Counted from the first letter of the stretch, positions 1 to 64,000 are shown. The stretch is 64,000 bases of DNA from Nitrospinaceae bacterium (GCA_965223665.1 OZ245011.1:1504001-1568000); one strand, 5' to 3'. The notes: a model not told the origin generated them from the sequence alone. Numbers and translations: made by a program.

Positions 1-242
1 AATTCCATGAGTTCATTTTGATTTTTGAAGTGCGCTGACTTCTATGGGTGTGGTCCATTACCCTTCTGTGCAATCCATTGCCATTCGAATCGTATTGTCC
101 TCATGTGTCGGCCACACTTGAAAGAAACGTGAAACTGGAATTTTTGAAAAGATGTGTTGCTTCGGCTGCCAGCCCTGCAACTCATTTAATTCCCAAAAAA
201 CATTTTCCTATTTACGGAATAGAAAGAAGAAAGGCTAGTTTC

Positions 243-2414
243 ATGAAAACTATGGGGAGGATATCCATCAAACTGATAGCGATCTGTGCTTTATTCAACC
301 TTCTGATCGTCCAGACTGCTTTTACGGAGGAAAAGGATAAACCGCAGAAATTAACAGAAGAAAAAGTTAAACCGCAGAAATTAAAGGAAGTTCTTGTTCA
401 GGCTCAAAAAGCCGATCTTAAAGAAACCAAAGGAACCGCCATTGGAACTTATGAACAAAAGAAAGGAACGCTCACGGTTCCAAGCAACTACGAAGCTGCA
501 AAAATAATTGAGCGCACTGCGGGTGGTGCGGCGGTTGTAGACAGCAAGGCTTTTGATAAAAATTTCAGTGTAAACTTTCAAGACACGTTGTCCTTTGTGC
601 CCGGGGTGTTTGCGAGAAAACGATTTGCGGAAGAAGTGCGAATTTCCATCAGAGGTTCCGGCATAGAGCGGAACTTTCACCAAAAAGGACTCGCAACCTT
701 TCAGGATGGTATTCCCTTTAATGCCGCCGACAGCAGTGGCGACTTTCAGGAAATCGATAACTTAGCCCTGCAGCGAATCGAGGTGTTCAAGGGAGGTAAT
801 GGATTGCAGTTTGGCGGAACTTCTCTGGGGGGTTCCATCAATATGATATCCAAGACGGCCCACAGCCAACCCGGCCATTTAGTTCGTTTTGAAGTGGGTT
901 CCGATGACACGGTGCGGGCGGTTTTTCAAACCGGTCAGTTTTTCAATAAGTCCGATTTGTTTATCAGTTTGTCCGGGTTGAAAAGTGACGAGTATCGGGA
1001 TCATGCCGATCAGGAGAATGTGAAATTTAATTCCAACCTGGGAATTCGTCTTTCTCAATCCACGGAAACCCGGTTTTATGTATCAGCCAACTATATCAAC
1101 CAGGAGTTGCCCGGAACGGTCCCTCTTGCCCAGGCATTAAACTCTCCCAGGTCTGCAAGTACGAATCCTTTTAATAATGTAATTACGAGTGATCAGCATC
1201 GGGATATCAACTCTCTCCGGCTTGCCAATAAAACCACGTTTGATCTGGGAGGAGGACACCTTCTGGACGTTTCAGTCTATGCGGTAGCCAAAGACCTGTT
1301 TCATCCCATTTTACCGTTTGTCGGCGTGATTGATCAGCAAAGCATCAATTATGGCATCAATGTACAAGGATCCGGAAAATACACAGTCGCGGGTTTTATG
1401 AATCAGTACCGGTTGGGCGTAACCACTCAATTGGGAAGAACGGATGCCAAGGTATTTGCCAACGTGGGAGGCCGGTCCGGCGCTTTGACCGGTGATACTG
1501 ACCAGGACGCAAAAAATGTGGTTGTATTTGGTGAAAACCAGTTTTTCATCACCCCCAAATTAGCTCTGATCTTTGGGGCGCAGTTTTCCTGGTCGTATCG
1601 CAAGGTGCAGGATCAATTCACTACATTCGCAACCAACAGTCAATCCTTCACATCCTTTAACCCGAGATTTGGTGTTCTGTACCAGCATTCAGATACCATC
1701 CAGTTTTTCACTAACATTACCAAAAGTTTCGAGCCGCCGGATTTCAGCGATTTGACGCAGGGCGGCACAGCAGCGTTTATTCCTCTCAATGCTCAAGAAG
1801 CCTGGACGTTCGAAATCGGTACCCGCGGTCAAAAGGGAATTTTTAATTGGGAACTGATTTTTTACCGGGCATGGGTTAATGATGAAATATTAAAGTTTAC
1901 CGTAGGCGCAGGGATCCCGGCTACAGGATTCAATGCTGACGATACCATTCATCAAGGTGTTGAGTTCGGATTTGGAGTCATTTTGGCTCAAAACCTGCTA
2001 AGTGGTGGAGATGAGTTGAGATGGAGAAACTCTTATACCTACAGTGACTTCAATTTCGATGGGGATATGCAATTTGGGGATAACACCATTCCCGGAGTTC
2101 CCCCGCATGTGTATCAGACTGAACTGCGCTATACCCATCGCGCTCACTGGTTTGTTGCAATAAACGCCGATTTCGTAAGTGATGTGAATGTAGATTTTAC
2201 GAACACATTTGTAGCACCGGGATATGGAATTATGGGATTTGCAGCCGGCTATGATGTGAACAAAAACGTAAGCCTATTTGTTACCGGCCGCAATGTCTTT
2301 AACAAGGCTTATATCTCCAACTTTTCAACAGCAGTAACCGCAACCGCTGCTTCGGCACTTTTTTATGCCGGTGACGGATCGCGTTATTTTGGCGGTGTGA
2401 CTGTAAGATTCTAA
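243..2414 (+). CDS. TonB-dependent outer-membrane receptor
   Basis: Signal peptide after ATG 243, TonB-box-like LKEVLVQA, plug motifs (RISIRGSG, RIEVFKGG...GGSINMISK), beta-barrel pattern, C-terminal Phe (GVTVRF). Confidence 0.93.
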   Translation: MKTMGRISIKLIAICALFNLLIVQTAFTEEKDKPQKLTEEKVKPQKLKEVLVQAQKADLKETKGTAIGTYEQKKGTLTVPSNYEAAKIIERTAGGAAVVDSKAFDKNFSVNFQDTLSFVPGVFARKRFAEEVRISIRGSGIERNFHQKGLATFQDGIPFNAADSSGDFQEIDNLALQRIEVFKGGNGLQFGGTSLGGSINMISKTAHSQPGHLVRFEVGSDDTVRAVFQTGQFFNKSDLFISLSGLKSDEYRDHADQENVKFNSNLGIRLSQSTETRFYVSANYINQELPGTVPLAQALNSPRSASTNPFNNVITSDQHRDINSLRLANKTTFDLGGGHLLDVSVYAVAKDLFHPILPFVGVIDQQSINYGINVQGSGKYTVAGFMNQYRLGVTTQLGRTDAKVFANVGGRSGALTGDTDQDAKNVVVFGENQFFITPKLALIFGAQFSWSYRKVQDQFTTFATNSQSFTSFNPRFGVLYQHSDTIQFFTNITKSFEPPDFSDLTQGGTAAFIPLNAQEAWTFEIGTRGQKGIFNWELIFYRAWVNDEILKFTVGAGIPATGFNADDTIHQGVEFGFGVILAQNLLSGGDELRWRNSYTYSDFNFDGDMQFGDNTIPGVPPHVYQTELRYTHRAHWFVAINADFVSDVNVDFTNTFVAPGYGIMGFAAGYDVNKNVSLFVTGRNVFNKAYISNFSTAVTATAASALFYAGDGSRYFGGVTVRF

Positions 2415-2500
2415 CTGTATTTATGCAGGTTGATGGTCATTGGAAGGTCTTTGTTGTTTTTCCAATGGCCATCAATTTCAAAAAAGAAAGGAAACGAATC

Positions 2501-3814
2501 ATGCGAATTTCTGAAAAAATTCACCTGGTTCTTGCTCTGTTTACTCTTTGCCTGTGCATTTCCTGTTCAAGCGGCATTAAAAAAACTTCAAGTCCCGTTT
2601 CTAAAGCAACTGGTGATTTAGCAGATCTGGAATCCAACAAACATCTAGCCGCGTGGGAATCCCAACCCCGTGTCGTGGGTCAGGGGAGTGGTCTTCAGCT
2701 TTTGTTGAAGGCATCAGAAGGAATGAGTTTCATCTACGCGGCAAGCAAGGAGAAAGGGGGACAGGATCTTTTGTACCTGAGTTCTCACAATATGGCTGAC
2801 ACGTTTTCCAAGTCGTACGCCATTAACCAGGTTCCCGGAGAAGTCAGCGCCCATGGGGAAAACAACCCATTGTTGAAACCAGGAGTTGGAATCGGAATGT
2901 ATGCCCTCTGGGGAGGAAGCGGTAACCTCAAGTTTGCGCGTTCCATGAATTTTGGCCGCAGTTTTTCCGAACCGATCGTTGTGAATGATGAGGTGGGTCA
3001 TGCTTATCATTCCTTCCAAACCATGGAAGTCGCACCGGATGGAACTATTTATGTGGCCTGGTTGGATGGAAGAGATAAGGAAACCAATCCACCCGGAACC
3101 GGATCACTCTATATCTCGAAATCGGTAGATCAAGGCGCGACTTTTGGAAAGAACATCAAAGTTTCCGGAGCCATCTGTCCCTGTTGTCGTCCCGCTCTTG
3201 CTTTTGATGAAACCGGTAGAGTTTATATTTCCTGGCGTCACGTCTATGAAGGTCACAATCGAATCATTGTTGTGGCCACCTCCGAAGACAAGGGAGAAAC
3301 CTGGTCCGAAAAAACCAAAGTCACCGAGCAGGGCTGGAAAATAAATGGCTGCGCTCATTCAGGACCTGCAATGGCTTATGCCAACGGAAATTTGTTTCTG
3401 GTCTGGTATACCGGGGCGGACAACAAGGCCAGTTTGCAAGCGGCAATATCTTCCGATTCGGGCAAGAGTTTTCGTAATTTGGGAGAAATCCAGGGAAACG
3501 TTTTGGATGCTAACCACCCGTCCATCGAAATGAATGGGGATGAAGCCTGGGTTATATTTCAGGGACGCGATCCGAACCTGGAGGATGGTTGGGGTACCAC
3601 TCGGCCCTGGCTCACGAAAATTACGTCCTCCGGCGAAACCTACTCTCCACAGGTGATACCCTCCACCGGAGAAAGTGTGGCTTATCCACAGCTTTTTCTC
3701 GGAACCGGGAGCAGAATTTACGCCACATGGACGGAACTTACGAGTAACGGACATAAAGCGGTTCTCTGTCGAGGCCGAATGGGAACTTTCGCCCAAATGA
3801 AAAATAGAAAATGA
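2501..3814 (+). CDS. BNR/Asp-box (sialidase-fold) lipoprotein, TonB-receptor partner
   Basis: Lipobox-like LCISC; repeated Asp-boxes SxDxGxT(F/W) (SVDQGATF, SEDKGETW, SSDSGKSF); ICPCC and INGCAHSGP motifs. Confidence 0.8.
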   Translation: MRISEKIHLVLALFTLCLCISCSSGIKKTSSPVSKATGDLADLESNKHLAAWESQPRVVGQGSGLQLLLKASEGMSFIYAASKEKGGQDLLYLSSHNMADTFSKSYAINQVPGEVSAHGENNPLLKPGVGIGMYALWGGSGNLKFARSMNFGRSFSEPIVVNDEVGHAYHSFQTMEVAPDGTIYVAWLDGRDKETNPPGTGSLYISKSVDQGATFGKNIKVSGAICPCCRPALAFDETGRVYISWRHVYEGHNRIIVVATSEDKGETWSEKTKVTEQGWKINGCAHSGPAMAYANGNLFLVWYTGADNKASLQAAISSDSGKSFRNLGEIQGNVLDANHPSIEMNGDEAWVIFQGRDPNLEDGWGTTRPWLTKITSSGETYSPQVIPSTGESVAYPQLFLGTGSRIYATWTELTSNGHKAVLCRGRMGTFAQMKNRK

Positions 3815-3860
3815 AAAATAATTACCTGTATGAACAAAACGTTTCACATTACTCCAAAAA

Positions 3861-3907
3861 AAAGCAGGCAATTCAACTCAGAGAAAACTAAGTGAATTGC
3901 CTGCTTT
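3861..3907. terminator. Bidirectional intrinsic terminator between convergent genes
   Basis: 15-bp perfect inverted repeat AAAGCAGGCAATTCA / TGAATTGCCTGCTTT preceded by an A-tract. Confidence 0.75.
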
Positions 3908-3961
3908 GGAACAGGTTTAGGTTAAAAAAACTCTATAGGTACTTACAAAAAAACAACAAAC

Positions 3962-6211
3962 TCAGGCCATTGCTTTTTGATTCAAGGCCTCTAAAATTTT
4001 ATTGAAAGTAGCGCTCGGACGCATTGCAGCTCCAACTTTTTCTGGATCGGGATGGTAATACCCGCCCAGATCGATGGCCTTGCCTTTTGCTGCGTTTAGC
4101 TCTTCGAAAATTTTATCCAGTTGAGATTCGAGCTCTTCCGCGACAGGCGTAAACTGGGCTTTAAGTTCCGGATCGTCGTTTTGTGCGGCTAACTCCTGCG
4201 CCCAGTAAAGCGTTTCGTAAACATGTGTTCCCGCATTATCCAACTGTCCAAGCTCGCGTCCCGGGGACTTCTTGTTTTCCATCAATTTACCCGTTGCGCG
4301 ATCCAAAGTTTCTGCCAGGACTTTCGCTTTGGCATTATTTTTTACCCGGCTTAAATGCGCGAACGACTCAGACAGCGCCAGGAATTCGCCTAACGATTCC
4401 CATCGCAGATGACCTTCTTTCATAAACTGTTGAACGTGCTTGGGAGCGGAACCTCCGGCTCCGGTCTCAAAAAGACCACCGCCGTTAATCAATGGAACGA
4501 TAGACAACATTTTTGCGCTGGTGCCTAATTCCAGGATGGGAAACAAGTCGGTGAGATAATCCCGCAAAACGTTTCCGGTAGCGGAAATGGTATCCTTACC
4601 TTCCTTCGCACGTTGTAAGGAAAATTTCATAGCGTCTACAGGGGACATAATTTGAATATCCAATCCATTCGTATCATGGTCCTTCAAGTAAACGTCCAAT
4701 TTTTTAATTAACTCAGCGTCATGGGCTCGGTCTTTATTCAACCAGAAAACGACCGGTGTATCAGACAACCGAGCTCGGGTTACCGCAAGCTTAACCCAAT
4801 CCTGAACAGGAATATCCTTTACGGTACAAACTCTGTAAAGATCGCCCGTTTCGACGGGGTGCTCAATCAGGGTGTTGCCCGCACCATCGATAAGTTTAAT
4901 CGTTCCATCACCCGGAGCTTCAAACGTCTTGTCGTGAGATCCATATTCCTCAGCCTTTTGCGCCATAAGGCCGACATTCGGTACGGTGCCCATAGTGGTT
5001 GGATCAAACGCTCCATTTTCACGGCAAAAATCAATGGCCGCTTGATAAATACCGGCATAACTACTCTCCGGAATCAGGGCTAACGTATCGTATTCTTTAC
5101 CATCCGGACCCCACATTTTTCCAGAGTTACGAATGGCCGCGGCCATAGAAGCGTCGATAATGATATCGCTCGGAACGTGCAGATTGGTAATCCCTTTGTC
5201 TGAATCCACCATGGCCATAGTCGGGCCATTGTCCAGACAAGCTTGAAGATCGGCTTCGATTTCCTTTTGTTTATCTTCGGGCAAACTCTTAATCTTTGCG
5301 TACACGTCGCCCAGGCCGTTATTCGGGTTCACTCCTATTTCCTTAAAGGTGTCGGCATGCTTTTGGAAAGCGTCCTCAAAGAATACGGTCACGCAATGAC
5401 CAAAGATGATCGGATCAGAAACTTTCATCATTGTGGCTTTCATATGTAAAGAGAATAAAACACCTTCGTCTTTGGCCCTTTGTATAGAATCTTTCATGAA
5501 TTGACGTAAAGCCTTTACACTCATTTTGGTAGCATCGACCACAGCGCCCTTATCCAGAGGAACATTGTCTTTTAAAACTTTTGCATTTCCATCCTGGCCC
5601 ACAAACTCGATTCTGCCTTTCCCGGCAGATGCTTCTGTTATGGTTGTAGCTTTCTCATTGGAGCGGAAATCGTTACCATCCATATGAGCAACATTGGTCT
5701 TGGAATCCTTTGCCCAGGCTCCCATTTTATGAGGATTGCTCTTTGCATAATTTTTAACCGAAGTCGCGGCTCGACGATCCGAATTGCCCTGTCTTAAGAC
5801 AGGATTCACCGCGCTTCCCTTACAAACATCATATTTCGCTTTGATTTCTTTTTCTTCGTCGGTTTGAGGGTCTTCGGGGTAATCCGGAAGGTTGTAACCT
5901 TGCTCCCTGAGCTCTTCAATCACAGCCTTAATCTGAGGTACGGATGCACTGATGTTGGGAAGTTTGATTACATTCGCATTGGGGTCTAATACGATCTCTC
6001 CCAACAACGCTAAGTCGTCGGGTTGCTTTTGATTTTCCTCCAGCCTCTCGGGAAATTGAGAAATTATTCTTCCCGCAAGTGAAATATCCTTTGTTCCTAC
6101 ATCAACCCCCGCCACTCTCGCAAAGGATTTAATAATTGGCAGAAATGACCCACTTGCCAATTCGGGCGCTTCGTCAACTTTGGTGTAAATTATGTCCGGT
6201 TGATTTGCCAT
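3962..6211 (-). CDS. icd: Monomeric NADP-dependent isocitrate dehydrogenase
   Basis: 749 aa; [70 protein letters not shown] are hallmark monomeric IDH motifs. Confidence 0.97.
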
Positions 6212-6482
6212 TGTTGGTTTTCCTCTAAAAATGTTAAAAGATAAATAAGAACTAATTGAAAAAATTGGGCTTTAAATTTTTATTCTGAAATCCAGAAATT
6301 TGGAAATACATTCACCAATATCTTGACCAAACAAGTCTTTTGGATGAAAAAAGTTTCAAAAAGTTGCAAAAATATTGGAATCGTCAAATTTAAAATTTTT
6401 GGATTTTAATTCAGTTGATTAAGAGGCGTTTTCTAATTTTTTATTCCATTCTTTACAATTTTTCCGGGGGAGAGACAAAGTC

Positions 6483-6585
6483 AAAAAAGCCCGTGCCCCG
6501 AAGGCCCAGGCTTAAAGGGCGGAAAAGGAGGTCCCCCTACTGAAGCTGAGGCGTTGCCTTCACGGCAAGTCAGGTTTGTGTTGAT
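6483..6585 (-). ncRNA. Candidate small structured RNA with anti-SD motif ending in a terminator
   Basis: Minus strand: TTGCC-GTGAA-GGCAA hairpin, GACCTCCTTTTCC, then GC hairpin + T6; GC-rich island in AT-rich spacer. Confidence 0.35.
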
Positions 6586-6827
6586 TTATAGATTGATATT
6601 ATCAAACGATTTGTTTGAAAAATTTTATACGTCTTCATCGAATCCCGTACTTTTGGAATAATGAAGTCGACACGGCAAAGCCATTCCCCCTGAAAAAAAT
6701 AAAAACATATCCTTTATTAAAGACTGAACGGCTTTCCACTATGCCACTCTCTGAATAGGGTGAAAAATTGGGAGAAGGCAAAAGATCCCGAGGGGGTCCT
6801 TGGAGGCCGCCGTTTTTATTTGTTTTT

Positions 6828-6856
6828 AATGTCCGCTTTTGGCCGTTAGTGGTATA
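6828..6856 (+). repeat. Repeat family A palindrome (degenerate right arm)
   Basis: AATGTCCGCTTTTGGCCGTTAGTGGTATA just upstream of the GGCT gene. Confidence 0.7.
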
Positions 6857-6888
6857 AAGTTTTCGAGTGAACTGTTGGAGGAAGAATA

Positions 6889-7383
6889 TTGCTCTATTTT
6901 TCGTATGGTTCCAATATGTCTGTCAAAAGACTTCACCAACGAATTTCCTCGGCGAAGAGAGTTGCTGGCGCTGTGCTTTCCAATCATGAATTAAAGTTTC
7001 ATAAAAAAAGCTTTAAGGATGGCTCAGGAAAATGTGATATTGCCGAAACGCCTAATCCGGATAAGAGGGTTTTTGGTGTGATTTTCGACATCGATGTTTC
7101 TGCAAAATTAAAATTAGACCGGATCGAGGGATTGGGTAACGGGTATGAAGAAAAATTGGTAGAAGTAAAATCCATGGAAGGAAATTTTTTGGAAGCCGTT
7201 ACATACTATGCCACCCATATTGACTCCAGTTTAAAACCTTACTCCTGGTATAAGGAGCACGTAATGAGAGGAGCCAAAGAAAACAATTTTCCCGAGGAAT
7301 ACATTCAAAATATTATTGCTGTAAAAACGATTGAAGATCCACAGCCGCAACGCCATGCGGATGAAATGGCAATTTATTTTTAA
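6889..7383 (+). CDS. Gamma-glutamylcyclotransferase (AIG2-like) family protein
   Basis: YFSYGSNM N-terminal motif, LDRIEG, GY; SD GGAGGA upstream of TTG. Confidence 0.88.
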   Translation: MLYFSYGSNMSVKRLHQRISSAKRVAGAVLSNHELKFHKKSFKDGSGKCDIAETPNPDKRVFGVIFDIDVSAKLKLDRIEGLGNGYEEKLVEVKSMEGNFLEAVTYYATHIDSSLKPYSWYKEHVMRGAKENNFPEEYIQNIIAVKTIEDPQPQRHADEMAIYF

Positions 7384-7453
7384 CTGACTATAAGGGAGCA
7401 CATCTACCTCCCTCTGCAGTTTCTTCTAAAGGCAATCTTTACTTCGGGAAATT

Positions 7454-7517
7454 TTCTGTGGATTCCGCATTAACACAAACTCATCGATAATTCATTTTGT
7501 CCGCGGGCGCTGGCCCG
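7454..7517 (+). repeat. Repeat family B copy 1
   Basis: TTCTGTGGATTCCGCATTAACACAAACTCATCGATAA...CCGCGGGCGCTGGCCCG; similar to 13978-14048 and 17741-17809. Confidence 0.75.
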
Positions 7518-7652
7518 CTATCTCCGCGGCCCGTGGTAAAACCTCCTTGCCGGATTTGATTAAAAATCCGGTTTTAGGTATAAGGGGTTTATTAGCGATC
7601 CCAGGCGGACCTGAACCATAACTTTAATTTATTAATCAACCGACACAAAACA

Positions 7653-7877
7653 ATGAGCGAACAAAATTTAAATATTTCCTTAACCCAAGATGAAGCCCTG
7701 GTTTTCTATGAAATGATCTCCCGGTTTTCTGGATCGGAAAATTTACCGATTGAGCATCAGGCCGAACTCATAACCTTATGGAACTTAAAGAGCAACCTTG
7801 AAAAAGAATTAAGCGATTCATTAAAATCCAATTATGATGAATCCCTTCAGGCAGCCCGCGATAACATGATGAAGTAA
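7653..7877 (+). CDS. Small hypothetical protein (74 aa)
   Basis: Clean ATG ORF, helical protein-like sequence (LTQDEALVFYEMISRF...LQAARD). Confidence 0.7.
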   Translation: MSEQNLNISLTQDEALVFYEMISRFSGSENLPIEHQAELITLWNLKSNLEKELSDSLKSNYDESLQAARDNMMK

Positions 7878-7947
7878 CAACGGAAAAATTCTTTCAGGTT
7901 ACGGTTCCCAAAACCAAACACCCACCCCTGCCCGAATGGGTAATATA

Positions 7948-8044
7948 ATACTGGCTACTCTTTTCCCCAGCGAGTGGAAATCACACATCCAAAAAAGCCT
8001 TCCTTATTATCAGTACCTGGACAGTGAAGAACGAAAACGTTAGC
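7948..8044 (+). pseudogene. Decayed copy of the 5' part of the M90 peptidase gene (11875-11971)
   Basis: TTCCCCAGCGAGTGG..ACATCCAAAAAAGCCTTCCTTATTAT shared with 11890-11937; no start codon. Confidence 0.85.
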
Positions 8045-8047
8045 CGG

Positions 8048-8079
8048 AAAACCCGAGGGGGGAAAACCCCGCGGGTTTT
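8048..8079 (-). terminator. Intrinsic terminator downstream of OsmC-like gene
   Basis: AAAACCCG...CGGGTTTT stem-loop. Confidence 0.6.
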
Positions 8080-8103
8080 ACAGGAATGGTTCCACCACAT
8101 GAA

Positions 8104-8676
8104 TTAATATTTTTCAATGACCAGATCGACAGGAAGAGAATTCGACACCGTATCGTAGACCGGGGAAAACAGGGCCAGTTCTTTCAGTTGTTCCGCCGGC
8201 GCTTCGCTTTTGACTTTCATATGGACGCGGATAGCCTGATAACCTTTTCGCACTTCCTGGGAAATCCCCAGAAACCCCCGTGCATCAATATCCCCTTCCG
8301 TTGAAGAAATTATGTCCTTCACCTCAATGCCCCGAACCGCCGCATGCGCCACAAGCGAAGTGGTCAGGCAGGAGGTCAAAGCATGAAGAAGATGTTCCAC
8401 CGGATTGGCGGCGCTTCCCTTCCCTCCCAAAAGAACCGGTTCATCGGCTTCTAATACAAACGGCTTAGGGTACGTGACGGTCTCCCCATAATCGCCGAGA
8501 TATTCTTTGAACTCGCTTCGGTTCGTGGTCCCGCCGGTCCATTGATTTTTTGATTTAAACCGCCACTTCCCGCAGTTCTCATCGGTGCTGACGTTATTGA
8601 CCACACGGTTGACCTTATCAATCTCAATTCCGTTGACGATTTTTGATGTTTGAAGAGTTGCTTGGTTGGTAGACAT
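8104..8676 (-). CDS. OsmC/Ohr-family protein
   Basis: ADEPVLLGG...ANPVEHLLHALTSCL, GDIDARGFLG, SPVYD. Confidence 0.88.
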   Translation of the reverse strand: MSTNQATLQTSKIVNGIEIDKVNRVVNNVSTDENCGKWRFKSKNQWTGGTTNRSEFKEYLGDYGETVTYPKPFVLEADEPVLLGGKGSAANPVEHLLHALTSCLTTSLVAHAAVRGIEVKDIISSTEGDIDARGFLGISQEVRKGYQAIRVHMKVKSEAPAEQLKELALFSPVYDTVSNSLPVDLVIEKY

Positions 8677-8780
8677 TTCGATTCTCCTTTTATGTGAATA
8701 TTAACGGGACACAAACGTGCCCAATATTTTTTGAGAATACGTAATGTCTGTTTTTAAGTATACTGTACGAAATGTAGTAA

Positions 8781-8803
8781 TTAACTACAGAAAACGTAGT
8801 TAA
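8781..8803. promoter_or_regulatory. Palindromic operator in the divergent osmC-like / hxlR spacer
   Basis: TTAACTAC-N7-GTAGTTAA perfect 8-bp arms abutting the regulator's SD. Confidence 0.6.
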
Positions 8804-8817
8804 AGGAGTCTTCTAAA

Positions 8818-9510
8818 ATGACAAATTATGGTCAGTTTTGTCCGGTATCTAAAGCGGCGGAGGTATTGTTTGAAAAATGGACAATATTAATCGTGCGGGA
8901 ACTTTTGCTGGGAACCACTCGCTTTAATGATTTTCAGCGCGCCCTATCGAGGATCTCCCCGACTCTTCTCACCAAGCGCCTTAAAGCACTTGAGGAGAAT
9001 GGGGTTATTTTACGAAAACAGGTTTCCGGGCGTCGGGGGTATGAATATCGTTTAACGCCGGCAGGCAAAGAGCTTGAACCTCTTCTGGAAAAAATTGCGG
9101 TTTGGGGGATGCGGTGGGCCAGAGGTCAGATGAGCGACGATGAACTGGATGTGGAATTTCTAATGTGGGAAATTCAACGCAGAATTCAGACCAGATACCT
9201 TCCGGGTGGAGAGACGGTAATCTGTTTTGAGTTTACGGATTTAAAAAAACACAAGTACTGGTGGATCTGGGTTAATGAAGATGAAGTGGATTTGTGCACG
9301 GAAGATCCCGGCAAGGAGGTTGACTTGTACATCACAACGGATTTACGAACCATGGTTGAAGTATGGCAGGGCGATCTGGATTTTAAAAAAGCAGTGAAGA
9401 GCGAAAAACTGGAAACCTATGGCAAAAAAAAATTAACCAAGACCCTGCCGGACTGGATCGGGCTGTGTAAATATTCGAATGTGCGACCTGCTTCTTCTAT
9501 AAATGCATAA
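8818..9510 (+). CDS. HxlR-family winged-helix regulator with C-terminal SCP2-like domain
   Basis: YGQFCPVSKAAEVL.EKWTILIVRELL.G..RFNDF, YRLTPAG. Confidence 0.9.
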   Translation: MTNYGQFCPVSKAAEVLFEKWTILIVRELLLGTTRFNDFQRALSRISPTLLTKRLKALEENGVILRKQVSGRRGYEYRLTPAGKELEPLLEKIAVWGMRWARGQMSDDELDVEFLMWEIQRRIQTRYLPGGETVICFEFTDLKKHKYWWIWVNEDEVDLCTEDPGKEVDLYITTDLRTMVEVWQGDLDFKKAVKSEKLETYGKKKLTKTLPDWIGLCKYSNVRPASSINA

Positions 9511-9571
9511 GGGACTGCAGGTGCAGAAGATTACTATTTCAAACCCAGTAAAAATGAATAGATAAAAAAAT

Positions 9572-10402
9572 ATGTCTTTCGATGAAAATGTCTCTGAACA
9601 TTACACCCATGGAAATTTGCTTAATGCCGTCAAAAGGGGAATTGAACAACTGGGCAAGACTTCAAGCTCTATCACAGTAGAAGACCTGGCACCTTTGGAT
9701 GAATTTCATATTGGGGGCCGACAGGCTTCAGAAAATTTTTTTGATCAACTCAATTTTTCAGCGGAAGATCATCTTGTCGATGTTGGATGTGGACTCGGTG
9801 GGGCATCGCGGTTCGTTGCCAAAAGATACAACAGCAAAGTTACAGGCATCGATTTAACTCCGGAGTATATAGAAACCGGAAAAGCGCTTTGCACCTGGCT
9901 GGGATTGGATAATCGGGTTGATCTGCAACAAGGCAGCGCTCTTAACTTGCCCTTCGAAAAAGATGTTTTTGACGGAGGTTACATGATGCACGTGGGGATG
10001 AACATCCAGGACAAGATTGGATTATATAAGGAGATTTTTCGGGTGCTTCGCCCTGGTGCTGATTTTGGAGTTTATGATGTCATGCGGGTGGAAGAGGGTG
10101 AATTAATGTATCCGGTTCCATGGGCAAGTACCGCTAATGAAAGTAACGTGGCAAGTCCCGAACAGTATAAACAGGCAATCGAAGAAGCGGGTTTTAAAGT
10201 GACTTCAGAAAATAACCGACATGAATTTGCTCTGTCGTTTTTCGAACAATTACAAAAACATTCTAACAAGGCAGAGGGTCCGCCCCCCTTAGGCATTCAT
10301 ATTCTTATGGGAAACAATTCGGCTGCTAAAGTACAGAATATGATCAAAAACGTTTCCGCCGGGCTTATCTCCCCTGTTGAGCTTATCGCCAGAAAAATTT
10401 AG
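9572..10402 (+). CDS. Class I SAM-dependent methyltransferase
   Basis: DEFHIGG, VDVGCGLGG, GIDLT, RVLRPG. Confidence 0.9.
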   Translation: MSFDENVSEHYTHGNLLNAVKRGIEQLGKTSSSITVEDLAPLDEFHIGGRQASENFFDQLNFSAEDHLVDVGCGLGGASRFVAKRYNSKVTGIDLTPEYIETGKALCTWLGLDNRVDLQQGSALNLPFEKDVFDGGYMMHVGMNIQDKIGLYKEIFRVLRPGADFGVYDVMRVEEGELMYPVPWASTANESNVASPEQYKQAIEEAGFKVTSENNRHEFALSFFEQLQKHSNKAEGPPPLGIHILMGNNSAAKVQNMIKNVSAGLISPVELIARKI

Positions 10403-10416
10403 TCAGCGATTGAAAT

Positions 10417-10445
10417 AAGGTCCACTATCGGTCGAAAGTGGACAC
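10417..10445 (+). repeat. Repeat family A palindrome with compensatory stem change
   Basis: GTCCACT-ATCGGTCGAA-AGTGGAC, 15 bp after the methyltransferase stop. Confidence 0.75.
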
Positions 10446-10584
10446 CCATTTAAATTAAAAAACAAACTTTTCTCAGAGTCACACCATCCACAACAGAAGT
10501 GTCCTTGATTAAGAAAGATTGAGAAGTAGAAACGGCCAGCCTGTTTGTATTGACCTCAACGCGACGACTCAAACTGTTTTGCAA

Positions 10585-10938
10585 TCAGGGAAAAGGAATA
10601 TGAACCCCAACTCCAATATCAACACCACCCTCAATAGTCGGTTTATTTTGTCCGCCTGAATTACGGGGTTGCCGGACGTCAGGGTAATCCCCTCGCTGCT
10701 TTGTCGGGTAGTGACTGATTCTTCTGGGCTGACATTTTTTAGCATGTCCGGGAGGGACTTTTCCTTGTTTAGCTAACCCGGGTGGTGTACCACAACGACT
10801 GTTGTGACTTTTGGAATAATTGCCATTTCCTTTATGTTTTCCCCATTTTTTACCACCTGCAAATGAAACAGATGAAAAGAGAAAAATTAATACCAACGCC
10901 GGGATCACAAAAAATACCGATTTATTCATGGACCGCAT
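10585..10938 (-). CDS. Small secreted basic protein with PPGLAK/PPGHAK motifs
   Basis: Signal peptide, PPGLAKQGKVPPGHAKK, SD GAGGAGG. Confidence 0.75.
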   Translation of the reverse strand: MRSMNKSVFFVIPALVLIFLFSSVSFAGGKKWGKHKGNGNYSKSHNSRCGTPPGLAKQGKVPPGHAKKCQPRRISHYPTKQRGDYPDVRQPRNSGGQNKPTIEGGVDIGVGVHIPFP

Positions 10939-11273
10939 TCAATATCCTCCTCAGTTATAAAAATTATAAAAACAGGTTAAGGACATTACCGGGTTTGTGA
11001 AACAGATAAATGTGGGGAGAATCCAAAGGATTGAAAAATCAGATCAACAAAAATTTAATTTTCCAGGTAAATCTATGCCATTGCAAACGCTTTATAATCA
11101 TTTCTTTTTCAAATGGAGACCTGCCTCCTGAGTAAGGAAAAAACGCAGCACAGATAATCCAGGAATTCTGGACTAACAACTGAAAAATTGCCAATGAGGC
11201 AGATTAAAAGAATACAACAAATAACCTCCTCGAAACCAGTTCAGTAAATAAAGGATGATATAATTTCATCATT

Positions 11274-11726
11274 ATGAAAATTTCACTTCTGGCTGATCAT
11301 AAAGAGGTATTACCTATTCTGACTGACTGGTACTTATTAGAATGGGAACCGTACTATGGAGTTCATGGCACTGGAAATGCACAAGCGGATCTCGAGTCTC
11401 GCTGCAATTACGACGAGATTCCTATTGGCCTGGTGGCAATGGAGGGAGACCGAGTCTGCGGAACCATTGCGTTAGACCAGGATGCAGCCACTGATCTTAC
11501 GCCCTCAGTGGTAGGCTTGTTGGTAGACCGTGCCCATCGAAGAAAAGGCATTGGGAAGGAACTCTTAAAATCGGCAGAAAATCTTGCACGTAAACTTGGA
11601 TACAAACGGGTCTATATGAGTACCACCGTCCTGGGCAACCTGCTTGAAGGCCGGGGATGGCAACAATTGAAGGAAGTTACGTTTCTGAATGGAGAACAGG
11701 GGTTAATTTATGTCCGCGAATTTTAA
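11274..11726 (+). CDS. GNAT-family N-acetyltransferase
   Basis: Motif A LLVDRAHRRKGIG. Confidence 0.88.
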   Translation: MKISLLADHKEVLPILTDWYLLEWEPYYGVHGTGNAQADLESRCNYDEIPIGLVAMEGDRVCGTIALDQDAATDLTPSVVGLLVDRAHRRKGIGKELLKSAENLARKLGYKRVYMSTTVLGNLLEGRGWQQLKEVTFLNGEQGLIYVREF

Positions 11727-11740
11727 TATAGATCGTTTCC

Positions 11741-11796
11741 AAGTCCGCTAATGATATTGCCATCTCCTTTCAGGATGATAGAATCCAAAGTGGAAA
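11741..11796 (+). repeat. Repeat family A, long degenerate form
   Basis: AAGTCCGCTA...GAATCCAAAGTGGAAA between GNAT and M90 peptidase genes. Confidence 0.5.
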
Positions 11797-11838
11797 AGTT
11801 ATATAATTGTTAAAAAGCATCGATAAAGGTTAATTATT

Positions 11839-12633
11839 ATGTGGAACTGGTTTCGTAAATTTCGGCGCAGGAAATTACTGGCTGAGCCTTTCCCCAGCGA
11901 GTGGGAAACGTACATCCAAAAAAGCCTTCCTTATTATAAGCACCTGAACGCTGAAGAACAAAAGCGGTTGCGGAGCCTCGTCCAGATCTTTATTGCCGAG
12001 AAAGATTGGCTGGGATGCAACGGCCTGGAGTTGACCGATGAAATTCGCGTTGTCATTGCCGCCCATGCCTGTTTGCTGATCCTGGCGTTGCCCAACGAAT
12101 TTTACCGCAATGTGAAGTCCATTTATGTTTACCCGACCACGGTCGTTTCGCCCGAGAGTCCCACCAGTTTTTTTGATATTCCGACGTCTCCGGTGCGGGG
12201 TCCGTTTCCCATTCTCGGCGAAGCGCATCATCAGGGTCCGGTGATCCTCGTCTGGGATGCTATTAAAAAAGAAACACGCCATCCCGAAGGCGGCCATAAC
12301 GTGGTCTATCACGAATTCGCGCACAAACTGGACATGCTCGATGGCAGTGCCGACGGCACACCTCCCCTGGCCACGGCGGAGGAATTCAAGCAGTGGGTTG
12401 AGGTCTGTTCCAAAACATACCTGGAATTACGTGACAAGGTGGAAAAAGGCAAGCCGGTAAAAATTGACAGTTACGCGGCGACGAATGAAGCGGAGTTTTT
12501 CGCGGTGGTGACGGAATATTTTTTCAACAAACCACAAAATATGAAAAAGCATCATCCCAAACTGTATCAGGTGCTACAGAGTTTCTATCAGCAAGACCCC
12601 GCGCAGAAAATGCTGAACTCTTCACAATCTTAG
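11839..12633 (+). CDS. mtfA: MtfA-like zinc peptidase (M90 family)
   Basis: NVVYHEFAHKLD and YAATNEAEFFAVVTEYFF. Confidence 0.9.
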   Translation: MWNWFRKFRRRKLLAEPFPSEWETYIQKSLPYYKHLNAEEQKRLRSLVQIFIAEKDWLGCNGLELTDEIRVVIAAHACLLILALPNEFYRNVKSIYVYPTTVVSPESPTSFFDIPTSPVRGPFPILGEAHHQGPVILVWDAIKKETRHPEGGHNVVYHEFAHKLDMLDGSADGTPPLATAEEFKQWVEVCSKTYLELRDKVEKGKPVKIDSYAATNEAEFFAVVTEYFFNKPQNMKKHHPKLYQVLQSFYQQDPAQKMLNSSQS

Positions 12634-12779
12634 ACAACCTAACTAACCTGATTTCGTCTCAAATCAAATAGAGTTGTCTGCTCCAGCAATTTCCACTACA
12701 ATGTGATTGGCAACCATGAGAGAAAGAGCATACCCGAAAAATTTAAATGCAAGTCCTTCTAAAGGAGAAATCCCTACCT

Positions 12780-13388
12780 ATGAAAACGGGAAAAAGAAAA
12801 CTTATTTTCATACTGATTTTAAGCTTATTCATTTATGCCTGCGGCTCTGGCCTTTCAAATGGAGTGATGCATGATTTAAAAATCGCTAATCAGGCGGAAC
12901 GCAACGGAGTTTGGAGTACCGCCAAAACTCATTATGAAAAAGCTTTAGTTCAGGCCAAGGCGGAAGGAGCCACCGAAAAGATGCAAGCCATATTAAATTA
13001 CCAATACGGGAGAGCTTTAGGAGTCACTTGTTCTTTTAAGGAAGCGGAGCAGCACCTCTTAAAAGCCCTTGAACAGGATGAAAGAAATAATGGGGACACA
13101 TTCAAGGATTTAACCGAATTGGCCCGGTTGCATTATGACCAGAAAAATTATTCCAAAGCGATTTCTTATTTCGAAAAAAATATTCCCATCCTTGAAAAGT
13201 GGGATGCGTCGAGCAAAGCACCTATTGCATATTCAGAAATATTATTTGAATATTCACGAGCCCTTCATCATACGGGAAATACCTCCAAAGCCGAGGACTT
13301 GAAAAATAAAGCAATGGATATCCGTAACCAACACTCTCAGAGATATTCCATTACGGAACGCACCCCTTATGGAAAATATTGTGATTGA
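12780..13388 (+). CDS. TPR-repeat lipoprotein
   Basis: Lipobox IYAC; TPR helices (AEQHLLKAL, LARLHYDQKNYSKAISYF). Confidence 0.8.
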   Translation: MKTGKRKLIFILILSLFIYACGSGLSNGVMHDLKIANQAERNGVWSTAKTHYEKALVQAKAEGATEKMQAILNYQYGRALGVTCSFKEAEQHLLKALEQDERNNGDTFKDLTELARLHYDQKNYSKAISYFEKNIPILEKWDASSKAPIAYSEILFEYSRALHHTGNTSKAEDLKNKAMDIRNQHSQRYSITERTPYGKYCD

Positions 13389-13443
13389 TGTAAAAAATTT
13401 TCCGGAACCCCAGCGTTTTTAAACAATGCTTACCGGGAGGATT

Positions 13444-13965
13444 ATGCCAAAGACAAAACTCTGGATTATGATATGCATGGTACTTATAGCTGCGGGGTGT
13501 ACCTTACCTCGTTTTCCGGGAGACTCTATTTCCAAAGCTCCAAAACCAACCCCTAATAAGGATTATGCCACCGTCTATCTTTACCGATATGGTAAGAACA
13601 CTCCCATAAAAACCGGCATCGTTAGAATGTATGTTGATAACAATTTGGCGTTCAAAGCGGCAGATTCAAGTTTCACCTGGATATTAGTTAAACCTGGGTT
13701 ACACGAAATAAAAACTTCCTGGACATGGGATACCAAACCCCTTTTAGCAGGAGGTTATTTCGATAATGATGATAAAAATCTGTCCATTAATTTCGAAGCA
13801 GGAGAAACTTACTATATTAATTACAGGACCACAGAGGGTTATGATTCCATGGGACGTTTTAAAAATATTTTAATTGTCAAAGCCGAGTTGGAAAATACAA
13901 AATCCTACGTAGCACTTAGCGAAATGGAAAACTGTGGGTACCTGAGTAATAGTTATAAACCCTAG
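13444..13965 (+). CDS. Lipoprotein, DUF2846-like
   Basis: Lipobox AAGC; ATVYLYR, VKPGLHEI, EAGETYYI. Confidence 0.75.
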   Translation: MPKTKLWIMICMVLIAAGCTLPRFPGDSISKAPKPTPNKDYATVYLYRYGKNTPIKTGIVRMYVDNNLAFKAADSSFTWILVKPGLHEIKTSWTWDTKPLLAGGYFDNDDKNLSINFEAGETYYINYRTTEGYDSMGRFKNILIVKAELENTKSYVALSEMENCGYLSNSYKP

Positions 13966-13977
13966 ACAGTGAAAAGA

Positions 13978-14048
13978 TTCTGTGGGTTCTGCATTCACAC
14001 ATACTCATCGAAAACAAAATTTTCCCTCCGGGCGTGGCCCGAAAATCC
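13978..14048 (+). repeat. Repeat family B copy 2
   Basis: TTCTGTGGGTTCTGCATTCACACATACTCATCGAAAA...CCGGGCGTGGCCCGAAAATCC. Confidence 0.75.
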
Positions 14049-14149
14049 ATTAAAATACTTGCCTAAAAAAGAAAAAATCGAGTAACAAAATATATTTAAT
14101 ATTCAAGTACGGTAAAATAACCTTTTAATATTCTGAATTCAAAGTTTGT

Positions 14150-15571
14150 ATGGAAATTTTGAAATTACTTTATATTGCATTGGGGCCTGGAATAGCGTTA
14201 GCAGTTTATATTTATTATTCCGACAAGTGGGAACCAGAACCCAAATTGATGGTAAGCAAAACTTTTTTATTAGGGGGTTTTGCCTGCTTTCCTGCAAGCT
14301 ATATGGAAAGTGCGCTGGAAAATATTTTTGGTTTAGAAAAAGCATTTGTTGGCAACTCGAGTTTCTTCGGGTGGCAACATGTTTTCTATGCTTTTGTCGT
14401 AGTGGCTTTGGTAGAAGAATTTTGTAAATTTTTATTCCTTAAAGGTTTCATCTATGATGACAGAGAATTTAATGAGCCCTTTGACGGAATTGTCTATGGA
14501 GCCTTATTTGGTTGTGGATTTGCTACTGTGGAAAACCTGTTTTACGTGTTTCCACTGGGACAAGAAACAGGCATTTTCAGGATGTTTACAGCAGTTCCCT
14601 CCCATGTTTTTGAGGGAATTATTTTTGGATACTTTATGGGAAAAGCAAAATTTGGTTTTGAGCCAGAAAAAACTTTGATGAAAGGTTTTTTGGTAACCGT
14701 AAGTCTCCATGGAATATATGATGTAGCCGCTTTATCCCATTTTAACTGGTCGTATCTTGCTATATTGGGAATGGTATCCCTGGGTATCTATTTTGGGTTG
14801 AGGGCAAAAAAAGACCTGGAAAAACATTCTACAGTGATTGAATTTTCACCTGCAAAATTCAAGATTTCAAAAAAGGGAATAACAAAAAAATACTTAGCAC
14901 TAAAAGATATCCGTTGTTTATTGTCTGAGGGTAAACTAAGCCCTGAGGATTCTCTCGTTGCTGTAAAAAGCAAAAATACCAAGCTGGTAAAAGAAGTTTT
15001 TTCTCCTCAAATTATTTCGCAATACAAAGGTCTAACCAAAATCCCTACCAAGGGGCAATCCATAGGCTTCTTTTTGCTCTTATATAGTCTGACCTTTGGT
15101 TTTTATTTTTACTTTTGGTTTCTTAGAAATTACAGAAAGTTTCGAAATCATAAAGGGATCAAGTTAAACCCGGAATATAAGACCTTACAACTTTTTATTT
15201 TTTCAATTCTACCTTATATTATTTTTAAAGTAATTCTGGAAAAATTATACGGAATTCAATTTGAAAACTATGTCACGATCTCCTTAGAATGGATTGTTGC
15301 AGGAATTCAAACCGCATTCTTATACCTTCAACTCAAAACAATTAAAAGGTTTTTAAAAAGGAGGTTAAAAGGAACTTTTAATGTTTCAATTATCGCGATT
15401 CAATTTTTTATTTTAAATGGTTTAATAAACATGCTGCCCCATAATATGCCCTATTTTTTATTTTATTTTTTTGTTTTAGTTTTAATTCAGGGTTGGGTTT
15501 TAGTCAGTGTCCAAAAAGATTTAAATGAATATTGGCTACAGGAAAGAAGGCGACTGGTTGAAATGAAATAA
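14150..15571 (+). CDS. PrsW-family intramembrane metalloprotease with long C-terminal extension (second membrane domain)
   Basis: DKWEPEP, VEEFCK, FDGIVYG, GFATVEN, PSH, LHGIYD; C-terminal LTFGFYFYFW segment (DUF4234-like). Confidence 0.85.
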   Translation: MEILKLLYIALGPGIALAVYIYYSDKWEPEPKLMVSKTFLLGGFACFPASYMESALENIFGLEKAFVGNSSFFGWQHVFYAFVVVALVEEFCKFLFLKGFIYDDREFNEPFDGIVYGALFGCGFATVENLFYVFPLGQETGIFRMFTAVPSHVFEGIIFGYFMGKAKFGFEPEKTLMKGFLVTVSLHGIYDVAALSHFNWSYLAILGMVSLGIYFGLRAKKDLEKHSTVIEFSPAKFKISKKGITKKYLALKDIRCLLSEGKLSPEDSLVAVKSKNTKLVKEVFSPQIISQYKGLTKIPTKGQSIGFFLLLYSLTFGFYFYFWFLRNYRKFRNHKGIKLNPEYKTLQLFIFSILPYIIFKVILEKLYGIQFENYVTISLEWIVAGIQTAFLYLQLKTIKRFLKRRLKGTFNVSIIAIQFFILNGLINMLPHNMPYFLFYFFVLVLIQGWVLVSVQKDLNEYWLQERRRLVEMK

Positions 15572-15655
15572 TTTCCGCGCATATATCATCCCATGCAAAA
15601 AAATATATGCTGCAATAAATCGGTAAATGATTCCTTCATTTACCAGTCCCTATAA

Positions 15656-16237
15656 TTAATTCTCACCATGCAGGCTTTCTTTTCCAAACTTTTCATTGGC
15701 CACATAACCTTCTCCTTCTATATTGCGACCCATTTTTTGAAGGACACTGATATAACGTTCCAATGTATGGGTTGTTAAGGGGTCTTTTTGACCTAAAGTT
15801 TTTTCAAAAATATTTAATGCGCGTTTCAGTATAGGCTCTGCCTCTTCAAACTTTTCTTGGGAGAGATAGTTTTCTCCTAGATTTTTCAGATTTGCCGCCA
15901 CAATAATGTGTTTATCCCCATAAATTTTTTCTGAGTTCTCAAGAGATTGCTTAATATAAATTTCCGCTTCCACGTATTTATTCTGTGCCCTATAAACTTC
16001 CATTAAATTGTTCAGGGACAAATTTAATCTGGGATCGTTTATAGAGAATTCTTCTGCCTGCTTAAGCGCGGCCAAAAATTGATTTTGAGCTTCCAGTAAA
16101 TTCCCGGCATTGTAGGCAGATAATCCAGCATGATTATAGTCTTCCCAATTCTTTGTTGGAGGATAAAAATAGTTCTTGAGGAAAAGTAGAGTTCCAACAA
16201 CTGCTACGAATATTGCCAAAGCCTTTGTTTTTGTCAT
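15656..16237 (-). CDS. Membrane-anchored TPR protein
   Basis: N-terminal TM; SLNNL..VYRAQNKYVEAE, EEAEPILKRALNIFEKTLG. Confidence 0.85.
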   Translation of the reverse strand: MTKTKALAIFVAVVGTLLFLKNYFYPPTKNWEDYNHAGLSAYNAGNLLEAQNQFLAALKQAEEFSINDPRLNLSLNNLMEVYRAQNKYVEAEIYIKQSLENSEKIYGDKHIIVAANLKNLGENYLSQEKFEEAEPILKRALNIFEKTLGQKDPLTTHTLERYISVLQKMGRNIEGEGYVANEKFGKESLHGEN

Positions 16238-16286
16238 CAAAAGGGCCCTTGCGCAAAGGATATTTAATAATCTATATTGTAGAAGA

Positions 16287-16680
16287 TTATACCCTACACT
16301 TGAACCAAATTGATTTTAGTATTGGAAAAAGAAGAACTTTCTCCAATGGAATTGGTGAGGCAGGTCGCCGTGCCGTATCGATCCAACCGCATGACGGCAT
16401 TGGGGCTGGCCTCTGTCCACAGTCAGGCCCTCCATGAATAGTTTCGTTATCAATCTTTATATCCCGTGCCCCGTAGGCCCAGCGGCCAGATCCCTTCCAG
16501 GTAGGTCGCGGAAATAAGTTTGACTCGGCTCTATATTTCCATCCGAGTTGTTTCACATCCTGGCTATTGATCAGGATTCCATTCACATGGCTCCAGGATT
16601 GGGAATGGGTTCTGGAGTTTCCTCCGGCAATGGATTTGTAGGCAATTAATGAAAGTGGAAATTGATCATCCTGATCCTGC
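16287..16680 (-). pseudogene. Decayed 3' fragment of a TtrA-like molybdopterin oxidoreductase (homologous to 61021-61520)
   Basis: WAYGARDIKIDNETI and long nucleotide matches to 61021-61520; frameshifts and a ~100-bp deletion. Confidence 0.9.
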
Positions 16681-16688
16681 GCAGAAAG

Positions 16689-17423
16689 TTACGAACCGCG
16701 CGCTATTCTCTCCACCGTTTCCTGCACGGCGGGAGTTTTGGAAGTGATCTGCGTGGGTTCGCCTTCCTTAAAACGGAAGTCGCAATGGGCGCAACCATCG
16801 GCCAGCGTCTGTGTGCGAATGAGTCCCCAGCCCAACGCATCGCTCAACGCAATGTCTGACATACAGATGTAGGGAGCAAACTCTTCTCCGCCATGACTTT
16901 TTACAAAGTTTATGTTTCCGCATTGAAGATAATTCACACCAAAGTCGAAATCGTTACCGTCTCCCACCAGGTACTCCACTTCAAAGTCGCCCAAATGGGC
17001 CCTCTCCTGTTTTCTGGCCCGCCTCTTCAAAATCATCCTTGCCAGCGATGAAAACATGAATTTTTTCATCAGCCACTTTTTCCATTTGGGAATCTCATCT
17101 GTTCGTAACCGGATGGCCTCGTGGCAAAGCTCCCACGCTTCCGCAACGGACTTGCCATGTTGCTTCATTACTTTATACACGGCGAGTTCCTGTGCGGTGA
17201 TGAGAAGAAAAGCATTGAACGGCCTGCCCCGAAATCTCTGGATGTAGGGAATCTCCGGGATGAGCTTTTCAAATTCCTGATGCGCTTCAGTCTTGAACCG
17301 GTCGGAGAATTCCTTACCAAAATGGGTGATCACCCAATCTTCAGTTAAAGACACGGTATGATCAAACTCTTCCAGAAGAGATTCCTTCTGCGCTGAGTAA
17401 TAACCTGTTATCTGGTCAGACAT
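16689..17423 (-). CDS. L-2-amino-thiazoline-4-carboxylic acid hydrolase-like family protein
   Basis: NYLQCG...PYICMSD...LIRTQTLADGCAHCDFRF. Confidence 0.8.
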   Translation of the reverse strand: MSDQITGYYSAQKESLLEEFDHTVSLTEDWVITHFGKEFSDRFKTEAHQEFEKLIPEIPYIQRFRGRPFNAFLLITAQELAVYKVMKQHGKSVAEAWELCHEAIRLRTDEIPKWKKWLMKKFMFSSLARMILKRRARKQERAHLGDFEVEYLVGDGNDFDFGVNYLQCGNINFVKSHGGEEFAPYICMSDIALSDALGWGLIRTQTLADGCAHCDFRFKEGEPTQITSKTPAVQETVERIARGS

Positions 17424-17559
17424 TTTAAAGACTCTCTAAATTAAGGCTTCATATTAATAAAGACCGGACGGGGATCGGTTTTATTCCCATCGATTGCTTT
17501 GGCAACCCACTCCAAGAAAGGGAACTTCTCACAAATAAGATTAAGGGAAAACCCCTGGA

Positions 17560-17707
17560 GGTAAAATCTCTCAGCCCGCAGCGTGACGCTGCACCCAGAA
17601 TAAATTTTCGATAGTTTTCTTAACGTTCCTGATGGTTATTCGATAACTTAAAATTATTTTTGCCTCCCACCGCAAGGTTGGGAAAAAGGGATCGCATAAG
17701 CTTCCAC
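17560..17707 (+). mobile_element. Partial MITE (family C), right-hand part
   Basis: CAGCCCGCAGCGTGACGCTGCACCC.GAATAA matches 56146-56177; GGTTGGGAAAAAGGGATCGCAT matches the inner inverted repeat. Confidence 0.7.
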
Positions 17708-17740
17708 TAATTCATTTTTTGGTTCAAAGGTTAAGGTTGC

Positions 17741-17809
17741 TGATGGTTCTTCATTCACACAGACTCATCGAAAATTAAACTTTTCCTCCGGACGTGGTCC
17801 GGAAACCCC
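17741..17809 (+). repeat. Repeat family B copy 3
   Basis: GGTTCTTCATTCACACAGACTCATCGAAAA...CCGGACGTGGTCCGGAAACCCC. Confidence 0.75.
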
Positions 17810-18275
17810 TGAATGGGAATCACCCTGGCCCTCTTAAGAAAAGAGGAAATACATGGGTCTTTTTTTAATCCTTTGTATTTTGTTCTCTACCCGAGATTAT
17901 TCCAAAGTCTCTCCCATAATGCAGATGAACCCTTTCGGTGTTATTCACCCTGTTAAAGGGTCCGATTGTTTTTACCGCCTTTACCGTGTTGACAGAAAAT
18001 TATGGGTTAAGTTCTGCCTTGAGGCCATTAACCTATAGGATAAAACTAATTCTAAAAGACCATTGATCGAGTAACTCCATTGCTCGCATTTGATTTTACG
18101 AAGTACTTATTTCAAAAAACCTAACCATTTATTTTTAGAATCGTTTTTGGTGTAAATACATCATTAAATAGTACTTATTTGCTGAATAGATACCGAAGTT
18201 TTAGAAAATCAGGTGTGAACTTATAAAAATATGGAAAACTCAAATTTTAACCCGGGTATTTGCAGAAAATAGACT

Positions 18276-19976
18276 ATGACCATCCCTATTCTAATTCTTC
18301 TCTTTCCTCTCTTAGCCGGGATTTTTATTTGGTCCTTTGGCAACCGAATGTTGGCTCACGTGGCCAAAATCGGAGTCCTTGCCACCTCGATTGCCTGCCT
18401 TCTTTCCGTTTGGACCCTTTATTATGTCAGCACTGAGGGAACGGTCCAATTTGATTTTTGGACGTTAGGCTCAGAAGGTGCACCCATTTTTAAGATTGGT
18501 ATGATGGTCGATCGGCTCACCGCAGTGATGATGTTGTTGATCACAAGTGTGAGCGTCGTCATTCATACATATTCAGTCCGGTATCTGGAAGGCGATCCGG
18601 GTTACGCCCGATTTTTTGCTTTATTAAGCTTTATGACCTTTGTCATCCTTTCTGTTGTTTCCAGTCCAAATTTATTCATGCTGTTTATATTCTGGCAGCT
18701 ATTGAGTTTGACACTTTATCTTATACTTAACTTTAACTACACGCATCCAGACTCTTGTCGGAATGCGTTTAAAACTTTTTTTGTCCACCGTGTCGGAGAC
18801 GTCAGTTTTCTTTGCGGGTTGTTTCTTGCCTACAAATATTTCGGGACTTTTGAGTTCACAGAACTGTTTGACGCGGCCGCCAAAACCCCTCACATGATTT
18901 CCTTATTACCAGGAACCATTATTGAGGTCAGCGTTATTTCGTTGATTGGTTTCCTTATCTTTATTGGGGCAATGGCCAAGTCCGCGCAGTTCCCGTTACA
19001 CGTGTGGCTGCCGGACACCATGGATTCACCCACTCCCGTTTCGGCTCTAATGCATGCGGGAATTATCAACGCCGGCGGATTTTTACTGAATCGTCTGGCT
19101 CCCTTTTATGTTCAATCGTCGGGTTTGCTCCATATTGTATTTTTAATTGGTGTTGCCACGGTTCTGCTGGGAGCCGCCATGATGCTGGCGCAAAATGACA
19201 TTAAGAAAACCCTCGGGTTTTCTACGATGGGGCAAATGGGATACATGATTATGGAATGCGGGCTCGGAGCATTTGCACTGGCCATATTCCATTTAATTGC
19301 CCACGGCTTTTTCAAAGCCACTTTGTTTTTAGGGGCCGGAACCGGCATTCACGCCGCGCGGGAAGAACCCCACCGCCCTCATTCGGAGGAACATCCTGTC
19401 GAGGAGACACAGCAATCCCACAAGTTAACCTGGGTAACGGGTTTAGTGGTCACGCTAATGATGCCGCTGGTGATTCTAATGATCGCCCACGACATGCTGG
19501 ATATCCATTTGGAAGAATCTCATGGAGAAGTGATTTTCCTCTTTTTCAGTTGGGTAACCGCATCTCAGGTGATGTTCAGTTTATATCGTCTTCAGGCCGT
19601 GGATTCCTGGAAAGTGGCTCTCACCATGATTGGCGCCCTGTTTTTCATCGGATTCATTTATCTGTGGGTAGGTGAGAAATTCACGCATTTCCTTTACCCC
19701 GGACCGGGAGTCGCCGACAGTTTCTTTGTAGCGGCGGCGTTTAATCCCACGGTTTTTGATTTCATAATAATACTATCCACTATAGGTATTATATTTGGAT
19801 GGTTTGTCATCTATACAAATACGAAGGGACAAAAAGTGTTTATCACAGGTTGGATCATTTCCCTACGTAAACAATTATATATTCTATTAATCAATCGGTT
19901 TTATGTAGACCGAATTTATATTCGATGGAGCAAAAGCATTATGAGACTGGCACAAAAAGTCGCCATTCGTTTCTAA
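18276..19976 (+). CDS. dabB: DabB / NuoL-like membrane subunit of DAB inorganic-carbon transporter
   Basis: GAMAKSAQFPLHVWLPDTMDSPTPVSALMHAG, STMGQMGYM, HLIAHGFFKA; same operon as DUF2309. Confidence 0.88.
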   Translation: MTIPILILLFPLLAGIFIWSFGNRMLAHVAKIGVLATSIACLLSVWTLYYVSTEGTVQFDFWTLGSEGAPIFKIGMMVDRLTAVMMLLITSVSVVIHTYSVRYLEGDPGYARFFALLSFMTFVILSVVSSPNLFMLFIFWQLLSLTLYLILNFNYTHPDSCRNAFKTFFVHRVGDVSFLCGLFLAYKYFGTFEFTELFDAAAKTPHMISLLPGTIIEVSVISLIGFLIFIGAMAKSAQFPLHVWLPDTMDSPTPVSALMHAGIINAGGFLLNRLAPFYVQSSGLLHIVFLIGVATVLLGAAMMLAQNDIKKTLGFSTMGQMGYMIMECGLGAFALAIFHLIAHGFFKATLFLGAGTGIHAAREEPHRPHSEEHPVEETQQSHKLTWVTGLVVTLMMPLVILMIAHDMLDIHLEESHGEVIFLFFSWVTASQVMFSLYRLQAVDSWKVALTMIGALFFIGFIYLWVGEKFTHFLYPGPGVADSFFVAAAFNPTVFDFIIILSTIGIIFGWFVIYTNTKGQKVFITGWIISLRKQLYILLINRFYVDRIYIRWSKSIMRLAQKVAIRF

Positions 19977-19982
19977 AATGCT

Positions 19983-20231
19983 ATGGATAAATATATGAAT
20001 AATCAACAGACTGTTTCAAAAACTTTTCCTCCTTCTTTTCCAGTAGGATGGATGGTTAAAATCTCAAAACCTATACTGAAACCCATAGTTTTAATGACCG
20101 TTATTGGCTTAGGAATGTTCATGAGCCTCTTATATATTCTTTTAAACCATCGGTTTTTTGCAGACCGGATTTTTGTTCGATCAAGAAAAAGCATCATGCG
20201 GCTGGCGCAAAACGTAGCCATTCGTTTCTAA
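19983..20231 (+). CDS. Chimeric 82-aa membrane mini-protein produced by tandem duplication
   Basis: N-half resembles the start of the next gene, C-half resembles the DabB C-terminus; open frame. Confidence 0.55.
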   Translation: MDKYMNNQQTVSKTFPPSFPVGWMVKISKPILKPIVLMTVIGLGMFMSLLYILLNHRFFADRIFVRSRKSIMRLAQNVAIRF

Positions 20232-20250
20232 AATGTTATAGGTAGGTGTG

Positions 20251-21480
20251 ATGGATAATCAACAGACGCTTTCAATAATTATTCCTCTCTTCCCAATTGC
20301 TTTGGGTATCGTAGGATGGATTGGAAAATTCTCGTTTTCCATGCTCCGACCTTTAGGATTAATGACGATTGTTGGTTTAGGAATGTTTCTGGGTTTTACG
20401 GTTGACCTGGACCCCACCACTCTCATTCTATCTTTTGCTGTTCTGCTCTCCGGGTTCTGCGTCATGCTTTGTCATGAGGATTCGCCAACGTCCCTGGAGA
20501 ATTGCCTTTTCGGTCTGATCCTGTTGGGACTGACACTGGGCACGTTGCTGGGTGAGGGACTGGTGAGCCGGCTCTTTCTATGTGGTCTTTTGGGTTTCAC
20601 CACATTTTCTTTAATTCGTGAAAAAAGTCGTTCATTTCGAACTACTTTGATTCTTATACATTTTATTATTGCAATCCTTCTCTCTTTAAGTTCCCCCTTA
20701 GGTGGAGAAACATTGCAAAGGCTGGCCAGTTTATTTCTGGCCATCACCTTTTTACCCCTGTTTCCTTTTCATCTTCCATTTGTCGGGACGATTGAAGCCG
20801 CCAGAGGAAATCTCGCAAGTTTTTGGATTGTCATTTGGCTGGCCATCGGGTTGGCAGAACTGAACCATATTTTTTCTACACTTTCAACGGAAACAGTTTT
20901 AGTTATCGGTTTATTATCTCTGGTCAGTGCGTTTTATTCGTCTTTGGCCGCTTTGGGACAAAAGCAAATCAATTTGTTCGTGGCCGCTGCCACGATGGCC
21001 CATGTATCCCTTCTTTGGGGATTACTGAATGTGTTTCCGAATTTTTCCAAGTGGGGAATCACATTTGGCGTAGCGGTCGCATTTATGTTAGGGGGCATCT
21101 GCCTTGCATTTTCTTTTGTTCGAAACCGGTATGGATGGCAAACTATTGGAAAACTTCCGGGACTGGGCTCTCCCATGCCCCGATTTGGCAGAATGATGAT
21201 TCTTCTGGTAAGTGTTTCACTGTTTCTCCCAATGTTTCCCACGTTTTCAGGTTTCACGATGATGCCGACGACCGCAACATCAGATGTTAAGTTCCTTCAG
21301 GTTTTTGTAATGTTTATCGCGGTCTGGTTGGGAGGAGGCTGGTACTTCCTGCAAATGCTTCATCAAACGGCTTTTGGAGAAGCACGCCGGGACGTTCCCT
21401 ATACTGATTTGCGGGCATCCGAAATGACCGCAGTGACAGTTTTAATATTAGGTGCTTGTTATAGCGGGCTGCTCTACTAA
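20251..21480 (+). CDS. NuoM/MrpD-like proton-conducting membrane subunit in the dab operon
   Basis: Highly hydrophobic; PLFPFH, GLGSPMP, PTFSGF, DLRASE. Confidence 0.8.
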   Translation: MDNQQTLSIIIPLFPIALGIVGWIGKFSFSMLRPLGLMTIVGLGMFLGFTVDLDPTTLILSFAVLLSGFCVMLCHEDSPTSLENCLFGLILLGLTLGTLLGEGLVSRLFLCGLLGFTTFSLIREKSRSFRTTLILIHFIIAILLSLSSPLGGETLQRLASLFLAITFLPLFPFHLPFVGTIEAARGNLASFWIVIWLAIGLAELNHIFSTLSTETVLVIGLLSLVSAFYSSLAALGQKQINLFVAAATMAHVSLLWGLLNVFPNFSKWGITFGVAVAFMLGGICLAFSFVRNRYGWQTIGKLPGLGSPMPRFGRMMILLVSVSLFLPMFPTFSGFTMMPTTATSDVKFLQVFVMFIAVWLGGGWYFLQMLHQTAFGEARRDVPYTDLRASEMTAVTVLILGACYSGLLY

Positions 21481-21524
21481 AGCCTCTTTGTTAAATTTTT
21501 TCAGGAGTTCGGCAGGATAAAATC

Positions 21525-24500
21525 ATGGCTACCCTTGAGGAAAAAGAAACGAATACGAAAATGGAAACGAAGCGGATTGAACTCCGTTCCTTCGTGAACC
21601 TGGCTGGAGAGCCGGTTTCCCATTTCTGGCCCATGTCAACATTTATCCATCATAATCCGCTGCATGGCCTGGAACATTTCCATTTTGAAAAAGCCGTTAA
21701 AGAAGCAGAACGGTTTTTGGGGGGAAAAGGCTATTTACCCAACGAATACTACCGGGATTATTTTAAGCAGGGGCGAATCACCGAGGAAGCACTGAATAAA
21801 GTTTTAAAAGACGTGTCTAAAGACACCGTTCTCGAAATCGGTGATAAAAAAATCTCTCACCAGGAATTTCTGAAAGAGCTATTAATCAATGGCTCCGGGA
21901 AAGTCGCCGCAGATGTGGCTCCGGCAGTTTTGCAATCCACTTACAATCAACCGGAAGTAAACGATCTGGTTAAAAAAATTCAGGGATTGTCAGAAGCCAA
22001 AGAAACTAAAATATCTCTGCAGGACTATTCCAATCGCGAGCAAAATGAACTGGCAACCCAGTATACCCTTGGGGAATGGTGCGACCAGTCGCTTGGCACC
22101 GATGTACAGCATCAAATCAACAGCGAAATAGTAAAGTGGGTGAGCGGTTTTCTGGACGAAGGACATGCCCCCTGGAGCATGCCGCATCGAGACAAAACTT
22201 TTTACGGCGGTTGGAAGACCCTGGCTCTGGAAGATGCCTCGGGTCCCTTAATGGGAATTGCCAAGTGGAAAGAAAAAATTAAAAACTTACCCGATCGACC
22301 GGAAGACGCGATTTTGGAATGCATGGATCACTTGTCCATTCCCAAAGAATTGTGGATCGACTATTTCAGTTTACATATGGCTGAATTGGCCGGATGGACG
22401 GGATTCCTCAAATGGCGTTCGGAGCAAGTGGATTACGAATGGCAAAACGCGTTTCCTATTGATCTTATCAAGTACATGGCCGTCCGGATGTTTTACGAAC
22501 GAGAACTGGTGGAACTGGCCTGTCGCGCCAAGCTGAATATTCCCGGAAGTTATACTTCGATTCGAGCTTACCTCAAAAATTTCTCTGTGGGATACGGTCT
22601 CTATAAGGATAACCTGACTAAAGTGTTGCCGGAAGAAATCGGCAGCAGTATGGAGATGTCGCTCTTCCTGCAGCAACCTTTACGCATAGAAGAATTGAAT
22701 CGATGCGATCCCAAGTTGATTTCAAAATGGGAAGAAATTCGGAATCAGCAAAACACAGACGTTCAGGCTTTGATCACTTTACATCTTGCTAAATCGTTAA
22801 ACGTTTCTTTACAGGATATTTTGAACAGCGATTCCGAGACATTAAACACTTTGCTGGAGTGGGTCGAAGAGTTTCCTGAATCCAAACATGGAGTCATCTG
22901 GCTCAAGGCTTTGGAATCCAGCTTCATCACAGGTTTTGTCAAAAAATTCTCCGGTAATATTGAAAAATTAAAAAAGATAGACTCGGCTGAAGATAAAACG
23001 ACGGAATCGCGTCCGCTTTCTCAATCTATTTTTTGTATCGATGTCCGATCGGAAGGTTTCAGAAGACACCTGGAAGAAGTCGGCGGGAATGAAACGTTTG
23101 GATTCGCCGGATTTTTTGGAGTGCCTATCTGCTATCAGGGATTTTCCGAGGAGCATCAAACGGACCAGTGCCCTGTCCTGTTGAAACCCGTACACGTGGT
23201 TAAAGAAATTCCCCGTGCCTACCAGGCGAAGGCCGCACAGGATTTTCTGGAAGGACAACAACTCGCCAAGGCGGGACACACGTTGCTGCACGATTTGAAA
23301 GAAAACGTGATCACTCCTTATGTAATGGTAGAAGCCATTGGCTGGTTCTTTGGACTCAGACTTTTTGGGCAAACGTTACGACCGAAGTGGTTCAAAAAAC
23401 TGACCTCGTGGATCAAGGATCTTTATACGGTTTCTATTGGGACCACGCTGACGGTAGACAAAATCCAACGGGACGAAGCTCACGAAATGGTTTCCACTAA
23501 ACACCGGGCAGCCATTTACCGGCTTTTAATTGAACAATACGGTTCGCTGGGTGCTACCGTTTCTCACGAACAGGTGGAACGTTTGCGCAAACTGGCGATG
23601 AATGAAATTGCAATCGACAGCCCCGAAAATCAGGAGTTGAATCAATTGTTACAGTGGACTCAACCCAACCTGGAACGATTTGTTGAACAACTGAGAAAAG
23701 AGTTCGACGTCAACGAACGAGATGTGGACCGTCAAATGCGACGGATCACTCAGGCCGGGTTTACCGTCGAGGAGCAGGCCATTTACGTGGAAACGGCTTT
23801 ACGGGTTTTGGGATTCAAAACTTTTGCCCGGCTCATATTGCTTTGCGGGCATGGCAGCACTTCCGATAACAACCCCTACGAATCCGCACTGGATTGCGGC
23901 GCGTGCGGTGGGAACCACGGAATGTCGAACGCGCGAGCCCTGGCCGTTATGGCCAACAAACCTGAGGTGCGAAAGCTGTTGGCGGAAAAAGGTCTGGAGA
24001 TTCCTGCGGATACCCATTTTCTCCCGGGACAGCATGACACCACAACCGACGAGGTGGAGCTTTTTGATTTGGAAGACATGCCCGCCACGCATCGGAAAGA
24101 TTTAATTCGGCTTCAACAGCATCTCCAGGAAGCCGGAGAGAGAAACAGCCGGGAGCGTTTAGCCCGAATGCCTGACGAGTCCGATACCAATGGAGATTTT
24201 TACGCTTTAAAACGGACCATTACTCGAAGCATCGATTGGTCCCAGGTTCGACCGGAATGGGGACTTTCCAAACATACGGCTTTTATCGCAGGCCGTCGAT
24301 TGTTGACGAAGGGACTCAATTTAGAAAGCCGGACCTTTTTACATTCTTATGATTACTCCAAAGATCCGGAAGGCAAATATCTGGAAATTATCATGACCGC
24401 TCCCATGGTGGTGGGACAATGGATTAATATGGAACATTATTTTTCCACGGTGGACCAAAGCGTTTATGGAGCGGGAAGCAAAGCGTATCATAATGTGGTG

Positions 24501-24773
24501 GGTCGAGTCGGCGTCATGTTTGGCACCCAAAGCGACCTTTGTGTCGGACTCCCGGTTCAAACCGTTTTTGATGGTGAAAAACCTTACCACGAACCCATGC
24601 GATTGTTTGTTATAATAGAAGCGCCGTTGAAAATGATTGCCACGATCATTTCGCGACATACTATCTTGCAACGATTGACTGGAAACCAATGGCTCCATAT
24701 TGTCGCCCTGGATCCTGAAAGCAGTCAATTTCACCTCTTTCAGGCGCCGAACAATTGGCAACCGATTCAATAA
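21525..24773 (+). CDS. dabA: DabA (DUF2309/UPF0753) beta-carbonic-anhydrase-like subunit
   Basis: WPMSTFIHHNPLHGLE; Zn-site motifs FCIDVRSE, CGHGS, LDCGACGG; RPEWGL, HEPMRL. Confidence 0.95.
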   Translation: MATLEEKETNTKMETKRIELRSFVNLAGEPVSHFWPMSTFIHHNPLHGLEHFHFEKAVKEAERFLGGKGYLPNEYYRDYFKQGRITEEALNKVLKDVSKDTVLEIGDKKISHQEFLKELLINGSGKVAADVAPAVLQSTYNQPEVNDLVKKIQGLSEAKETKISLQDYSNREQNELATQYTLGEWCDQSLGTDVQHQINSEIVKWVSGFLDEGHAPWSMPHRDKTFYGGWKTLALEDASGPLMGIAKWKEKIKNLPDRPEDAILECMDHLSIPKELWIDYFSLHMAELAGWTGFLKWRSEQVDYEWQNAFPIDLIKYMAVRMFYERELVELACRAKLNIPGSYTSIRAYLKNFSVGYGLYKDNLTKVLPEEIGSSMEMSLFLQQPLRIEELNRCDPKLISKWEEIRNQQNTDVQALITLHLAKSLNVSLQDILNSDSETLNTLLEWVEEFPESKHGVIWLKALESSFITGFVKKFSGNIEKLKKIDSAEDKTTESRPLSQSIFCIDVRSEGFRRHLEEVGGNETFGFAGFFGVPICYQGFSEEHQTDQCPVLLKPVHVVKEIPRAYQAKAAQDFLEGQQLAKAGHTLLHDLKENVITPYVMVEAIGWFFGLRLFGQTLRPKWFKKLTSWIKDLYTVSIGTTLTVDKIQRDEAHEMVSTKHRAAIYRLLIEQYGSLGATVSHEQVERLRKLAMNEIAIDSPENQELNQLLQWTQPNLERFVEQLRKEFDVNERDVDRQMRRITQAGFTVEEQAIYVETALRVLGFKTFARLILLCGHGSTSDNNPYESALDCGACGGNHGMSNARALAVMANKPEVRKLLAEKGLEIPADTHFLPGQHDTTTDEVELFDLEDMPATHRKDLIRLQQHLQEAGERNSRERLARMPDESDTNGDFYALKRTITRSIDWSQVRPEWGLSKHTAFIAGRRLLTKGLNLESRTFLHSYDYSKDPEGKYLEIIMTAPMVVGQWINMEHYFSTVDQSVYGAGSKAYHNVVGRVGVMFGTQSDLCVGLPVQTVFDGEKPYHEPMRLFVIIEAPLKMIATIISRHTILQRLTGNQWLHIVALDPESSQFHLFQAPNNWQPIQ

Positions 24774-24803
24774 AATAATCTTGTTGAGGAGTATAGAGAA
24801 ATC

Positions 24804-25130
24804 ATGAATGGCATAACACTTCACCCAATGAAAGAAATTAAAATCATCATTGAAGGCGAACATCTTCATTTCGTGACGGATGTCCTGGACCGGATTAAAG
24901 CAAGCGGTTATACGATTTTTAACAACATCTCAGGAAAAGGCCATAGCGGATTTCACGAAGGACATTTGATGTTCAACGACACGAGTAGTCTGCAAATGAT
25001 TTTAACCGTGGTACCCGAAGAAAAACTCGAACCGATTTTATCCGGCATCAAACCCTTTCTGGAACGTCACTCCGGAAGTCTGTTTGTTTTAGATGCCAGC
25101 GTGCTTCGACCCGCTCATTTCGATTCCTAA
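24804..25130 (+). CDS. PII-like (SbtB/DUF190-type) regulatory protein
   Basis: MKEIKIIIEG...GYTIFNNISGKGHSG; last gene of the dab operon. Confidence 0.85.
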   Translation: MNGITLHPMKEIKIIIEGEHLHFVTDVLDRIKASGYTIFNNISGKGHSGFHEGHLMFNDTSSLQMILTVVPEEKLEPILSGIKPFLERHSGSLFVLDASVLRPAHFDS

Positions 25131-25282
25131 CCGGTGCGCCGCGCTTTGAAGCGCACCCTTCAAACTTCCCTCTTCCAGTCCCGGACTGGACTGCGTGCCT
25201 CTGTCCCGAGAATTAATTTACCATTATCTGTTATGGTGCAAAACTCCTGGAAGCTTTTCTATAGTCATATTGGCTATAGAAT

Positions 25283-25411
25283 AAGACCTTCTTTAGAAAA
25301 TAATATCTAAAAGGGAAGCCGATGTGCTCCCCCTTTCATGAATGGGGAGCACATGGGTCTTCACTTTTGAGTTAACTTAGATTGCGCAGTAATCCTTTTA
25401 TGCAAGATTCT
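25283..25411. mobile_element. Collapsed MITE (family C) remnant
   Basis: AAGACCTT... inner IR ATGTGCTCCCCCTTTC / GGGGAGCACATGGGT ... TTATGCAAGATTCT. Confidence 0.55.
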
Positions 25412-25584
25412 GTTTCAGAAAGCCGCTTTTAACTTACCACTATACTTTGGATCAATTGCCCTATTGATCCCAATGAGTTTAAAGACGTATAATATTCTAC
25501 CTGCCAGAATCACAAATCATTAAAGCTGATCTGGATGAATTATAGCGGAACCCACTCCTGTTCCAAACGTTGAATAGGTTGCCC

Positions 25585-27366
25585 ATGACTCAAGACCAAA
25601 TTCTAATTTTCTCTACCCTTGCGGCGATTCTGGTTCTTTTTGTCTGGGGAAGAATCCGTTATGACATTGTCGCATTTATGGGGCTCATCCTGGCGGTTTT
25701 GCTGGATTTGGTTCCTTCTCAAAACGCATTTTCCGGATTTGCTCATCCCGCCACCATAACGGTTGCCGTGGTGCTGATCGTCAGTCGCGGGCTTTTAACC
25801 TCGGGCGCGGTAGACCTCATTTTAAGCAAGATCGTCATTCCAACAAAACTTGTCTCGGCGCAGGTGGCATCGCTCTCCGGTATTGCCGCCGTACTTTCTA
25901 TGATCATGAACAACATCGCCGCTTTGGCTCTATTAATGCCGGCGGGAATTGAATCCTCCGAAAAAGCCAAGCGATCCCCCTCGCTTATTTTAATGCCCAT
26001 GGCCTTTGCCTCCATCCTGGGCGGTCTCGTCACTCTGATCGGTACGCCGCCTAATATCATTGTGGCTAACTTCAGAACTGAGGTGAAAGGGACTCCTTTT
26101 GGAATGTTCGACTTCAGTCCGGTGGGGGGTTTGATCGCCGTCGTCGGGGTGGCCTTTGTTGCTTTTGCCGGATGGAGGATGATTCCCAAAACCAGAAGAA
26201 AAAAAATGGTCAAGGAAGAACTGATTAAAATTGAAGATTACATTTCAGAAGTTCGCTTTGCAGAAGATTCCAGGTTAATCGGTCTCCCCTTCAATGAAGT
26301 GGACCTGCAGGCCGAAAAATTTGATGTCGAAATTGTCGGAATGATCCGTGGCAAGCGGCGCATCATGGCTTCCCTTCGTCATCAGGAAACACAAGTGGGA
26401 GATATTCTGATTGTCAAAGCGGCGGCCAAAGATCTTGATAAATTTCTTAAAGACAGCAAACTGGTTTTTGTTGAAGGCGTCAAGAAAAATACTTCCTTAT
26501 TAAACTCGGAATTCACCACCTTTATGGAAGTGGTGGTGACGCCGCGTTCGAGAATGGAAGGCCAGACGTTTGCCTCCCTTCGGCTAAAGCACCGTTACGG
26601 CGTTCACCTTCTCGGAGTGTCCCGGCAAGGCAAACCCATTCAGAAGCGTCTTTTGAAATTTCAGTTTCAGGGAGGAGATGTGCTTCTCCTGCAGGGGGTT
26701 TCCGAAAGTCTTTTTGAATTGGCCTCCACCTATGGCTGCCTGCCTCTGGCGAAACGCGGCCTGAATTTTGGAACCGCTAAAAAGGCGGGACTGGCGATTG
26801 GTATTTTTGCGGTGGCTATACTTTTTGCCACCCTGGGGTGGGCTTCAATACCGATTGCCCTTGCGGTCGCGGCGATACTGATGGTTTTCTTAAATATAGT
26901 TCCTATTCGAAATATTTATGATGGGGTGGACTGGCCCGTGATCATTTTGCTGGGATCCATGATTCCTTTAGGAGAAGCTCTGAAAACCACCGGCGGAACA
27001 CAAATCATTGCGGAGTCTATTGCAGGGTTGGCAGGAAACCTGGAACCTGTTTTGATACTGACGATTGTTATGATCGTTACCATGACCCTCTCGGATGTGA
27101 TGAACAATGCGGCAACCGCTGTTGTGATGGCTCCCGTGTCGGTGAGTATTGCCAGTCAGTTGGGATTGAATGTCGATGCTTTTCTCATGGCGGTGGCGGT
27201 TGGGGCATCCTGTGCGTTTTTGACACCGATCGGCCATCAGAACAACGCCTTAATCTGGGGACCCGGCGGTTATAAGTTCAGCGATTACTGGAGAATGGGT
27301 TTACCACTGGAAATCTTAATCGTGGTCATAGCCGTTCCCGCAATCCTCTTCTTCTGGCCTCTCTGA
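25585..27366 (+). CDS. SLC13/CitMHS-type permease with two TrkA-C domains
   Basis: MNNIAALA, GGLVTLIGTPPNI, FLTPIGHQNN, GGYKFSDYWRMGLPL; central GDILIV / GDVLLLQG domains. Confidence 0.92.
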   Translation: MTQDQILIFSTLAAILVLFVWGRIRYDIVAFMGLILAVLLDLVPSQNAFSGFAHPATITVAVVLIVSRGLLTSGAVDLILSKIVIPTKLVSAQVASLSGIAAVLSMIMNNIAALALLMPAGIESSEKAKRSPSLILMPMAFASILGGLVTLIGTPPNIIVANFRTEVKGTPFGMFDFSPVGGLIAVVGVAFVAFAGWRMIPKTRRKKMVKEELIKIEDYISEVRFAEDSRLIGLPFNEVDLQAEKFDVEIVGMIRGKRRIMASLRHQETQVGDILIVKAAAKDLDKFLKDSKLVFVEGVKKNTSLLNSEFTTFMEVVVTPRSRMEGQTFASLRLKHRYGVHLLGVSRQGKPIQKRLLKFQFQGGDVLLLQGVSESLFELASTYGCLPLAKRGLNFGTAKKAGLAIGIFAVAILFATLGWASIPIALAVAAILMVFLNIVPIRNIYDGVDWPVIILLGSMIPLGEALKTTGGTQIIAESIAGLAGNLEPVLILTIVMIVTMTLSDVMNNAATAVVMAPVSVSIASQLGLNVDAFLMAVAVGASCAFLTPIGHQNNALIWGPGGYKFSDYWRMGLPLEILIVVIAVPAILFFWPL

Positions 27367-27409
27367 CTGGCTGGCCTCTGTATCATAGCCGCATGAAGAG
27401 ACGAACCTT

Positions 27410-27799
27410 ATGAAATCATTTAAAGAGAATCTTACAAAGAGCGAGGCGAAAATTATCGACAGCATGAGAAAGATAATTACCACCACCGACGCCACTGTGG
27501 AAGAATCTATCGGCCAAATCATGTCTCAGGAAGACTGCTACATCTATAAACAGGAAGACGTTTTCAAATATGGTTTAGCTAAAACAAAAAACCACTTCTC
27601 ATTCCATTCGATGGTGATGTACGCCCATAATGAAATTCGCGAGAACCTCAGCAATAGCGACGCCAATTTAAAACTGCAAAAAGGCTGTGTGAATTTCACC
27701 CGTGCTGAAGACTTTCCTCTGAAACTTTTTGAAAATTTAATGAAACGTTCCGCCTCAATGGATTTTTCTTCTGTCATCGAACATTACAAGAATAAATAA
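27410..27799 (+). CDS. DUF1801/YdhG-like protein
   Basis: LAKTKNHFSFH, KGCVNF. Confidence 0.7.
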   Translation: MKSFKENLTKSEAKIIDSMRKIITTTDATVEESIGQIMSQEDCYIYKQEDVFKYGLAKTKNHFSFHSMVMYAHNEIRENLSNSDANLKLQKGCVNFTRAEDFPLKLFENLMKRSASMDFSSVIEHYKNK

Positions 27800-27827
27800 G
27801 GATCGTAAAATAGTGTAGAATAACCAA

Positions 27828-28715
27828 ATGAAAAAATTCATCAGTTTCATCCTCGTTCTTACATTCATTTCCCCGGCCCAAGCTGAAAAGGATATTGACC
27901 TAAATGATTTTGACCCGGACGTATCTCATTGGATAGAGATAAAAAGACCAGAAAACAATCTCTCACCGGAAGGAGGGGTATTCACTTCTAGCGCTAATTT
28001 TTCAAAACTAAATTGGAAAGTGAGAGAAGACGAAGGAACCATAAAAGCCAGCCTGAATGAACTCGTACCAAAAGAAAAGCCAAAATTCACACCCAAAACC
28101 CCCCAGTTCAATGGAGGACATCGATTCAAGAAGGTGGAGGATGGTTGGCTGGTCGGATTCAATGAGGGCGAATTTGGAGGCGAGCTGTGGTGGTTTTCTA
28201 ACAATGGCCAATCCTCATATAAAATTTCTGATGATCAGATAAATCAATTTATTTTTACAAACAGGAGTATCTTCGCCATCCAGGGGTTAGCGCATTTGGG
28301 CTCTAGAAGAGGAAGTCTAATAAAAATAGATAAAAAGGATGGCCGTTGGGTTTCTACACAAAAGATAGATTTTGGAGAATCGCCAGAAGCAATAATCAGG
28401 ATGGCGGACAACTGGTTTGCAATTGTATTGACGAATTCACTTGTTCGAGTAGATGAAAACTATAATGTCGCAAAAGTTTTGGAAGATGCCCACTGGGGTA
28501 CCTTTTACCCAAATTCTATTGCATCCAATAGTCCACAGTTGGTTTATGTTGGAATGCGTCAGTATGTAGTTGAAATTAATTTAAAAACAAGAAAAGCACG
28601 ATATCTAATTCCTGGAAAGAAATATTTGAATAAGCTACCCCCTGAACAGGAAGAAAGAATCAGAGAACAATATAGGGATTTTTCTAAAATATTAGAAAAG
28701 GAAAGAAGTGAATAA
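27828..28715 (+). CDS. Secreted hypothetical protein
   Basis: Signal peptide; GWLVGFNEGEFGGELWWF, IQGLAH, YPNS. Confidence 0.8.
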   Translation: MKKFISFILVLTFISPAQAEKDIDLNDFDPDVSHWIEIKRPENNLSPEGGVFTSSANFSKLNWKVREDEGTIKASLNELVPKEKPKFTPKTPQFNGGHRFKKVEDGWLVGFNEGEFGGELWWFSNNGQSSYKISDDQINQFIFTNRSIFAIQGLAHLGSRRGSLIKIDKKDGRWVSTQKIDFGESPEAIIRMADNWFAIVLTNSLVRVDENYNVAKVLEDAHWGTFYPNSIASNSPQLVYVGMRQYVVEINLKTRKARYLIPGKKYLNKLPPEQEERIREQYRDFSKILEKERSE

Positions 28716-28801
28716 TTATCACCTCTTTCTTAATTTGGTATAAATTTAATTGAAAGTTAGAATCAGGCAATCCAATCCGGTAGTAAAGTAAGGAGACATA
28801 A

Positions 28802-29008
28802 ATGTCGCAAGTGATACTTAATCCCGATGAAGCAAAATCATTGGCCAGAGCCCTGAGTCATTTATTCGTTAGAGAAAGAACAGGGGAGCTTGGGATTACT
28901 CACGGCATGAATCGTTTTGTGAGCACGGATGATCGTTTTAAGAAAAAAGATTTAGAACCTCCGCACTCCGTGTTTTCTAAACTGGGCATCACCTTAACTG
29001 CTGAGTAA
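28802..29008 (+). CDS. Small hypothetical protein
   Basis: SD AAGGAG upstream of ATG, 68 aa. Confidence 0.55.
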   Translation: MSQVILNPDEAKSLARALSHLFVRERTGELGITHGMNRFVSTDDRFKKKDLEPPHSVFSKLGITLTAE

Positions 29009-29047
29009 CTTTTGACGGTTTAAACAGTACATTTCATGTCTATCATC

Positions 29048-29165
29048 TTAATGCCCCATAAATTCATAGGGTGAATCCAATACCCTTTCCGGCATACACT
29101 ATTTTCCCAAGTGGGTTGACTCCGCTTAGTTATACCACAATTGCATGTCCGCTTATGTCGGATTC
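29048..29165 (-). pseudogene. Internally deleted copy of the 36965-37495 unit (3' end + promoter + repeat A)
   Basis: TTAATGCCCCATAAATTCATAGGGTGAATCCA..ACCCTTTCCG (=36965ff) joined to AAGTGG.TTGACTCCG.TTAGTTATACCA (=37434ff), then ATGTCCGCTT. Confidence 0.85.
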
Positions 29166-29322
29166 CCGTCTATAACTCACTCCTGAAACATTCAAGATTT
29201 TGGGTCAACTCTGGAACCGTTTTTGGAGGCGGTCCGTGGTTCCGTTTTCAGGAATTTTTACTGCCAAACCGGTATCTAAATATATAGAGGGTAAGTTGTT
29301 ACTCTATTAAAAGGAGATGGTT

Positions 29323-29724
29323 ATGAAAGAGCTTAAAGCATCTGATGTTATGACCCGGCCAGTGGTTTCCGCCCGGCCCAAAGCTTCAACTCGGGATGTG
29401 GTTTTGCAGCTGACCACGGGTCTTTTTAGTGGCATGCCTGTAACAGAAAAAGGCGGCAAGGTGATTGGGATTATCACCGAACTCGATCTTTTGAGCGCGG
29501 TGGTTGAGAATAAAGAGTTGGTCAAGACAACTGTGGAAGAGATCATGAGCAAGGACGTAGTAACCGTGAGCCCGGATACCCCTGCGACTGATATAGTCAA
29601 AATCATGCGGGATAATAATTTACTCAGAGTTCCGGTGGTGAAAGAAGGTAAGTTGGTCGGTATCGTAGCGCGCAGTGATATTCTCAGATGCCTGATTGAA
29701 CCTGAGTTCGTAACTTATATGTAA
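29323..29724 (+). CDS. Tandem CBS-domain protein
   Basis: SGMPV...GKVIGIITELD, RVPVVKEGKLVGIVARSD. Confidence 0.92.
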   Translation: MKELKASDVMTRPVVSARPKASTRDVVLQLTTGLFSGMPVTEKGGKVIGIITELDLLSAVVENKELVKTTVEEIMSKDVVTVSPDTPATDIVKIMRDNNLLRVPVVKEGKLVGIVARSDILRCLIEPEFVTYM

Positions 29725-29821
29725 CAGGTTCCGGTTTCCCGGTGTTCCGTAATGGATTGCCGGGAAACTCCTGTTCGCGATACAAACGATTGCTTTACCT
29801 TTCTGAAAAGGATAACGCCCA

Positions 29822-31021
29822 ATGATGAATGATTTAAACATAACTGAGTTTGGCATGCCGCGCGAGATCTACGAAAGGATTAAAGAATTAAGGCGGGACC
29901 TGCACCGTTACCCGGAACTGAGCCATAAGGAAAAACGCACGGCCCACAAAATTTCAGAACAGTTAAACTCCTTAGGAATTTCCCACGAGACCGGTATTGC
30001 CGGAACGGGAGTGGTTGCGAATATACCGGGGCGTTTTTCAGGGCCCTCTATTGCCCTGCGCGCGGATACAGATGCGTTGCCCATTCTGGAAGAGACGGAA
30101 CTGCCCTTTGCCTCTGCAGAAGCTGGGGTAATGCACGCCTGCGGTCATGACGGACACAGCAGTATGCTGGTAGGTGCCGCCGCAATGCTGGCTCAGGGGG
30201 AACCGCCCCCGTTGCCGGTTCGTTTCGTCTGGCAACCCGCGGAGGAAGTAGGCGAAGGCGCTCTGGAAATGATCCGCGCCGGCGTTCTGGAAAATGTGGG
30301 TATGATTTTCGGCGGCCACCTGGACCGACATTACCCGGCGGGAACACTGATTGTTACTGACGGACCGGTCAATGCTTCCACAGATACGTTTCATATTCAT
30401 ATTCATGGGCAGCAGGGGCACGGCGCACGTCCTCACGAAGCCTGCGACGCTATTGTGGTCGCCAGTTTGATGATCACCGCCTTACAAACTATTGTGTCAC
30501 GAGAAGTAGACCCGGCCCACCCTTCGGTAATTTCAGTCGGCGCGTTTCATGCGGGCACAGCCCCTAACGTCATTGCCGGTTCAGCCAAGCTGGATGGAAC
30601 CCTCCGTGCCCAGGACAAAGAGGTACGATCTCATTTGCAGGCTTCTATATCACGCATGGCAAAGGCCATCGGTCAATTGCATGATGCCCAGGTCTCCGTA
30701 GAATTTAAATTCGGGACTCCCAGTGTGGTCAACACTCCGGAAATGGCGGAGCTTGCCAGGAGCGCGGCGGTGAAGGTGGTGGGACCGGAACGGGTAGTCG
30801 CTTTACACACAGCTAACATGGGCGGAGAAGACTTTTCTTATTACCTGGATAAAGTTCCCGGCTGTTACATTCGTTTTGGAGGACAGGTGCCGGATCGAAA
30901 AGGGTTTCCCGCGCATTCCAGTCAATTTGATTTCGACGAGAAGGCGCTTGCCGCCGGAGCCGCCTGGTTTGCACAGGTAGCCCACATCGCTGGAACGTCT
31001 TTACACAACCAAACGTCATGA
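29822..31021 (+). CDS. M20D-family amidohydrolase
   Basis: RRDLHRYPELS, LRADTDALP, MHACGHDGH, QPAEE, GGEDFSYY. Confidence 0.93.
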   Translation: MMNDLNITEFGMPREIYERIKELRRDLHRYPELSHKEKRTAHKISEQLNSLGISHETGIAGTGVVANIPGRFSGPSIALRADTDALPILEETELPFASAEAGVMHACGHDGHSSMLVGAAAMLAQGEPPPLPVRFVWQPAEEVGEGALEMIRAGVLENVGMIFGGHLDRHYPAGTLIVTDGPVNASTDTFHIHIHGQQGHGARPHEACDAIVVASLMITALQTIVSREVDPAHPSVISVGAFHAGTAPNVIAGSAKLDGTLRAQDKEVRSHLQASISRMAKAIGQLHDAQVSVEFKFGTPSVVNTPEMAELARSAAVKVVGPERVVALHTANMGGEDFSYYLDKVPGCYIRFGGQVPDRKGFPAHSSQFDFDEKALAAGAAWFAQVAHIAGTSLHNQTS

Positions 31022-32637
31022 CTCAATTCCCCATCACCATCCGCGAAGCCCGGGAAAAGGATGTGTCCGCCATTCGAGATATTTTCTACACGGTATACAG
31101 TTCGCATTATCCTTATCCTCAGTTTTATGATGTTGACTGGCTTAAGCGATCTGTTTTCAGTGACGACATCATTTTGCTGGTAGCGGTAGACGATAACACC
31201 GGAACGGTCCTCGGTTTTTCGTCAGTCGTATTAGATATTGGTGCGCACTCAGACCTCGTCGGTGAGTTTGGTCGGCTGGTGGTCCATCCGGAACCGAGGA
31301 AACGCGGTATTGGTAACGCCCTCATGGCCAAACGAATCGAACGGGTCCGGGATCGACTTCATTTAGGGATTGTGGAAAACAGAACCTCGCATGTGTATTC
31401 ACAAAAAATTTCATTGAAGCACGGTTTTGTTCCTGTGGGGTTTCTGCCTGTTAAGTTACCGTTCCCAAAGCAGCGGGAAAGTATGGCTCTGTTCGTCCAG
31501 TATTTTAGCGATGCTCTAAAGATGAGAAACAATCACCCGCGCATCATTCCGGAGGCACACACTTTAGCCCGTTTTGCATTCGCCAATTGCTCTTTAGAAT
31601 GCGACGCTATAGTGGATGATCAAACCCCGCCCTATCCCCATTCCACAGATTTTGAAGTGACCGAGCTGACCACCGATGAGCTTCCTTCCCTGATACAGAT
31701 TCAAAGAGGGCGAGTAAGCCATCGTGAATTGTTTGGCCCTTTGCGCCTGCATTATGGATTTTTCCGCTTGCAAATGGCGCACGCTCAATACCTGGTGGTG
31801 CGCGAGCCGGCGCTGGGAGAAACTAAGGGCCGGTTAGTTGGAGCGGTAGGTTATATTCGAAACGATCATGAGAAGTTATTAAAAATTTATGAACTCATCA
31901 CAACACACGACCTTCCGGTAAGGTTCCTGATAGATCAGCTTCTCAAGCAAGCCCAAATCTGGGGCATTGAATATATCGAGGCAGACGTCAGCGCGCACTC
32001 ACCCCGAATGCAGAGAACCCTACTGGAACTGGGCTTTCTGCCGGCTGCCTATATTCCAGCAATGGTATTTTGCGATGTGGAGAGGATCGATGTCGTTCGT
32101 ATGGTTTTAATTCGTGGGGTACTCGACACGGATCAAGTCAACGTTATACCTGAGATCCAGCCCATCGCCGAAAGTGTGCTTCAAGCTTTTACCTTGCAAT
32201 CGGTGGACCCTGTAATTTCCGAAGCGGCAGAAACAATTTCTCTGTTTCAAGGATTGGGCCCGGAGCAGACACAACTTTTGGCCGGGTTATGTCGGTCGAA
32301 GCGATATAAAGAAGGTGACCCACTTTTTGTTCAGGGCAGAAAAGCCGAAGAGATGTTCCTGGTCCTGGAAGGACGTATTTCGATTAATGCGGATGTTCCG
32401 CCTCGGCAAATTGGTTTTATTCAGCCGGGGGAATCTGTCGGAGAACGTGCACTTTTGACCGGTGAGCAACATGCCGCCACAGCAACCGCGGAGTCCAATG
32501 CCCTTGTGGCCGTGCTAACCCGTAATGATTTGACCAACCTGATTCGTCAACGACCTGATATTGGTCTCGTGTTATACCGGAATCTTGCAATTGGTTTAGG
32601 AAAAAAACTACTTCGCACGGATGCCCTGACAAGCTGA
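31018..32637 (+). CDS. GNAT-domain protein fused to C-terminal cyclic-nucleotide-binding domain
   Basis: LVVHPEPRKRGIG; C-terminal LFQGL...G..LFVQG...MFLVLEGRI...GESVGERALL; ATGA overlap with amidohydrolase. Confidence 0.85.
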   Translation: MTQFPITIREAREKDVSAIRDIFYTVYSSHYPYPQFYDVDWLKRSVFSDDIILLVAVDDNTGTVLGFSSVVLDIGAHSDLVGEFGRLVVHPEPRKRGIGNALMAKRIERVRDRLHLGIVENRTSHVYSQKISLKHGFVPVGFLPVKLPFPKQRESMALFVQYFSDALKMRNNHPRIIPEAHTLARFAFANCSLECDAIVDDQTPPYPHSTDFEVTELTTDELPSLIQIQRGRVSHRELFGPLRLHYGFFRLQMAHAQYLVVREPALGETKGRLVGAVGYIRNDHEKLLKIYELITTHDLPVRFLIDQLLKQAQIWGIEYIEADVSAHSPRMQRTLLELGFLPAAYIPAMVFCDVERIDVVRMVLIRGVLDTDQVNVIPEIQPIAESVLQAFTLQSVDPVISEAAETISLFQGLGPEQTQLLAGLCRSKRYKEGDPLFVQGRKAEEMFLVLEGRISINADVPPRQIGFIQPGESVGERALLTGEQHAATATAESNALVAVLTRNDLTNLIRQRPDIGLVLYRNLAIGLGKKLLRTDALTS

Positions 32638-32651
32638 ATTGAGAACGGCAA

Positions 32652-32683
32652 AATACCCGCGATTCGACCCAAAGCGGATATTT
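32652..32683 (+). repeat. Repeat family A palindrome
   Basis: AAATACCCGCGATTCGACCCAAAGCGGATATTT. Confidence 0.8.
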
Positions 32684-32740
32684 ATTAAATTTCAAAAAAT
32701 AACCGATAGATACTATGAAGTTCATCCCAATCAGAAAGAA

Positions 32741-32761
32741 ACCTTTGCATAACCAAAGATT
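32741..32761 (+). mobile_element. Solo terminal inverted repeat of MITE family C
   Basis: ACCTTTGCATAACCAAAGATT, one mismatch from the reverse complement of 56308-56328. Confidence 0.55.
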
Positions 32762-32771
32762 CTGGTGAAAC

Positions 32772-34442
32772 ATGATTGAAGCCCATTACCTCGTAGACAT
32801 TCTGATACTGCTGGCGGCAGCCATTACCTGTGTTCCCCTTTTTCAACGGATGGGATTTGGATCGGTGCTTGGCTATCTGGTTGCTGGTATCGTTATCGGT
32901 CCCTGGGGATTTGGGTTCATTGACCAAATTGAAGAAATTCAGGGGATCGCCGAATTTGGCGTCATTTTTCTGCTGTTCATTATTGGCATAGAACTCAAGC
33001 CGAAACGTCTGTGGGCCATGCGGCGAATGGTGTTCGGTCTTGGTACCGCACAAGTGATAGTCACCGGAGGGGCGATCATGGGTTTGGCTTTGCTTTTCGG
33101 ACAGTCGCACCGGACTTCCATGATCATCGGTTTTGGTTTGGCGCTCTCATCCACAGCATTTGGTCTTCAGATACTGACCGACCGCGGTGAACTGGGAAAA
33201 AGCCACGGTCACACGGCCCTCTCCATACTTCTGCTGCAGGACTTGGCGGTTGTGCCCTTATTGGCACTGGTATCTCTACTTTCTGAAGAGACCACGTTAC
33301 TTCAGGGGATAGAATTTGCGATTTTGGAGGCCGTACTTGTTATCCTGATCGTCATCCTTGTTGGCAGATTTTTACTTTCTCCCGCCCTGCGAGTGGTGGC
33401 CACCAGCCGGACAGCGGAATTATTTACGGCAGCTGCCTTGTTCACGGTGCTGGGTACCGCATGGCTTATGGAGGAAGTGGGCCTGTCCCTGGCGTTGGGG
33501 GCCTTTCTTGCAGGACTGATGGTGGCGGACTCTCAGTACCGGCACCAGGTCATTGCCGATATTCAGCCGTTTCGCGGCATCTTGTTGGGTTTGTTTTTCA
33601 TGGGTGTTGGAATGTCCCTCGATTTCAGCCTGATGGTAGGGAACATCCTTGAAATTGCCGGAATAGTATTGGGATTGCTATTGATCAAGTCAGTAATTCT
33701 ATGGGGTTTGTGTCGGTCAATGGGAGTAAATAAGTCCGATGCCACGCGAGTCTCTCTTTTACTTTCGCAGAGTGGAGAGTTCGGTTTTGTAATTTTCGGG
33801 CTGGCCGCGTTTGGCGGGGTATTGAACCACGATCTTTTTCAATTCCTTTCACTGGTGATAGTGCTGACCATGATCACCACACCCGGGATGGTGAACCTGG
33901 GTGAATATATCAGCAGGGGGTCCACACTAGCGGGGGATGGACACGATGTCAGTACCACACATATTAACGAAGGGCAGCCGCATGTCATTATTGCCGGCTT
34001 CGGTCGTGTGGGCCAACGGGTCGCGAGAATCCTGCAGGCGGCGAATGTACCTTATCTGGCCATCGAAAGTAATGCCGATCGCGTGCTGGAAGGAAGACGG
34101 GAAGGGTTCTCGGTTTTTTACGGGGATGCCAGTCAGGTCAATGTGCTAAAGGCGACCGATGCCGAACGGGCCGGTGCGCTGGTCTGTACCATTGACCAAA
34201 CCGTTCCTGCCATACGGCTGGTCCATATTCTGCGTCACCTTTATCCGGACCTGGCCATTCATGTACGTGGACGTGACCGGCAACACTGCGACCAGTTGTT
34301 GAAGGCAGGGGCAACCGTTGCCGTTTCGGAAACTTTGGAGGCCAGCCTTCAGATCGGCCGCGCGGTTCTTAACTCCGTGGGAACTTTTGATGAAGACACA
34401 ACCGCACTGATCGAATCGTTCCGCACGGAATATTATGGATAG
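32772..34442 (+). CDS. CPA2-family K+ efflux antiporter (KefB/KefC-like) with TrkA-N domain
   Basis: LGYLVAGIVIGP, LALSSTA, LLLQDLA, SQSGEFGFV, IIAGFGRVGQ, FYGDAS. Confidence 0.93.
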   Translation: MIEAHYLVDILILLAAAITCVPLFQRMGFGSVLGYLVAGIVIGPWGFGFIDQIEEIQGIAEFGVIFLLFIIGIELKPKRLWAMRRMVFGLGTAQVIVTGGAIMGLALLFGQSHRTSMIIGFGLALSSTAFGLQILTDRGELGKSHGHTALSILLLQDLAVVPLLALVSLLSEETTLLQGIEFAILEAVLVILIVILVGRFLLSPALRVVATSRTAELFTAAALFTVLGTAWLMEEVGLSLALGAFLAGLMVADSQYRHQVIADIQPFRGILLGLFFMGVGMSLDFSLMVGNILEIAGIVLGLLLIKSVILWGLCRSMGVNKSDATRVSLLLSQSGEFGFVIFGLAAFGGVLNHDLFQFLSLVIVLTMITTPGMVNLGEYISRGSTLAGDGHDVSTTHINEGQPHVIIAGFGRVGQRVARILQAANVPYLAIESNADRVLEGRREGFSVFYGDASQVNVLKATDAERAGALVCTIDQTVPAIRLVHILRHLYPDLAIHVRGRDRQHCDQLLKAGATVAVSETLEASLQIGRAVLNSVGTFDEDTTALIESFRTEYYG

Positions 34443-34472
34443 GTAAGCAAACGCGCGGGTTTTGGGGATCCG

Positions 34473-34499
34473 TGTCTGCTTACGACCCCAAGCGAACAA
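34473..34499 (+). repeat. Repeat family A palindrome
   Basis: TGTCTGCTT-ACGACCCC-AAGCGAACA. Confidence 0.75.
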
Positions 34500-34576
34500 T
34501 CAACAAAAAATAGCTTCACAAAAACTGACGAGTGATCATGGTTTTCATCGAAAATAATAAAATTTGGAGTGAAAGC

Positions 34577-35038
34577 ATGACAAATCGCAGATTGGAATAT
34601 TGGTTTTTACAGATTCCCGGATGGCTGCTACTTGTCTACCTCATATACGCACAGGCGATCCCAGCTTTTGATTATCAACTTGGGGTTCGGATGGGCACAC
34701 AGGAACCCGCTCATCTGATTACTGAAGTAGGGGCGGCTTTCTGGTTCGGCTTCGCATTCTCCGATCTCGTTGTCTACATTCCCCTACTGGCGGCAGGGTT
34801 GTTCGGTTATTGGCGAAATTATTTGTGGGGTCGAGTCATTCTTGGAGCCGCCCTTGGCATTACAATCTACTGGCCTGTCGTCGCCCTTGCCACCGTCGTC
34901 GACGCTAGAGATGCGTCAGGGTGGGATCTAGATGAGACTCAATACTGGGTCGTCCTGCCAATAATCGTCCTGTGGGCACTCTGGGGGTTGTGGCAATTGG
35001 CCCGTTCTGCGAGAAACAGCTCCGATGTCAACAACTAG
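34577..35038 (+). CDS. Hypothetical membrane protein (about 4 TM)
   Basis: Hydrophobic segments, SD GGAG. Confidence 0.75.
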   Translation: MTNRRLEYWFLQIPGWLLLVYLIYAQAIPAFDYQLGVRMGTQEPAHLITEVGAAFWFGFAFSDLVVYIPLLAAGLFGYWRNYLWGRVILGAALGITIYWPVVALATVVDARDASGWDLDETQYWVVLPIIVLWALWGLWQLARSARNSSDVNN

Positions 35039-35043
35039 CTAAG

Positions 35044-35210
35044 ATGTCCGCTTTACCCGATCACATTCTTGGTCATTAATGCCCCATAAATTCATAGGGT
35101 GAATCCATTACCCTTTCCGTTGCAGTTACTTTTCCCGTCCGGGCCTCTATCTTTAATGGAAATTTTTTTCCCGGATTTTTTACAGAAACAAAAACTCCCA
35201 CTTTTCAGTT
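35044..35210 (-). pseudogene. Repeat A half-site plus near-identical copy of the 3' end of gene 36965-37420
   Basis: ATGTCCGCTTTACCCGAT, then ~130 bp nearly identical to 36965-37095. Confidence 0.9.
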
Positions 35211-35314
35211 GGTTTCATAAACGAACCATACTTAAACATCAATTTATGTTTAAGTTATTGAATCATGACCTTATACTGAGGAGACAGAACTTATTATTTG
35301 ACATCAGGGATTCT

Positions 35315-36190
35315 ATGAAAATCGAAAATAATGCTTTGGCTTATTTATTCAAATTCACACTTTGCCTACCATTGTTGATAGGGCTTTATTCAATAGCAAT
35401 TGCTGCAGAGGACCCAACCAGCGAGGAATTGAGATCCTTATACAATTTTCATCCTCACACGCTAAATGAGAAGGAAATAGATGAAAAATCTTCCATACTC
35501 GATGTCTTCTGGAATAAGGCAAAGAACAATGATAAAAAATATATCGAGTTATTAAGAGCGGAGCTCAAAAAAACAGACCATGTGCCCTTCTTTTACTTTG
35601 ACGCAGGAAGATTGTTGTTAGTTTTATCTGGAACTCCATCTGACAAGAAACTTTTTCTCCAGGGAATGCGCCATGTAAATTTAAGAGATCTTCAAACTAC
35701 AGATTATTTAAGGATAATACACAAATTGGCAGTAGAAGGTTTCGATACCTCCGATGCGGCCCTCAAAATACTGCAATATCCCAAGTTTAAAGCCTTCATA
35801 CCTCAGCACTTTTTAAAACTTGAGCAAGATTTTTCGTTAATTTATATGCTGTTCCCTTTAGAAGACAAACTATTTATAGAAAAGGTTATCTCGGCCTTGT
35901 TTCAGGAAAAAAACGAAGTATCCCAAAAATCATTGATGCTGGTTTTGTGGTACACAACAACAGAGATAGGATGGGCAGCTCTTCGAAAAGTAGCAAGGGA
36001 TAAAAGATTCTCGATTGAAAACAAAAAGTACGCGGAGGAACTTCTTTCAAGGATACAACATGCCAGTTTATTCAGTTTAAGCTCTTACGATTCCCTAAAG
36101 AAGAAAAGAAGGCATTCTCTAAGAAGAATTAGTGATGAGGCGTTGTATGAGTTCGACGATTACACACGTGACCTTCTTTCAAAGAAATAA
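35315..36190 (+). CDS. Secreted/anchored helical hypothetical protein
   Basis: ATG 35315 followed by a hydrophobic leader; the longer ORF start lies in duplicated DNA. Confidence 0.75.
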   Translation: MKIENNALAYLFKFTLCLPLLIGLYSIAIAAEDPTSEELRSLYNFHPHTLNEKEIDEKSSILDVFWNKAKNNDKKYIELLRAELKKTDHVPFFYFDAGRLLLVLSGTPSDKKLFLQGMRHVNLRDLQTTDYLRIIHKLAVEGFDTSDAALKILQYPKFKAFIPQHFLKLEQDFSLIYMLFPLEDKLFIEKVISALFQEKNEVSQKSLMLVLWYTTTEIGWAALRKVARDKRFSIENKKYAEELLSRIQHASLFSLSSYDSLKKKRRHSLRRISDEALYEFDDYTRDLLSKK

Positions 36191-36242
36191 CAGTCACTGA
36201 CAATAAAACACATTATTTAATAAACTCGAATCCCTCGAAACC

Positions 36243-36926
36243 ATGAACATTCGCGCTTCCAAAAAACGCATTGCCCTTGCGTGGTATTTAGACTTTTTAC
36301 TTTTCATGGTTTTCTGGAGTCTACTCAATCATTTTCTATTTGCAGACAAAGACCTTCCTTTTTGGATGGCCTTAGTCACTTTCATTGTCATTGAATGGGT
36401 ATGCATTAAAATTTTTGGTTCCATCGGAATGCAATTTCTCAGCATTGATGAAAACCAACGGGTTGATGCCAATATCCAAAATAGAGAAAACTGGTTAACT
36501 ATATTTCTAGGAGTAATTTTAGTTCTTGATGGCACAAAAAGCCTTGTGCGTTGGATGGACTTCCCGGTCAATTGGCCATTTTTCGGAGCGCTTCCTGATC
36601 CAAAAACACAAATTGTAATAAATATTCTGGCTGGGTGCTGGTTTATCGCCACAGGTTATTTTTTCTTGAAACTGAGGCCGGAAAGCATTTGGCTGGGGTT
36701 TATTACTGTCATTTGCGTATTGGTTTCCTCAGTTCTTAGTTGGTCGTTATGGGATGAAACAGCGGCCAAAATGGTTGTTGCCCGAAGAGAGCTTCAAGGC
36801 TTACCGGTCAGAGAGGGTGAAATAGAGTTCTTTCAAGGTTTAATGCCGGAAGGTATAATTGTGGCCACAGTTATTTTTGGCCTGGGAATATTATTTTCAC
36901 GCAAAAGATTTAAAAAACTTCCCTAG
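36243..36926 (+). CDS. Membrane protein, RDD-like N-terminus
   Basis: KKRIALAWYLDFLL; multiple TM segments. Confidence 0.7.
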   Translation: MNIRASKKRIALAWYLDFLLFMVFWSLLNHFLFADKDLPFWMALVTFIVIEWVCIKIFGSIGMQFLSIDENQRVDANIQNRENWLTIFLGVILVLDGTKSLVRWMDFPVNWPFFGALPDPKTQIVINILAGCWFIATGYFFLKLRPESIWLGFITVICVLVSSVLSWSLWDETAAKMVVARRELQGLPVREGEIEFFQGLMPEGIIVATVIFGLGILFSRKRFKKLP

Positions 36927-36929
36927 CCC

Positions 36930-36950
36930 AATATTCGCTTTACGACCGAT
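36930..36950 (+). repeat. Repeat family A half-site (degenerate)
   Basis: AATATTCGCTTTACGACCGAT, equivalent to 35044-35061. Confidence 0.6.
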
Positions 36951-36964
36951 TTCATTCCATGTCC

Positions 36965-37420
36965 TTAATGCCCCATAAATTCATAGGGTGAATCCATTAC
37001 CCTTTCCGTTGCAGTTACTTTTCCCGCCCGGGCCTCTATCTTTAATGGAAATTTTTTTCCCGGATTTTTTACAGAAACTAAAGCTCCCACTTTTTCATTT
37101 TCTTTTAAATAGGGAATCGTAACATCGACGGGAGCGCTGCCTGGATCATTGATCCTCATCAATTCATAGTTTATGTATTTAACGGAATACAACTCTCCCG
37201 CATTGATAAATATTTTCAGGGAAATGTTTTCCAAATCCCGGTTTCCGTTATTCGTTATCCAGCAATTGAAAAAGTCTACGGGTTCGCCTTCCCGCAAAAC
37301 GGAGTTTGTATGGTGCATCACATACTGCAGGGAAAGACGCTCTTTAAACAGGCCCCAAATAATGATAAGTCCAGCGATCCCAAGCGCCACATATAAGAAA
37401 TTTAATATATAATCGGGCAT
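36965..37420 (-). CDS. Membrane-anchored hypothetical protein (Ig-like ITNNGNRDL motif)
   Basis: N-terminal TM, extended -10-like TGGTATAAC upstream. Confidence 0.75.
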   Translation of the reverse strand: MPDYILNFLYVALGIAGLIIIWGLFKERLSLQYVMHHTNSVLREGEPVDFFNCWITNNGNRDLENISLKIFINAGELYSVKYINYELMRINDPGSAPVDVTIPYLKENEKVGALVSVKNPGKKFPLKIEARAGKVTATERVMDSPYEFMGH

Positions 37421-37470
37421 AAACGGCTAACCTAAGTGGATTGACTCCGGTTAGTTATACCATAAATGCC

Positions 37471-37495
37471 TGTCCAATTTTGGCCAAAAACGACT
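37471..37495 (+). repeat. Repeat family A (degenerate)
   Basis: TGTCCAATTTTGGCCAAAAACGACT; same position relative to the promoter as ATGTCCGCTT at 29145. Confidence 0.55.
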
Positions 37496-37541
37496 TTTTT
37501 CCTGGGTAAGGCACCTTGTGTGGCGGAAGGCTCAATGCATC

Positions 37542-37931
37542 CTATTCGCTCTCAACTTCCTTATATTCCACCGATTTCGATACAATACAATGTCGCTTGG
37601 CGCCTTCCGCCCAATCTTCATCTTCGATAATTTCAATGACGACATCCTTTGGGTCAATACTGTTGCAACATTTACGCACCCTATCAAAGGCTTCTTTTCC
37701 TCCTAAATGTATTGTGGCCGAATCCATATACACCGGCAATTCCAAATAGACCACATCCTGAAACACCAGCTCAAAGTCTGACCAGGAACTCGCATCGCGT
37801 CCCGCTCTCAGAATCAGCTTATCCCCCATGAAGTGCCACATGACCAGATCCGTAGGCATCCGCGACCGGACTTGATCCATAAATGTCTCAAGACTTTGGT
37901 TACTACTTTTTTCTGGTGGGTTGTTTTCCAT
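37542..37931 (-). CDS. Small acidic hypothetical protein
   Basis: Open frame with protein-like composition (DFELVFQDVVYLELP). Confidence 0.7.
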   Translation of the reverse strand: MENNPPEKSSNQSLETFMDQVRSRMPTDLVMWHFMGDKLILRAGRDASSWSDFELVFQDVVYLELPVYMDSATIHLGGKEAFDRVRKCCNSIDPKDVVIEIIEDEDWAEGAKRHCIVSKSVEYKEVESE

Positions 37932-38056
37932 AGTCACCCAAACGGTTAGAAAAACTCAAAAAAGTGTGGGAAAAAATTGAGGAACATTATATCAACTTCA
38001 TCCTGGATAAGTTAAGATTAATTAAGTGATTTTGACGAGGAGTTAGAGGGGGTAAA

Positions 38057-41000
38057 ATGAAATTTTATATTCCACTGGAGAAATCCAATAAACTGAAAAC
38101 AGGGTTACGTCTGATACTGCTTGTTGTCATTCTACTTTGTGGGCATCTAACTCTTTCCGTTGCAGGACCTCCTTCCAACAATCCGGAAGTCGCCCCTCAA
38201 AACATCATCTGCGACCAGGCTCCCTGGAACAGAAAGGACGACCTGGACCAACGTGCCGAGGGAATTCGAAAGGCAAGCGAGTGGGCCTCGCCGACGTCCA
38301 ACCCTGACTACCCGATAAGCAAGCTCTCCGGCGTATGGAAATTCCAACTGGAAGACCTTGCCTCTGGCGGCGGAACTGCCAATGAGGGGCGCTTGGTTTT
38401 CTATCAAGACAAGCCAGGCCAAACCAATGCAAAATGGCTCGTCAGTGGAAAACGATGGGGACACCAAACCATCACGAAGGAAAAACCGCATGACATCCCT
38501 CCGGGCTTTATCAATGTAACGGCCAGCGGGAACTTCAAGATACCACAACCCCAGCACTATCCATTTCCGGAAATCTCAGCGCGCTTCGACCCCGCCAACC
38601 CGGACAATTTCACCGGTACCTGGTCACTTATCTGGAGAGGCAAAACGTTTAAGACCGGTAAAGCGACTTTCACGCGCATTGTACCGAAAATCACCAAAGT
38701 AAAATATATATCGACTCTAAAGCATGAGGTCGGGGCCGATGAAATCGGGTGCGCCGCACCCAAATACAGGGGATGGGGGAAAGGCAACAATATGCCGGGA
38801 AACCGGCCCACCTTTAATGTAGAAATTTACGGTGAAAATTTTTTCTGGCATGCAGAGAAACACTACAAGATTTTTATTGACCCGGAAACCGGCCTGCAAG
38901 TCACCTCCGGTTATCCAAAAGTCATTTTTGCTCGCAATCCCAATGGCAAACCGGATCTCTCAAAAGTCGTTGGCCTGCTCGTGAATTTCACGATCTGGTC
39001 CCAATCCAAATGGGGACCAAAAAGATTTTTCGTAGAAGGCCAGCCCATCACTTTTGACTTTTATGTTAAGCCTCAATATTACTATCAGGTGAATCCCGTC
39101 GATCTGCAACTCATCGAAGGACATTTTCCGGAAAAGCCTTTCGTCAACCAGCCCACCAACGTAGGGTTTCGGCTGGTCTATCTACCCGGTCATAAGGCAA
39201 AACACACCGAACTCGACCTGGAGTTTCTGGATGCCAAAGATTTCAGCCCCGCTCAAGAAATCAAAATTAGAGATAAAGCATGTAAGCTTACAGGCAACGA
39301 AACAGTGCGCTGCTCTTTTGATGAGACCGCGATTGCTGGTTTAGAGGAAATCGAGTTCGAAATTCCCATGCCGGCAGGCGGCCTTCGATGGACGGCCCAA
39401 TGGAAAACCAAAGGGGATGACCCGGATGGACACCTGCGCGTTGGCGTTATTCAACCGGAGCCTTCGCCCCGGATACTGCACACTTTTTCGCTGAGCAACC
39501 AAACCGGCGCCTTTCGACCCCAGACTCGAGATTATCTCTTTCCCTACACAGGCACCGGAGGCGTCCAACAAAAACGTGAAATCATAATATTCGGTAACAA
39601 CCTTCCGCAGAAATTTGGCGACGAAGCGCGGATTCAATCTCTCGATCCGTCCATTTCCTACTTACCTCGCTACGGTACGGCGTACCAAAACCGGTATGAC
39701 GCTGCCTGGGAGGATTTGTCCAAACGGTTCAAAACTCCTGTCCCAAAACTAAAGACCGGACATCAGCTTCTGCTACTGGAAGCGAAAGTTAAGGGGAAGA
39801 TCTTACCGGGTGAGAAATCGCTTAAACTGAATGACGCCACTGCAAGTTGGGACCTTCGGTTTGGCGGACTCAAAGCCAACTTGGAATTTATTCGGGAAGT
39901 CGGGGACCAACCCGCTGAAGTTCTGGATAGCGCCTACGTTCCCGAGCGGGTTCGCATCCGTGTCACCACCTCTTCGCCACTTCCTCTCGATCATATTCCG
40001 CTGATTCTCCATTTGCAGCGCACCAATCGAAATCCGGAGCCATTGAGAATAGCTCGTGGCGAACCTTCTGCGACGACGTTAAATAAAATTTCACTCACAG
40101 CAACTACCACCGCCGGCAACCCCACGGTTTATCTTTCCGAACCGATTCGTATGATTGACAAGGGCAACCCACGTCTCAGCCCTCCACCGCGTCCCGGCGA
40201 CATCCCGGTTGAAATTTTCAACAACAGTCGTGGGCCTGATCAGCTGGCCGTGGAGATCAAACCGAGTTTCGCTAAAAAATCATTTTTGATGCCGATCCTT
40301 CCGGCAAGCGCCGCCCTTCCCATTTCAAGCACTCCCGCGCGGCATCGTTCCGCAAGAGATCCGATTCAAACCTCCGATTACCTCTTTAAAAGCGCGCTCC
40401 AAAGAGCCGCCCAGTGTCGGAAAGATATCAAAGTAGAGAGTTGGGATGCACTTTCCCTGGAGCAGGCCGAAGCCTTTTATAATCTTGTTATCTTCACCCA
40501 TGGCGATCACCTGCGAAGGACGAAAGTCCGGTTTGCCCATCATGCCGCTATGCTCTTGATGCGCGACAGGTTTATCGAACTGTTGAACGACCAAATGTTA
40601 AAAAATAACCAAGTCCTGGGAAGTCAACTCGCCCTTAAAGGATTTATGAAGATCATGCGCCTGGAGATGGATAACGACTCCATTCCCATTAATCGTATAA
40701 AAGTTTCGGCACCTGATGGGTCTATAGTTTCTTATGGAGGGATGCCGCTCTATGAGAACCTGGATTTTCTTGCAAAAAAATTCAACAAGACTCCTCAGGA
40801 GATTGCCAAATGGCGGCTGGCTGCTACTGCGGAGGCGATTGCGCGAATTGGCGGGGCCGCCAGCGAAGCCGCGGCAAAGGCCCGCCAGGTGGACCCCTGC
40901 GATATTGAAGGGTTGCTGAAACTTACGGGGAGAGGATTTGAAGCGGTCCAGTCTCAATTAAAACCGCGCCTGATGCGACTGGTGGAAACGCGAGATCCCG

Positions 41001-42829
41001 GTAACCGGCAAAGGCGACTTTACTGGGAGCCCGACCTCGCCGCACGTTACTGGATCAAAGACGTTGCAAGGGTTCTGAAACGTTTGGAAGCTCAACGGCA
41101 AACTGCTAGAGACGACAACACCCGTTTGACGGTACTATTCAGCATAGTAACAGCTCCGATTATTGCAGGAGGGACATCCATCACCTCTATCCTCCTGACA
41201 GGGGCGAATTTAACCTTGCTTGGTGCAGATACCGCAGGGGAATGGGCGAAGGTGTATGAAAGTAATATCGAACTGGATTTTTCACGGGACGCCGCGGTGG
41301 TGCTTGGCTTTTCGCGCAACCAGGCGGCAGTGAAAAAAGCCGTCACCTGGCAAAACGCTTACAACAAAACACTGTTGGCTCTCGGGTTGGCAACGATCGA
41401 TTTGTTTCAAGTCAAAGAAGCGGTTGCTACCGGATTGTTTCGATCCAAAGAAATATTTCTTAAGGGGCGTTTAAGCGTTCGAAATTTACCGGAAGGTGGT
41501 TTAAGAGCACTGAGCATTCCCGAACAGCGCAACGTGATGATTTTCGCTTTACGCGCCAGAGTGCGCGCATTGACCCAGGGCGCGGAAGCATTGGATCCCC
41601 TGGAACGTCAGGCGCTCCTGCTGATGGATGACGAATTTCGTTCGGCGAAAACAGCCTTGATCCAGGAGACAGATAGTTCGAGAACTCTGGGTTTTGGCGA
41701 TGTACTCCCCTTGCCCCAACCTTTGGGCCCGAAAACCGCAATGGTTCGTTTCGAACCGGTGGATCTCGCCGCCGCAAGAGCCGGCCGTATCCCGGAACCC
41801 GGTTCTGAACCCATTGCCATACAAATGGCCCGCGCCGGAGGGGAACCGGGAAGTTCCAGCACAGTTCTTTCCGGAACTGCACCCCTGTGGCGGCACACCG
41901 GAAATCGCCCGCCACCTTTGGTGGACGACCCACTGGACCTGGCATTATTTAAATCAACCACCATGGAAGAAAGAATTCAAGCGCTGTGGCAAAAAGAAAT
42001 CATCCTGTCGTTAAGAAATCAAGCGGACCGGATCATCATAAAACTGGGAGAAGCCGTGGGCTGGGGATCTTTCAAAGGGGTGTTCGCCCATGATGTTCCC
42101 TGGGAGGAATTTCCCACAGTGGCCAAGTTAGCCTTCGAATCAGGACACGGAAAAGCAGAAGTGATTGGCAAAGCCCTGTTGAAAGAAGTCAATTCCAATA
42201 ATATTGTTCTGCCGCGCGAAGTTTTTCGCGCGGATATTCCGGCGGATGTGGTGGGTCATCAGCGTCACTTTACCCATGTGGCGATTGTTGAACGGCTGGA
42301 AGGCACAGCCAAAGAGATTGTCAAAAATAATCCTGGCGGAGTCATGACTAGAGCCCAACGTGATGTCTATAAGGACGCCCTGGATGACATCAATGATTCG
42401 GGAATCGTCTGGCTGGATTGCAAACGAGACCAGTTCACCTGGGTCGAACGTGACGATCAGCTCAAGCTGGGCATATTAGATTACGGTAATTTTTTTCGCG
42501 TCAAAGGAGGCGATCCGAAACTGGCCCGTGAGATCCAGAACGTGGTGAACGGTCCGATTGACCCGGTCATTAAAGAACTGGAACGCTTGGGACGCTACTC
42601 GCCCGACCTGCGTACTTTCAGTCCTCACAATTTGAATGAGACTTTAAACTCGGTTCGCGCTCGCGGATTGCGATTTGAGTTGATCACCACAAAATATGCC
42701 GACGCCTTCGAAAACCTGGAAGAGTTTGGCATCACCCATATCCGGCAATTTGATTTTGCCCCTGTGGCAGGAGATCAGTTTTCTCAGAAGGCGGCTTATA
42801 TGTTCACTAAAGAAAAACGCCTGAAATAA
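38057..42829 (+). CDS. 1590-aa secreted multidomain protein with C-terminal protein-kinase-like domain
   Basis: Signal peptide; beta-rich N-half; hydrophobic stretch VLFSIVTAPIIAGG...LLGA; LGEAVGWGSFKGVF, VAK, IVERLEG, WLDCKRDQF, ILDYG. Confidence 0.8.
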   Translation: MKFYIPLEKSNKLKTGLRLILLVVILLCGHLTLSVAGPPSNNPEVAPQNIICDQAPWNRKDDLDQRAEGIRKASEWASPTSNPDYPISKLSGVWKFQLEDLASGGGTANEGRLVFYQDKPGQTNAKWLVSGKRWGHQTITKEKPHDIPPGFINVTASGNFKIPQPQHYPFPEISARFDPANPDNFTGTWSLIWRGKTFKTGKATFTRIVPKITKVKYISTLKHEVGADEIGCAAPKYRGWGKGNNMPGNRPTFNVEIYGENFFWHAEKHYKIFIDPETGLQVTSGYPKVIFARNPNGKPDLSKVVGLLVNFTIWSQSKWGPKRFFVEGQPITFDFYVKPQYYYQVNPVDLQLIEGHFPEKPFVNQPTNVGFRLVYLPGHKAKHTELDLEFLDAKDFSPAQEIKIRDKACKLTGNETVRCSFDETAIAGLEEIEFEIPMPAGGLRWTAQWKTKGDDPDGHLRVGVIQPEPSPRILHTFSLSNQTGAFRPQTRDYLFPYTGTGGVQQKREIIIFGNNLPQKFGDEARIQSLDPSISYLPRYGTAYQNRYDAAWEDLSKRFKTPVPKLKTGHQLLLLEAKVKGKILPGEKSLKLNDATASWDLRFGGLKANLEFIREVGDQPAEVLDSAYVPERVRIRVTTSSPLPLDHIPLILHLQRTNRNPEPLRIARGEPSATTLNKISLTATTTAGNPTVYLSEPIRMIDKGNPRLSPPPRPGDIPVEIFNNSRGPDQLAVEIKPSFAKKSFLMPILPASAALPISSTPARHRSARDPIQTSDYLFKSALQRAAQCRKDIKVESWDALSLEQAEAFYNLVIFTHGDHLRRTKVRFAHHAAMLLMRDRFIELLNDQMLKNNQVLGSQLALKGFMKIMRLEMDNDSIPINRIKVSAPDGSIVSYGGMPLYENLDFLAKKFNKTPQEIAKWRLAATAEAIARIGGAASEAAAKARQVDPCDIEGLLKLTGRGFEAVQSQLKPRLMRLVETRDPGNRQRRLYWEPDLAARYWIKDVARVLKRLEAQRQTARDDNTRLTVLFSIVTAPIIAGGTSITSILLTGANLTLLGADTAGEWAKVYESNIELDFSRDAAVVLGFSRNQAAVKKAVTWQNAYNKTLLALGLATIDLFQVKEAVATGLFRSKEIFLKGRLSVRNLPEGGLRALSIPEQRNVMIFALRARVRALTQGAEALDPLERQALLLMDDEFRSAKTALIQETDSSRTLGFGDVLPLPQPLGPKTAMVRFEPVDLAAARAGRIPEPGSEPIAIQMARAGGEPGSSSTVLSGTAPLWRHTGNRPPPLVDDPLDLALFKSTTMEERIQALWQKEIILSLRNQADRIIIKLGEAVGWGSFKGVFAHDVPWEEFPTVAKLAFESGHGKAEVIGKALLKEVNSNNIVLPREVFRADIPADVVGHQRHFTHVAIVERLEGTAKEIVKNNPGGVMTRAQRDVYKDALDDINDSGIVWLDCKRDQFTWVERDDQLKLGILDYGNFFRVKGGDPKLAREIQNVVNGPIDPVIKELERLGRYSPDLRTFSPHNLNETLNSVRARGLRFELITTKYADAFENLEEFGITHIRQFDFAPVAGDQFSQKAAYMFTKEKRLK

Positions 42830-42949
42830 AGCCCCCCACGATAGATGCAATAACAACGATTAAAACATAAAGGGAGAGCTGGCGGGCACTTCTGACCGGG
42901 ATTATATTTATTATAGGGGCATTGTTGACTCTTTAATTAAAGGAATCCT

Positions 42950-43414
42950 ATGAAAAAATTTTTATTGTTGATTGGTTTCATCTTTTTAGTCTCTATAGGA
43001 ATACTCAGCACTCCTGCCTTTGCCATTGAATTAACCGATCCTCCCGAATGCCCACAGTCTCGAGAAAACACTCCGAAGGCACCGGATGATTATTACAACA
43101 AAACCAATCCGCTGGAAAAAACCGCAAAGAATATTAAGAAAGGGAAATTGCTCTACATGGTCAGAGCCAAAACGCTTCAGTGTAAACATTGCCATGGACT
43201 AAAGGGAGATGGACTGGGAGGAATGGCTCCCGAAAGTTTTCCCAATCCAAGAAATTTCACGTGCGCCCAAACCATGAAAACCATCCCGGACGGCCAGCTC
43301 TTTTGGGCCATCACTCACGGCGTCCAACATACCTCCATGCCCTCCTACGATAATTTAAAGGAGAGACAAATCTGGCAGTTGGTAATGTACATTCGAGAGT
43401 TTGCCAAGGAATAA
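42950..43414 (+). CDS. Monoheme cytochrome c
   Basis: Signal peptide, CKHCHG.KGDG.G, PRNFT, DGQLFWAI..G...TSMP. Confidence 0.93.
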   Translation: MKKFLLLIGFIFLVSIGILSTPAFAIELTDPPECPQSRENTPKAPDDYYNKTNPLEKTAKNIKKGKLLYMVRAKTLQCKHCHGLKGDGLGGMAPESFPNPRNFTCAQTMKTIPDGQLFWAITHGVQHTSMPSYDNLKERQIWQLVMYIREFAKE

Positions 43415-43455
43415 AAATTAGAATAATCCAAATTTTACTGGGACCTGCCCTGCAA

Positions 43456-43532
43456 GCAAAAAGGTTTTGATTTCAAATCCCCTGCTCTTCCCTAAAAACC
43501 TGTTGCCCATCTCGTTTCGGCCCCTTATCCTG
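43456..43532 (+). promoter_or_regulatory. Duplicated sigma70-like promoter block, copy 1
   Basis: TTGCCC-N17-TATCCT inside a ~75-bp near-identical repeat of 46686-46764. Confidence 0.7.
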
Positions 43533-43594
43533 AAAGAGTTGTCAATCTAATGCAAGTCTACACAATTTTTATTCTCAGGCATGAAGGTTTCTCA

Positions 43595-44407
43595 ATGAGC
43601 GAGTTAAATGAACCAGAACAACTTTTAAAAACGTTTATCGCAGCGATAGTCAACCATTCCACTCATGATACGGTTAAAATCTACAGAGAGCTTTATCAAT
43701 TAGGGGAGCCAATAATTCCGGCAATTGAGACACAACTCCTGGGTTACACATGGGAAAACATTGACAATAAAGTCCAGGTAGAAATTCTCTCTACTCTTCT
43801 GAGTTTGGTGAATGACATAAACGAGGAGAGCGCCAGGGAACTCGGAAAAAAAATACAAAATAAAGGCTGTAACGCTGTTGTTAAGGTGAAAATTAAATCG
43901 ATATTAGCTTTTTCATTGAATGATTTCAGAAATTATCAGATACAAGAAGTAGAGATTTACCAATTAAAGAGTCTGGATCATGATTCCAGAATAAAGAATA
44001 AAATGATTTCATGGCTATCAAGTGTCTCTAATGAAGACCTTAAAAAGATCGAACGTCTCTATATTATTCCTGCCGACGCTAAATATAGCGGCACCTACAT
44101 GCCAATGCTTTGCAAAATAATGATCGTTTGGGATTGCTCCTATTCTGAATATAATCCGCTTTCGTATTTTCGATTACTCCGCATCGAACATACTCTTTAT
44201 CATGAAATTGGCCACCATGTTCACCGCCATACTTTTGGACAGCACCCGGAACAGGAGAAAGAAGCAGATCGTTACGCAAAGATATTAATGAGAAAGAACC
44301 ATCCTATTCTATATAGGATTGCTAAAACAGTGAAATGTATTTTTGGATATAGAAAGTCCTATCAGAAGATAAACAACCTCATTATTTCTAGTCACAATGG
44401 GCTCTAA
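43595..44407 (+). CDS. Hypothetical protein with HExxH zinc-peptidase motif
   Basis: TLYHEIGHH...EKEADRYA. Confidence 0.75.
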   Translation: MSELNEPEQLLKTFIAAIVNHSTHDTVKIYRELYQLGEPIIPAIETQLLGYTWENIDNKVQVEILSTLLSLVNDINEESARELGKKIQNKGCNAVVKVKIKSILAFSLNDFRNYQIQEVEIYQLKSLDHDSRIKNKMISWLSSVSNEDLKKIERLYIIPADAKYSGTYMPMLCKIMIVWDCSYSEYNPLSYFRLLRIEHTLYHEIGHHVHRHTFGQHPEQEKEADRYAKILMRKNHPILYRIAKTVKCIFGYRKSYQKINNLIISSHNGL

Positions 44408-44448
44408 TCAGAAAATATAGCTACCTTGTGTCAAAAAACGGGCTTACA

Positions 44449-45789
44449 ATGAATACTATGAATTGGTTAAATTTTTTCATCATAATATTGTTCTTGGTAT
44501 TACCTATGGAAGCACTGGGTAACGGGGGTCCAGTGGACTGGACTCGTGCCTCCTCCGCTGGAGACATCCGTCCTCAGCAACAACAAAGCGTGACTCTGAA
44601 TGAGGAGCACTTGAAAATATCACTGCACCTCAAGGAATATACTGTAACCGCTTCATACAAACTGGTTTCAGAAACGTCGAAAAAAGTAAAATTTGGCGTC
44701 CCTATGATTTGGCTGAAATACCAGTTCGAAAATGAAGAAATACCAAAACTTCCTCAAGATTACAAAAAAATAAAACTTCAACTTAATGGGAAAAACGTAG
44801 GTTGCAAACCCAAACTTTCCAAAGAACCAACAGAATTGAGTTCCCACCCGATTCCTGGTTTGTATAACTCAAAACCTGCACCTGTTCCCGCCAGAGCCTG
44901 GTGCCTTGCAGATTTGAATTTCGTTAAGGGAGAAAATGTATTAAAGATGAACTATTCGGCAAGTTATTGGTTTGAGGATTATGAATTTTCCAAAAGCCCC
45001 ATAACGGAATTCAGCTCCCGGGTTCTTTATTATCCATTTTCGCCCGCTGGATTTTGGAAAGGCTTGATTTCAAAAATAAAGATCGAATTGGATCTGGGCC
45101 CTTACAGGCATCTTCAGTCTGTCCATTTATCTCCATTTAAACTTGAAAGTCAAGGGCAACATTTAACAGGAATAGGCAGGAACCTTGACCTGAAGATGAT
45201 ATCGCCTCTCGTTTTGTCACTCAATCCTGATCCTGCCGCAAAAAACCAGCTGATTCACTGGAATTCCCTGAAAGATAAAGATTATTCCAGGATAATGGCG
45301 GAACCAAATGCATCGAGCACCTTAAAAGGCAACTATAGGGCCAAAAACCTTATGGATGGCGACCCGGATACTGCCTGGTGTGAAGGCAAACCTGGCCATG
45401 GCATAGGAGAGTGGGTCGAATTCTATATTCCCAAAGATGCCAAACAATATGTAACCTGCAGGTATTACGGAGTCGCCCTCACGCAGGGATATCTGAAGCA
45501 GCAAACAACGTTCGAAAACAATGGTCGATTAAAGGAGGTCCGCCTCACCGAGTGCGGCGAAGAAGAACCATTTGCCACAGCCCATTTTAATGACACCCAA
45601 AGGCATGATCTTGCAGTTGATGTCATAAAGATCCAAAATTATCAGAATCCACAGGTATTAAGATTTATGAATAAAATAAGAGACGACCAACCTGTCTGTT
45701 TGAGATTAACAATCGATAAAGTTTATAAAGGTAAAAAATTTGAAGACACATGTATTTCCGAGGTGGCGATATTGCTTAATTGTGGTTAA
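44449..45789 (+). CDS. Secreted protein, DUF4424-like N-terminus + discoidin/NADase-type glycan-binding domain
   Basis: Signal peptide; ASSTL...NLMDGDPDTAWCEG..G.GIGEW, VYKGKKFEDTCISEV. Confidence 0.75.
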   Translation: MNTMNWLNFFIIILFLVLPMEALGNGGPVDWTRASSAGDIRPQQQQSVTLNEEHLKISLHLKEYTVTASYKLVSETSKKVKFGVPMIWLKYQFENEEIPKLPQDYKKIKLQLNGKNVGCKPKLSKEPTELSSHPIPGLYNSKPAPVPARAWCLADLNFVKGENVLKMNYSASYWFEDYEFSKSPITEFSSRVLYYPFSPAGFWKGLISKIKIELDLGPYRHLQSVHLSPFKLESQGQHLTGIGRNLDLKMISPLVLSLNPDPAAKNQLIHWNSLKDKDYSRIMAEPNASSTLKGNYRAKNLMDGDPDTAWCEGKPGHGIGEWVEFYIPKDAKQYVTCRYYGVALTQGYLKQQTTFENNGRLKEVRLTECGEEEPFATAHFNDTQRHDLAVDVIKIQNYQNPQVLRFMNKIRDDQPVCLRLTIDKVYKGKKFEDTCISEVAILLNCG

Positions 45790-46627
45790 CTTTATGCTGG
45801 TCCTCTCTGCGAATTTCTTATTTGCAGCTGACACTCATTTAAAAGCAAAAATCAACGGCAAGCCTTCCGAAATCATAAATCATACAATTTTTGTCAAATC
45901 AAGTGACCATCTGGAGATATATCTTCACGGTTATAAATCCGGTTTGCCTATAAGGTGGTATTGGGTCGAACCTCAGGCGAGAGATTACAATAATTTTGAA
46001 TACTGCGAAAAGAACCCAGGAGAAACCTGCAGTCAACCAATAGATTATAAAATAAAAGAAATTAAATCGCTTCTTAACCAAAGATATTTCAACTCCACGG
46101 CGATTCTGGAACCAAGAGGTGAAGGCACCTATTTCCTCCAATATAAATTTGAAGATACAAGCCGGGATGAGTCTAAATTCAGTTCGACGGATAAACCCCG
46201 AGGACTGCAGGTTGTGGTCCGGCGCGACGACTCCTATATCGGCTATTTGACCGAATTGAAGGGTCTCCCATTTGTGTATTGGCCAAAGGAATATAAAAGG
46301 AACAAGCACCAAACCGAATCAAGAATAGGAGCTGATTGCGTGGCGTTGGTCATATATGGTCAGAGAAGACTGGGGCGGAAAATTCGTTATTTTGCCCCTT
46401 CCGCCCTCAATAGATACACGATCAAAGTACCAGGAACCAAAGTCAAGCCGGGTGATATCTTACACTTTGGCTTTCAAACGGCGGTTCTAACCAAGGACAC
46501 TCCACCCTTGGGAAGAATAAATGCCTCAGACCTCATCATTCACTCCTACCATGGATTAGTTGAAGAGGTGATCTTCGCTGAACTCTCTTACAAGGCATCA
46601 GATTATTCCATTTTAAGATGGGACTAA
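45740..46627 (+). CDS. Hypothetical protein with NlpC/P60-like C-terminal segment (start uncertain)
   Basis: GADCVAL...KPGDILHF...LIIHS. Confidence 0.65.
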   Translation: MKTHVFPRWRYCLIVVNFMLVLSANFLFAADTHLKAKINGKPSEIINHTIFVKSSDHLEIYLHGYKSGLPIRWYWVEPQARDYNNFEYCEKNPGETCSQPIDYKIKEIKSLLNQRYFNSTAILEPRGEGTYFLQYKFEDTSRDESKFSSTDKPRGLQVVVRRDDSYIGYLTELKGLPFVYWPKEYKRNKHQTESRIGADCVALVIYGQRRLGRKIRYFAPSALNRYTIKVPGTKVKPGDILHFGFQTAVLTKDTPPLGRINASDLIIHSYHGLVEEVIFAELSYKASDYSILRWD

Positions 46628-46685
46628 GTCCTTTTCAATATTCGCCAATCCTATTAATTGATGCGAAGTTTGCATATATTCCTCC

Positions 46686-46764
46686 GCAGAAAAAGGTTTT
46701 GATTTCAAATCCCCTACTCTTCCCTAAAAACCTGTTGCCCATCCCGTTTCGGCCCCTTATCCTG
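46686..46764 (+). promoter_or_regulatory. Duplicated sigma70-like promoter block, copy 2
   Basis: TTGCCC-N17-TATCCT, ~30 bp upstream of ATG 46793. Confidence 0.7.
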
Positions 46765-46792
46765 TATAAAAGAAATTTTTTTGGAGTTTTAA

Positions 46793-48427
46793 ATGGGATT
46801 TGCGTTTCTCTGGCTGGAAACGTTGGCAACTGCACTTCTTCTGGTTTCCATTGTTATTTCATTCACTAAACAGATCAAAAAATGGCCAACTCTGGGACCC
46901 ATATTAATTGCATTGCTTCTCGGACTCCTTGGTATTTCTGCAACCGCGTTCTCTGGGATTTTGTTTTTTAAAAACATTCATCCCAAATGGTTATTTCCCT
47001 ATACCCTGTCCTGGACTTTAATCTTTTTTGTCACGTCCATACTTCTCATACGTTGGAGACGAAGTCCAATAGGAGCACCCGGAGCGGCTGCCTGGTCTCG
47101 CTTAAAACTGTTGGGCGGCCTTTTAATCGCAATTGTGCTTCAATGGAACACAATCACGGCTCTGGATAACGCCGCCAAACTGGAATTGGTAGCTGATCAA
47201 ACAAGAATTATGACCCGCGCCAAAACTATTCTTCCCTCCCCTCCAATCAGGGAGCAGGAAGCATCAGAAATTTACGAGCGAGCCTTCCAGGAAATGGGAA
47301 AAATTCCTGAATGGATTGGGAACTCAACCACGAATCCAATTTTTGATCCGGACTTTGATCCATTGAGCGAGCAAGCCCAAAGCCTTTTAGTGGAAAAGAA
47401 AAAAGCTATCCGTCTAATAAAAGAAGCAACCCGGAAACCCTATCTTTACCATCCTTTAGTTTTGACATTTGATATTGAGTTCCCGATTTTCTATAAATTT
47501 AAAAATGGCTCCGAACTATTGGCGCTAGAGGCTCGCTCCTTTGCAAAAAGGGGCAATATGTTGGAGGCTTTAAAAAATATTTCCTGTATAAATCAAATTG
47601 CCAAACACCTGAATCAAACCCCTACTTTGGTAAATGTTTTGATGGCAAGTGCAATTCATACGAAATCCAAAAAATCCCTGGAAATCATACTGGCTGAAAA
47701 ACACGGGGATTCAAAAGTAACTGTCCCATTACCTGTAAAAACAGATCAGCACTTATTGGATGCCTTTCGGGCAGCGATGGTATATGAAGAATCTTTCAGC
47801 GCTTTCGGTACAGCAGATCATTTTGTCAAAAGCGACCCTATTGATGAAAATGAGTCAATCGATGATTTCGAGTCCTTTTATGAATATTATCAATGGAAAT
47901 TTTTTGTAAGCATGTTGTACCGTATTTTTCTATCCCATGAGGACATCGTTTCCCGTGAACAATATTGGAAAGAACTTCATGATTTTTTTAAAAAGCCCTA
48001 TTACGAGACAAAAATAACTTCAGAAGAATGGCAGGAACAAATTCAAAAGAATATTGAATTCGGCTTTATCATGTCTGAGAACGATTCGTCATTTATCAGT
48101 TATTACAAGCGAGTCACAGAACAACAGACACAATTTCTATTGGCGCAATTGGGGCTGGCAACCGCTGCTTACTATTCCCATCATGGGAAATATCCAAATA
48201 CCCTGGAGGCTCTGGCACCCAAATACATCACGGAAATTCCTGTGGATCCTTTCAGCGGGAGCCCATTAAAAATGATCCCTTCAGAAAGCGGGTTGATTCT
48301 ATACGGTGTAGGACCCAATTTAAAGGACGACAAAGGTTCTTCATTTGAATCCGAAACCAAGGAGGGAGATATCGCCTTTTATCTCGGCTCTTCATTCAAA
48401 GCATACCGCCATAAACCTGCCATTTAA
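46793..48427 (+). CDS. Membrane-anchored hypothetical protein with C-terminal pseudopilin(GspG)-like motif
   Basis: 4 N-terminal TM; GKYPNTLEALAPKYITEIPVDPFSG, LYGVGPN..DD.G. Confidence 0.8.
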   Translation: MGFAFLWLETLATALLLVSIVISFTKQIKKWPTLGPILIALLLGLLGISATAFSGILFFKNIHPKWLFPYTLSWTLIFFVTSILLIRWRRSPIGAPGAAAWSRLKLLGGLLIAIVLQWNTITALDNAAKLELVADQTRIMTRAKTILPSPPIREQEASEIYERAFQEMGKIPEWIGNSTTNPIFDPDFDPLSEQAQSLLVEKKKAIRLIKEATRKPYLYHPLVLTFDIEFPIFYKFKNGSELLALEARSFAKRGNMLEALKNISCINQIAKHLNQTPTLVNVLMASAIHTKSKKSLEIILAEKHGDSKVTVPLPVKTDQHLLDAFRAAMVYEESFSAFGTADHFVKSDPIDENESIDDFESFYEYYQWKFFVSMLYRIFLSHEDIVSREQYWKELHDFFKKPYYETKITSEEWQEQIQKNIEFGFIMSENDSSFISYYKRVTEQQTQFLLAQLGLATAAYYSHHGKYPNTLEALAPKYITEIPVDPFSGSPLKMIPSESGLILYGVGPNLKDDKGSSFESETKEGDIAFYLGSSFKAYRHKPAI

Positions 48428-48445
48428 AAATTATCAAAGGAGTTG

Positions 48446-48483
48446 CAGGAAGACAGGCCTCGCCGGGCGAGGCCGTGCTCCTG
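48446..48483. terminator. Stem-loop between convergent genes
   Basis: CAGGA...GGCCTCGC-CGG-GCGAGGCC...TCCTG. Confidence 0.5.
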
Positions 48484-48544
48484 ATACAATGCGTGTTGAC
48501 TCAATAAACCCTCAATAAAAAATTCCACTTTGAAATAGAATTTT

Positions 48545-49378
48545 CTATTTTCCGTTGACGCAGACAGCGTACGCCGTAAAACTTCTTGTTGAGGAAAAGG
48601 TATTGAACAACATAACCTCCCAACTGGATTTAGTAGAAGGGTATGATCTTCTTGTCCTAAAATAGTTTGTAGGCGAACTAAAACCTCCTCCAGTGACCAC
48701 TTTTCCGGTTGGGCATTCTGCCCTGGCTATTGAAGCACTTCCTGCTGGTACAGAAACAGTAGCAGAGGTAACAATTTCCGTTTCAATACCACTGGGAGGA
48801 ACGGTGTAGGTCACTTCCAGCGTTGGCGGAGTTCCGGTGGACTCTTTCGAATCCATATCAATACCGTTATTCGTTCCACCGGTACGAATGGCGAATCCGT
48901 TGTTTGGAAAGGTGCCATCTATCCAGCCTTGTACTAAAGCGATTCCACTTGCATTCAGTGCGATGGCGGTAGTACCAAAAGTAAACGAAGGAATTGTGCC
49001 CAATGGATTCACGTCTGAGTTTAAATCATTCCAGTTCACTGTGCCTTCAGACCAGGCAATATTCTGAGCATAAATATTATAAGGACCAGAACTGGCATCC
49101 GTATAGTTGAATGTTATGGAAACCCCAGTGACTGTAGCCTCCGCAGGAATGGAAGAAATATCCCATTTAACCATCGTGGCGATTTCCCCGTAGTTTCCAT
49201 TGCCCGGGTCCTGGCTCACGCCATCAGCAATTAAAACATTTTCCGAGCCATAGTTGGTGGTCGGCGAAGTTTCTCTCACATAACTATCCTCCGGATTAGT
49301 AAACGTATCGGTCACCGCAAACGAATTGGAACTCAAACCCAACACTATTAACAATGCGAACAAGTGATATAACCTCAT
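48545..49378 (-). CDS. Secreted DNRLRE/CBM96-like domain protein with small Cys-containing C-terminal domain
   Basis: EDSYV...PTTNYG, KWDISSIP, SKE...PPTLEVTY; C-terminal CPTGKVVTGGG...AYAVC. Confidence 0.8.
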   Translation of the reverse strand: MRLYHLFALLIVLGLSSNSFAVTDTFTNPEDSYVRETSPTTNYGSENVLIADGVSQDPGNGNYGEIATMVKWDISSIPAEATVTGVSITFNYTDASSGPYNIYAQNIAWSEGTVNWNDLNSDVNPLGTIPSFTFGTTAIALNASGIALVQGWIDGTFPNNGFAIRTGGTNNGIDMDSKESTGTPPTLEVTYTVPPSGIETEIVTSATVSVPAGSASIARAECPTGKVVTGGGFSSPTNYFRTRRSYPSTKSSWEVMLFNTFSSTRSFTAYAVCVNGK

Positions 49379-49458
49379 GGAATTCCTCCTTTAATGTAGT
49401 TGATTTGAAAACAACGGGCACATTAGTGCACGGTGAAGGTGAGTTGTCAAGAAATCGG

Positions 49459-50298
49459 TTAATGCAGAGAATTAATTCCAAACTTTTTAGTCATCAGGCG
49501 ATCCAGAATAAATCGTGGGAGTAAAAATTGCATTACCGGCAGGAAAACACTTTGGTTCCCCAGGCGAATGACGGAGGGAGGATTCTCTTTCAGGATTAAA
49601 CGAACCAAATCCCTGGCAAAAATTTTTGTGGGTGTGGCATTGGTTTGTGAAAGTCTGGCCCGTTCCAAAATTTTTTTCCGAATCGATTGGTACCACGAAT
49701 CGGCCTTGAGAACATCAGTAGCTTTTTCGGCGGCGTTTTCGCCAAACTGAGACCGAATCGCACCAGGCTGAACCGTCACCACCTGAATCCCGAAAGGCGA
49801 CAACTCCATTCTTAATGCATCACTCAAGGAATGCACCGCCGCTTTGGAGGCACAATAGGCACCGGCAAAGGGAGAGGAGACCACACCGGAAACGCTTCCG
49901 ACATTGACAATGATCCCGGCTCCATTGTTTCGCATGGAAGGCGCCACCTTTTGGGCTAAGGCCATCGGGGCAACAACATTGGTTTTGAGTTGCAACAGTA
50001 GATCACTCTCTGGAATATCGATGGAGGGACCGATCAAAGCGTATCCCGCGTTATTGATCAGAATATCAATTTTCCCTTCTCGCTCCAGAACGGTCTCAAC
50101 GACACGGTTAATGTCCTCGTTGTTATTGACGTCCAGTGGTTCCACTTCCATTCCCTGGGATTTTAATTCATCCAGCGTTTCAAGCCGCCTCGCCGTGGCA
50201 ACGACACGACACCCTTTCTGATGAAACTCTTCGCAAAGCGCTTTTCCTATTCCCGAGGAACATCCTGTGATCAAGACAATCTTTGAGTCCAATGCCAT
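49459..50298 (-). CDS. Short-chain dehydrogenase/reductase
   Basis: ITGCSSGIG, NNAG, YCASK, QPG. Confidence 0.93.
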   Translation of the reverse strand: MALDSKIVLITGCSSGIGKALCEEFHQKGCRVVATARRLETLDELKSQGMEVEPLDVNNNEDINRVVETVLEREGKIDILINNAGYALIGPSIDIPESDLLLQLKTNVVAPMALAQKVAPSMRNNGAGIIVNVGSVSGVVSSPFAGAYCASKAAVHSLSDALRMELSPFGIQVVTVQPGAIRSQFGENAAEKATDVLKADSWYQSIRKKILERARLSQTNATPTKIFARDLVRLILKENPPSVIRLGNQSVFLPVMQFLLPRFILDRLMTKKFGINSLH

Positions 50299-50404
50299 AA
50301 ACGGCCTCCTCCGTTTGTATTTATTACTGGGAGCAATTTAAAACTTTTCATTCAATGGAGAATAACACGAGACGCAGGCGGAATAAAATCGCCTTGATCT
50401 TAAA

Positions 50405-50639
50405 GAGATCTTTGCATAACAATGGATTTAGAAAAAAACACAACCAATGTAAAATAGGAAACCCATGTTTGCCCTCTTTCCCAACCTGGCGGTTGAGGCG
50501 AAAAGGATTTCCAAAAGTCGATGGATTTAAGAAATCGATAGAACCCATCGAAGATGAAATGCTGGTGGCGGGGCCTTTCCCGCGGTCAGGGGGATTCACC
50601 TTCAGGGGTTTTCAAGTTTTATGACTACGGAAAGGTCTC
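50405..50639. mobile_element. MITE family C copy (235 bp)
   Basis: Ends GAGATCTTTGCATAAC / ACTACGGAAAGGTCTC; interior 50465-50610 similar to 55977-56120. Confidence 0.75.
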
Positions 50640-50711
50640 GTTTTTAAACTGGGGAATCATTTGGCAGGAACTTTGGGAAGGGGAAGGGCAAGGGCCATCA
50701 CGATAAAGAAA

Positions 50712-50845
50712 CAGACCTCCTGAAAAATTAGTAACGTCAACCTTATTCTATTGATCTCGCCTCATGGCGTTAACTTCATTTTTCAAATAGGTTATAATCT
50801 AAAACCAAGTTATCAACTGTTCGCTATCGACCCAAAGCGGACATT
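50712..50845 (+). repeat. Promoter-like block + repeat family A site, copy 1
   Basis: Near-identical to 54655-54789; contains TATAAT and TGTTCGCTATCGACCCAAAGCGGACATT. Confidence 0.85.
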
Positions 50846-50907
50846 TATAATTCCAGTTTGCGAGTTAACCTTTAAGACATGGGGGAAATTAAACTTTAAA
50901 AAATTAA

Positions 50908-51420
50908 TCAATAATCTGCGTACGATTTGTTAGCAAATTCAGGGTCGAGTTTCACTGCTGCCGCATAGTCCTTTTTGGAGGAATCGGACTCGCCAATTTT
51001 ATAATAACAAAGCCCACGAAAGAAATAGGAACCAGCTCGTTTCCTATCGCTACTGTACTCAATGGCTTTTGTGAAGTCAGCAATACCCTTATCATACTCA
51101 CACTTCATGCCATACACCAAACCTCGATGATGGTAAGCATCGTCGAACTGAGAGTTCCTTTGGATTGCATCATTATACTCTGCGAGAGCTCTATCCAATT
51201 GACCTTTTTCTCTAAAGACATGCCCAAGAACATTGTAGGGGCCAGGATGCGAAGGGTCCAATTTTATACTCCTTTCCAGGTCAATGATTGCATTGACAAA
51301 GTCTCTTTTCACCCAATAGGCTGATCCCCGAATCAAATAATCGCTGGAGCTTCGTGGTTCTAGATTCTTGATAATAGCATCAAAATTTACTTTCTCATTA
51401 GAGGGGCCACTTGAAGGCAT
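50908..51420 (-). CDS. TPR-repeat protein
   Basis: AYHHRGLVY...AIADF-type repeats, KLDP. Confidence 0.88.
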   Translation of the reverse strand: MPSSGPSNEKVNFDAIIKNLEPRSSSDYLIRGSAYWVKRDFVNAIIDLERSIKLDPSHPGPYNVLGHVFREKGQLDRALAEYNDAIQRNSQFDDAYHHRGLVYGMKCEYDKGIADFTKAIEYSSDRKRAGSYFFRGLCYYKIGESDSSKKDYAAAVKLDPEFANKSYADY

Positions 51421-51672
51421 AAATTTTCTCCTAACATATAAGGTCGCTTAAATTTAAAGAATCTAACAACTCTTTTAGGGTCCTAATTTTGAATTGCATT
51501 AGTAAGTAAAAATCATTTTTCTTTTAAAAACAGCTTAAATCGGTTGTTGTTTACATGGAAGGGCTGTACGCAACTATTGATGCGAACTCCGCCTACTTTT
51601 GTGCGCGGGAAAACTACTAAATAGCTGCATTACCCTCTGCCGCTAAGTTTTAATTGTTCTTAAAATTTTAAT

Positions 51673-52638
51673 TTAGGTTGAAAAGAAATTTTCCTTGATG
51701 TAAGGATCGATTTCTGGCTTTTCATCTACTTTTTTAAAGCTTCCTTTGTTAGCATTCCACCAATTTTTCCAATCCTTAGTGTTTTCCACATGCCCCTCAC
51801 CAAGTATTTTCTTTAAAGAGACACTAGCTAAATATTGAACAACATCATATTTGTCTTCCAAAGCGTTAATTAATGGTTCCACAGCGGCAATGCTATTTAT
51901 TCGACCAAGAACGGAGGCAACTGTACAGCGAATCTTATCTGAGCTATGATCTGAAAGCGCTGCAATCAATGGCTTTAAGGCCGAATGCCCAAATTTTGTT
52001 AAAGAGTTTTCAGCACACCACCGTATATAGTCATCCTCTGCTTCTAAGACTTCTATCAAAGGATAGATCGAACGGATATCACCAATTTCGCCTAAGGCCC
52101 ACGCTGCTGCAGCGTGCTGATCAGCCCGAACAAACTTTGGTTTGTTGATATCCAACAAACTAAGTACCTTTATTAGTAAGTCAACAGCAAGTGGTTCCTT
52201 CTTTTCCCCCAATGCCAAAATTGCAGAATTACAAAGATCAGACGAGCCAAATTTATAAGAAATTTTCACCCACTTCATTAATGGTTGAATAACACGGTTG
52301 TCCTTAATCTTCCTTAAAGCATAAATGGCTCCGTGTGGGTAATAACCTTCTTCCTCGTTTTCGAGAGCACCAATAAAATCAGGTAGTAATTGACGTGCTC
52401 CCTCTGTCTCACCCCAATTTGGACAAACTGCTTCTAATACTTCCTTTGCGCCAAAATATTCGTTCCCATCCTCTTCTTTGAGTAAAAGAATTAGCGTCTG
52501 TAGCAATTCTGGATCACTTATCTTCCCTAAAGATTTTAATGACTCACAAGCACCTCTACGGGCAGACCAGTCACCATGAAGTAAGCGTTCTATTTGTTCT
52601 TTTTGCTTCTTTCTATTGTTGAATAAGTTTGAGAACAT
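51673..52638 (-). CDS. HEAT/PBS-lyase repeat protein
   Basis: AAWALGEIGD.RSIYPLIEVL, AVEPLINALED. Confidence 0.88.
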   Translation of the reverse strand: MFSNLFNNRKKQKEQIERLLHGDWSARRGACESLKSLGKISDPELLQTLILLLKEEDGNEYFGAKEVLEAVCPNWGETEGARQLLPDFIGALENEEEGYYPHGAIYALRKIKDNRVIQPLMKWVKISYKFGSSDLCNSAILALGEKKEPLAVDLLIKVLSLLDINKPKFVRADQHAAAAWALGEIGDIRSIYPLIEVLEAEDDYIRWCAENSLTKFGHSALKPLIAALSDHSSDKIRCTVASVLGRINSIAAVEPLINALEDKYDVVQYLASVSLKKILGEGHVENTKDWKNWWNANKGSFKKVDEKPEIDPYIKENFFST

Positions 52639-52738
52639 TGCCCCCCCTCTTTAGCTTGCAATATACACTAATATGGGGGATTTTGAAGGTGGAATATTTG
52701 TGGGGAATTTTGTTGGCAAAGGATTCTTTAAGAAAATA

Positions 52739-52782
52739 TGACCTGCCCCTGTAAGTTGTACCAAATCTTAAGTTAGAGTTTC
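52739..52782. mobile_element. Probable IS terminal remnant (IS3-family-like end)
   Basis: TGACCTGCCCCTGTAAGTTGTACCA...AAGTTAGAG resembles IS3-type TG... termini (from memory); no transposase. Confidence 0.4.
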
Positions 52783-52908
52783 TGTCTTGGGTTTAACGGC
52801 ATCCGGAGCCATAGGTACTGGGTAAAGGCATCGTTCGAGGGCAAATACATTGGAACTCAACAAGCATCCAAAGATAATTACAAAAAGATAAATAACAAGT
52901 CTTTTCAT
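52768..52908 (-). pseudogene. Truncated secreted-protein gene (46 codons)
   Basis: MKRLVIYLFVIIFGCLLSSNVFA signal peptide; frame ends inside the IS-like end. Confidence 0.5.
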
Positions 52909-53040
52909 ACAAAGCCTTCACATTGACATTTTTATTTCATTTTCTACCCTCTTAGGTTAATATTGTTGGCCAAAACAGGCAATTGCTTTCATTGTGGGGA
53001 GCACAGACCAAAAGAGTACCTACCTTTTAAAATTTTCAAA

Positions 53041-53087
53041 GCGGAATGTCTGCTTCTGACCGAAAGCGACCCAAAGCGGACATTCGC
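53041..53087 (+). repeat. Repeat family A palindrome (best-preserved, double-loop form)
   Basis: GCGGAATGTCTGCTTCTGACCGAAAGCGACCCAAAGCGGACATTCGC. Confidence 0.85.
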
Positions 53088-53150
53088 GGTAGTTGCATAG
53101 GGCCGAAGGAAGACCTACAGAAGAGCGTTGGGCGGAATAGAAAATAGGAT

Positions 53151-53223
53151 GCCGATGTAATTCGGTTGGTAGAGCAACTGGTTTGTAATCAGTAGGTCGG
53201 GGGTTTGATTCCTCTCACCGGCT
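53151..53223 (+). tRNA. tRNA-Thr(UGU), probably a pseudogene
   Basis: Cloverleaf with anticodon TGT, but A-C mismatches in acceptor and D stems and T-loop TTTGATT; no CCA. Confidence 0.8.
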
Positions 53224-53232
53224 TTAAAAATA

Positions 53233-53259
53233 AAAGGGCCAGGGATACCCTGGCCCTTT
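53233..53259. terminator. Intrinsic terminator after tRNA
   Basis: AAAGGGCCAGGG-ATA-CCCTGGCCCTTT perfect stem + T-rich tail. Confidence 0.8.
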
Positions 53260-53375
53260 CTTTAGTTTCAGGTGAATGCAGGCCATACGCGCCTTATACG
53301 CAGTATGGTCTTGCGCTGACAATGGACTGGGCATCGGGTCAGCGCAAGACAATTCCCCAGCAAAATCACCCCGCA

Positions 53376-54224
53376 TTAATGTTCACCGATGTATTTGACG
53401 TGAGGTTCGTCCCGTTCTTCCCTGAGTGCCATGGTAAGTTCCGGCACTTCGGTAAGCCTTTCGTTGATGACGGTCAGCAGGGTTTTGGCCTGGGAAAGGA
53501 ACGCGTCTTTCTCTGCAGGGCCGACTTTACGGTGATACAAGTCTTCGTAACCATTAAGCAACGTCTTGGTTTTGCGGATCAATCCTTCGACTGTCTGGTA
53601 GGAAACCTTGCGTGTGGAAGCTTTTTCAGCTTTCGCTTCGTAATCAAACCAGATATCGATATCCTTTGATACCCGCCCCATTTTGATCCAATATTCCCTG
53701 GCACCTTCTTTGCCTCCACGCTCCTTGATGATGTCGGCAATCATCCTCGCAACCGGGGATTTAGGGATACCGTTCGCGGTCTCGCAAAGGTGGCGCACTG
53801 CCTGGAACACCTTGTTGAGATTACTGTCAATCTGCATACCTTTGTTGGAGAAGGTCCGTACCTCCGGTGACCGTTCGAAGGCGTGCCACATGCCTCCGTC
53901 CCGTTGCAGGAGTAACCTTTTCTCATCCAAAGCACGGAATGTCTGGTGGCAGGATTCCCGATCTTTCACCTTGCCCTGCGGGGCAGAGGCTTCTGTCAGG
54001 AGGGTCTTCCTAAAAGATTCATCCAGAGAAATTTTACTGGGAGTGGTATCTGCTTTAGCCATAAAAGCTTCGCGGGTCATTTCCTTTTTAGAAGTCCGGA
54101 CCCAGGTTTTTTCTTTTTCTGGCATTATATAAGGGGACATTTTGACGGGTCCTTTCAAGGGTTCCGCACCACCCAATGTCACCAATCCAAACAAGAACAA
54201 AACGAAAAAAATCGCCCTTTTCAT
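53376..54224 (-). CDS. Secreted helical hypothetical protein
   Basis: Signal peptide MKRAIFFVLFLFG; 282 aa; SD-like AAGGA. Confidence 0.8.
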   Translation of the reverse strand: MKRAIFFVLFLFGLVTLGGAEPLKGPVKMSPYIMPEKEKTWVRTSKKEMTREAFMAKADTTPSKISLDESFRKTLLTEASAPQGKVKDRESCHQTFRALDEKRLLLQRDGGMWHAFERSPEVRTFSNKGMQIDSNLNKVFQAVRHLCETANGIPKSPVARMIADIIKERGGKEGAREYWIKMGRVSKDIDIWFDYEAKAEKASTRKVSYQTVEGLIRKTKTLLNGYEDLYHRKVGPAEKDAFLSQAKTLLTVINERLTEVPELTMALREERDEPHVKYIGEH

Positions 54225-54410
54225 AATTCCTTATTCCTTTCTCTAATAGAGTTGGTTTATGAAACCTTATCACATTTCCAACCTGTTTTCACCCTCCACA
54301 GGCCCCATATTGCCCTGCCAAGGTGCTTACGCCATCCAGTGGTCATTGGAAAGTTCTTCGCGGCGATTCCTGGATCAATAAGCCTTTCTTTGTGCGAACC
54401 GCTAATCGCG

Positions 54411-54437
54411 GTAGGTTCGATCCTACGACTCGGCTCA
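54411..54437 (+). other. tRNA 3'-end-like fragment (possible att scar)
   Basis: GTAGG-TTCGAT-CCTAC T-arm followed by CTCGGCTCA. Confidence 0.35.
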
Positions 54438-54487
54438 ACGCCAGCGGTTTCCGGTGCGTCCAGTAAGAGTTACCCTTTGCTCTTTTA

Positions 54488-54509
54488 CGCTTTTGGCCGA
54501 TAGCGACAT
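54488..54509 (+). repeat. Repeat family A (degenerate)
   Basis: CGCTTTTGGCCGATAGCGACAT. Confidence 0.6.
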
Positions 54510-54654
54510 CCACCCTCATGCAAACTGGACTCTCCCCATATGGAATTATGATTGGAAATCTGTTGGAGACAAAGTTACTATTACCAAAGCTCTCAAGGCA
54601 AAAGGCTTCGCAAGATTATCGGTATCAGAGCAGTAAAGACCGCCCCAAGAAAAA

Positions 54655-54789
54655 AACTGATCTCCAAAAAAATCACTGACCTCACCCCTATTCTATTGAT
54701 CTTGCCTCATGGCGTTAACTTCATTTTTCAAATAGGTTATAATTTAAAACCAGTTATCAACTGTTCACTGTCGACCCAAAGCGGACGTT
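54655..54789 (+). repeat. Promoter-like block + repeat family A site, copy 2
   Basis: Near-identical to 50712-50845; ends TGTTCACTGTCGACCCAAAGCGGACGTT. Confidence 0.85.
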
Positions 54790-54819
54790 TTGGACGAGGC
54801 GACAATAAATGGAAGTTTA

Positions 54820-55467
54820 ATGAGACTTATTAATATTGATGAAGAAGCACCAGAAGAGTTCTATATTTTTGTAGATCGTTCAAATTTTATAACTGCACAC
54901 AACTTTAGACTCACTAAAAAATTTAGTTCTGGTGCGGCAAATTCATGCAGCATTGATTCAAATTTTGAGAAAAAATATAAAGAAGGTAGTGCCAATTACT
55001 TACCATATAAACTGTGCGAAATAGATACTGTATCGCCGTCACTCTATTTTTTGAGCGCGATAAAAAATTACCGAGTAGAATATGATGCCGAAACTTACCG
55101 AAAACATAACCACCCACTATATCCATCTCGATTATCTGCCATATATGCATTCGGCAGCATGGAAATGTGTAAAAAAGTTTCTGAAAAGTATCATTGGTCA
55201 TTAGACAATATCCACAAATTTCGTTTAAGAAACTGGCCTTTAACCAGGATAGCCAAAGTTAATATGGAGCATGTTTCTTTAGCCCGTCTTGCTTATAAAA
55301 ATTCAGCCATGCTAGAAGAAAGCATTGAATACTTATGGGCTAATTATTGGAGAGGTTCCGGAGAAATTGTTTTTGAATTACCATCAACTAATTTTGAACG
55401 TAAGAAATTCAATTCCGGCGTTATTTGGGAATATCTTATTGAAGGTGTTGTTGAATGCATTGAGTAA
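54820..55467 (+). CDS. DUF2441-like protein (possible ADP-ribosyltransferase-like fold)
   Basis: ETYR...P.YPSRLSAIYAF, YWRG, WEYLIEG.V. Confidence 0.6.
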   Translation: MRLINIDEEAPEEFYIFVDRSNFITAHNFRLTKKFSSGAANSCSIDSNFEKKYKEGSANYLPYKLCEIDTVSPSLYFLSAIKNYRVEYDAETYRKHNHPLYPSRLSAIYAFGSMEMCKKVSEKYHWSLDNIHKFRLRNWPLTRIAKVNMEHVSLARLAYKNSAMLEESIEYLWANYWRGSGEIVFELPSTNFERKKFNSGVIWEYLIEGVVECIE

Positions 55468-55554
55468 AAAGCATAATCGTTATAATAAGTCTCCAATAGA
55501 TTATTAGTTTTTGAGCCAAATTATTAAAATTTGAATTTGTTAAGAAACCCTGAA

Positions 55555-55914
55555 ATGAAACACAAGCCCTCTCAGGATCGAACTGTCTACTCCACCGAAC
55601 ATGGTAAAATGTGTCCCGGCTGTGGCAATCCCGTGAAACAATGCAACTGTCGCAAACAGTCATCGCCCCCCGGTGATGGAAACGTACGCGTCTCCCGTCA
55701 GACCAAGGGCAGAAAAGGAAAAGGGGTCACGTTGATTCAAGGACTCAATATGGATGCGGCGACTCTATCAGCGACGTGCAAGAAGCTCAAGACGATGTTC
55801 GGCACCGGCGGGACGGTCAAAGACGGAGTCATCGAGATCCAGGGCGATCATATTGAGCGCATCCTGGATTATTTGAAGGAACAAGGCGTAAAGGCCAAAC
55901 GGTCTGGCGGGTGA
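55555..55914 (+). CDS. yciH: SUI1/YciH translation initiation factor homolog
   Basis: VYSTEHG, RQTKGRKGKGVTLI.GL, GTGGTVKDGVIEIQGDH. Confidence 0.95.
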   Translation: MKHKPSQDRTVYSTEHGKMCPGCGNPVKQCNCRKQSSPPGDGNVRVSRQTKGRKGKGVTLIQGLNMDAATLSATCKKLKTMFGTGGTVKDGVIEIQGDHIERILDYLKEQGVKAKRSGG

Positions 55915-55915
55915 A

Positions 55916-56330
55916 GTGGCTTTTGCATAAGAGGAAATTTTAAATAAAACACAAATAATATTAAAAAACGAAATTGATGTTTGCCCTCTTTCCCAACCTA
56001 GCGGTTGAAGCAAAAAGGATTTCCAAAAGTCGATGGATTTAAGAAATCGATGGAACCCATCGAAGATGAAATGTTGGTGGCGGGGTCTTCCCCGTGGTCA
56101 GGGGGATTCACCTTCAGGGATTTTATAAATAAGGAAAAATCCCCCCAGCCCGCAGCGTCACGCTGCACCCGGAATAATTTTTCGTCAGGTTTGTCCAAAT
56201 ATCATTTGTCCACAAACTTTTGAGAATCCTTATTGCATCCAATCGCAGATTGGGGAAAGGGGGAGCGCATGGGTCGCCACTTTAAGTTTATTGTATTTTT
56301 CTTAATAATCTTTCGTTATGCAAAGGTCGC
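55916..56330. mobile_element. MITE family C copy (415 bp) with long imperfect inverted arms
   Basis: GGCTTTTGCATAAG / GTTATGCAAAGGTCGC ends; inner arms 55977-56036 vs 56209-56270. Confidence 0.75.
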
Positions 56331-56413
56331 TTGGTAAAGAAATGAGATTGCCTATCCAAAACTCTTAACCCATTCAACCTGCCTGGGGACTTACCTATAG
56401 ACTACGGATTGAA

Positions 56414-57040
56414 TCACTGGAAATGTAGCGTACAGGATTGGTTTCGGCACACGGCGGATGCGTTAAAGGGATCTACGGGCAAACAGCTTGTGAGGGTCTC
56501 AAAATGTCGTGCCACCGCCTCGTAGCATTGTTGTGAAGTCTTGTTGAGAGCCCTGGAAGTCCCGCAGAAATTGTATGCCGCCACGCAATCCTGATCCTGT
56601 TGACATGCCAGGAATTCTTCAGGCGTCCGCGTGATGATTTTATAAACAATATTCGTAGGCATATCTTTCACCGATCCATACCCGCACGCGGGCAGATGGG
56701 TCTGCATTTGAGGTTTGGGCGAGGCAGGTTTTTTCGGTTTGGGTTTCGGAGCCGTTTGCGTCTGCTGCCTTTCGTGCAACACCTTCAGCATATCGCTCAT
56801 TTTCTTTTCAACCGCAGGCTCATTGTTTTCTCGGGCCCACGCCTGTAATTCCTTGCAGGCTCGGATCGCCTTGGCATCCATTCCTTCCTCAAAATAAAAA
56901 TGTGCCTGCCGCCACAGGTTTTTAGCGAGGGACGACGAAAGTTTGGGAGCGTCATCCGCCAGGGCTTGCGAACTTTCTCCTGCAATGTTCAGCAACATAA
57001 CCACCAGAACCAATACTAAGTATTTTGAAATAGGTTTCAT
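56414..57040 (-). CDS. Secreted protein with Pro/Lys linker and Cys-rich C-terminal domain
   Basis: Signal peptide; CQQDQDCV...C...C...C...CRNQSC. Confidence 0.8.
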   Translation of the reverse strand: MKPISKYLVLVLVVMLLNIAGESSQALADDAPKLSSSLAKNLWRQAHFYFEEGMDAKAIRACKELQAWARENNEPAVEKKMSDMLKVLHERQQTQTAPKPKPKKPASPKPQMQTHLPACGYGSVKDMPTNIVYKIITRTPEEFLACQQDQDCVAAYNFCGTSRALNKTSQQCYEAVARHFETLTSCLPVDPFNASAVCRNQSCTLHFQ

Positions 57041-57173
57041 GCTTTAGGTTTCCTTTATTAATCTCAATAACTTCTATATATTTTCAATATATGGACACCG
57101 AACCTATCCATTAATACCATGAAAAATACCCTGCTCAAAATTTTGTTGTAAACCATAGCTACTGATTTTTCCC

Positions 57174-57225
57174 AATATCCGCTTTTGGCGGGCAATCCAT
57201 TTACTTTCGACTCAAATTTGATATT
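57174..57225 (+). repeat. Repeat family A long form, left flank of ankyrin gene
   Basis: AATATCCGCTTTTGGCGGGCAATCCATTTACTTTCGACTCAAATTTGATATT. Confidence 0.8.
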
Positions 57226-57291
57226 TCAATTTAAGTCCTTTTCCGGCATAATAGAAGTCTTCCCTGATATTCAAAAATTAGACAACTGCTT

Positions 57292-58575
57292 ATGAAATCC
57301 ACCTTCGTTATTCGCTCAAATATTTCAGCCATTCTGATTGCAGTCATTGTCGGGATTTTAATTCCTTCCATTTCAACTCAAGCGTCCCCTGAAAAACTGG
57401 TAACCAAGATTAATAATATAGCCTTACTGAAGGCTGCATTTAGGGGCGACGAGGCAAACGTAAAAACTCTGCTGGCAAGGGGCGCCAATGTAAATTTTCA
57501 AAAAAAAGATGATGGGGTGACTGCTTTAATTGTGGCGTCCGAGAAGGGACATTTGTCTGTTGTAAAAAGACTGTTGGCTAATGGAGCCGATGTCAACCTT
57601 CCTGCTTATAATGGGTTTTCAGCGTTGACTCAGGCAAGTTTTAAAGGCCACGAATCTGTAGTACTAGAACTTTTAGAGAAAGGAGCGAAGGTCAATCAAC
57701 AGGCAGACAATGGTGCGACCTCCTTGATTCTGGCATCCGAGAAAGGACATTTTTCCGCTGTAAAGGCCCTGCTTAATCAAGGGGCAAAAGTGGACCTTCA
57801 AGCTAATGATGGAGCAACTGCATTATATGTCGCTTCTCAAAATGGCTATGAACTAATAGCGAAGAAATTACTCGAAAAGAACGCTGATATCAATATCCCA
57901 ATCAAAAACGGAGGAATCCCTTTAATAGTAGCATCACTTTATGGCCATGAGCCAGTAGTGAAGTTGCTCCTGGAGAATAACGCCAAAGTAAATCATCAAG
58001 CTCAAAACGGCGAAACCGCGATATTTTTTGCATCTGAAAATGGACACGCTCAAATAGTGAAGGAATTGATTGCATACGGAGCAGACGTTGATCTAAAAAG
58101 GAAAGATGGAGGGACGGCGTTGATTTGGGCATCATTGAATGGGCACGATGTTGTAGTGAATACATTACTGGAAAATGGTGCCGAAGTTGATCTAACAGAT
58201 GAAGATGGTTCAACGGCCCTTTTAGGGGCGTCGTTACCTGGGCATGAGGCGGTAGTTAAAGCGCTATTGGCAAAAGGTGCTAATGTTAATCATCAAGATA
58301 ATATTGGCGAAACTGCTTTGCTCTGGGCGTCGGGTAATGGACATGAGCCAGTGATAAAAGCCTTACTTAATAAGGGAGCAGATGTTAATCACCAGAACAA
58401 AAAGGGCCAAACCGCTTTAATGGAAGCATCGCGGAGAGGACAGGTGGTGACGGTGCAGACATTGTTAGCAGCGGGCGCCGACGTCAATGCCAAAAACTCT
58501 AACGGAGAATCCGCTCTCAGTTTGGCGAAAACTAAAGCTATCGCCCAACTGCTAAAGGCGACAGGAGCAAAGTGA
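57292..58575 (+). CDS. Secreted ankyrin-repeat protein
   Basis: About 11 GxTAL..AS..GH..VV..LL..GAxVN repeats; signal peptide. Confidence 0.95.
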   Translation: MKSTFVIRSNISAILIAVIVGILIPSISTQASPEKLVTKINNIALLKAAFRGDEANVKTLLARGANVNFQKKDDGVTALIVASEKGHLSVVKRLLANGADVNLPAYNGFSALTQASFKGHESVVLELLEKGAKVNQQADNGATSLILASEKGHFSAVKALLNQGAKVDLQANDGATALYVASQNGYELIAKKLLEKNADINIPIKNGGIPLIVASLYGHEPVVKLLLENNAKVNHQAQNGETAIFFASENGHAQIVKELIAYGADVDLKRKDGGTALIWASLNGHDVVVNTLLENGAEVDLTDEDGSTALLGASLPGHEAVVKALLAKGANVNHQDNIGETALLWASGNGHEPVIKALLNKGADVNHQNKKGQTALMEASRRGQVVTVQTLLAAGADVNAKNSNGESALSLAKTKAIAQLLKATGAK

Positions 58576-58647
58576 TTCTTTTCCGAAATCCAGGCGGTTT
58601 ATATTGCTGACAACAGAGAAGAATAAAGGTTAGTGAATGGAAAAAAT

Positions 58648-58699
58648 AATTTCCGCTTTTGGCTGGCAACCCATTTACTTTCGACCCAAAGTGGACATT
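58648..58699 (+). repeat. Repeat family A long form, right flank of ankyrin gene
   Basis: AATTTCCGCTTTTGGCTGGCAACCCATTTACTTTCGACCCAAAGTGGACATT. Confidence 0.85.
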
Positions 58700-58710
58700 C
58701 CACCTAAGTG

Positions 58711-58739
58711 TTGCCAGTTGCTCCCGGCTTACATATAAT
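58711..58739 (+). promoter_or_regulatory. Sigma70 promoter, probably leaderless transcript
   Basis: TTGCCA-N17-TATAAT; ATG begins 8 nt after the -10 box. Confidence 0.7.
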
Positions 58740-58746
58740 TGCTGAT

Positions 58747-59460
58747 ATGGATAAAAAATACCAGGAACGTCGAAAAGAATTCGAAGCAAAGTTTAAGCCT
58801 GACAATCTCAAACCAGATGGGCGCAAGGAGTTGGTATCACCATCGGGCAACTTTCAATTAACCATTGATACCTACTCCAGAGGCGCTGACAAATGGGATT
58901 ACTCTCGAGGTCGTGTTCGGCGCACTGGGGACGACACCGTGCTGGCAGATATTAAGCGAAACGATGGTCGTTTCTTCCATTCCTGGGTTCAGCATTCCAA
59001 TGGCCATGAATATTTGATTTGCGGTGAAGATTATCAGGGCCAAACGGTGGTAAACCTAAACACAGGTCAGAGAAACGACTTCTTTCCCGAATCCGGGTAT
59101 ACCGGTGGAGGATTCATCTGGACCGGTGCCTTGCCATCTCCGGATTCAACCTTACTTGCCGTCGATGGTTGTTACTGGGCTCATCCCTACGAAGTAGTAT
59201 TTTTTGACTTCACGGAACCTGACTCACTGCCTTACAAAGAACTTTTTCGAGTAAGCGATCTCGATGAATGCGAGGGTTGGATCGACAACAATACTTTTCG
59301 GATGACGCAGGAAATTTATTCTCGAAAAGCTGACAAGGTTCCCTATGATGAGCTGTCCGAGAAAGAACAGAAAGAAATAGACGACAATGAAAACCTTGCT
59401 CTCTACGAGTACCCAGAAGTTCTCGTCACTCGGGAGCAGATACTGCAAGGTAAGGACTGA
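58747..59460 (+). CDS. Hypothetical protein
   Basis: SPSG, YLICGEDYQGQTV, SPDSTLLAVDGCYWAHPY. Confidence 0.8.
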   Translation: MDKKYQERRKEFEAKFKPDNLKPDGRKELVSPSGNFQLTIDTYSRGADKWDYSRGRVRRTGDDTVLADIKRNDGRFFHSWVQHSNGHEYLICGEDYQGQTVVNLNTGQRNDFFPESGYTGGGFIWTGALPSPDSTLLAVDGCYWAHPYEVVFFDFTEPDSLPYKELFRVSDLDECEGWIDNNTFRMTQEIYSRKADKVPYDELSEKEQKEIDDNENLALYEYPEVLVTREQILQGKD

Positions 59461-59525
59461 CCACTCCCGGCCGGATAGCAGACCCCTTTGTTTTCAAGAC
59501 AAGAGAGACATTACAAAATTCGATT

Positions 59526-60449
59526 CTAGTTTGCCTTTGCAGTTAGTTTAAACAGCCGACCGTCCATGACGAGTAAGCCGAATCCGATTAAGGCCATTCC
59601 CACAAATTCAAGCTTCGTGAATGTTTCGCCTAAAAATGTCACTCCCAGTAGAATTGCTGAAATGGGAATCAGGAAAGTCACCAGCGTCGCGTTCGTCGCA
59701 CCGGCGGAAGCAATGATGCGGAAAAATAAAATAAAGGCGACCACCGTGCTCAAGATGGTCAGGCCCATCATCGCGCCAACGGCTGTTAAAGGTATCGCAG
59801 CCTGTTCCCAGGGACTATCCATCATTATCGCCAGGGGAAGTAAAATCAAAGTGGCCATGGTAACCTGCCCCGTCGCCACCATCAAAGGCGACACGCCCCA
59901 TTCTTTAAAACGGCGAGAGAATACAGAGGCAATCGCATAGGAAATCGAAGCCCCAATCACCGCCAACTGCCCGAGCACAGAACCGGTCATGCCGCTCAAC
60001 GCTTCAGGTCCGATTAAAACAATCGTCCCCAAAATTCCAAAAACGATACCAAATAGTTTTCGCCGCAGGATGGGCTCATCCACTAAAAAAGTTCCTGCGA
60101 CTATCACCGTAAAAAACGGGGTGGTTGCGTTAAAGATAGAAGCCAGGCCGGAGCTGATTTGTGTCTGCCCCCAAACAATCAGGCAAAACGGCAGGGCATT
60201 TCCCACCAAACCCAACACCGCCAAAGCCAACCAGTGCTCTTTGGTTTTGGGTATCGGCAGCTTTTGCACAAAGATGATCCCCCAAAGCATAAGGGACGCC
60301 AGCCCAACTCGGGTTGTGACAATGGTCAATGGAGGAAGATAGTCGACCAAAATTTCTATAAAGAAAAAGGAACCGCCCCATATAACGGATAGAGTGACCA
60401 ACATGCTGATGTCTGCCATACTCATATGCTGATTTATTTTTTCTGCCAT
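59526..60449 (-). CDS. DMT/EamA-family transporter
   Basis: IWGGSF, GNALPF, SGLASIFNATTP, LVTFLIP; about 10 TM. Confidence 0.93.
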   Translation of the reverse strand: MAEKINQHMSMADISMLVTLSVIWGGSFFFIEILVDYLPPLTIVTTRVGLASLMLWGIIFVQKLPIPKTKEHWLALAVLGLVGNALPFCLIVWGQTQISSGLASIFNATTPFFTVIVAGTFLVDEPILRRKLFGIVFGILGTIVLIGPEALSGMTGSVLGQLAVIGASISYAIASVFSRRFKEWGVSPLMVATGQVTMATLILLPLAIMMDSPWEQAAIPLTAVGAMMGLTILSTVVAFILFFRIIASAGATNATLVTFLIPISAILLGVTFLGETFTKLEFVGMALIGFGLLVMDGRLFKLTAKAN

Positions 60450-60459
60450 GTTTTATCGA

Positions 60460-60822
60460 TTAAAGCTCATGCTCTTCCACAATGAAGGCGGAAGATCGGG
60501 AGTGGTCGATGAATTTTTTTTCATCTTCCAAAAGTGCGGCGCTTAATTGTTGTCCCTCCGGTGAACTCATGGCTTCCAAAAGATCGGCTTCCGATTCAAA
60601 CCACACCTCGGCGACGCCATCAAATTCCGGCTGCATGCCTCGCGAGTTTCGAAGCCCTTCGTTTAACGGCGTGTCCAGGGTAAGCGATTGCACATACTTT
60701 TTAGCCCGCATCGCCGCCGCGTTTTTCATAAAGAAAGGACCGTGGCTGTTCACCCAGTAATCTTTAAACTGCTCGCGAGTCATATCTGACCGCCGGTGCA
60801 GACACATCACAAACTTGATCAT
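60460..60822 (-). CDS. EthD-domain protein
   Basis: RRSDMTREQF.DYW..SHGP, FDGVAEVWF, DEKKFID. Confidence 0.9.
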   Translation of the reverse strand: MIKFVMCLHRRSDMTREQFKDYWVNSHGPFFMKNAAAMRAKKYVQSLTLDTPLNEGLRNSRGMQPEFDGVAEVWFESEADLLEAMSSPEGQQLSAALLEDEKKFIDHSRSSAFIVEEHEL

Positions 60823-61020
60823 CTCAGTAATCTCCTTTACTCAGCGCCAACGTCGGTTCAGGTTAGGGGCACGTTCGGCAGGTGATTCGGTTGGCACAAA
60901 GACTGTTTAACATCGCCGAAACTCTGCAACATCTTCCCATGATTTTTGTAGAGATTCAATGACTGTTCAGGAGGGAAATAAAACTTCAGGCGGCCATAAA
61001 TAGGGACCACTCCTTCAGTT

Positions 61021-64000
61021 CTAGACTTTAATCAGGTTAATTTGGGTATTGGAAAAAGAAGAACTTCCTCCAATAGGATCGGTGAGGCAGGTCGCCGTGT
61101 TGTATGCATCCAGTCGCATGACGGCATTCGGGCAGGTTCCCAGTCCACGATCAGGGTCTCCAGGAATAGTTTCGTTATCAATCTTTACATCCCGTGCCCC
61201 ATAGGCCCAGTGGCCATAATGAAACGAAACCGCAATCACTCCCGGGCGTAAGCCTTCCACCACCTGTAACGAACTTTCTACAGGCAGGTCGGCTGCATAA
61301 GGCTCCAATGGCCAGGTCCCCTTCGGATTAGTCGCAGATACCAATTTGACTCGGTCTCCATTTTTCCAACCCCGTTGTTTCGCATCCTGGCTGTTGATCA
61401 GGACTTGATTTTCCGGATTCACGGACACATGACACCAGGATTGTGAGTTGGTTCTGGAGTTTCCGCCGGTAATCGATTTGTACGTGATTAATGAAAATGG
61501 AAATTGATCCTCCGGGTCCTGAACAAGGGAGCCGTCGCTATGCAACGCCGGTTCGTATCTCGGCAGACCTTCAAAGTGTTTTCCGGTGATACTGTTTTTA
61601 GTGGTTGCGATATCTTCCACATAAAAATTGAGAAGCTTGCCAAAGCGATGGTTCATGTAGTCCCCCTGATAAGCATCCTCGAAGGACTCAAACCGACCGC
61701 CCCGATTGAGAACGTAAACCATTTTATTCCATAAGTCAGGTTGTACCGCTGCCTTCCATTTCTCGGCATCGAAAACCGATGCAGGCAGATGTCTTCGGGC
61801 CTGGAGAAAAATATCAAGTTCTTCCGCATTCGCGTCGGGCACTGGAGTTCCCAGCATAGCGATATTGGCCACCAACTTTAAATAAAAATCTTCCGGTCGC
61901 GTCAGTTTAATATCGGGTCCAAATCCATTGCGGCCGAATCCCGGCATTCCCAGTTTATCGGCAATGGCCAGCATGATGGCTTCCATGGAAACCGGCATTT
62001 TCTCTCCCGCCACTTCGACTTCTTCGGAAAAAGGAGGCGCCGCGGGTTGCCGAATGCCGGAAGTTTTCACCGAAGGCTGCGGGTTGTCGAACGGCATTCC
62101 CCAGCGCTCGAAAAAACTGAGGTCGGGAAAAACATAATCGGCAAACACCGTCGTTTCACCCAGGATCACATCATCCGCCACCACCAGAGGAATGATGGAA
62201 GGATCTTTTAAAATCCGCAGAAACTCGCCGCCACCCGGGCTGGAATATGCGGGAGTTCCTTTATGAATCCACAGGCATTTCAACGGGTAGGGATATTTCG
62301 CCTCAGCAGACGGAATAATTTCGTGATACACATCATGAGTGAACGGATACCACGGCCGCTTCGCGGGATACCCATGTTCTTTAATAAGAGTGGAATCCTC
62401 GTAACGCACTCTTTCGCGAGTGATCGGCACGCCAAATTTGCTGAGACTTCCCGGGTTCATTCCCTTTTTCATATCGTAAGGTTGTTCCGCCTTACCTCCC
62501 ATGGCATTCCAATGACCACCGCCATCGGACATTCCCCCTTTCCAATCCTGGTTGCCTATCAGCAGGTTGAGAGAGAGGATCGCCTTTTCGGCGTTATAGC
62601 CGTTGGTCGTTTGCCCCGCACCTCGGTAGCGATCGATACCCGCTTTTTTTCCATGACTCGTAAATTCATCAGCGAGTTGGATGATGTCATTGACTTTTAT
62701 CCCTGCCAGTTGTGCATATTCCTCAAGGGATTTTTCCTGAGAGCTTTCACGTAAAATAGTGAACACACTTTTAACCGGGATTCCCTGGATCGACTGATCG
62801 ACTTCTAAAATTCCATGGTCCACCGCTTCACTGGATTGCGGCCCCTTCCCTGTCATCACCACACGCATTCCGGGTGACAGTCCAATATCTTCTGTACGTA
62901 AAAATTTGCGTGTGTCCAGTCGCACTAAATTTGTCGCATCACAATACGTTGGTTCTTGATCTTTTTGTGCCGCGGCCTGGTTCGCATTCTCAAGATACTT
63001 CCGGTCGTAGCGTTTATTTTCAATCATCCACCGCATCATTCCCAGTGCCAGAGCAATGTCCTGACCCGGTTTGACCGGAACCCATTTCCAGGATTTGGCT
63101 GCAGTGTGACTGAGGCGCGGATCGATAGTCGCGATCTTCAGTTGACCTTTCTCAATGGCCTCAGTCACCAGATTGGCAATGGCGGTGCATCCGAAATTTG
63201 CTTCAAAGGCACCCGTGCCCCAAAAAATCACGAACTCTGAATTGAGGAAGTCCGGTTTCAAAAGAACCTTTCCTTTTTTCTTAACCGGGTCCCAGGTCGT
63301 TCGCTCCGAGGCACTCCAGTGAGCGCGCCCGCAGATGGAAGTGTGATCCATCCAGTTAATCGAGCCGAACCCTTCATAGGTCCACCGCTGTGAAAAATCC
63401 GCCCGGCCTTTCTGAATGCGTCCTGCCATGAAACAGAATTGATTATTTTTAGGCCCAAGATCCGGATGTTTTGGGTCAATAAGAAGATCCAGATGATCCG
63501 CATGCTTTTTTTGGAATTGTTCAACGGTCAGGGTTCCCTTACGAATGGCTTTAACATCTTCAGTCAAAGCCCTTGCAGTTTCTTTATCCTTCATGACAAA
63601 AATTTCCTTGAGCCCTGTAACCGGCCCTTCCCCAAAAAGATCTCCTCCTTCCACGATTTCATGAATCGCCTGATCAAAGGAAATGGTTTGCCACTCATTA
63701 CTTCCTCTCGGTCCAACTCGCTTGAGAGTTTGCCGAATCCGGTAAGGATCATAATAGGTCTGCACTCCCGCTTGTCCCTTGGGACATAAATGTCCATCGA
63801 CTCTTGCAGATTCAACCGGCTTGGATTCAAAGGGAATGTTTGGCAGAAATGTTTTCGCGGCATAGGGATTGCCGTCGACTTTAACCAGCACCCCATCCTG
63901 AAACTTGGTTTTCATCGGACACCGAATATGACAATTCAGGCAAACTGAATAAATGACATTTTCCGGTTGTGCCAAATCATAGGGTTGAGGAGTTTGGGTA
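61021..64000 (-). CDS. Molybdopterin oxidoreductase catalytic subunit, tetrathionate reductase A (TtrA)/Arr-Arx-like; 5' end outside window
   Basis: [4Fe-4S] motif CLNCHIRC...CPKG, DPYRI, HTSIC, ADYVFPD.SF.ERWG, GHWAYG; frame stays open to the window edge. Confidence 0.88.
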   Translation of the reverse strand, partial: TQTPQPYDLAQPENVIYSVCLNCHIRCPMKTKFQDGVLVKVDGNPYAAKTFLPNIPFESKPVESARVDGHLCPKGQAGVQTYYDPYRIRQTLKRVGPRGSNEWQTISFDQAIHEIVEGGDLFGEGPVTGLKEIFVMKDKETARALTEDVKAIRKGTLTVEQFQKKHADHLDLLIDPKHPDLGPKNNQFCFMAGRIQKGRADFSQRWTYEGFGSINWMDHTSICGRAHWSASERTTWDPVKKKGKVLLKPDFLNSEFVIFWGTGAFEANFGCTAIANLVTEAIEKGQLKIATIDPRLSHTAAKSWKWVPVKPGQDIALALGMMRWMIENKRYDRKYLENANQAAAQKDQEPTYCDATNLVRLDTRKFLRTEDIGLSPGMRVVMTGKGPQSSEAVDHGILEVDQSIQGIPVKSVFTILRESSQEKSLEEYAQLAGIKVNDIIQLADEFTSHGKKAGIDRYRGAGQTTNGYNAEKAILSLNLLIGNQDWKGGMSDGGGHWNAMGGKAEQPYDMKKGMNPGSLSKFGVPITRERVRYEDSTLIKEHGYPAKRPWYPFTHDVYHEIIPSAEAKYPYPLKCLWIHKGTPAYSSPGGGEFLRILKDPSIIPLVVADDVILGETTVFADYVFPDLSFFERWGMPFDNPQPSVKTSGIRQPAAPPFSEEVEVAGEKMPVSMEAIMLAIADKLGMPGFGRNGFGPDIKLTRPEDFYLKLVANIAMLGTPVPDANAEELDIFLQARRHLPASVFDAEKWKAAVQPDLWNKMVYVLNRGGRFESFEDAYQGDYMNHRFGKLLNFYVEDIATTKNSITGKHFEGLPRYEPALHSDGSLVQDPEDQFPFSLITYKSITGGNSRTNSQSWCHVSVNPENQVLINSQDAKQRGWKNGDRVKLVSATNPKGTWPLEPYAADLPVESSLQVVEGLRPGVIAVSFHYGHWAYGARDVKIDNETIPGDPDRGLGTCPNAVMRLDAYNTATCLTDPIGGSSSFSNTQINLIKV

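Follow-up and report, generated by a model that had tools for sequence, protein, structure and literature searches.

An oriented 30-bp dyad-symmetric site at the boundaries of accessory gene modules in a Nitrospinaceae genome and in other bacteria

Results

Site architecture and copies in the window

The window (the whole 64,000-nt stretch of Nitrospinaceae DNA analysed here) sits within an 875-kb block of foreign-looking composition and contains unrelated one- or two-gene modules, between which lie oriented, intergenic copies of a repeated palindrome, as the initial annotation had described. The unit of the repeat is a 30-bp site in which inverted arms of 9–12 nt, AATGTCCGC and GCGGACATT, flank an asymmetric centre of 6–12 bp; the centre sets the direction of the site and is of at least two types, A (TGGCCG) and B (CGACCC). 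The 11-mer arm, allowing one mismatch, has 14 matches in the window where 1.35 would be expected, and none of 100 shuffles yielded as many. One-mismatch 11-mer matches at 5033, 15959 and 54131 lie inside ORFs without a partner arm and were rejected as likely chance occurrences.

Re-reading of the 17 places at which the palindrome had been listed gave seven complete copies with both arms recognisable (10417, 32652, 34473, 50817, 53041, 54761 and 58648) and nine decayed yet supported copies (6828, 11741, 29145, 35044, 36930, 37471, 54488, 57174 and 59458), the latter defined by one good arm plus a TTGGCCG or CGACC(C) centre, or else by paralogy or orthology; the place at 7594, already listed as weak, found no support (6/9 arm mismatches). 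All ten half-sites in the window read in the direction first proposed, with TTGGCCG on the plus strand and the complement of CGACCC on the minus strand, and none falls within the TonB-icd block or the dab operon. The two sequences had been taken for the asymmetric loops of one hairpin; they are instead the centres of two site types, which are fused in the Nitrospinaceae genome and form separate 30-bp sites in other loci.

All window sites described below outside cassette E are on the plus strand. An A-type site at 6828..6857 has a perfect left arm, a TTGGCCG centre and a decayed right arm (4/9 mismatches); the complete site at 10417..10446 (centre CGGTCG) carries a matching change in both arms (CCAC/GTGG) and folds at −6.2 kcal/mol (z −2.3). 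A decayed composite at 11740..11798 (left arm with two mismatches, distant right arm with four) marks the end of a GNAT block and the start of an M90 block, both of which are common to a second genome of the genus (G001). The B-type site at 32652..32682 has a 13-nt centre including CGACCC and begins 15 nt past the stop of a GNAT-cNMP gene, and another at 34471..34500 (CGACCC) separates a Kef-type gene from a 168-aa ORF. Cassette E (36913..37498) comprises a B-like site at 36930 (centre ACGACC), a 151-aa minus-strand ORF and an A-like site at about 37470–37498 (centre TGGCCA). Its left part recurs as a partial copy at 35057–35205 (94%), headed by a lone left arm with one mismatch at 35043..35060, and an A-like site at 29144..29173 (left arm with one mismatch, right arm decayed) closes a further copy with an internal deletion (29047–29157).

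Towards the right, B-type sites at 50816..50845 (right arm perfect) and 54760..54789 are each preceded by the same conserved spacer of about 120 nt, which carries a promoter-like hexamer pair (50690–50807 at the former). A fused A+B composite at 53045..53084, in which the outer arms enclose TGACCG and CGACCC, folds at −11.9 kcal/mol (z −3.1) and lies 66 nt upstream of a tRNA-Thr (TGT) gene on the plus strand (53151..53223), which is the sole Rfam/ARAGORN feature of the window and falls within one module. The A-type site at 54482..54517 has the centre TTTTGGCCGAT and decayed arms, and a block common to G001 stops there. Two more fused composites follow, at 57174..57228 (right arm decayed; 85% identical to 58648–58702) and at 58648..58699 (TTGGCTG and CGACCC, each outer arm with one mismatch). 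The decayed A-like site at 59456..59485 corresponds to an intact A site at the orthologous place in G001, where a common EamA block starts. Site copies are mostly decayed in this genome, and the window is a largely sedentary, eroding mosaic of modules.

Distribution in this genome and in other bacteria

Throughout this genome the 18-nt half-site (at most three mismatches) was detected 36 times, whereas two block shuffles gave 7 and 4. The intergenic placement claimed for the window extends to the genome: 34 of the 36 half-sites lie outside ORFs, though greedy ORFs of at least 100 aa cover 85% of the sequence, and the two inside ORFs are isolated matches at 295 kb and 1635 kb. The half-sites form five clusters, all within compositionally foreign DNA. 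Three clusters are in or adjoin integrase-bearing islands, where the genes between sites are anti-phage systems, a cargo that includes Shedu, AbiJ, AbiV, TIR, DUF4238, PIF1 with trypsin, and restriction enzymes.

Of 41 genomes belonging to the same order, 35 contain the half-site (reversed-pattern control, 0–2 per genome). The exact 18-mer is found in more than 116 listed stretches, whose hosts are Alpha-, Beta- and Gammaproteobacteria, Nitrospinota and Nitrospirota, at locus GC contents from 35 to 71%; a partner arm with at most 2/9 mismatches accompanies 63 of 125 exact matches. Arrays reach nine sites in 8 kb, all in a single direction, in Dyella silvatica, nine in 8 kb in a Thiotrichales locus and 17 in 8 kb in a Sphingomonadales locus. 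All except two of the ORFs between the Dyella sites are both small and co-oriented, and the site is usually no more than about 50 nt past the ORF stop. More generally, the gene upstream of the site is co-oriented with it in 52 cases against 16, after removal of the 35 of 126 matches that overlap an ORF of at least 80 aa.

Over 15 low-GC gammaproteobacterial loci, A is followed by B in 16 cases, 12 of them with 29–96 nt between, and B is followed by A in 19 cases, every one at least 437 nt apart; an A–B spacer of 53 nt is conserved. A loose arm pattern detects about 109 and 125 dispersed copies in two gammaproteobacterial genomes (G044 and G043, respectively; controls 7 and 2), with A/B linkers of 29 and 53 nt. 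The same site also occurs in other bacteria as single copies beside the core genes lepA, mutL, ligA, folD, lexA and pcm, and in enteric plasmids IS110-family elements are found within it. Such elements are known to occupy REPs and attC sites (PMC11187229).

Module boundaries and exchange

Gene gain and loss had been expected to break at the palindrome, and in comparisons with other genomes and plasmids homologous modules do terminate inside or at sites. Single-gene modules (GFA, fos, LysE and DUF2268) recur in unrelated contexts within Pantoea and Klebsiella plasmids and within a gammaproteobacterial chromosome. Copies of the 596-bp GFA module on a Klebsiella phage-plasmid-like replicon and on plasmids where it has a heat-resistance-locus context are 98–99% identical; the module is present alone in 20 of the 40 matches listed, and identity stops at the outer edge of both sites, the outer arms being different. 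The fos module occurs twice in one Pantoea plasmid (96% identical over 672 bp, site to site), and the LysE and DUF2268 modules are found by themselves on further plasmids of Pantoea, Duffyella and Klebsiella, where they end inside sites. Where pPV989-508 carries an additional 4.1 kb of modules, plasmid pPant1 has one B-type site, and the break on the right falls 2 nt inside a site. On the G044 chromosome two modules are duplicated, one of 884 bp (100% identical) and one of 507 bp (98.8%); each runs from the junction of left arm and centre in a B site to the outer edge of the site that follows.

Within the genus the evidence on this point is divided. Cassette E is shared by this genome and G001 from site to site (87% identical) in a different neighbourhood, and homology stops no more than 17 nt from both sites. 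Of 22 block ends between the two genomes, only eight lie within 60 nt of a site, where we would roughly expect about five; one clear indel, of 2.75 kb, relies on a short direct repeat unrelated to the site. Ordinary homologous exchange could also be supported by 30 bp of identity.

Folding and enzyme search

Among 193 sites selected without reference to both arms at once, compensated double changes number 46, while 1000 shuffles average 45.8 (maximum 69), and of eight copies in the window only three fold better than their shuffles. With no covariation of the arms beyond chance and with many copies that do not fold, the site fits recognition as double-stranded DNA rather than as a hairpin. At gathering scores, Rfam matches in the window comprise the tRNA alone, and a 4.5-kb G044 stretch with nine sites gave no Rfam match at E values up to 1.

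The responsible enzyme had been placed outside the window, and indeed no candidate lies inside it. Searches of this genome for IntI, Y1/RAYT, resolvase and IS110 enzymes found none; the best IntI (TIGR02249) match, at 82.8 bits, falls short of the cut-off, which is 265. IntI exceeds the cut-off in one of 12 other site-bearing genomes (G041), on a contig without adjoining sites. The Y1 transposase model (PF01797) has no match in this genome, G041, G043 or G044, and matches in G042 (a fragment) and G045. Of the two enzyme classes first suggested, HUH/Y1 enzymes are missing both here and in the two most site-rich genomes; tyrosine recombinases do lie beside arrays, but they are only 22–27% alike and none is linked to the sites. 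A search for circular cassettes in the contigs of four runs found no site-borne excision or circle junction.

Discussion

The sites are real, oriented, intergenic, shared across phyla, ordered as A and B, array-forming and coincident with module boundaries. On balance we favour, with some reserve, the view that they are recombination sites of a putative, undescribed cassette system that is not an integron. The cassette-capture proposal of the initial annotation survives to that extent: the sites are oriented, intergenic boundary sites and are not attC. It fits less well with the single copies beside core genes, with the minority of block ends near sites within the genus and with about 110–125 dispersed copies in a genome; as direct repeats on one chromosome, that many sites should lead to loss of essential DNA if the recombinase were active.

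In our proposed mechanism, the 30-bp dyad-symmetric site would mark the edges of mobile modules, each laid out as B site, gene or genes, and A site in a fixed order, so that neighbouring modules would meet at an A–spacer–B junction; in this genome the junction would have contracted, giving the “long” palindromes. The arms would be bound as double-stranded DNA by a dimeric site-specific recombinase, probably of the tyrosine type, which would exchange strands in or beside the centre. Modules would then be excised, presumably as circular intermediates, and would enter a different site or be exchanged from one replicon to another. More tentatively, as a possibility that we regard as short of probable, the sites may belong to an unrecognised, integron-independent cassette system of several phyla, with a near-invariant double-stranded 30-bp site and two heterospecific centres, whose modules are natural cassette-exchange units and which spreads genes of defence, resistance and metabolism through chromosomes, islands, plasmids and phage-plasmids, also in lineages such as the Alphaproteobacteria, in which integrons are not known.

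The main rival, which we consider unlikely but deserving of weight, is a REP/BIME-like family of extragenic palindromes with a role in DNA topology, in the ending of transcripts or in mRNA stability; modules would then only seem to be bounded by the sites, because these fill most gaps in accessory regions and because their 30 bp of identity would allow occasional homologous exchange. Such a family would account for the abundance of dispersed copies in G043 and G044, the copies beside core genes, the excess of co-oriented upstream genes, the BIME-like pairing of two site types on 29- or 53-nt linkers and the IS110-family insertions. REPs are specific in sequence to a lineage (a species or genus), whereas the present site is identical over classes and phyla; moreover, Y1/RAYT transposase is absent from four of the genomes searched, the half-sites of this genome are few and confined to five clusters in foreign DNA, arm pairing is not kept by covariation and many copies do not fold, and module homology stops at fixed positions in the site.

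We regard as improbable a transposase acting in trans on mobile insertion cassettes or MITE-like units, for which the outer arms of B..A would be terminal inverted repeats and a lone 30-bp site two ends joined back to back. The outermost 9–12 nt of a module are indeed inverted repeats, and the duplicated units contain both flanking sites in full at one end; however, no flanking target-site duplication is visible by eye, an unsystematic look for an element with these ends around a transposase gene brought none to light, identity begins at the arm/centre junction rather than the outer end in two duplicated modules, and DDE, IS110 and Y1 enzymes are absent or inconsistent among genomes. Very unlikely, in our judgement, is a regulatory module on horizontally moving genes, in which A ends the upstream transcript, the spacer carries a promoter and B gives the following gene an operator or 5′ stem to which a conserved regulator binds. 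Promoter-like hexamers do lie about 20 nt upstream of B sites (50770–50798 and 54715–54743, 10/12 matches) and at 58711–58739 (11/12), and a similar pair can be seen by eye in the conserved 53-nt spacer; yet the 15 terminator-like calls include none of the sites at 50–60 kb, no T run follows these sites, no Rfam family matches, no regulator is known or came to light, and module homology ending in sites would be left unexplained.

If the repeats are recombination sites, as we favour, they would provide a second large cross-phylum route for single genes between replicons; among the genes seen moving are anti-phage systems, fosA-type genes and other small accessory genes. This route would reach well-studied plasmids of Enterobacterales, seemingly unnoticed there, and there would be practical interest in a recombinase that has two heterospecific sites in nature. 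The near-invariant 30-mer makes it easy to search genomes and metagenomes for such modules and to list them, and it offers a bait for the protein that binds it. Should the site prove REP-like instead, a cross-phylum palindrome without RAYT would be unusual in itself.

Among known systems, integrons share with the present loci arrays of small, mostly co-oriented ORFs with one oriented site after each, modules of very diverse accessory, defence and resistance functions, a module boundary inside the site, clusters without a nearby integrase (compare CALINs) and insertion of IS110/IS1111-family elements into the site. An attC is a hairpin of roughly 55–140 nt in which outer and inner boxes pair, the core triplets are conserved and the middle varies, whereas the site described here is a 30-bp unit whose flanks show no sequence conservation in four arrays, in line with the claim that these sites are not attC. 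They differ further in that the arms lack covariation, IntI is lacking in this genome and in 11 of the 12 others, the site also occurs in Alphaproteobacteria, and two site types follow a fixed order.

The dif modules of Acinetobacter (pdif, XerC/XerD) are described as similar one- or few-gene modules with two-arm sites of about 28–30 bp and a short centre, shuffled among plasmids and with sites targeted by IS elements. Successive sites in dif modules alternate in orientation; here they are direct, there are two centre types and the distribution spans phyla and includes chromosomes. The repeat arms are also unlike those of the canonical dif-like 28-mer of the host (C1:720379), which lies near the cumulative GC-skew maximum (660 kb). 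The REP/BIME–RAYT system likewise has short extragenic palindromes mostly after genes, of two types with fixed linkers, in at least 100 copies in some genomes and targeted by IS110-family elements; the high copy number and the linkers apply to G043 and G044 and not to this genome with its 36 half-sites in five clusters. By contrast, RAYT is absent here, the sequence is common to several phyla, and the copies cluster in foreign DNA in this genome and bound exchangeable modules. Relative to the simple core sites of lox/FRT-type tyrosine recombinases with heterospecific spacers, the present sites number many per genome rather than one or two, and our searches found no cognate recombinase; they share with them two inverted arms around a short asymmetric centre, and their distinct centres could prevent recombination of A with B, as in engineered cassette exchange.

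Results

A 30-bp site with two types of centre

Comparison with other genomes indicates that the basic unit of the repeat is a 30-bp site: inverted arms of 9 nt (often 12 nt), AATGTCCGC and GCGGACATT, flank a 12-nt middle, the central 6 nt of which are asymmetric. The centre is of two types, both read on the same strand (TGGCCG for type A and CGACCC for type B); further centres are CCACCC in sphingomonads and the GTGCCA and TCGCTC types in enteric plasmids. Across 15 low-GC gammaproteobacterial loci, the next site after A is B in 16 cases, with just 29–96 nt separating 12 of these pairs, and the next site after B is A in 19 cases, each pair at least 437 nt apart, so genes sit between B and A. 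The 53-nt A–B spacer is itself conserved.

Window positions 50816–59485 read as five successive B..A units, and the “long” palindromes at 53045, 57174 and 58648 are A–B junctions that lack the inner arms. This explains why the initial annotation described two asymmetric loops in one palindrome: the elements TTGGCCG and CGACCC are real, and the “two loops” are the centres of two sites at an A–B junction. Pairing between the arms is not maintained (46 compensated double changes among 193 sites vs. 45.8 in shuffles), just three of eight window copies form a more stable fold than shuffled sequence does, and no Rfam family matches the site. Promoter-like hexamer pairs, which match at 10, 10 and 11 of 12 positions, lie at 50770–50798, 54715–54743 and 58711–58739; the first two are each located some 20 nt upstream of a B site, and the third comes directly after a composite site.

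Copies in the window and in the host genome

With at most one mismatch, an 11-mer of the arm occurs 14 times in the window vs. 1.35 expected. We re-read all 17 places at which the palindrome had been claimed: seven hold complete copies (10417, 32652, 34473, 50817, 53041, 54761 and 58648); nine hold decayed copies (6828, 11741, 29145, 35044, 36930, 37471, 54488, 57174 and 59458), defined by one good arm plus a TTGGCCG or CGACC(C) centre, or by support from paralogy or orthology; and the copy at 7594 is unsupported. The host genome comprises 4.35 Mb in six contigs (C1–C6), with the window at C1:1504001–1568000. It was scanned for half-sites of 18 nt (a 12-nt arm and the 6-nt centre, with up to three mismatches allowed), which number 36 genome-wide vs. 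7 and 4 in two shuffles. The intergenic placement and single orientation proposed in the initial annotation both hold: 34 of the 36 half-sites are intergenic in a genome of which ORFs cover about 85%, and all ten half-sites in the window point the same way. A loose two-arm pattern was uninformative as a detector (255 matches vs. 217–262 in shuffles), and a second loose scan of the genome was noisy too.

Two stray half-sites within ORFs apart, the half-sites form five clusters: on contig C1 at 1.437–1.563 Mb (15 half-sites, 10 of them in the window), 2.242–2.244 Mb (five) and 3.027–3.034 Mb (nine), on contig C2 (two) and on contig C4 (three). The window itself lies in a block of about 875 kb with about 44% GC (C1, about 1.40–2.275 Mb) in a chromosome that elsewhere has about 36% GC; acquisition or integration of a very large replicon could account for this block, as could an assembly chimera. 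Marker genes give 98.6% completeness and 0.88% contamination for the genome, and window proteins are 75–86% identical to Nitrospinaceae loci, so that the host probably belongs there.

Several gene modules end at the sites

The initial annotation had asked for a check of whether gains and losses of genes break at the palindrome, and the outcome is positive in several independent cases, in plasmids, in the site-rich gammaproteobacterial genome G044 and in one cassette of the window. A 596-bp module comprising a GFA-family gene and two sites is shared at 98–99% identity by a Klebsiella phage-plasmid-like replicon and other plasmids, in which a heat-resistance locus ends with an IS110-family element and the module comes next; of 40 rows listed in the search, 20 contain that segment alone. 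Identity of this module does not extend past the outer edges of its sites, whose outer arms differ at 2/9 and 3/12 positions and whose inner parts are identical. Pantoea vagans pPV989-508 contains two copies of a fos module, which share 96% identity over a site-to-site length of 672 bp. As an isolated unit the LysE module is found in P. eucalypti, P. agglomerans, P. dispersa, P. vagans and Duffyella plasmids, five Klebsiella pneumoniae plasmids have the DUF2268 module at 94%, and for both the ends of homology fall inside sites. In the search among large Pantoea plasmids, a 10-kb query had matches in 62 records. Plasmid pPant1 has a single B-type site between a chemotaxis gene and the DUF2268 gene; pPV989-508 has at the equivalent place 4.1 kb with fos, LysE, HTH and namA genes, and on the right the break is 2 nt inside a site. 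G044 has two duplicated modules, one of 884 bp with 100% identity and the other of 507 bp with 98.8%; each begins where the left arm of a B site meets the centre and finishes at the outer edge of the site that follows. The window cassette at 36913–37498 (a B-like site, a 151-aa ORF and an A-like site) is common, site to site, to the same-genus genome G001, where it has a different neighbourhood, and each of its two partial copies in the window abuts a site. “Empty-site” candidates in E. coli plasmids are truncated by other IS elements and are uninformative.

The picture within the genus is weaker. The host genome and G001 are related in this region as a reshuffled mosaic of blocks 81–95% identical, and no more than 8 of the 22 block ends come within 60 nt of a site; a 2.75-kb indel is at a short direct repeat unrelated to the site. 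Contigs of two sequencing runs from one sample show this indel as a 50378–53133 joint that skips 2754 nt with TPR and HEAT genes; since G001 has the same arrangement, a variant strain co-occurs. The contigs of four runs from one study show no joint at a site; apart from the G001-like variant, they contain only a weak joint between 56127 and 58673, which leads into a composite site and is seen in a single contig with 25 letters on its shorter side, and two joints of low depth that go back.

The dab operon (DabA/DabB-like plus P-II, 18242–25142) is at about 3.08 Mb in G001, where the GNAT and CitMHS transporter genes are adjacent; in the host genome the operon has thus moved or been inserted. 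Tandem duplicated segments of about 255 nt (19875–20387), yielding two similar small ORFs, lie between the Proton_antipo_M (DabB-like) gene and a 410-aa ORF upstream of DabA. Other repeat families of 60–190 nt, unlike the palindrome (50427–50612/55939–56124; 7449/13973/17733; 17563/56137; 43458/46690), have dozens of copies at 2.09–2.83 Mb in G001, and some indel ends fall within them. A fragment copy of the 3′ end of a molybdopterin oxidoreductase gene, 83–89% identical, lies 45 kb from the full gene (16287–16679 and 61021–61521).

Distribution, arrays and neighbouring genes

Within the order of the host, 35 of 41 genomes have half-sites (13 of 14 genera), a reversed-pattern control giving 0–2 per genome. 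The exact 18-mer is found in more than 116 stretches of a collection of contigs with one genome per species, of which, by our rough estimate, fewer than 20 would be chance matches. Among the matches listed, the carriers are Sphingomonas, Sphingomicrobium, Caulobacter, Kiloniella, Micavibrio, Dyella, Noviluteimonas, Thiotrichales, Woeseiaceae, Pandoraea, Malikia, Comamonadaceae, many Nitrospinaceae, one Nitrospirota MAG and one Aggregatilineales MAG; the loci range from 35 to 71% GC, and 63 of 125 matches have a partner arm with at most 2/9 mismatches. Copy number reaches about 109 and 125 in two gammaproteobacterial genomes vs. 7 and 2 in controls; in three GC-rich genomes (G041, G042 and G045) the arm pattern is not above control. 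The site is present at 80–99% identity in 103 plasmid records, chiefly of Pantoea, Klebsiella and Sinorhizobium. Nineteen stretches of viral contigs match, a few of which look genuine; seven share one coding-like phage context with no partner arm and look like chance.

Dense arrays occur in Dyella silvatica (L052, nine sites in 8 kb, one direction throughout), Thiotrichales (L090, nine in 8 kb) and Sphingomonadales (L050, 17 in 8 kb). In the Dyella array the intervening ORFs are mostly small and co-oriented, two larger ones being on the opposite strand, and six of the nine sites lie within about 50 nt after a stop. No conservation beyond the 30-mer was found in the arrays, and clustering of the neighbours of 116 loci revealed no recurrent protein family (largest cluster, 9/116 loci). 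The neighbours include core genes (lepA, mutL, ligA, folD, lexA and pcm) and genes like those of the window (GNAT, methyltransferase, GFA, SUI1, CBS and HxlR); the upstream gene is co-oriented with the site in 52 cases vs. 16, after 35 of 126 matches overlapping an ORF of at least 80 aa were dropped.

The other clusters of the host genome are within islands having an integrase, AlpA and a primase-like protein, and there the sites separate anti-phage systems. Three copies of an island backbone (C4 7752–13387, C6 13–6593 and C1 3022324–3026105; 43–95% alike) encode an integrase followed by proteins of 273, 100, about 821 (primase-like), 99, 236 and 101 aa, the C1 copy having the last four proteins only; the site-separated cargo comprises Shedu, AbiJ, AbiV, TIR, DUF4238, PIF1 plus trypsin, Dcm plus EcoRII, and MvaI/BcnI genes. 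These backbone proteins are absent from every foreign locus compared.

Search for the enzyme

The initial annotation had looked to a recombinase or transposase co-occurring with the motif; tyrosine recombinases do lie near some arrays, and no family of them is linked to the sites. No IntI over the cut-off and no resolvase was found in the host genome; IntI exceeds the cut-off in one of 12 other site-bearing genomes, with no sites beside the gene. About 19 tyrosine recombinases are encoded in G044, and some of them lie near arrays; array-adjacent integrases are 22–27% alike across genomes and form no common clade. Pantoea plasmid integrases are 31–32% identical to the host integrase beside the 3.03-Mb array; we rejected them as the site enzyme, as the integrase of a P. 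dispersa plasmid is unrelated and there are no sites adjacent to any of them. The host Xer system is, judged by sequence, an unlikely user of the sites, because the canonical dif-like 28-mer at C1:720379 (minus strand), close to where cumulative GC skew peaks (660 kb; minimum, 2.92 Mb), is unlike the repeat.

IS110-family insertions lie inside the site in enterobacterial plasmid loci (about 3945–4001 in L181 and L182, about 3972–4001 in L183), one interrupting the left arm after its third nucleotide and ISEsa2 occupying the centre; such elements thus use the site as a target, and they are known occupants of REPs and attC sites (PMC11187229).

Discussion

Our analysis suggests that the 30-bp sites are cassette sites used in recombination, a reading towards which we lean with some reserve. 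Near-invariance over 30 bp across hosts of very different composition fits a putative double-stranded recombinase core site, as do dyad symmetry without covariation, an asymmetric centre and a position at module boundaries. Differing centres could stop A from recombining with B, and such incompatibility would make B..A units exchangeable without loss.

The main rival, a REP/BIME-like repeat, accounts for the high dispersed copy numbers, the singletons next to core genes and the fixed linkers; however, no RAYT accompanies the site, the sequence is conserved across phyla, and modules end at its boundaries, and we consider this explanation unlikely. Cassettes mobilised by a transposase seem to us distinctly improbable: IS110-family transposases are present in 5 of 12 site-bearing genomes and absent from G044 and from the host genome, and Y1 transposases are absent from the host genome and from both site-rich genomes. 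In the 50–60-kb part of the window no site drew a terminator-like call, and we give very little credence to a purely regulatory module.

Searches of the literature with 11-mers returned unrelated primers only, and those with 15- and 16-mers no match; keyword searches, with supplementary files (possibly holding site lists) outside their scope, returned integron, IS110 and dif-module work and no description of the 30-bp site. The system works like integron cassettes and like the dif modules of Acinetobacter, but falls outside the tests that define integrons as well as those that define dif modules. We file it with the site-bounded gene cassettes; there is a substantial chance that it represents a distinct and widespread system.
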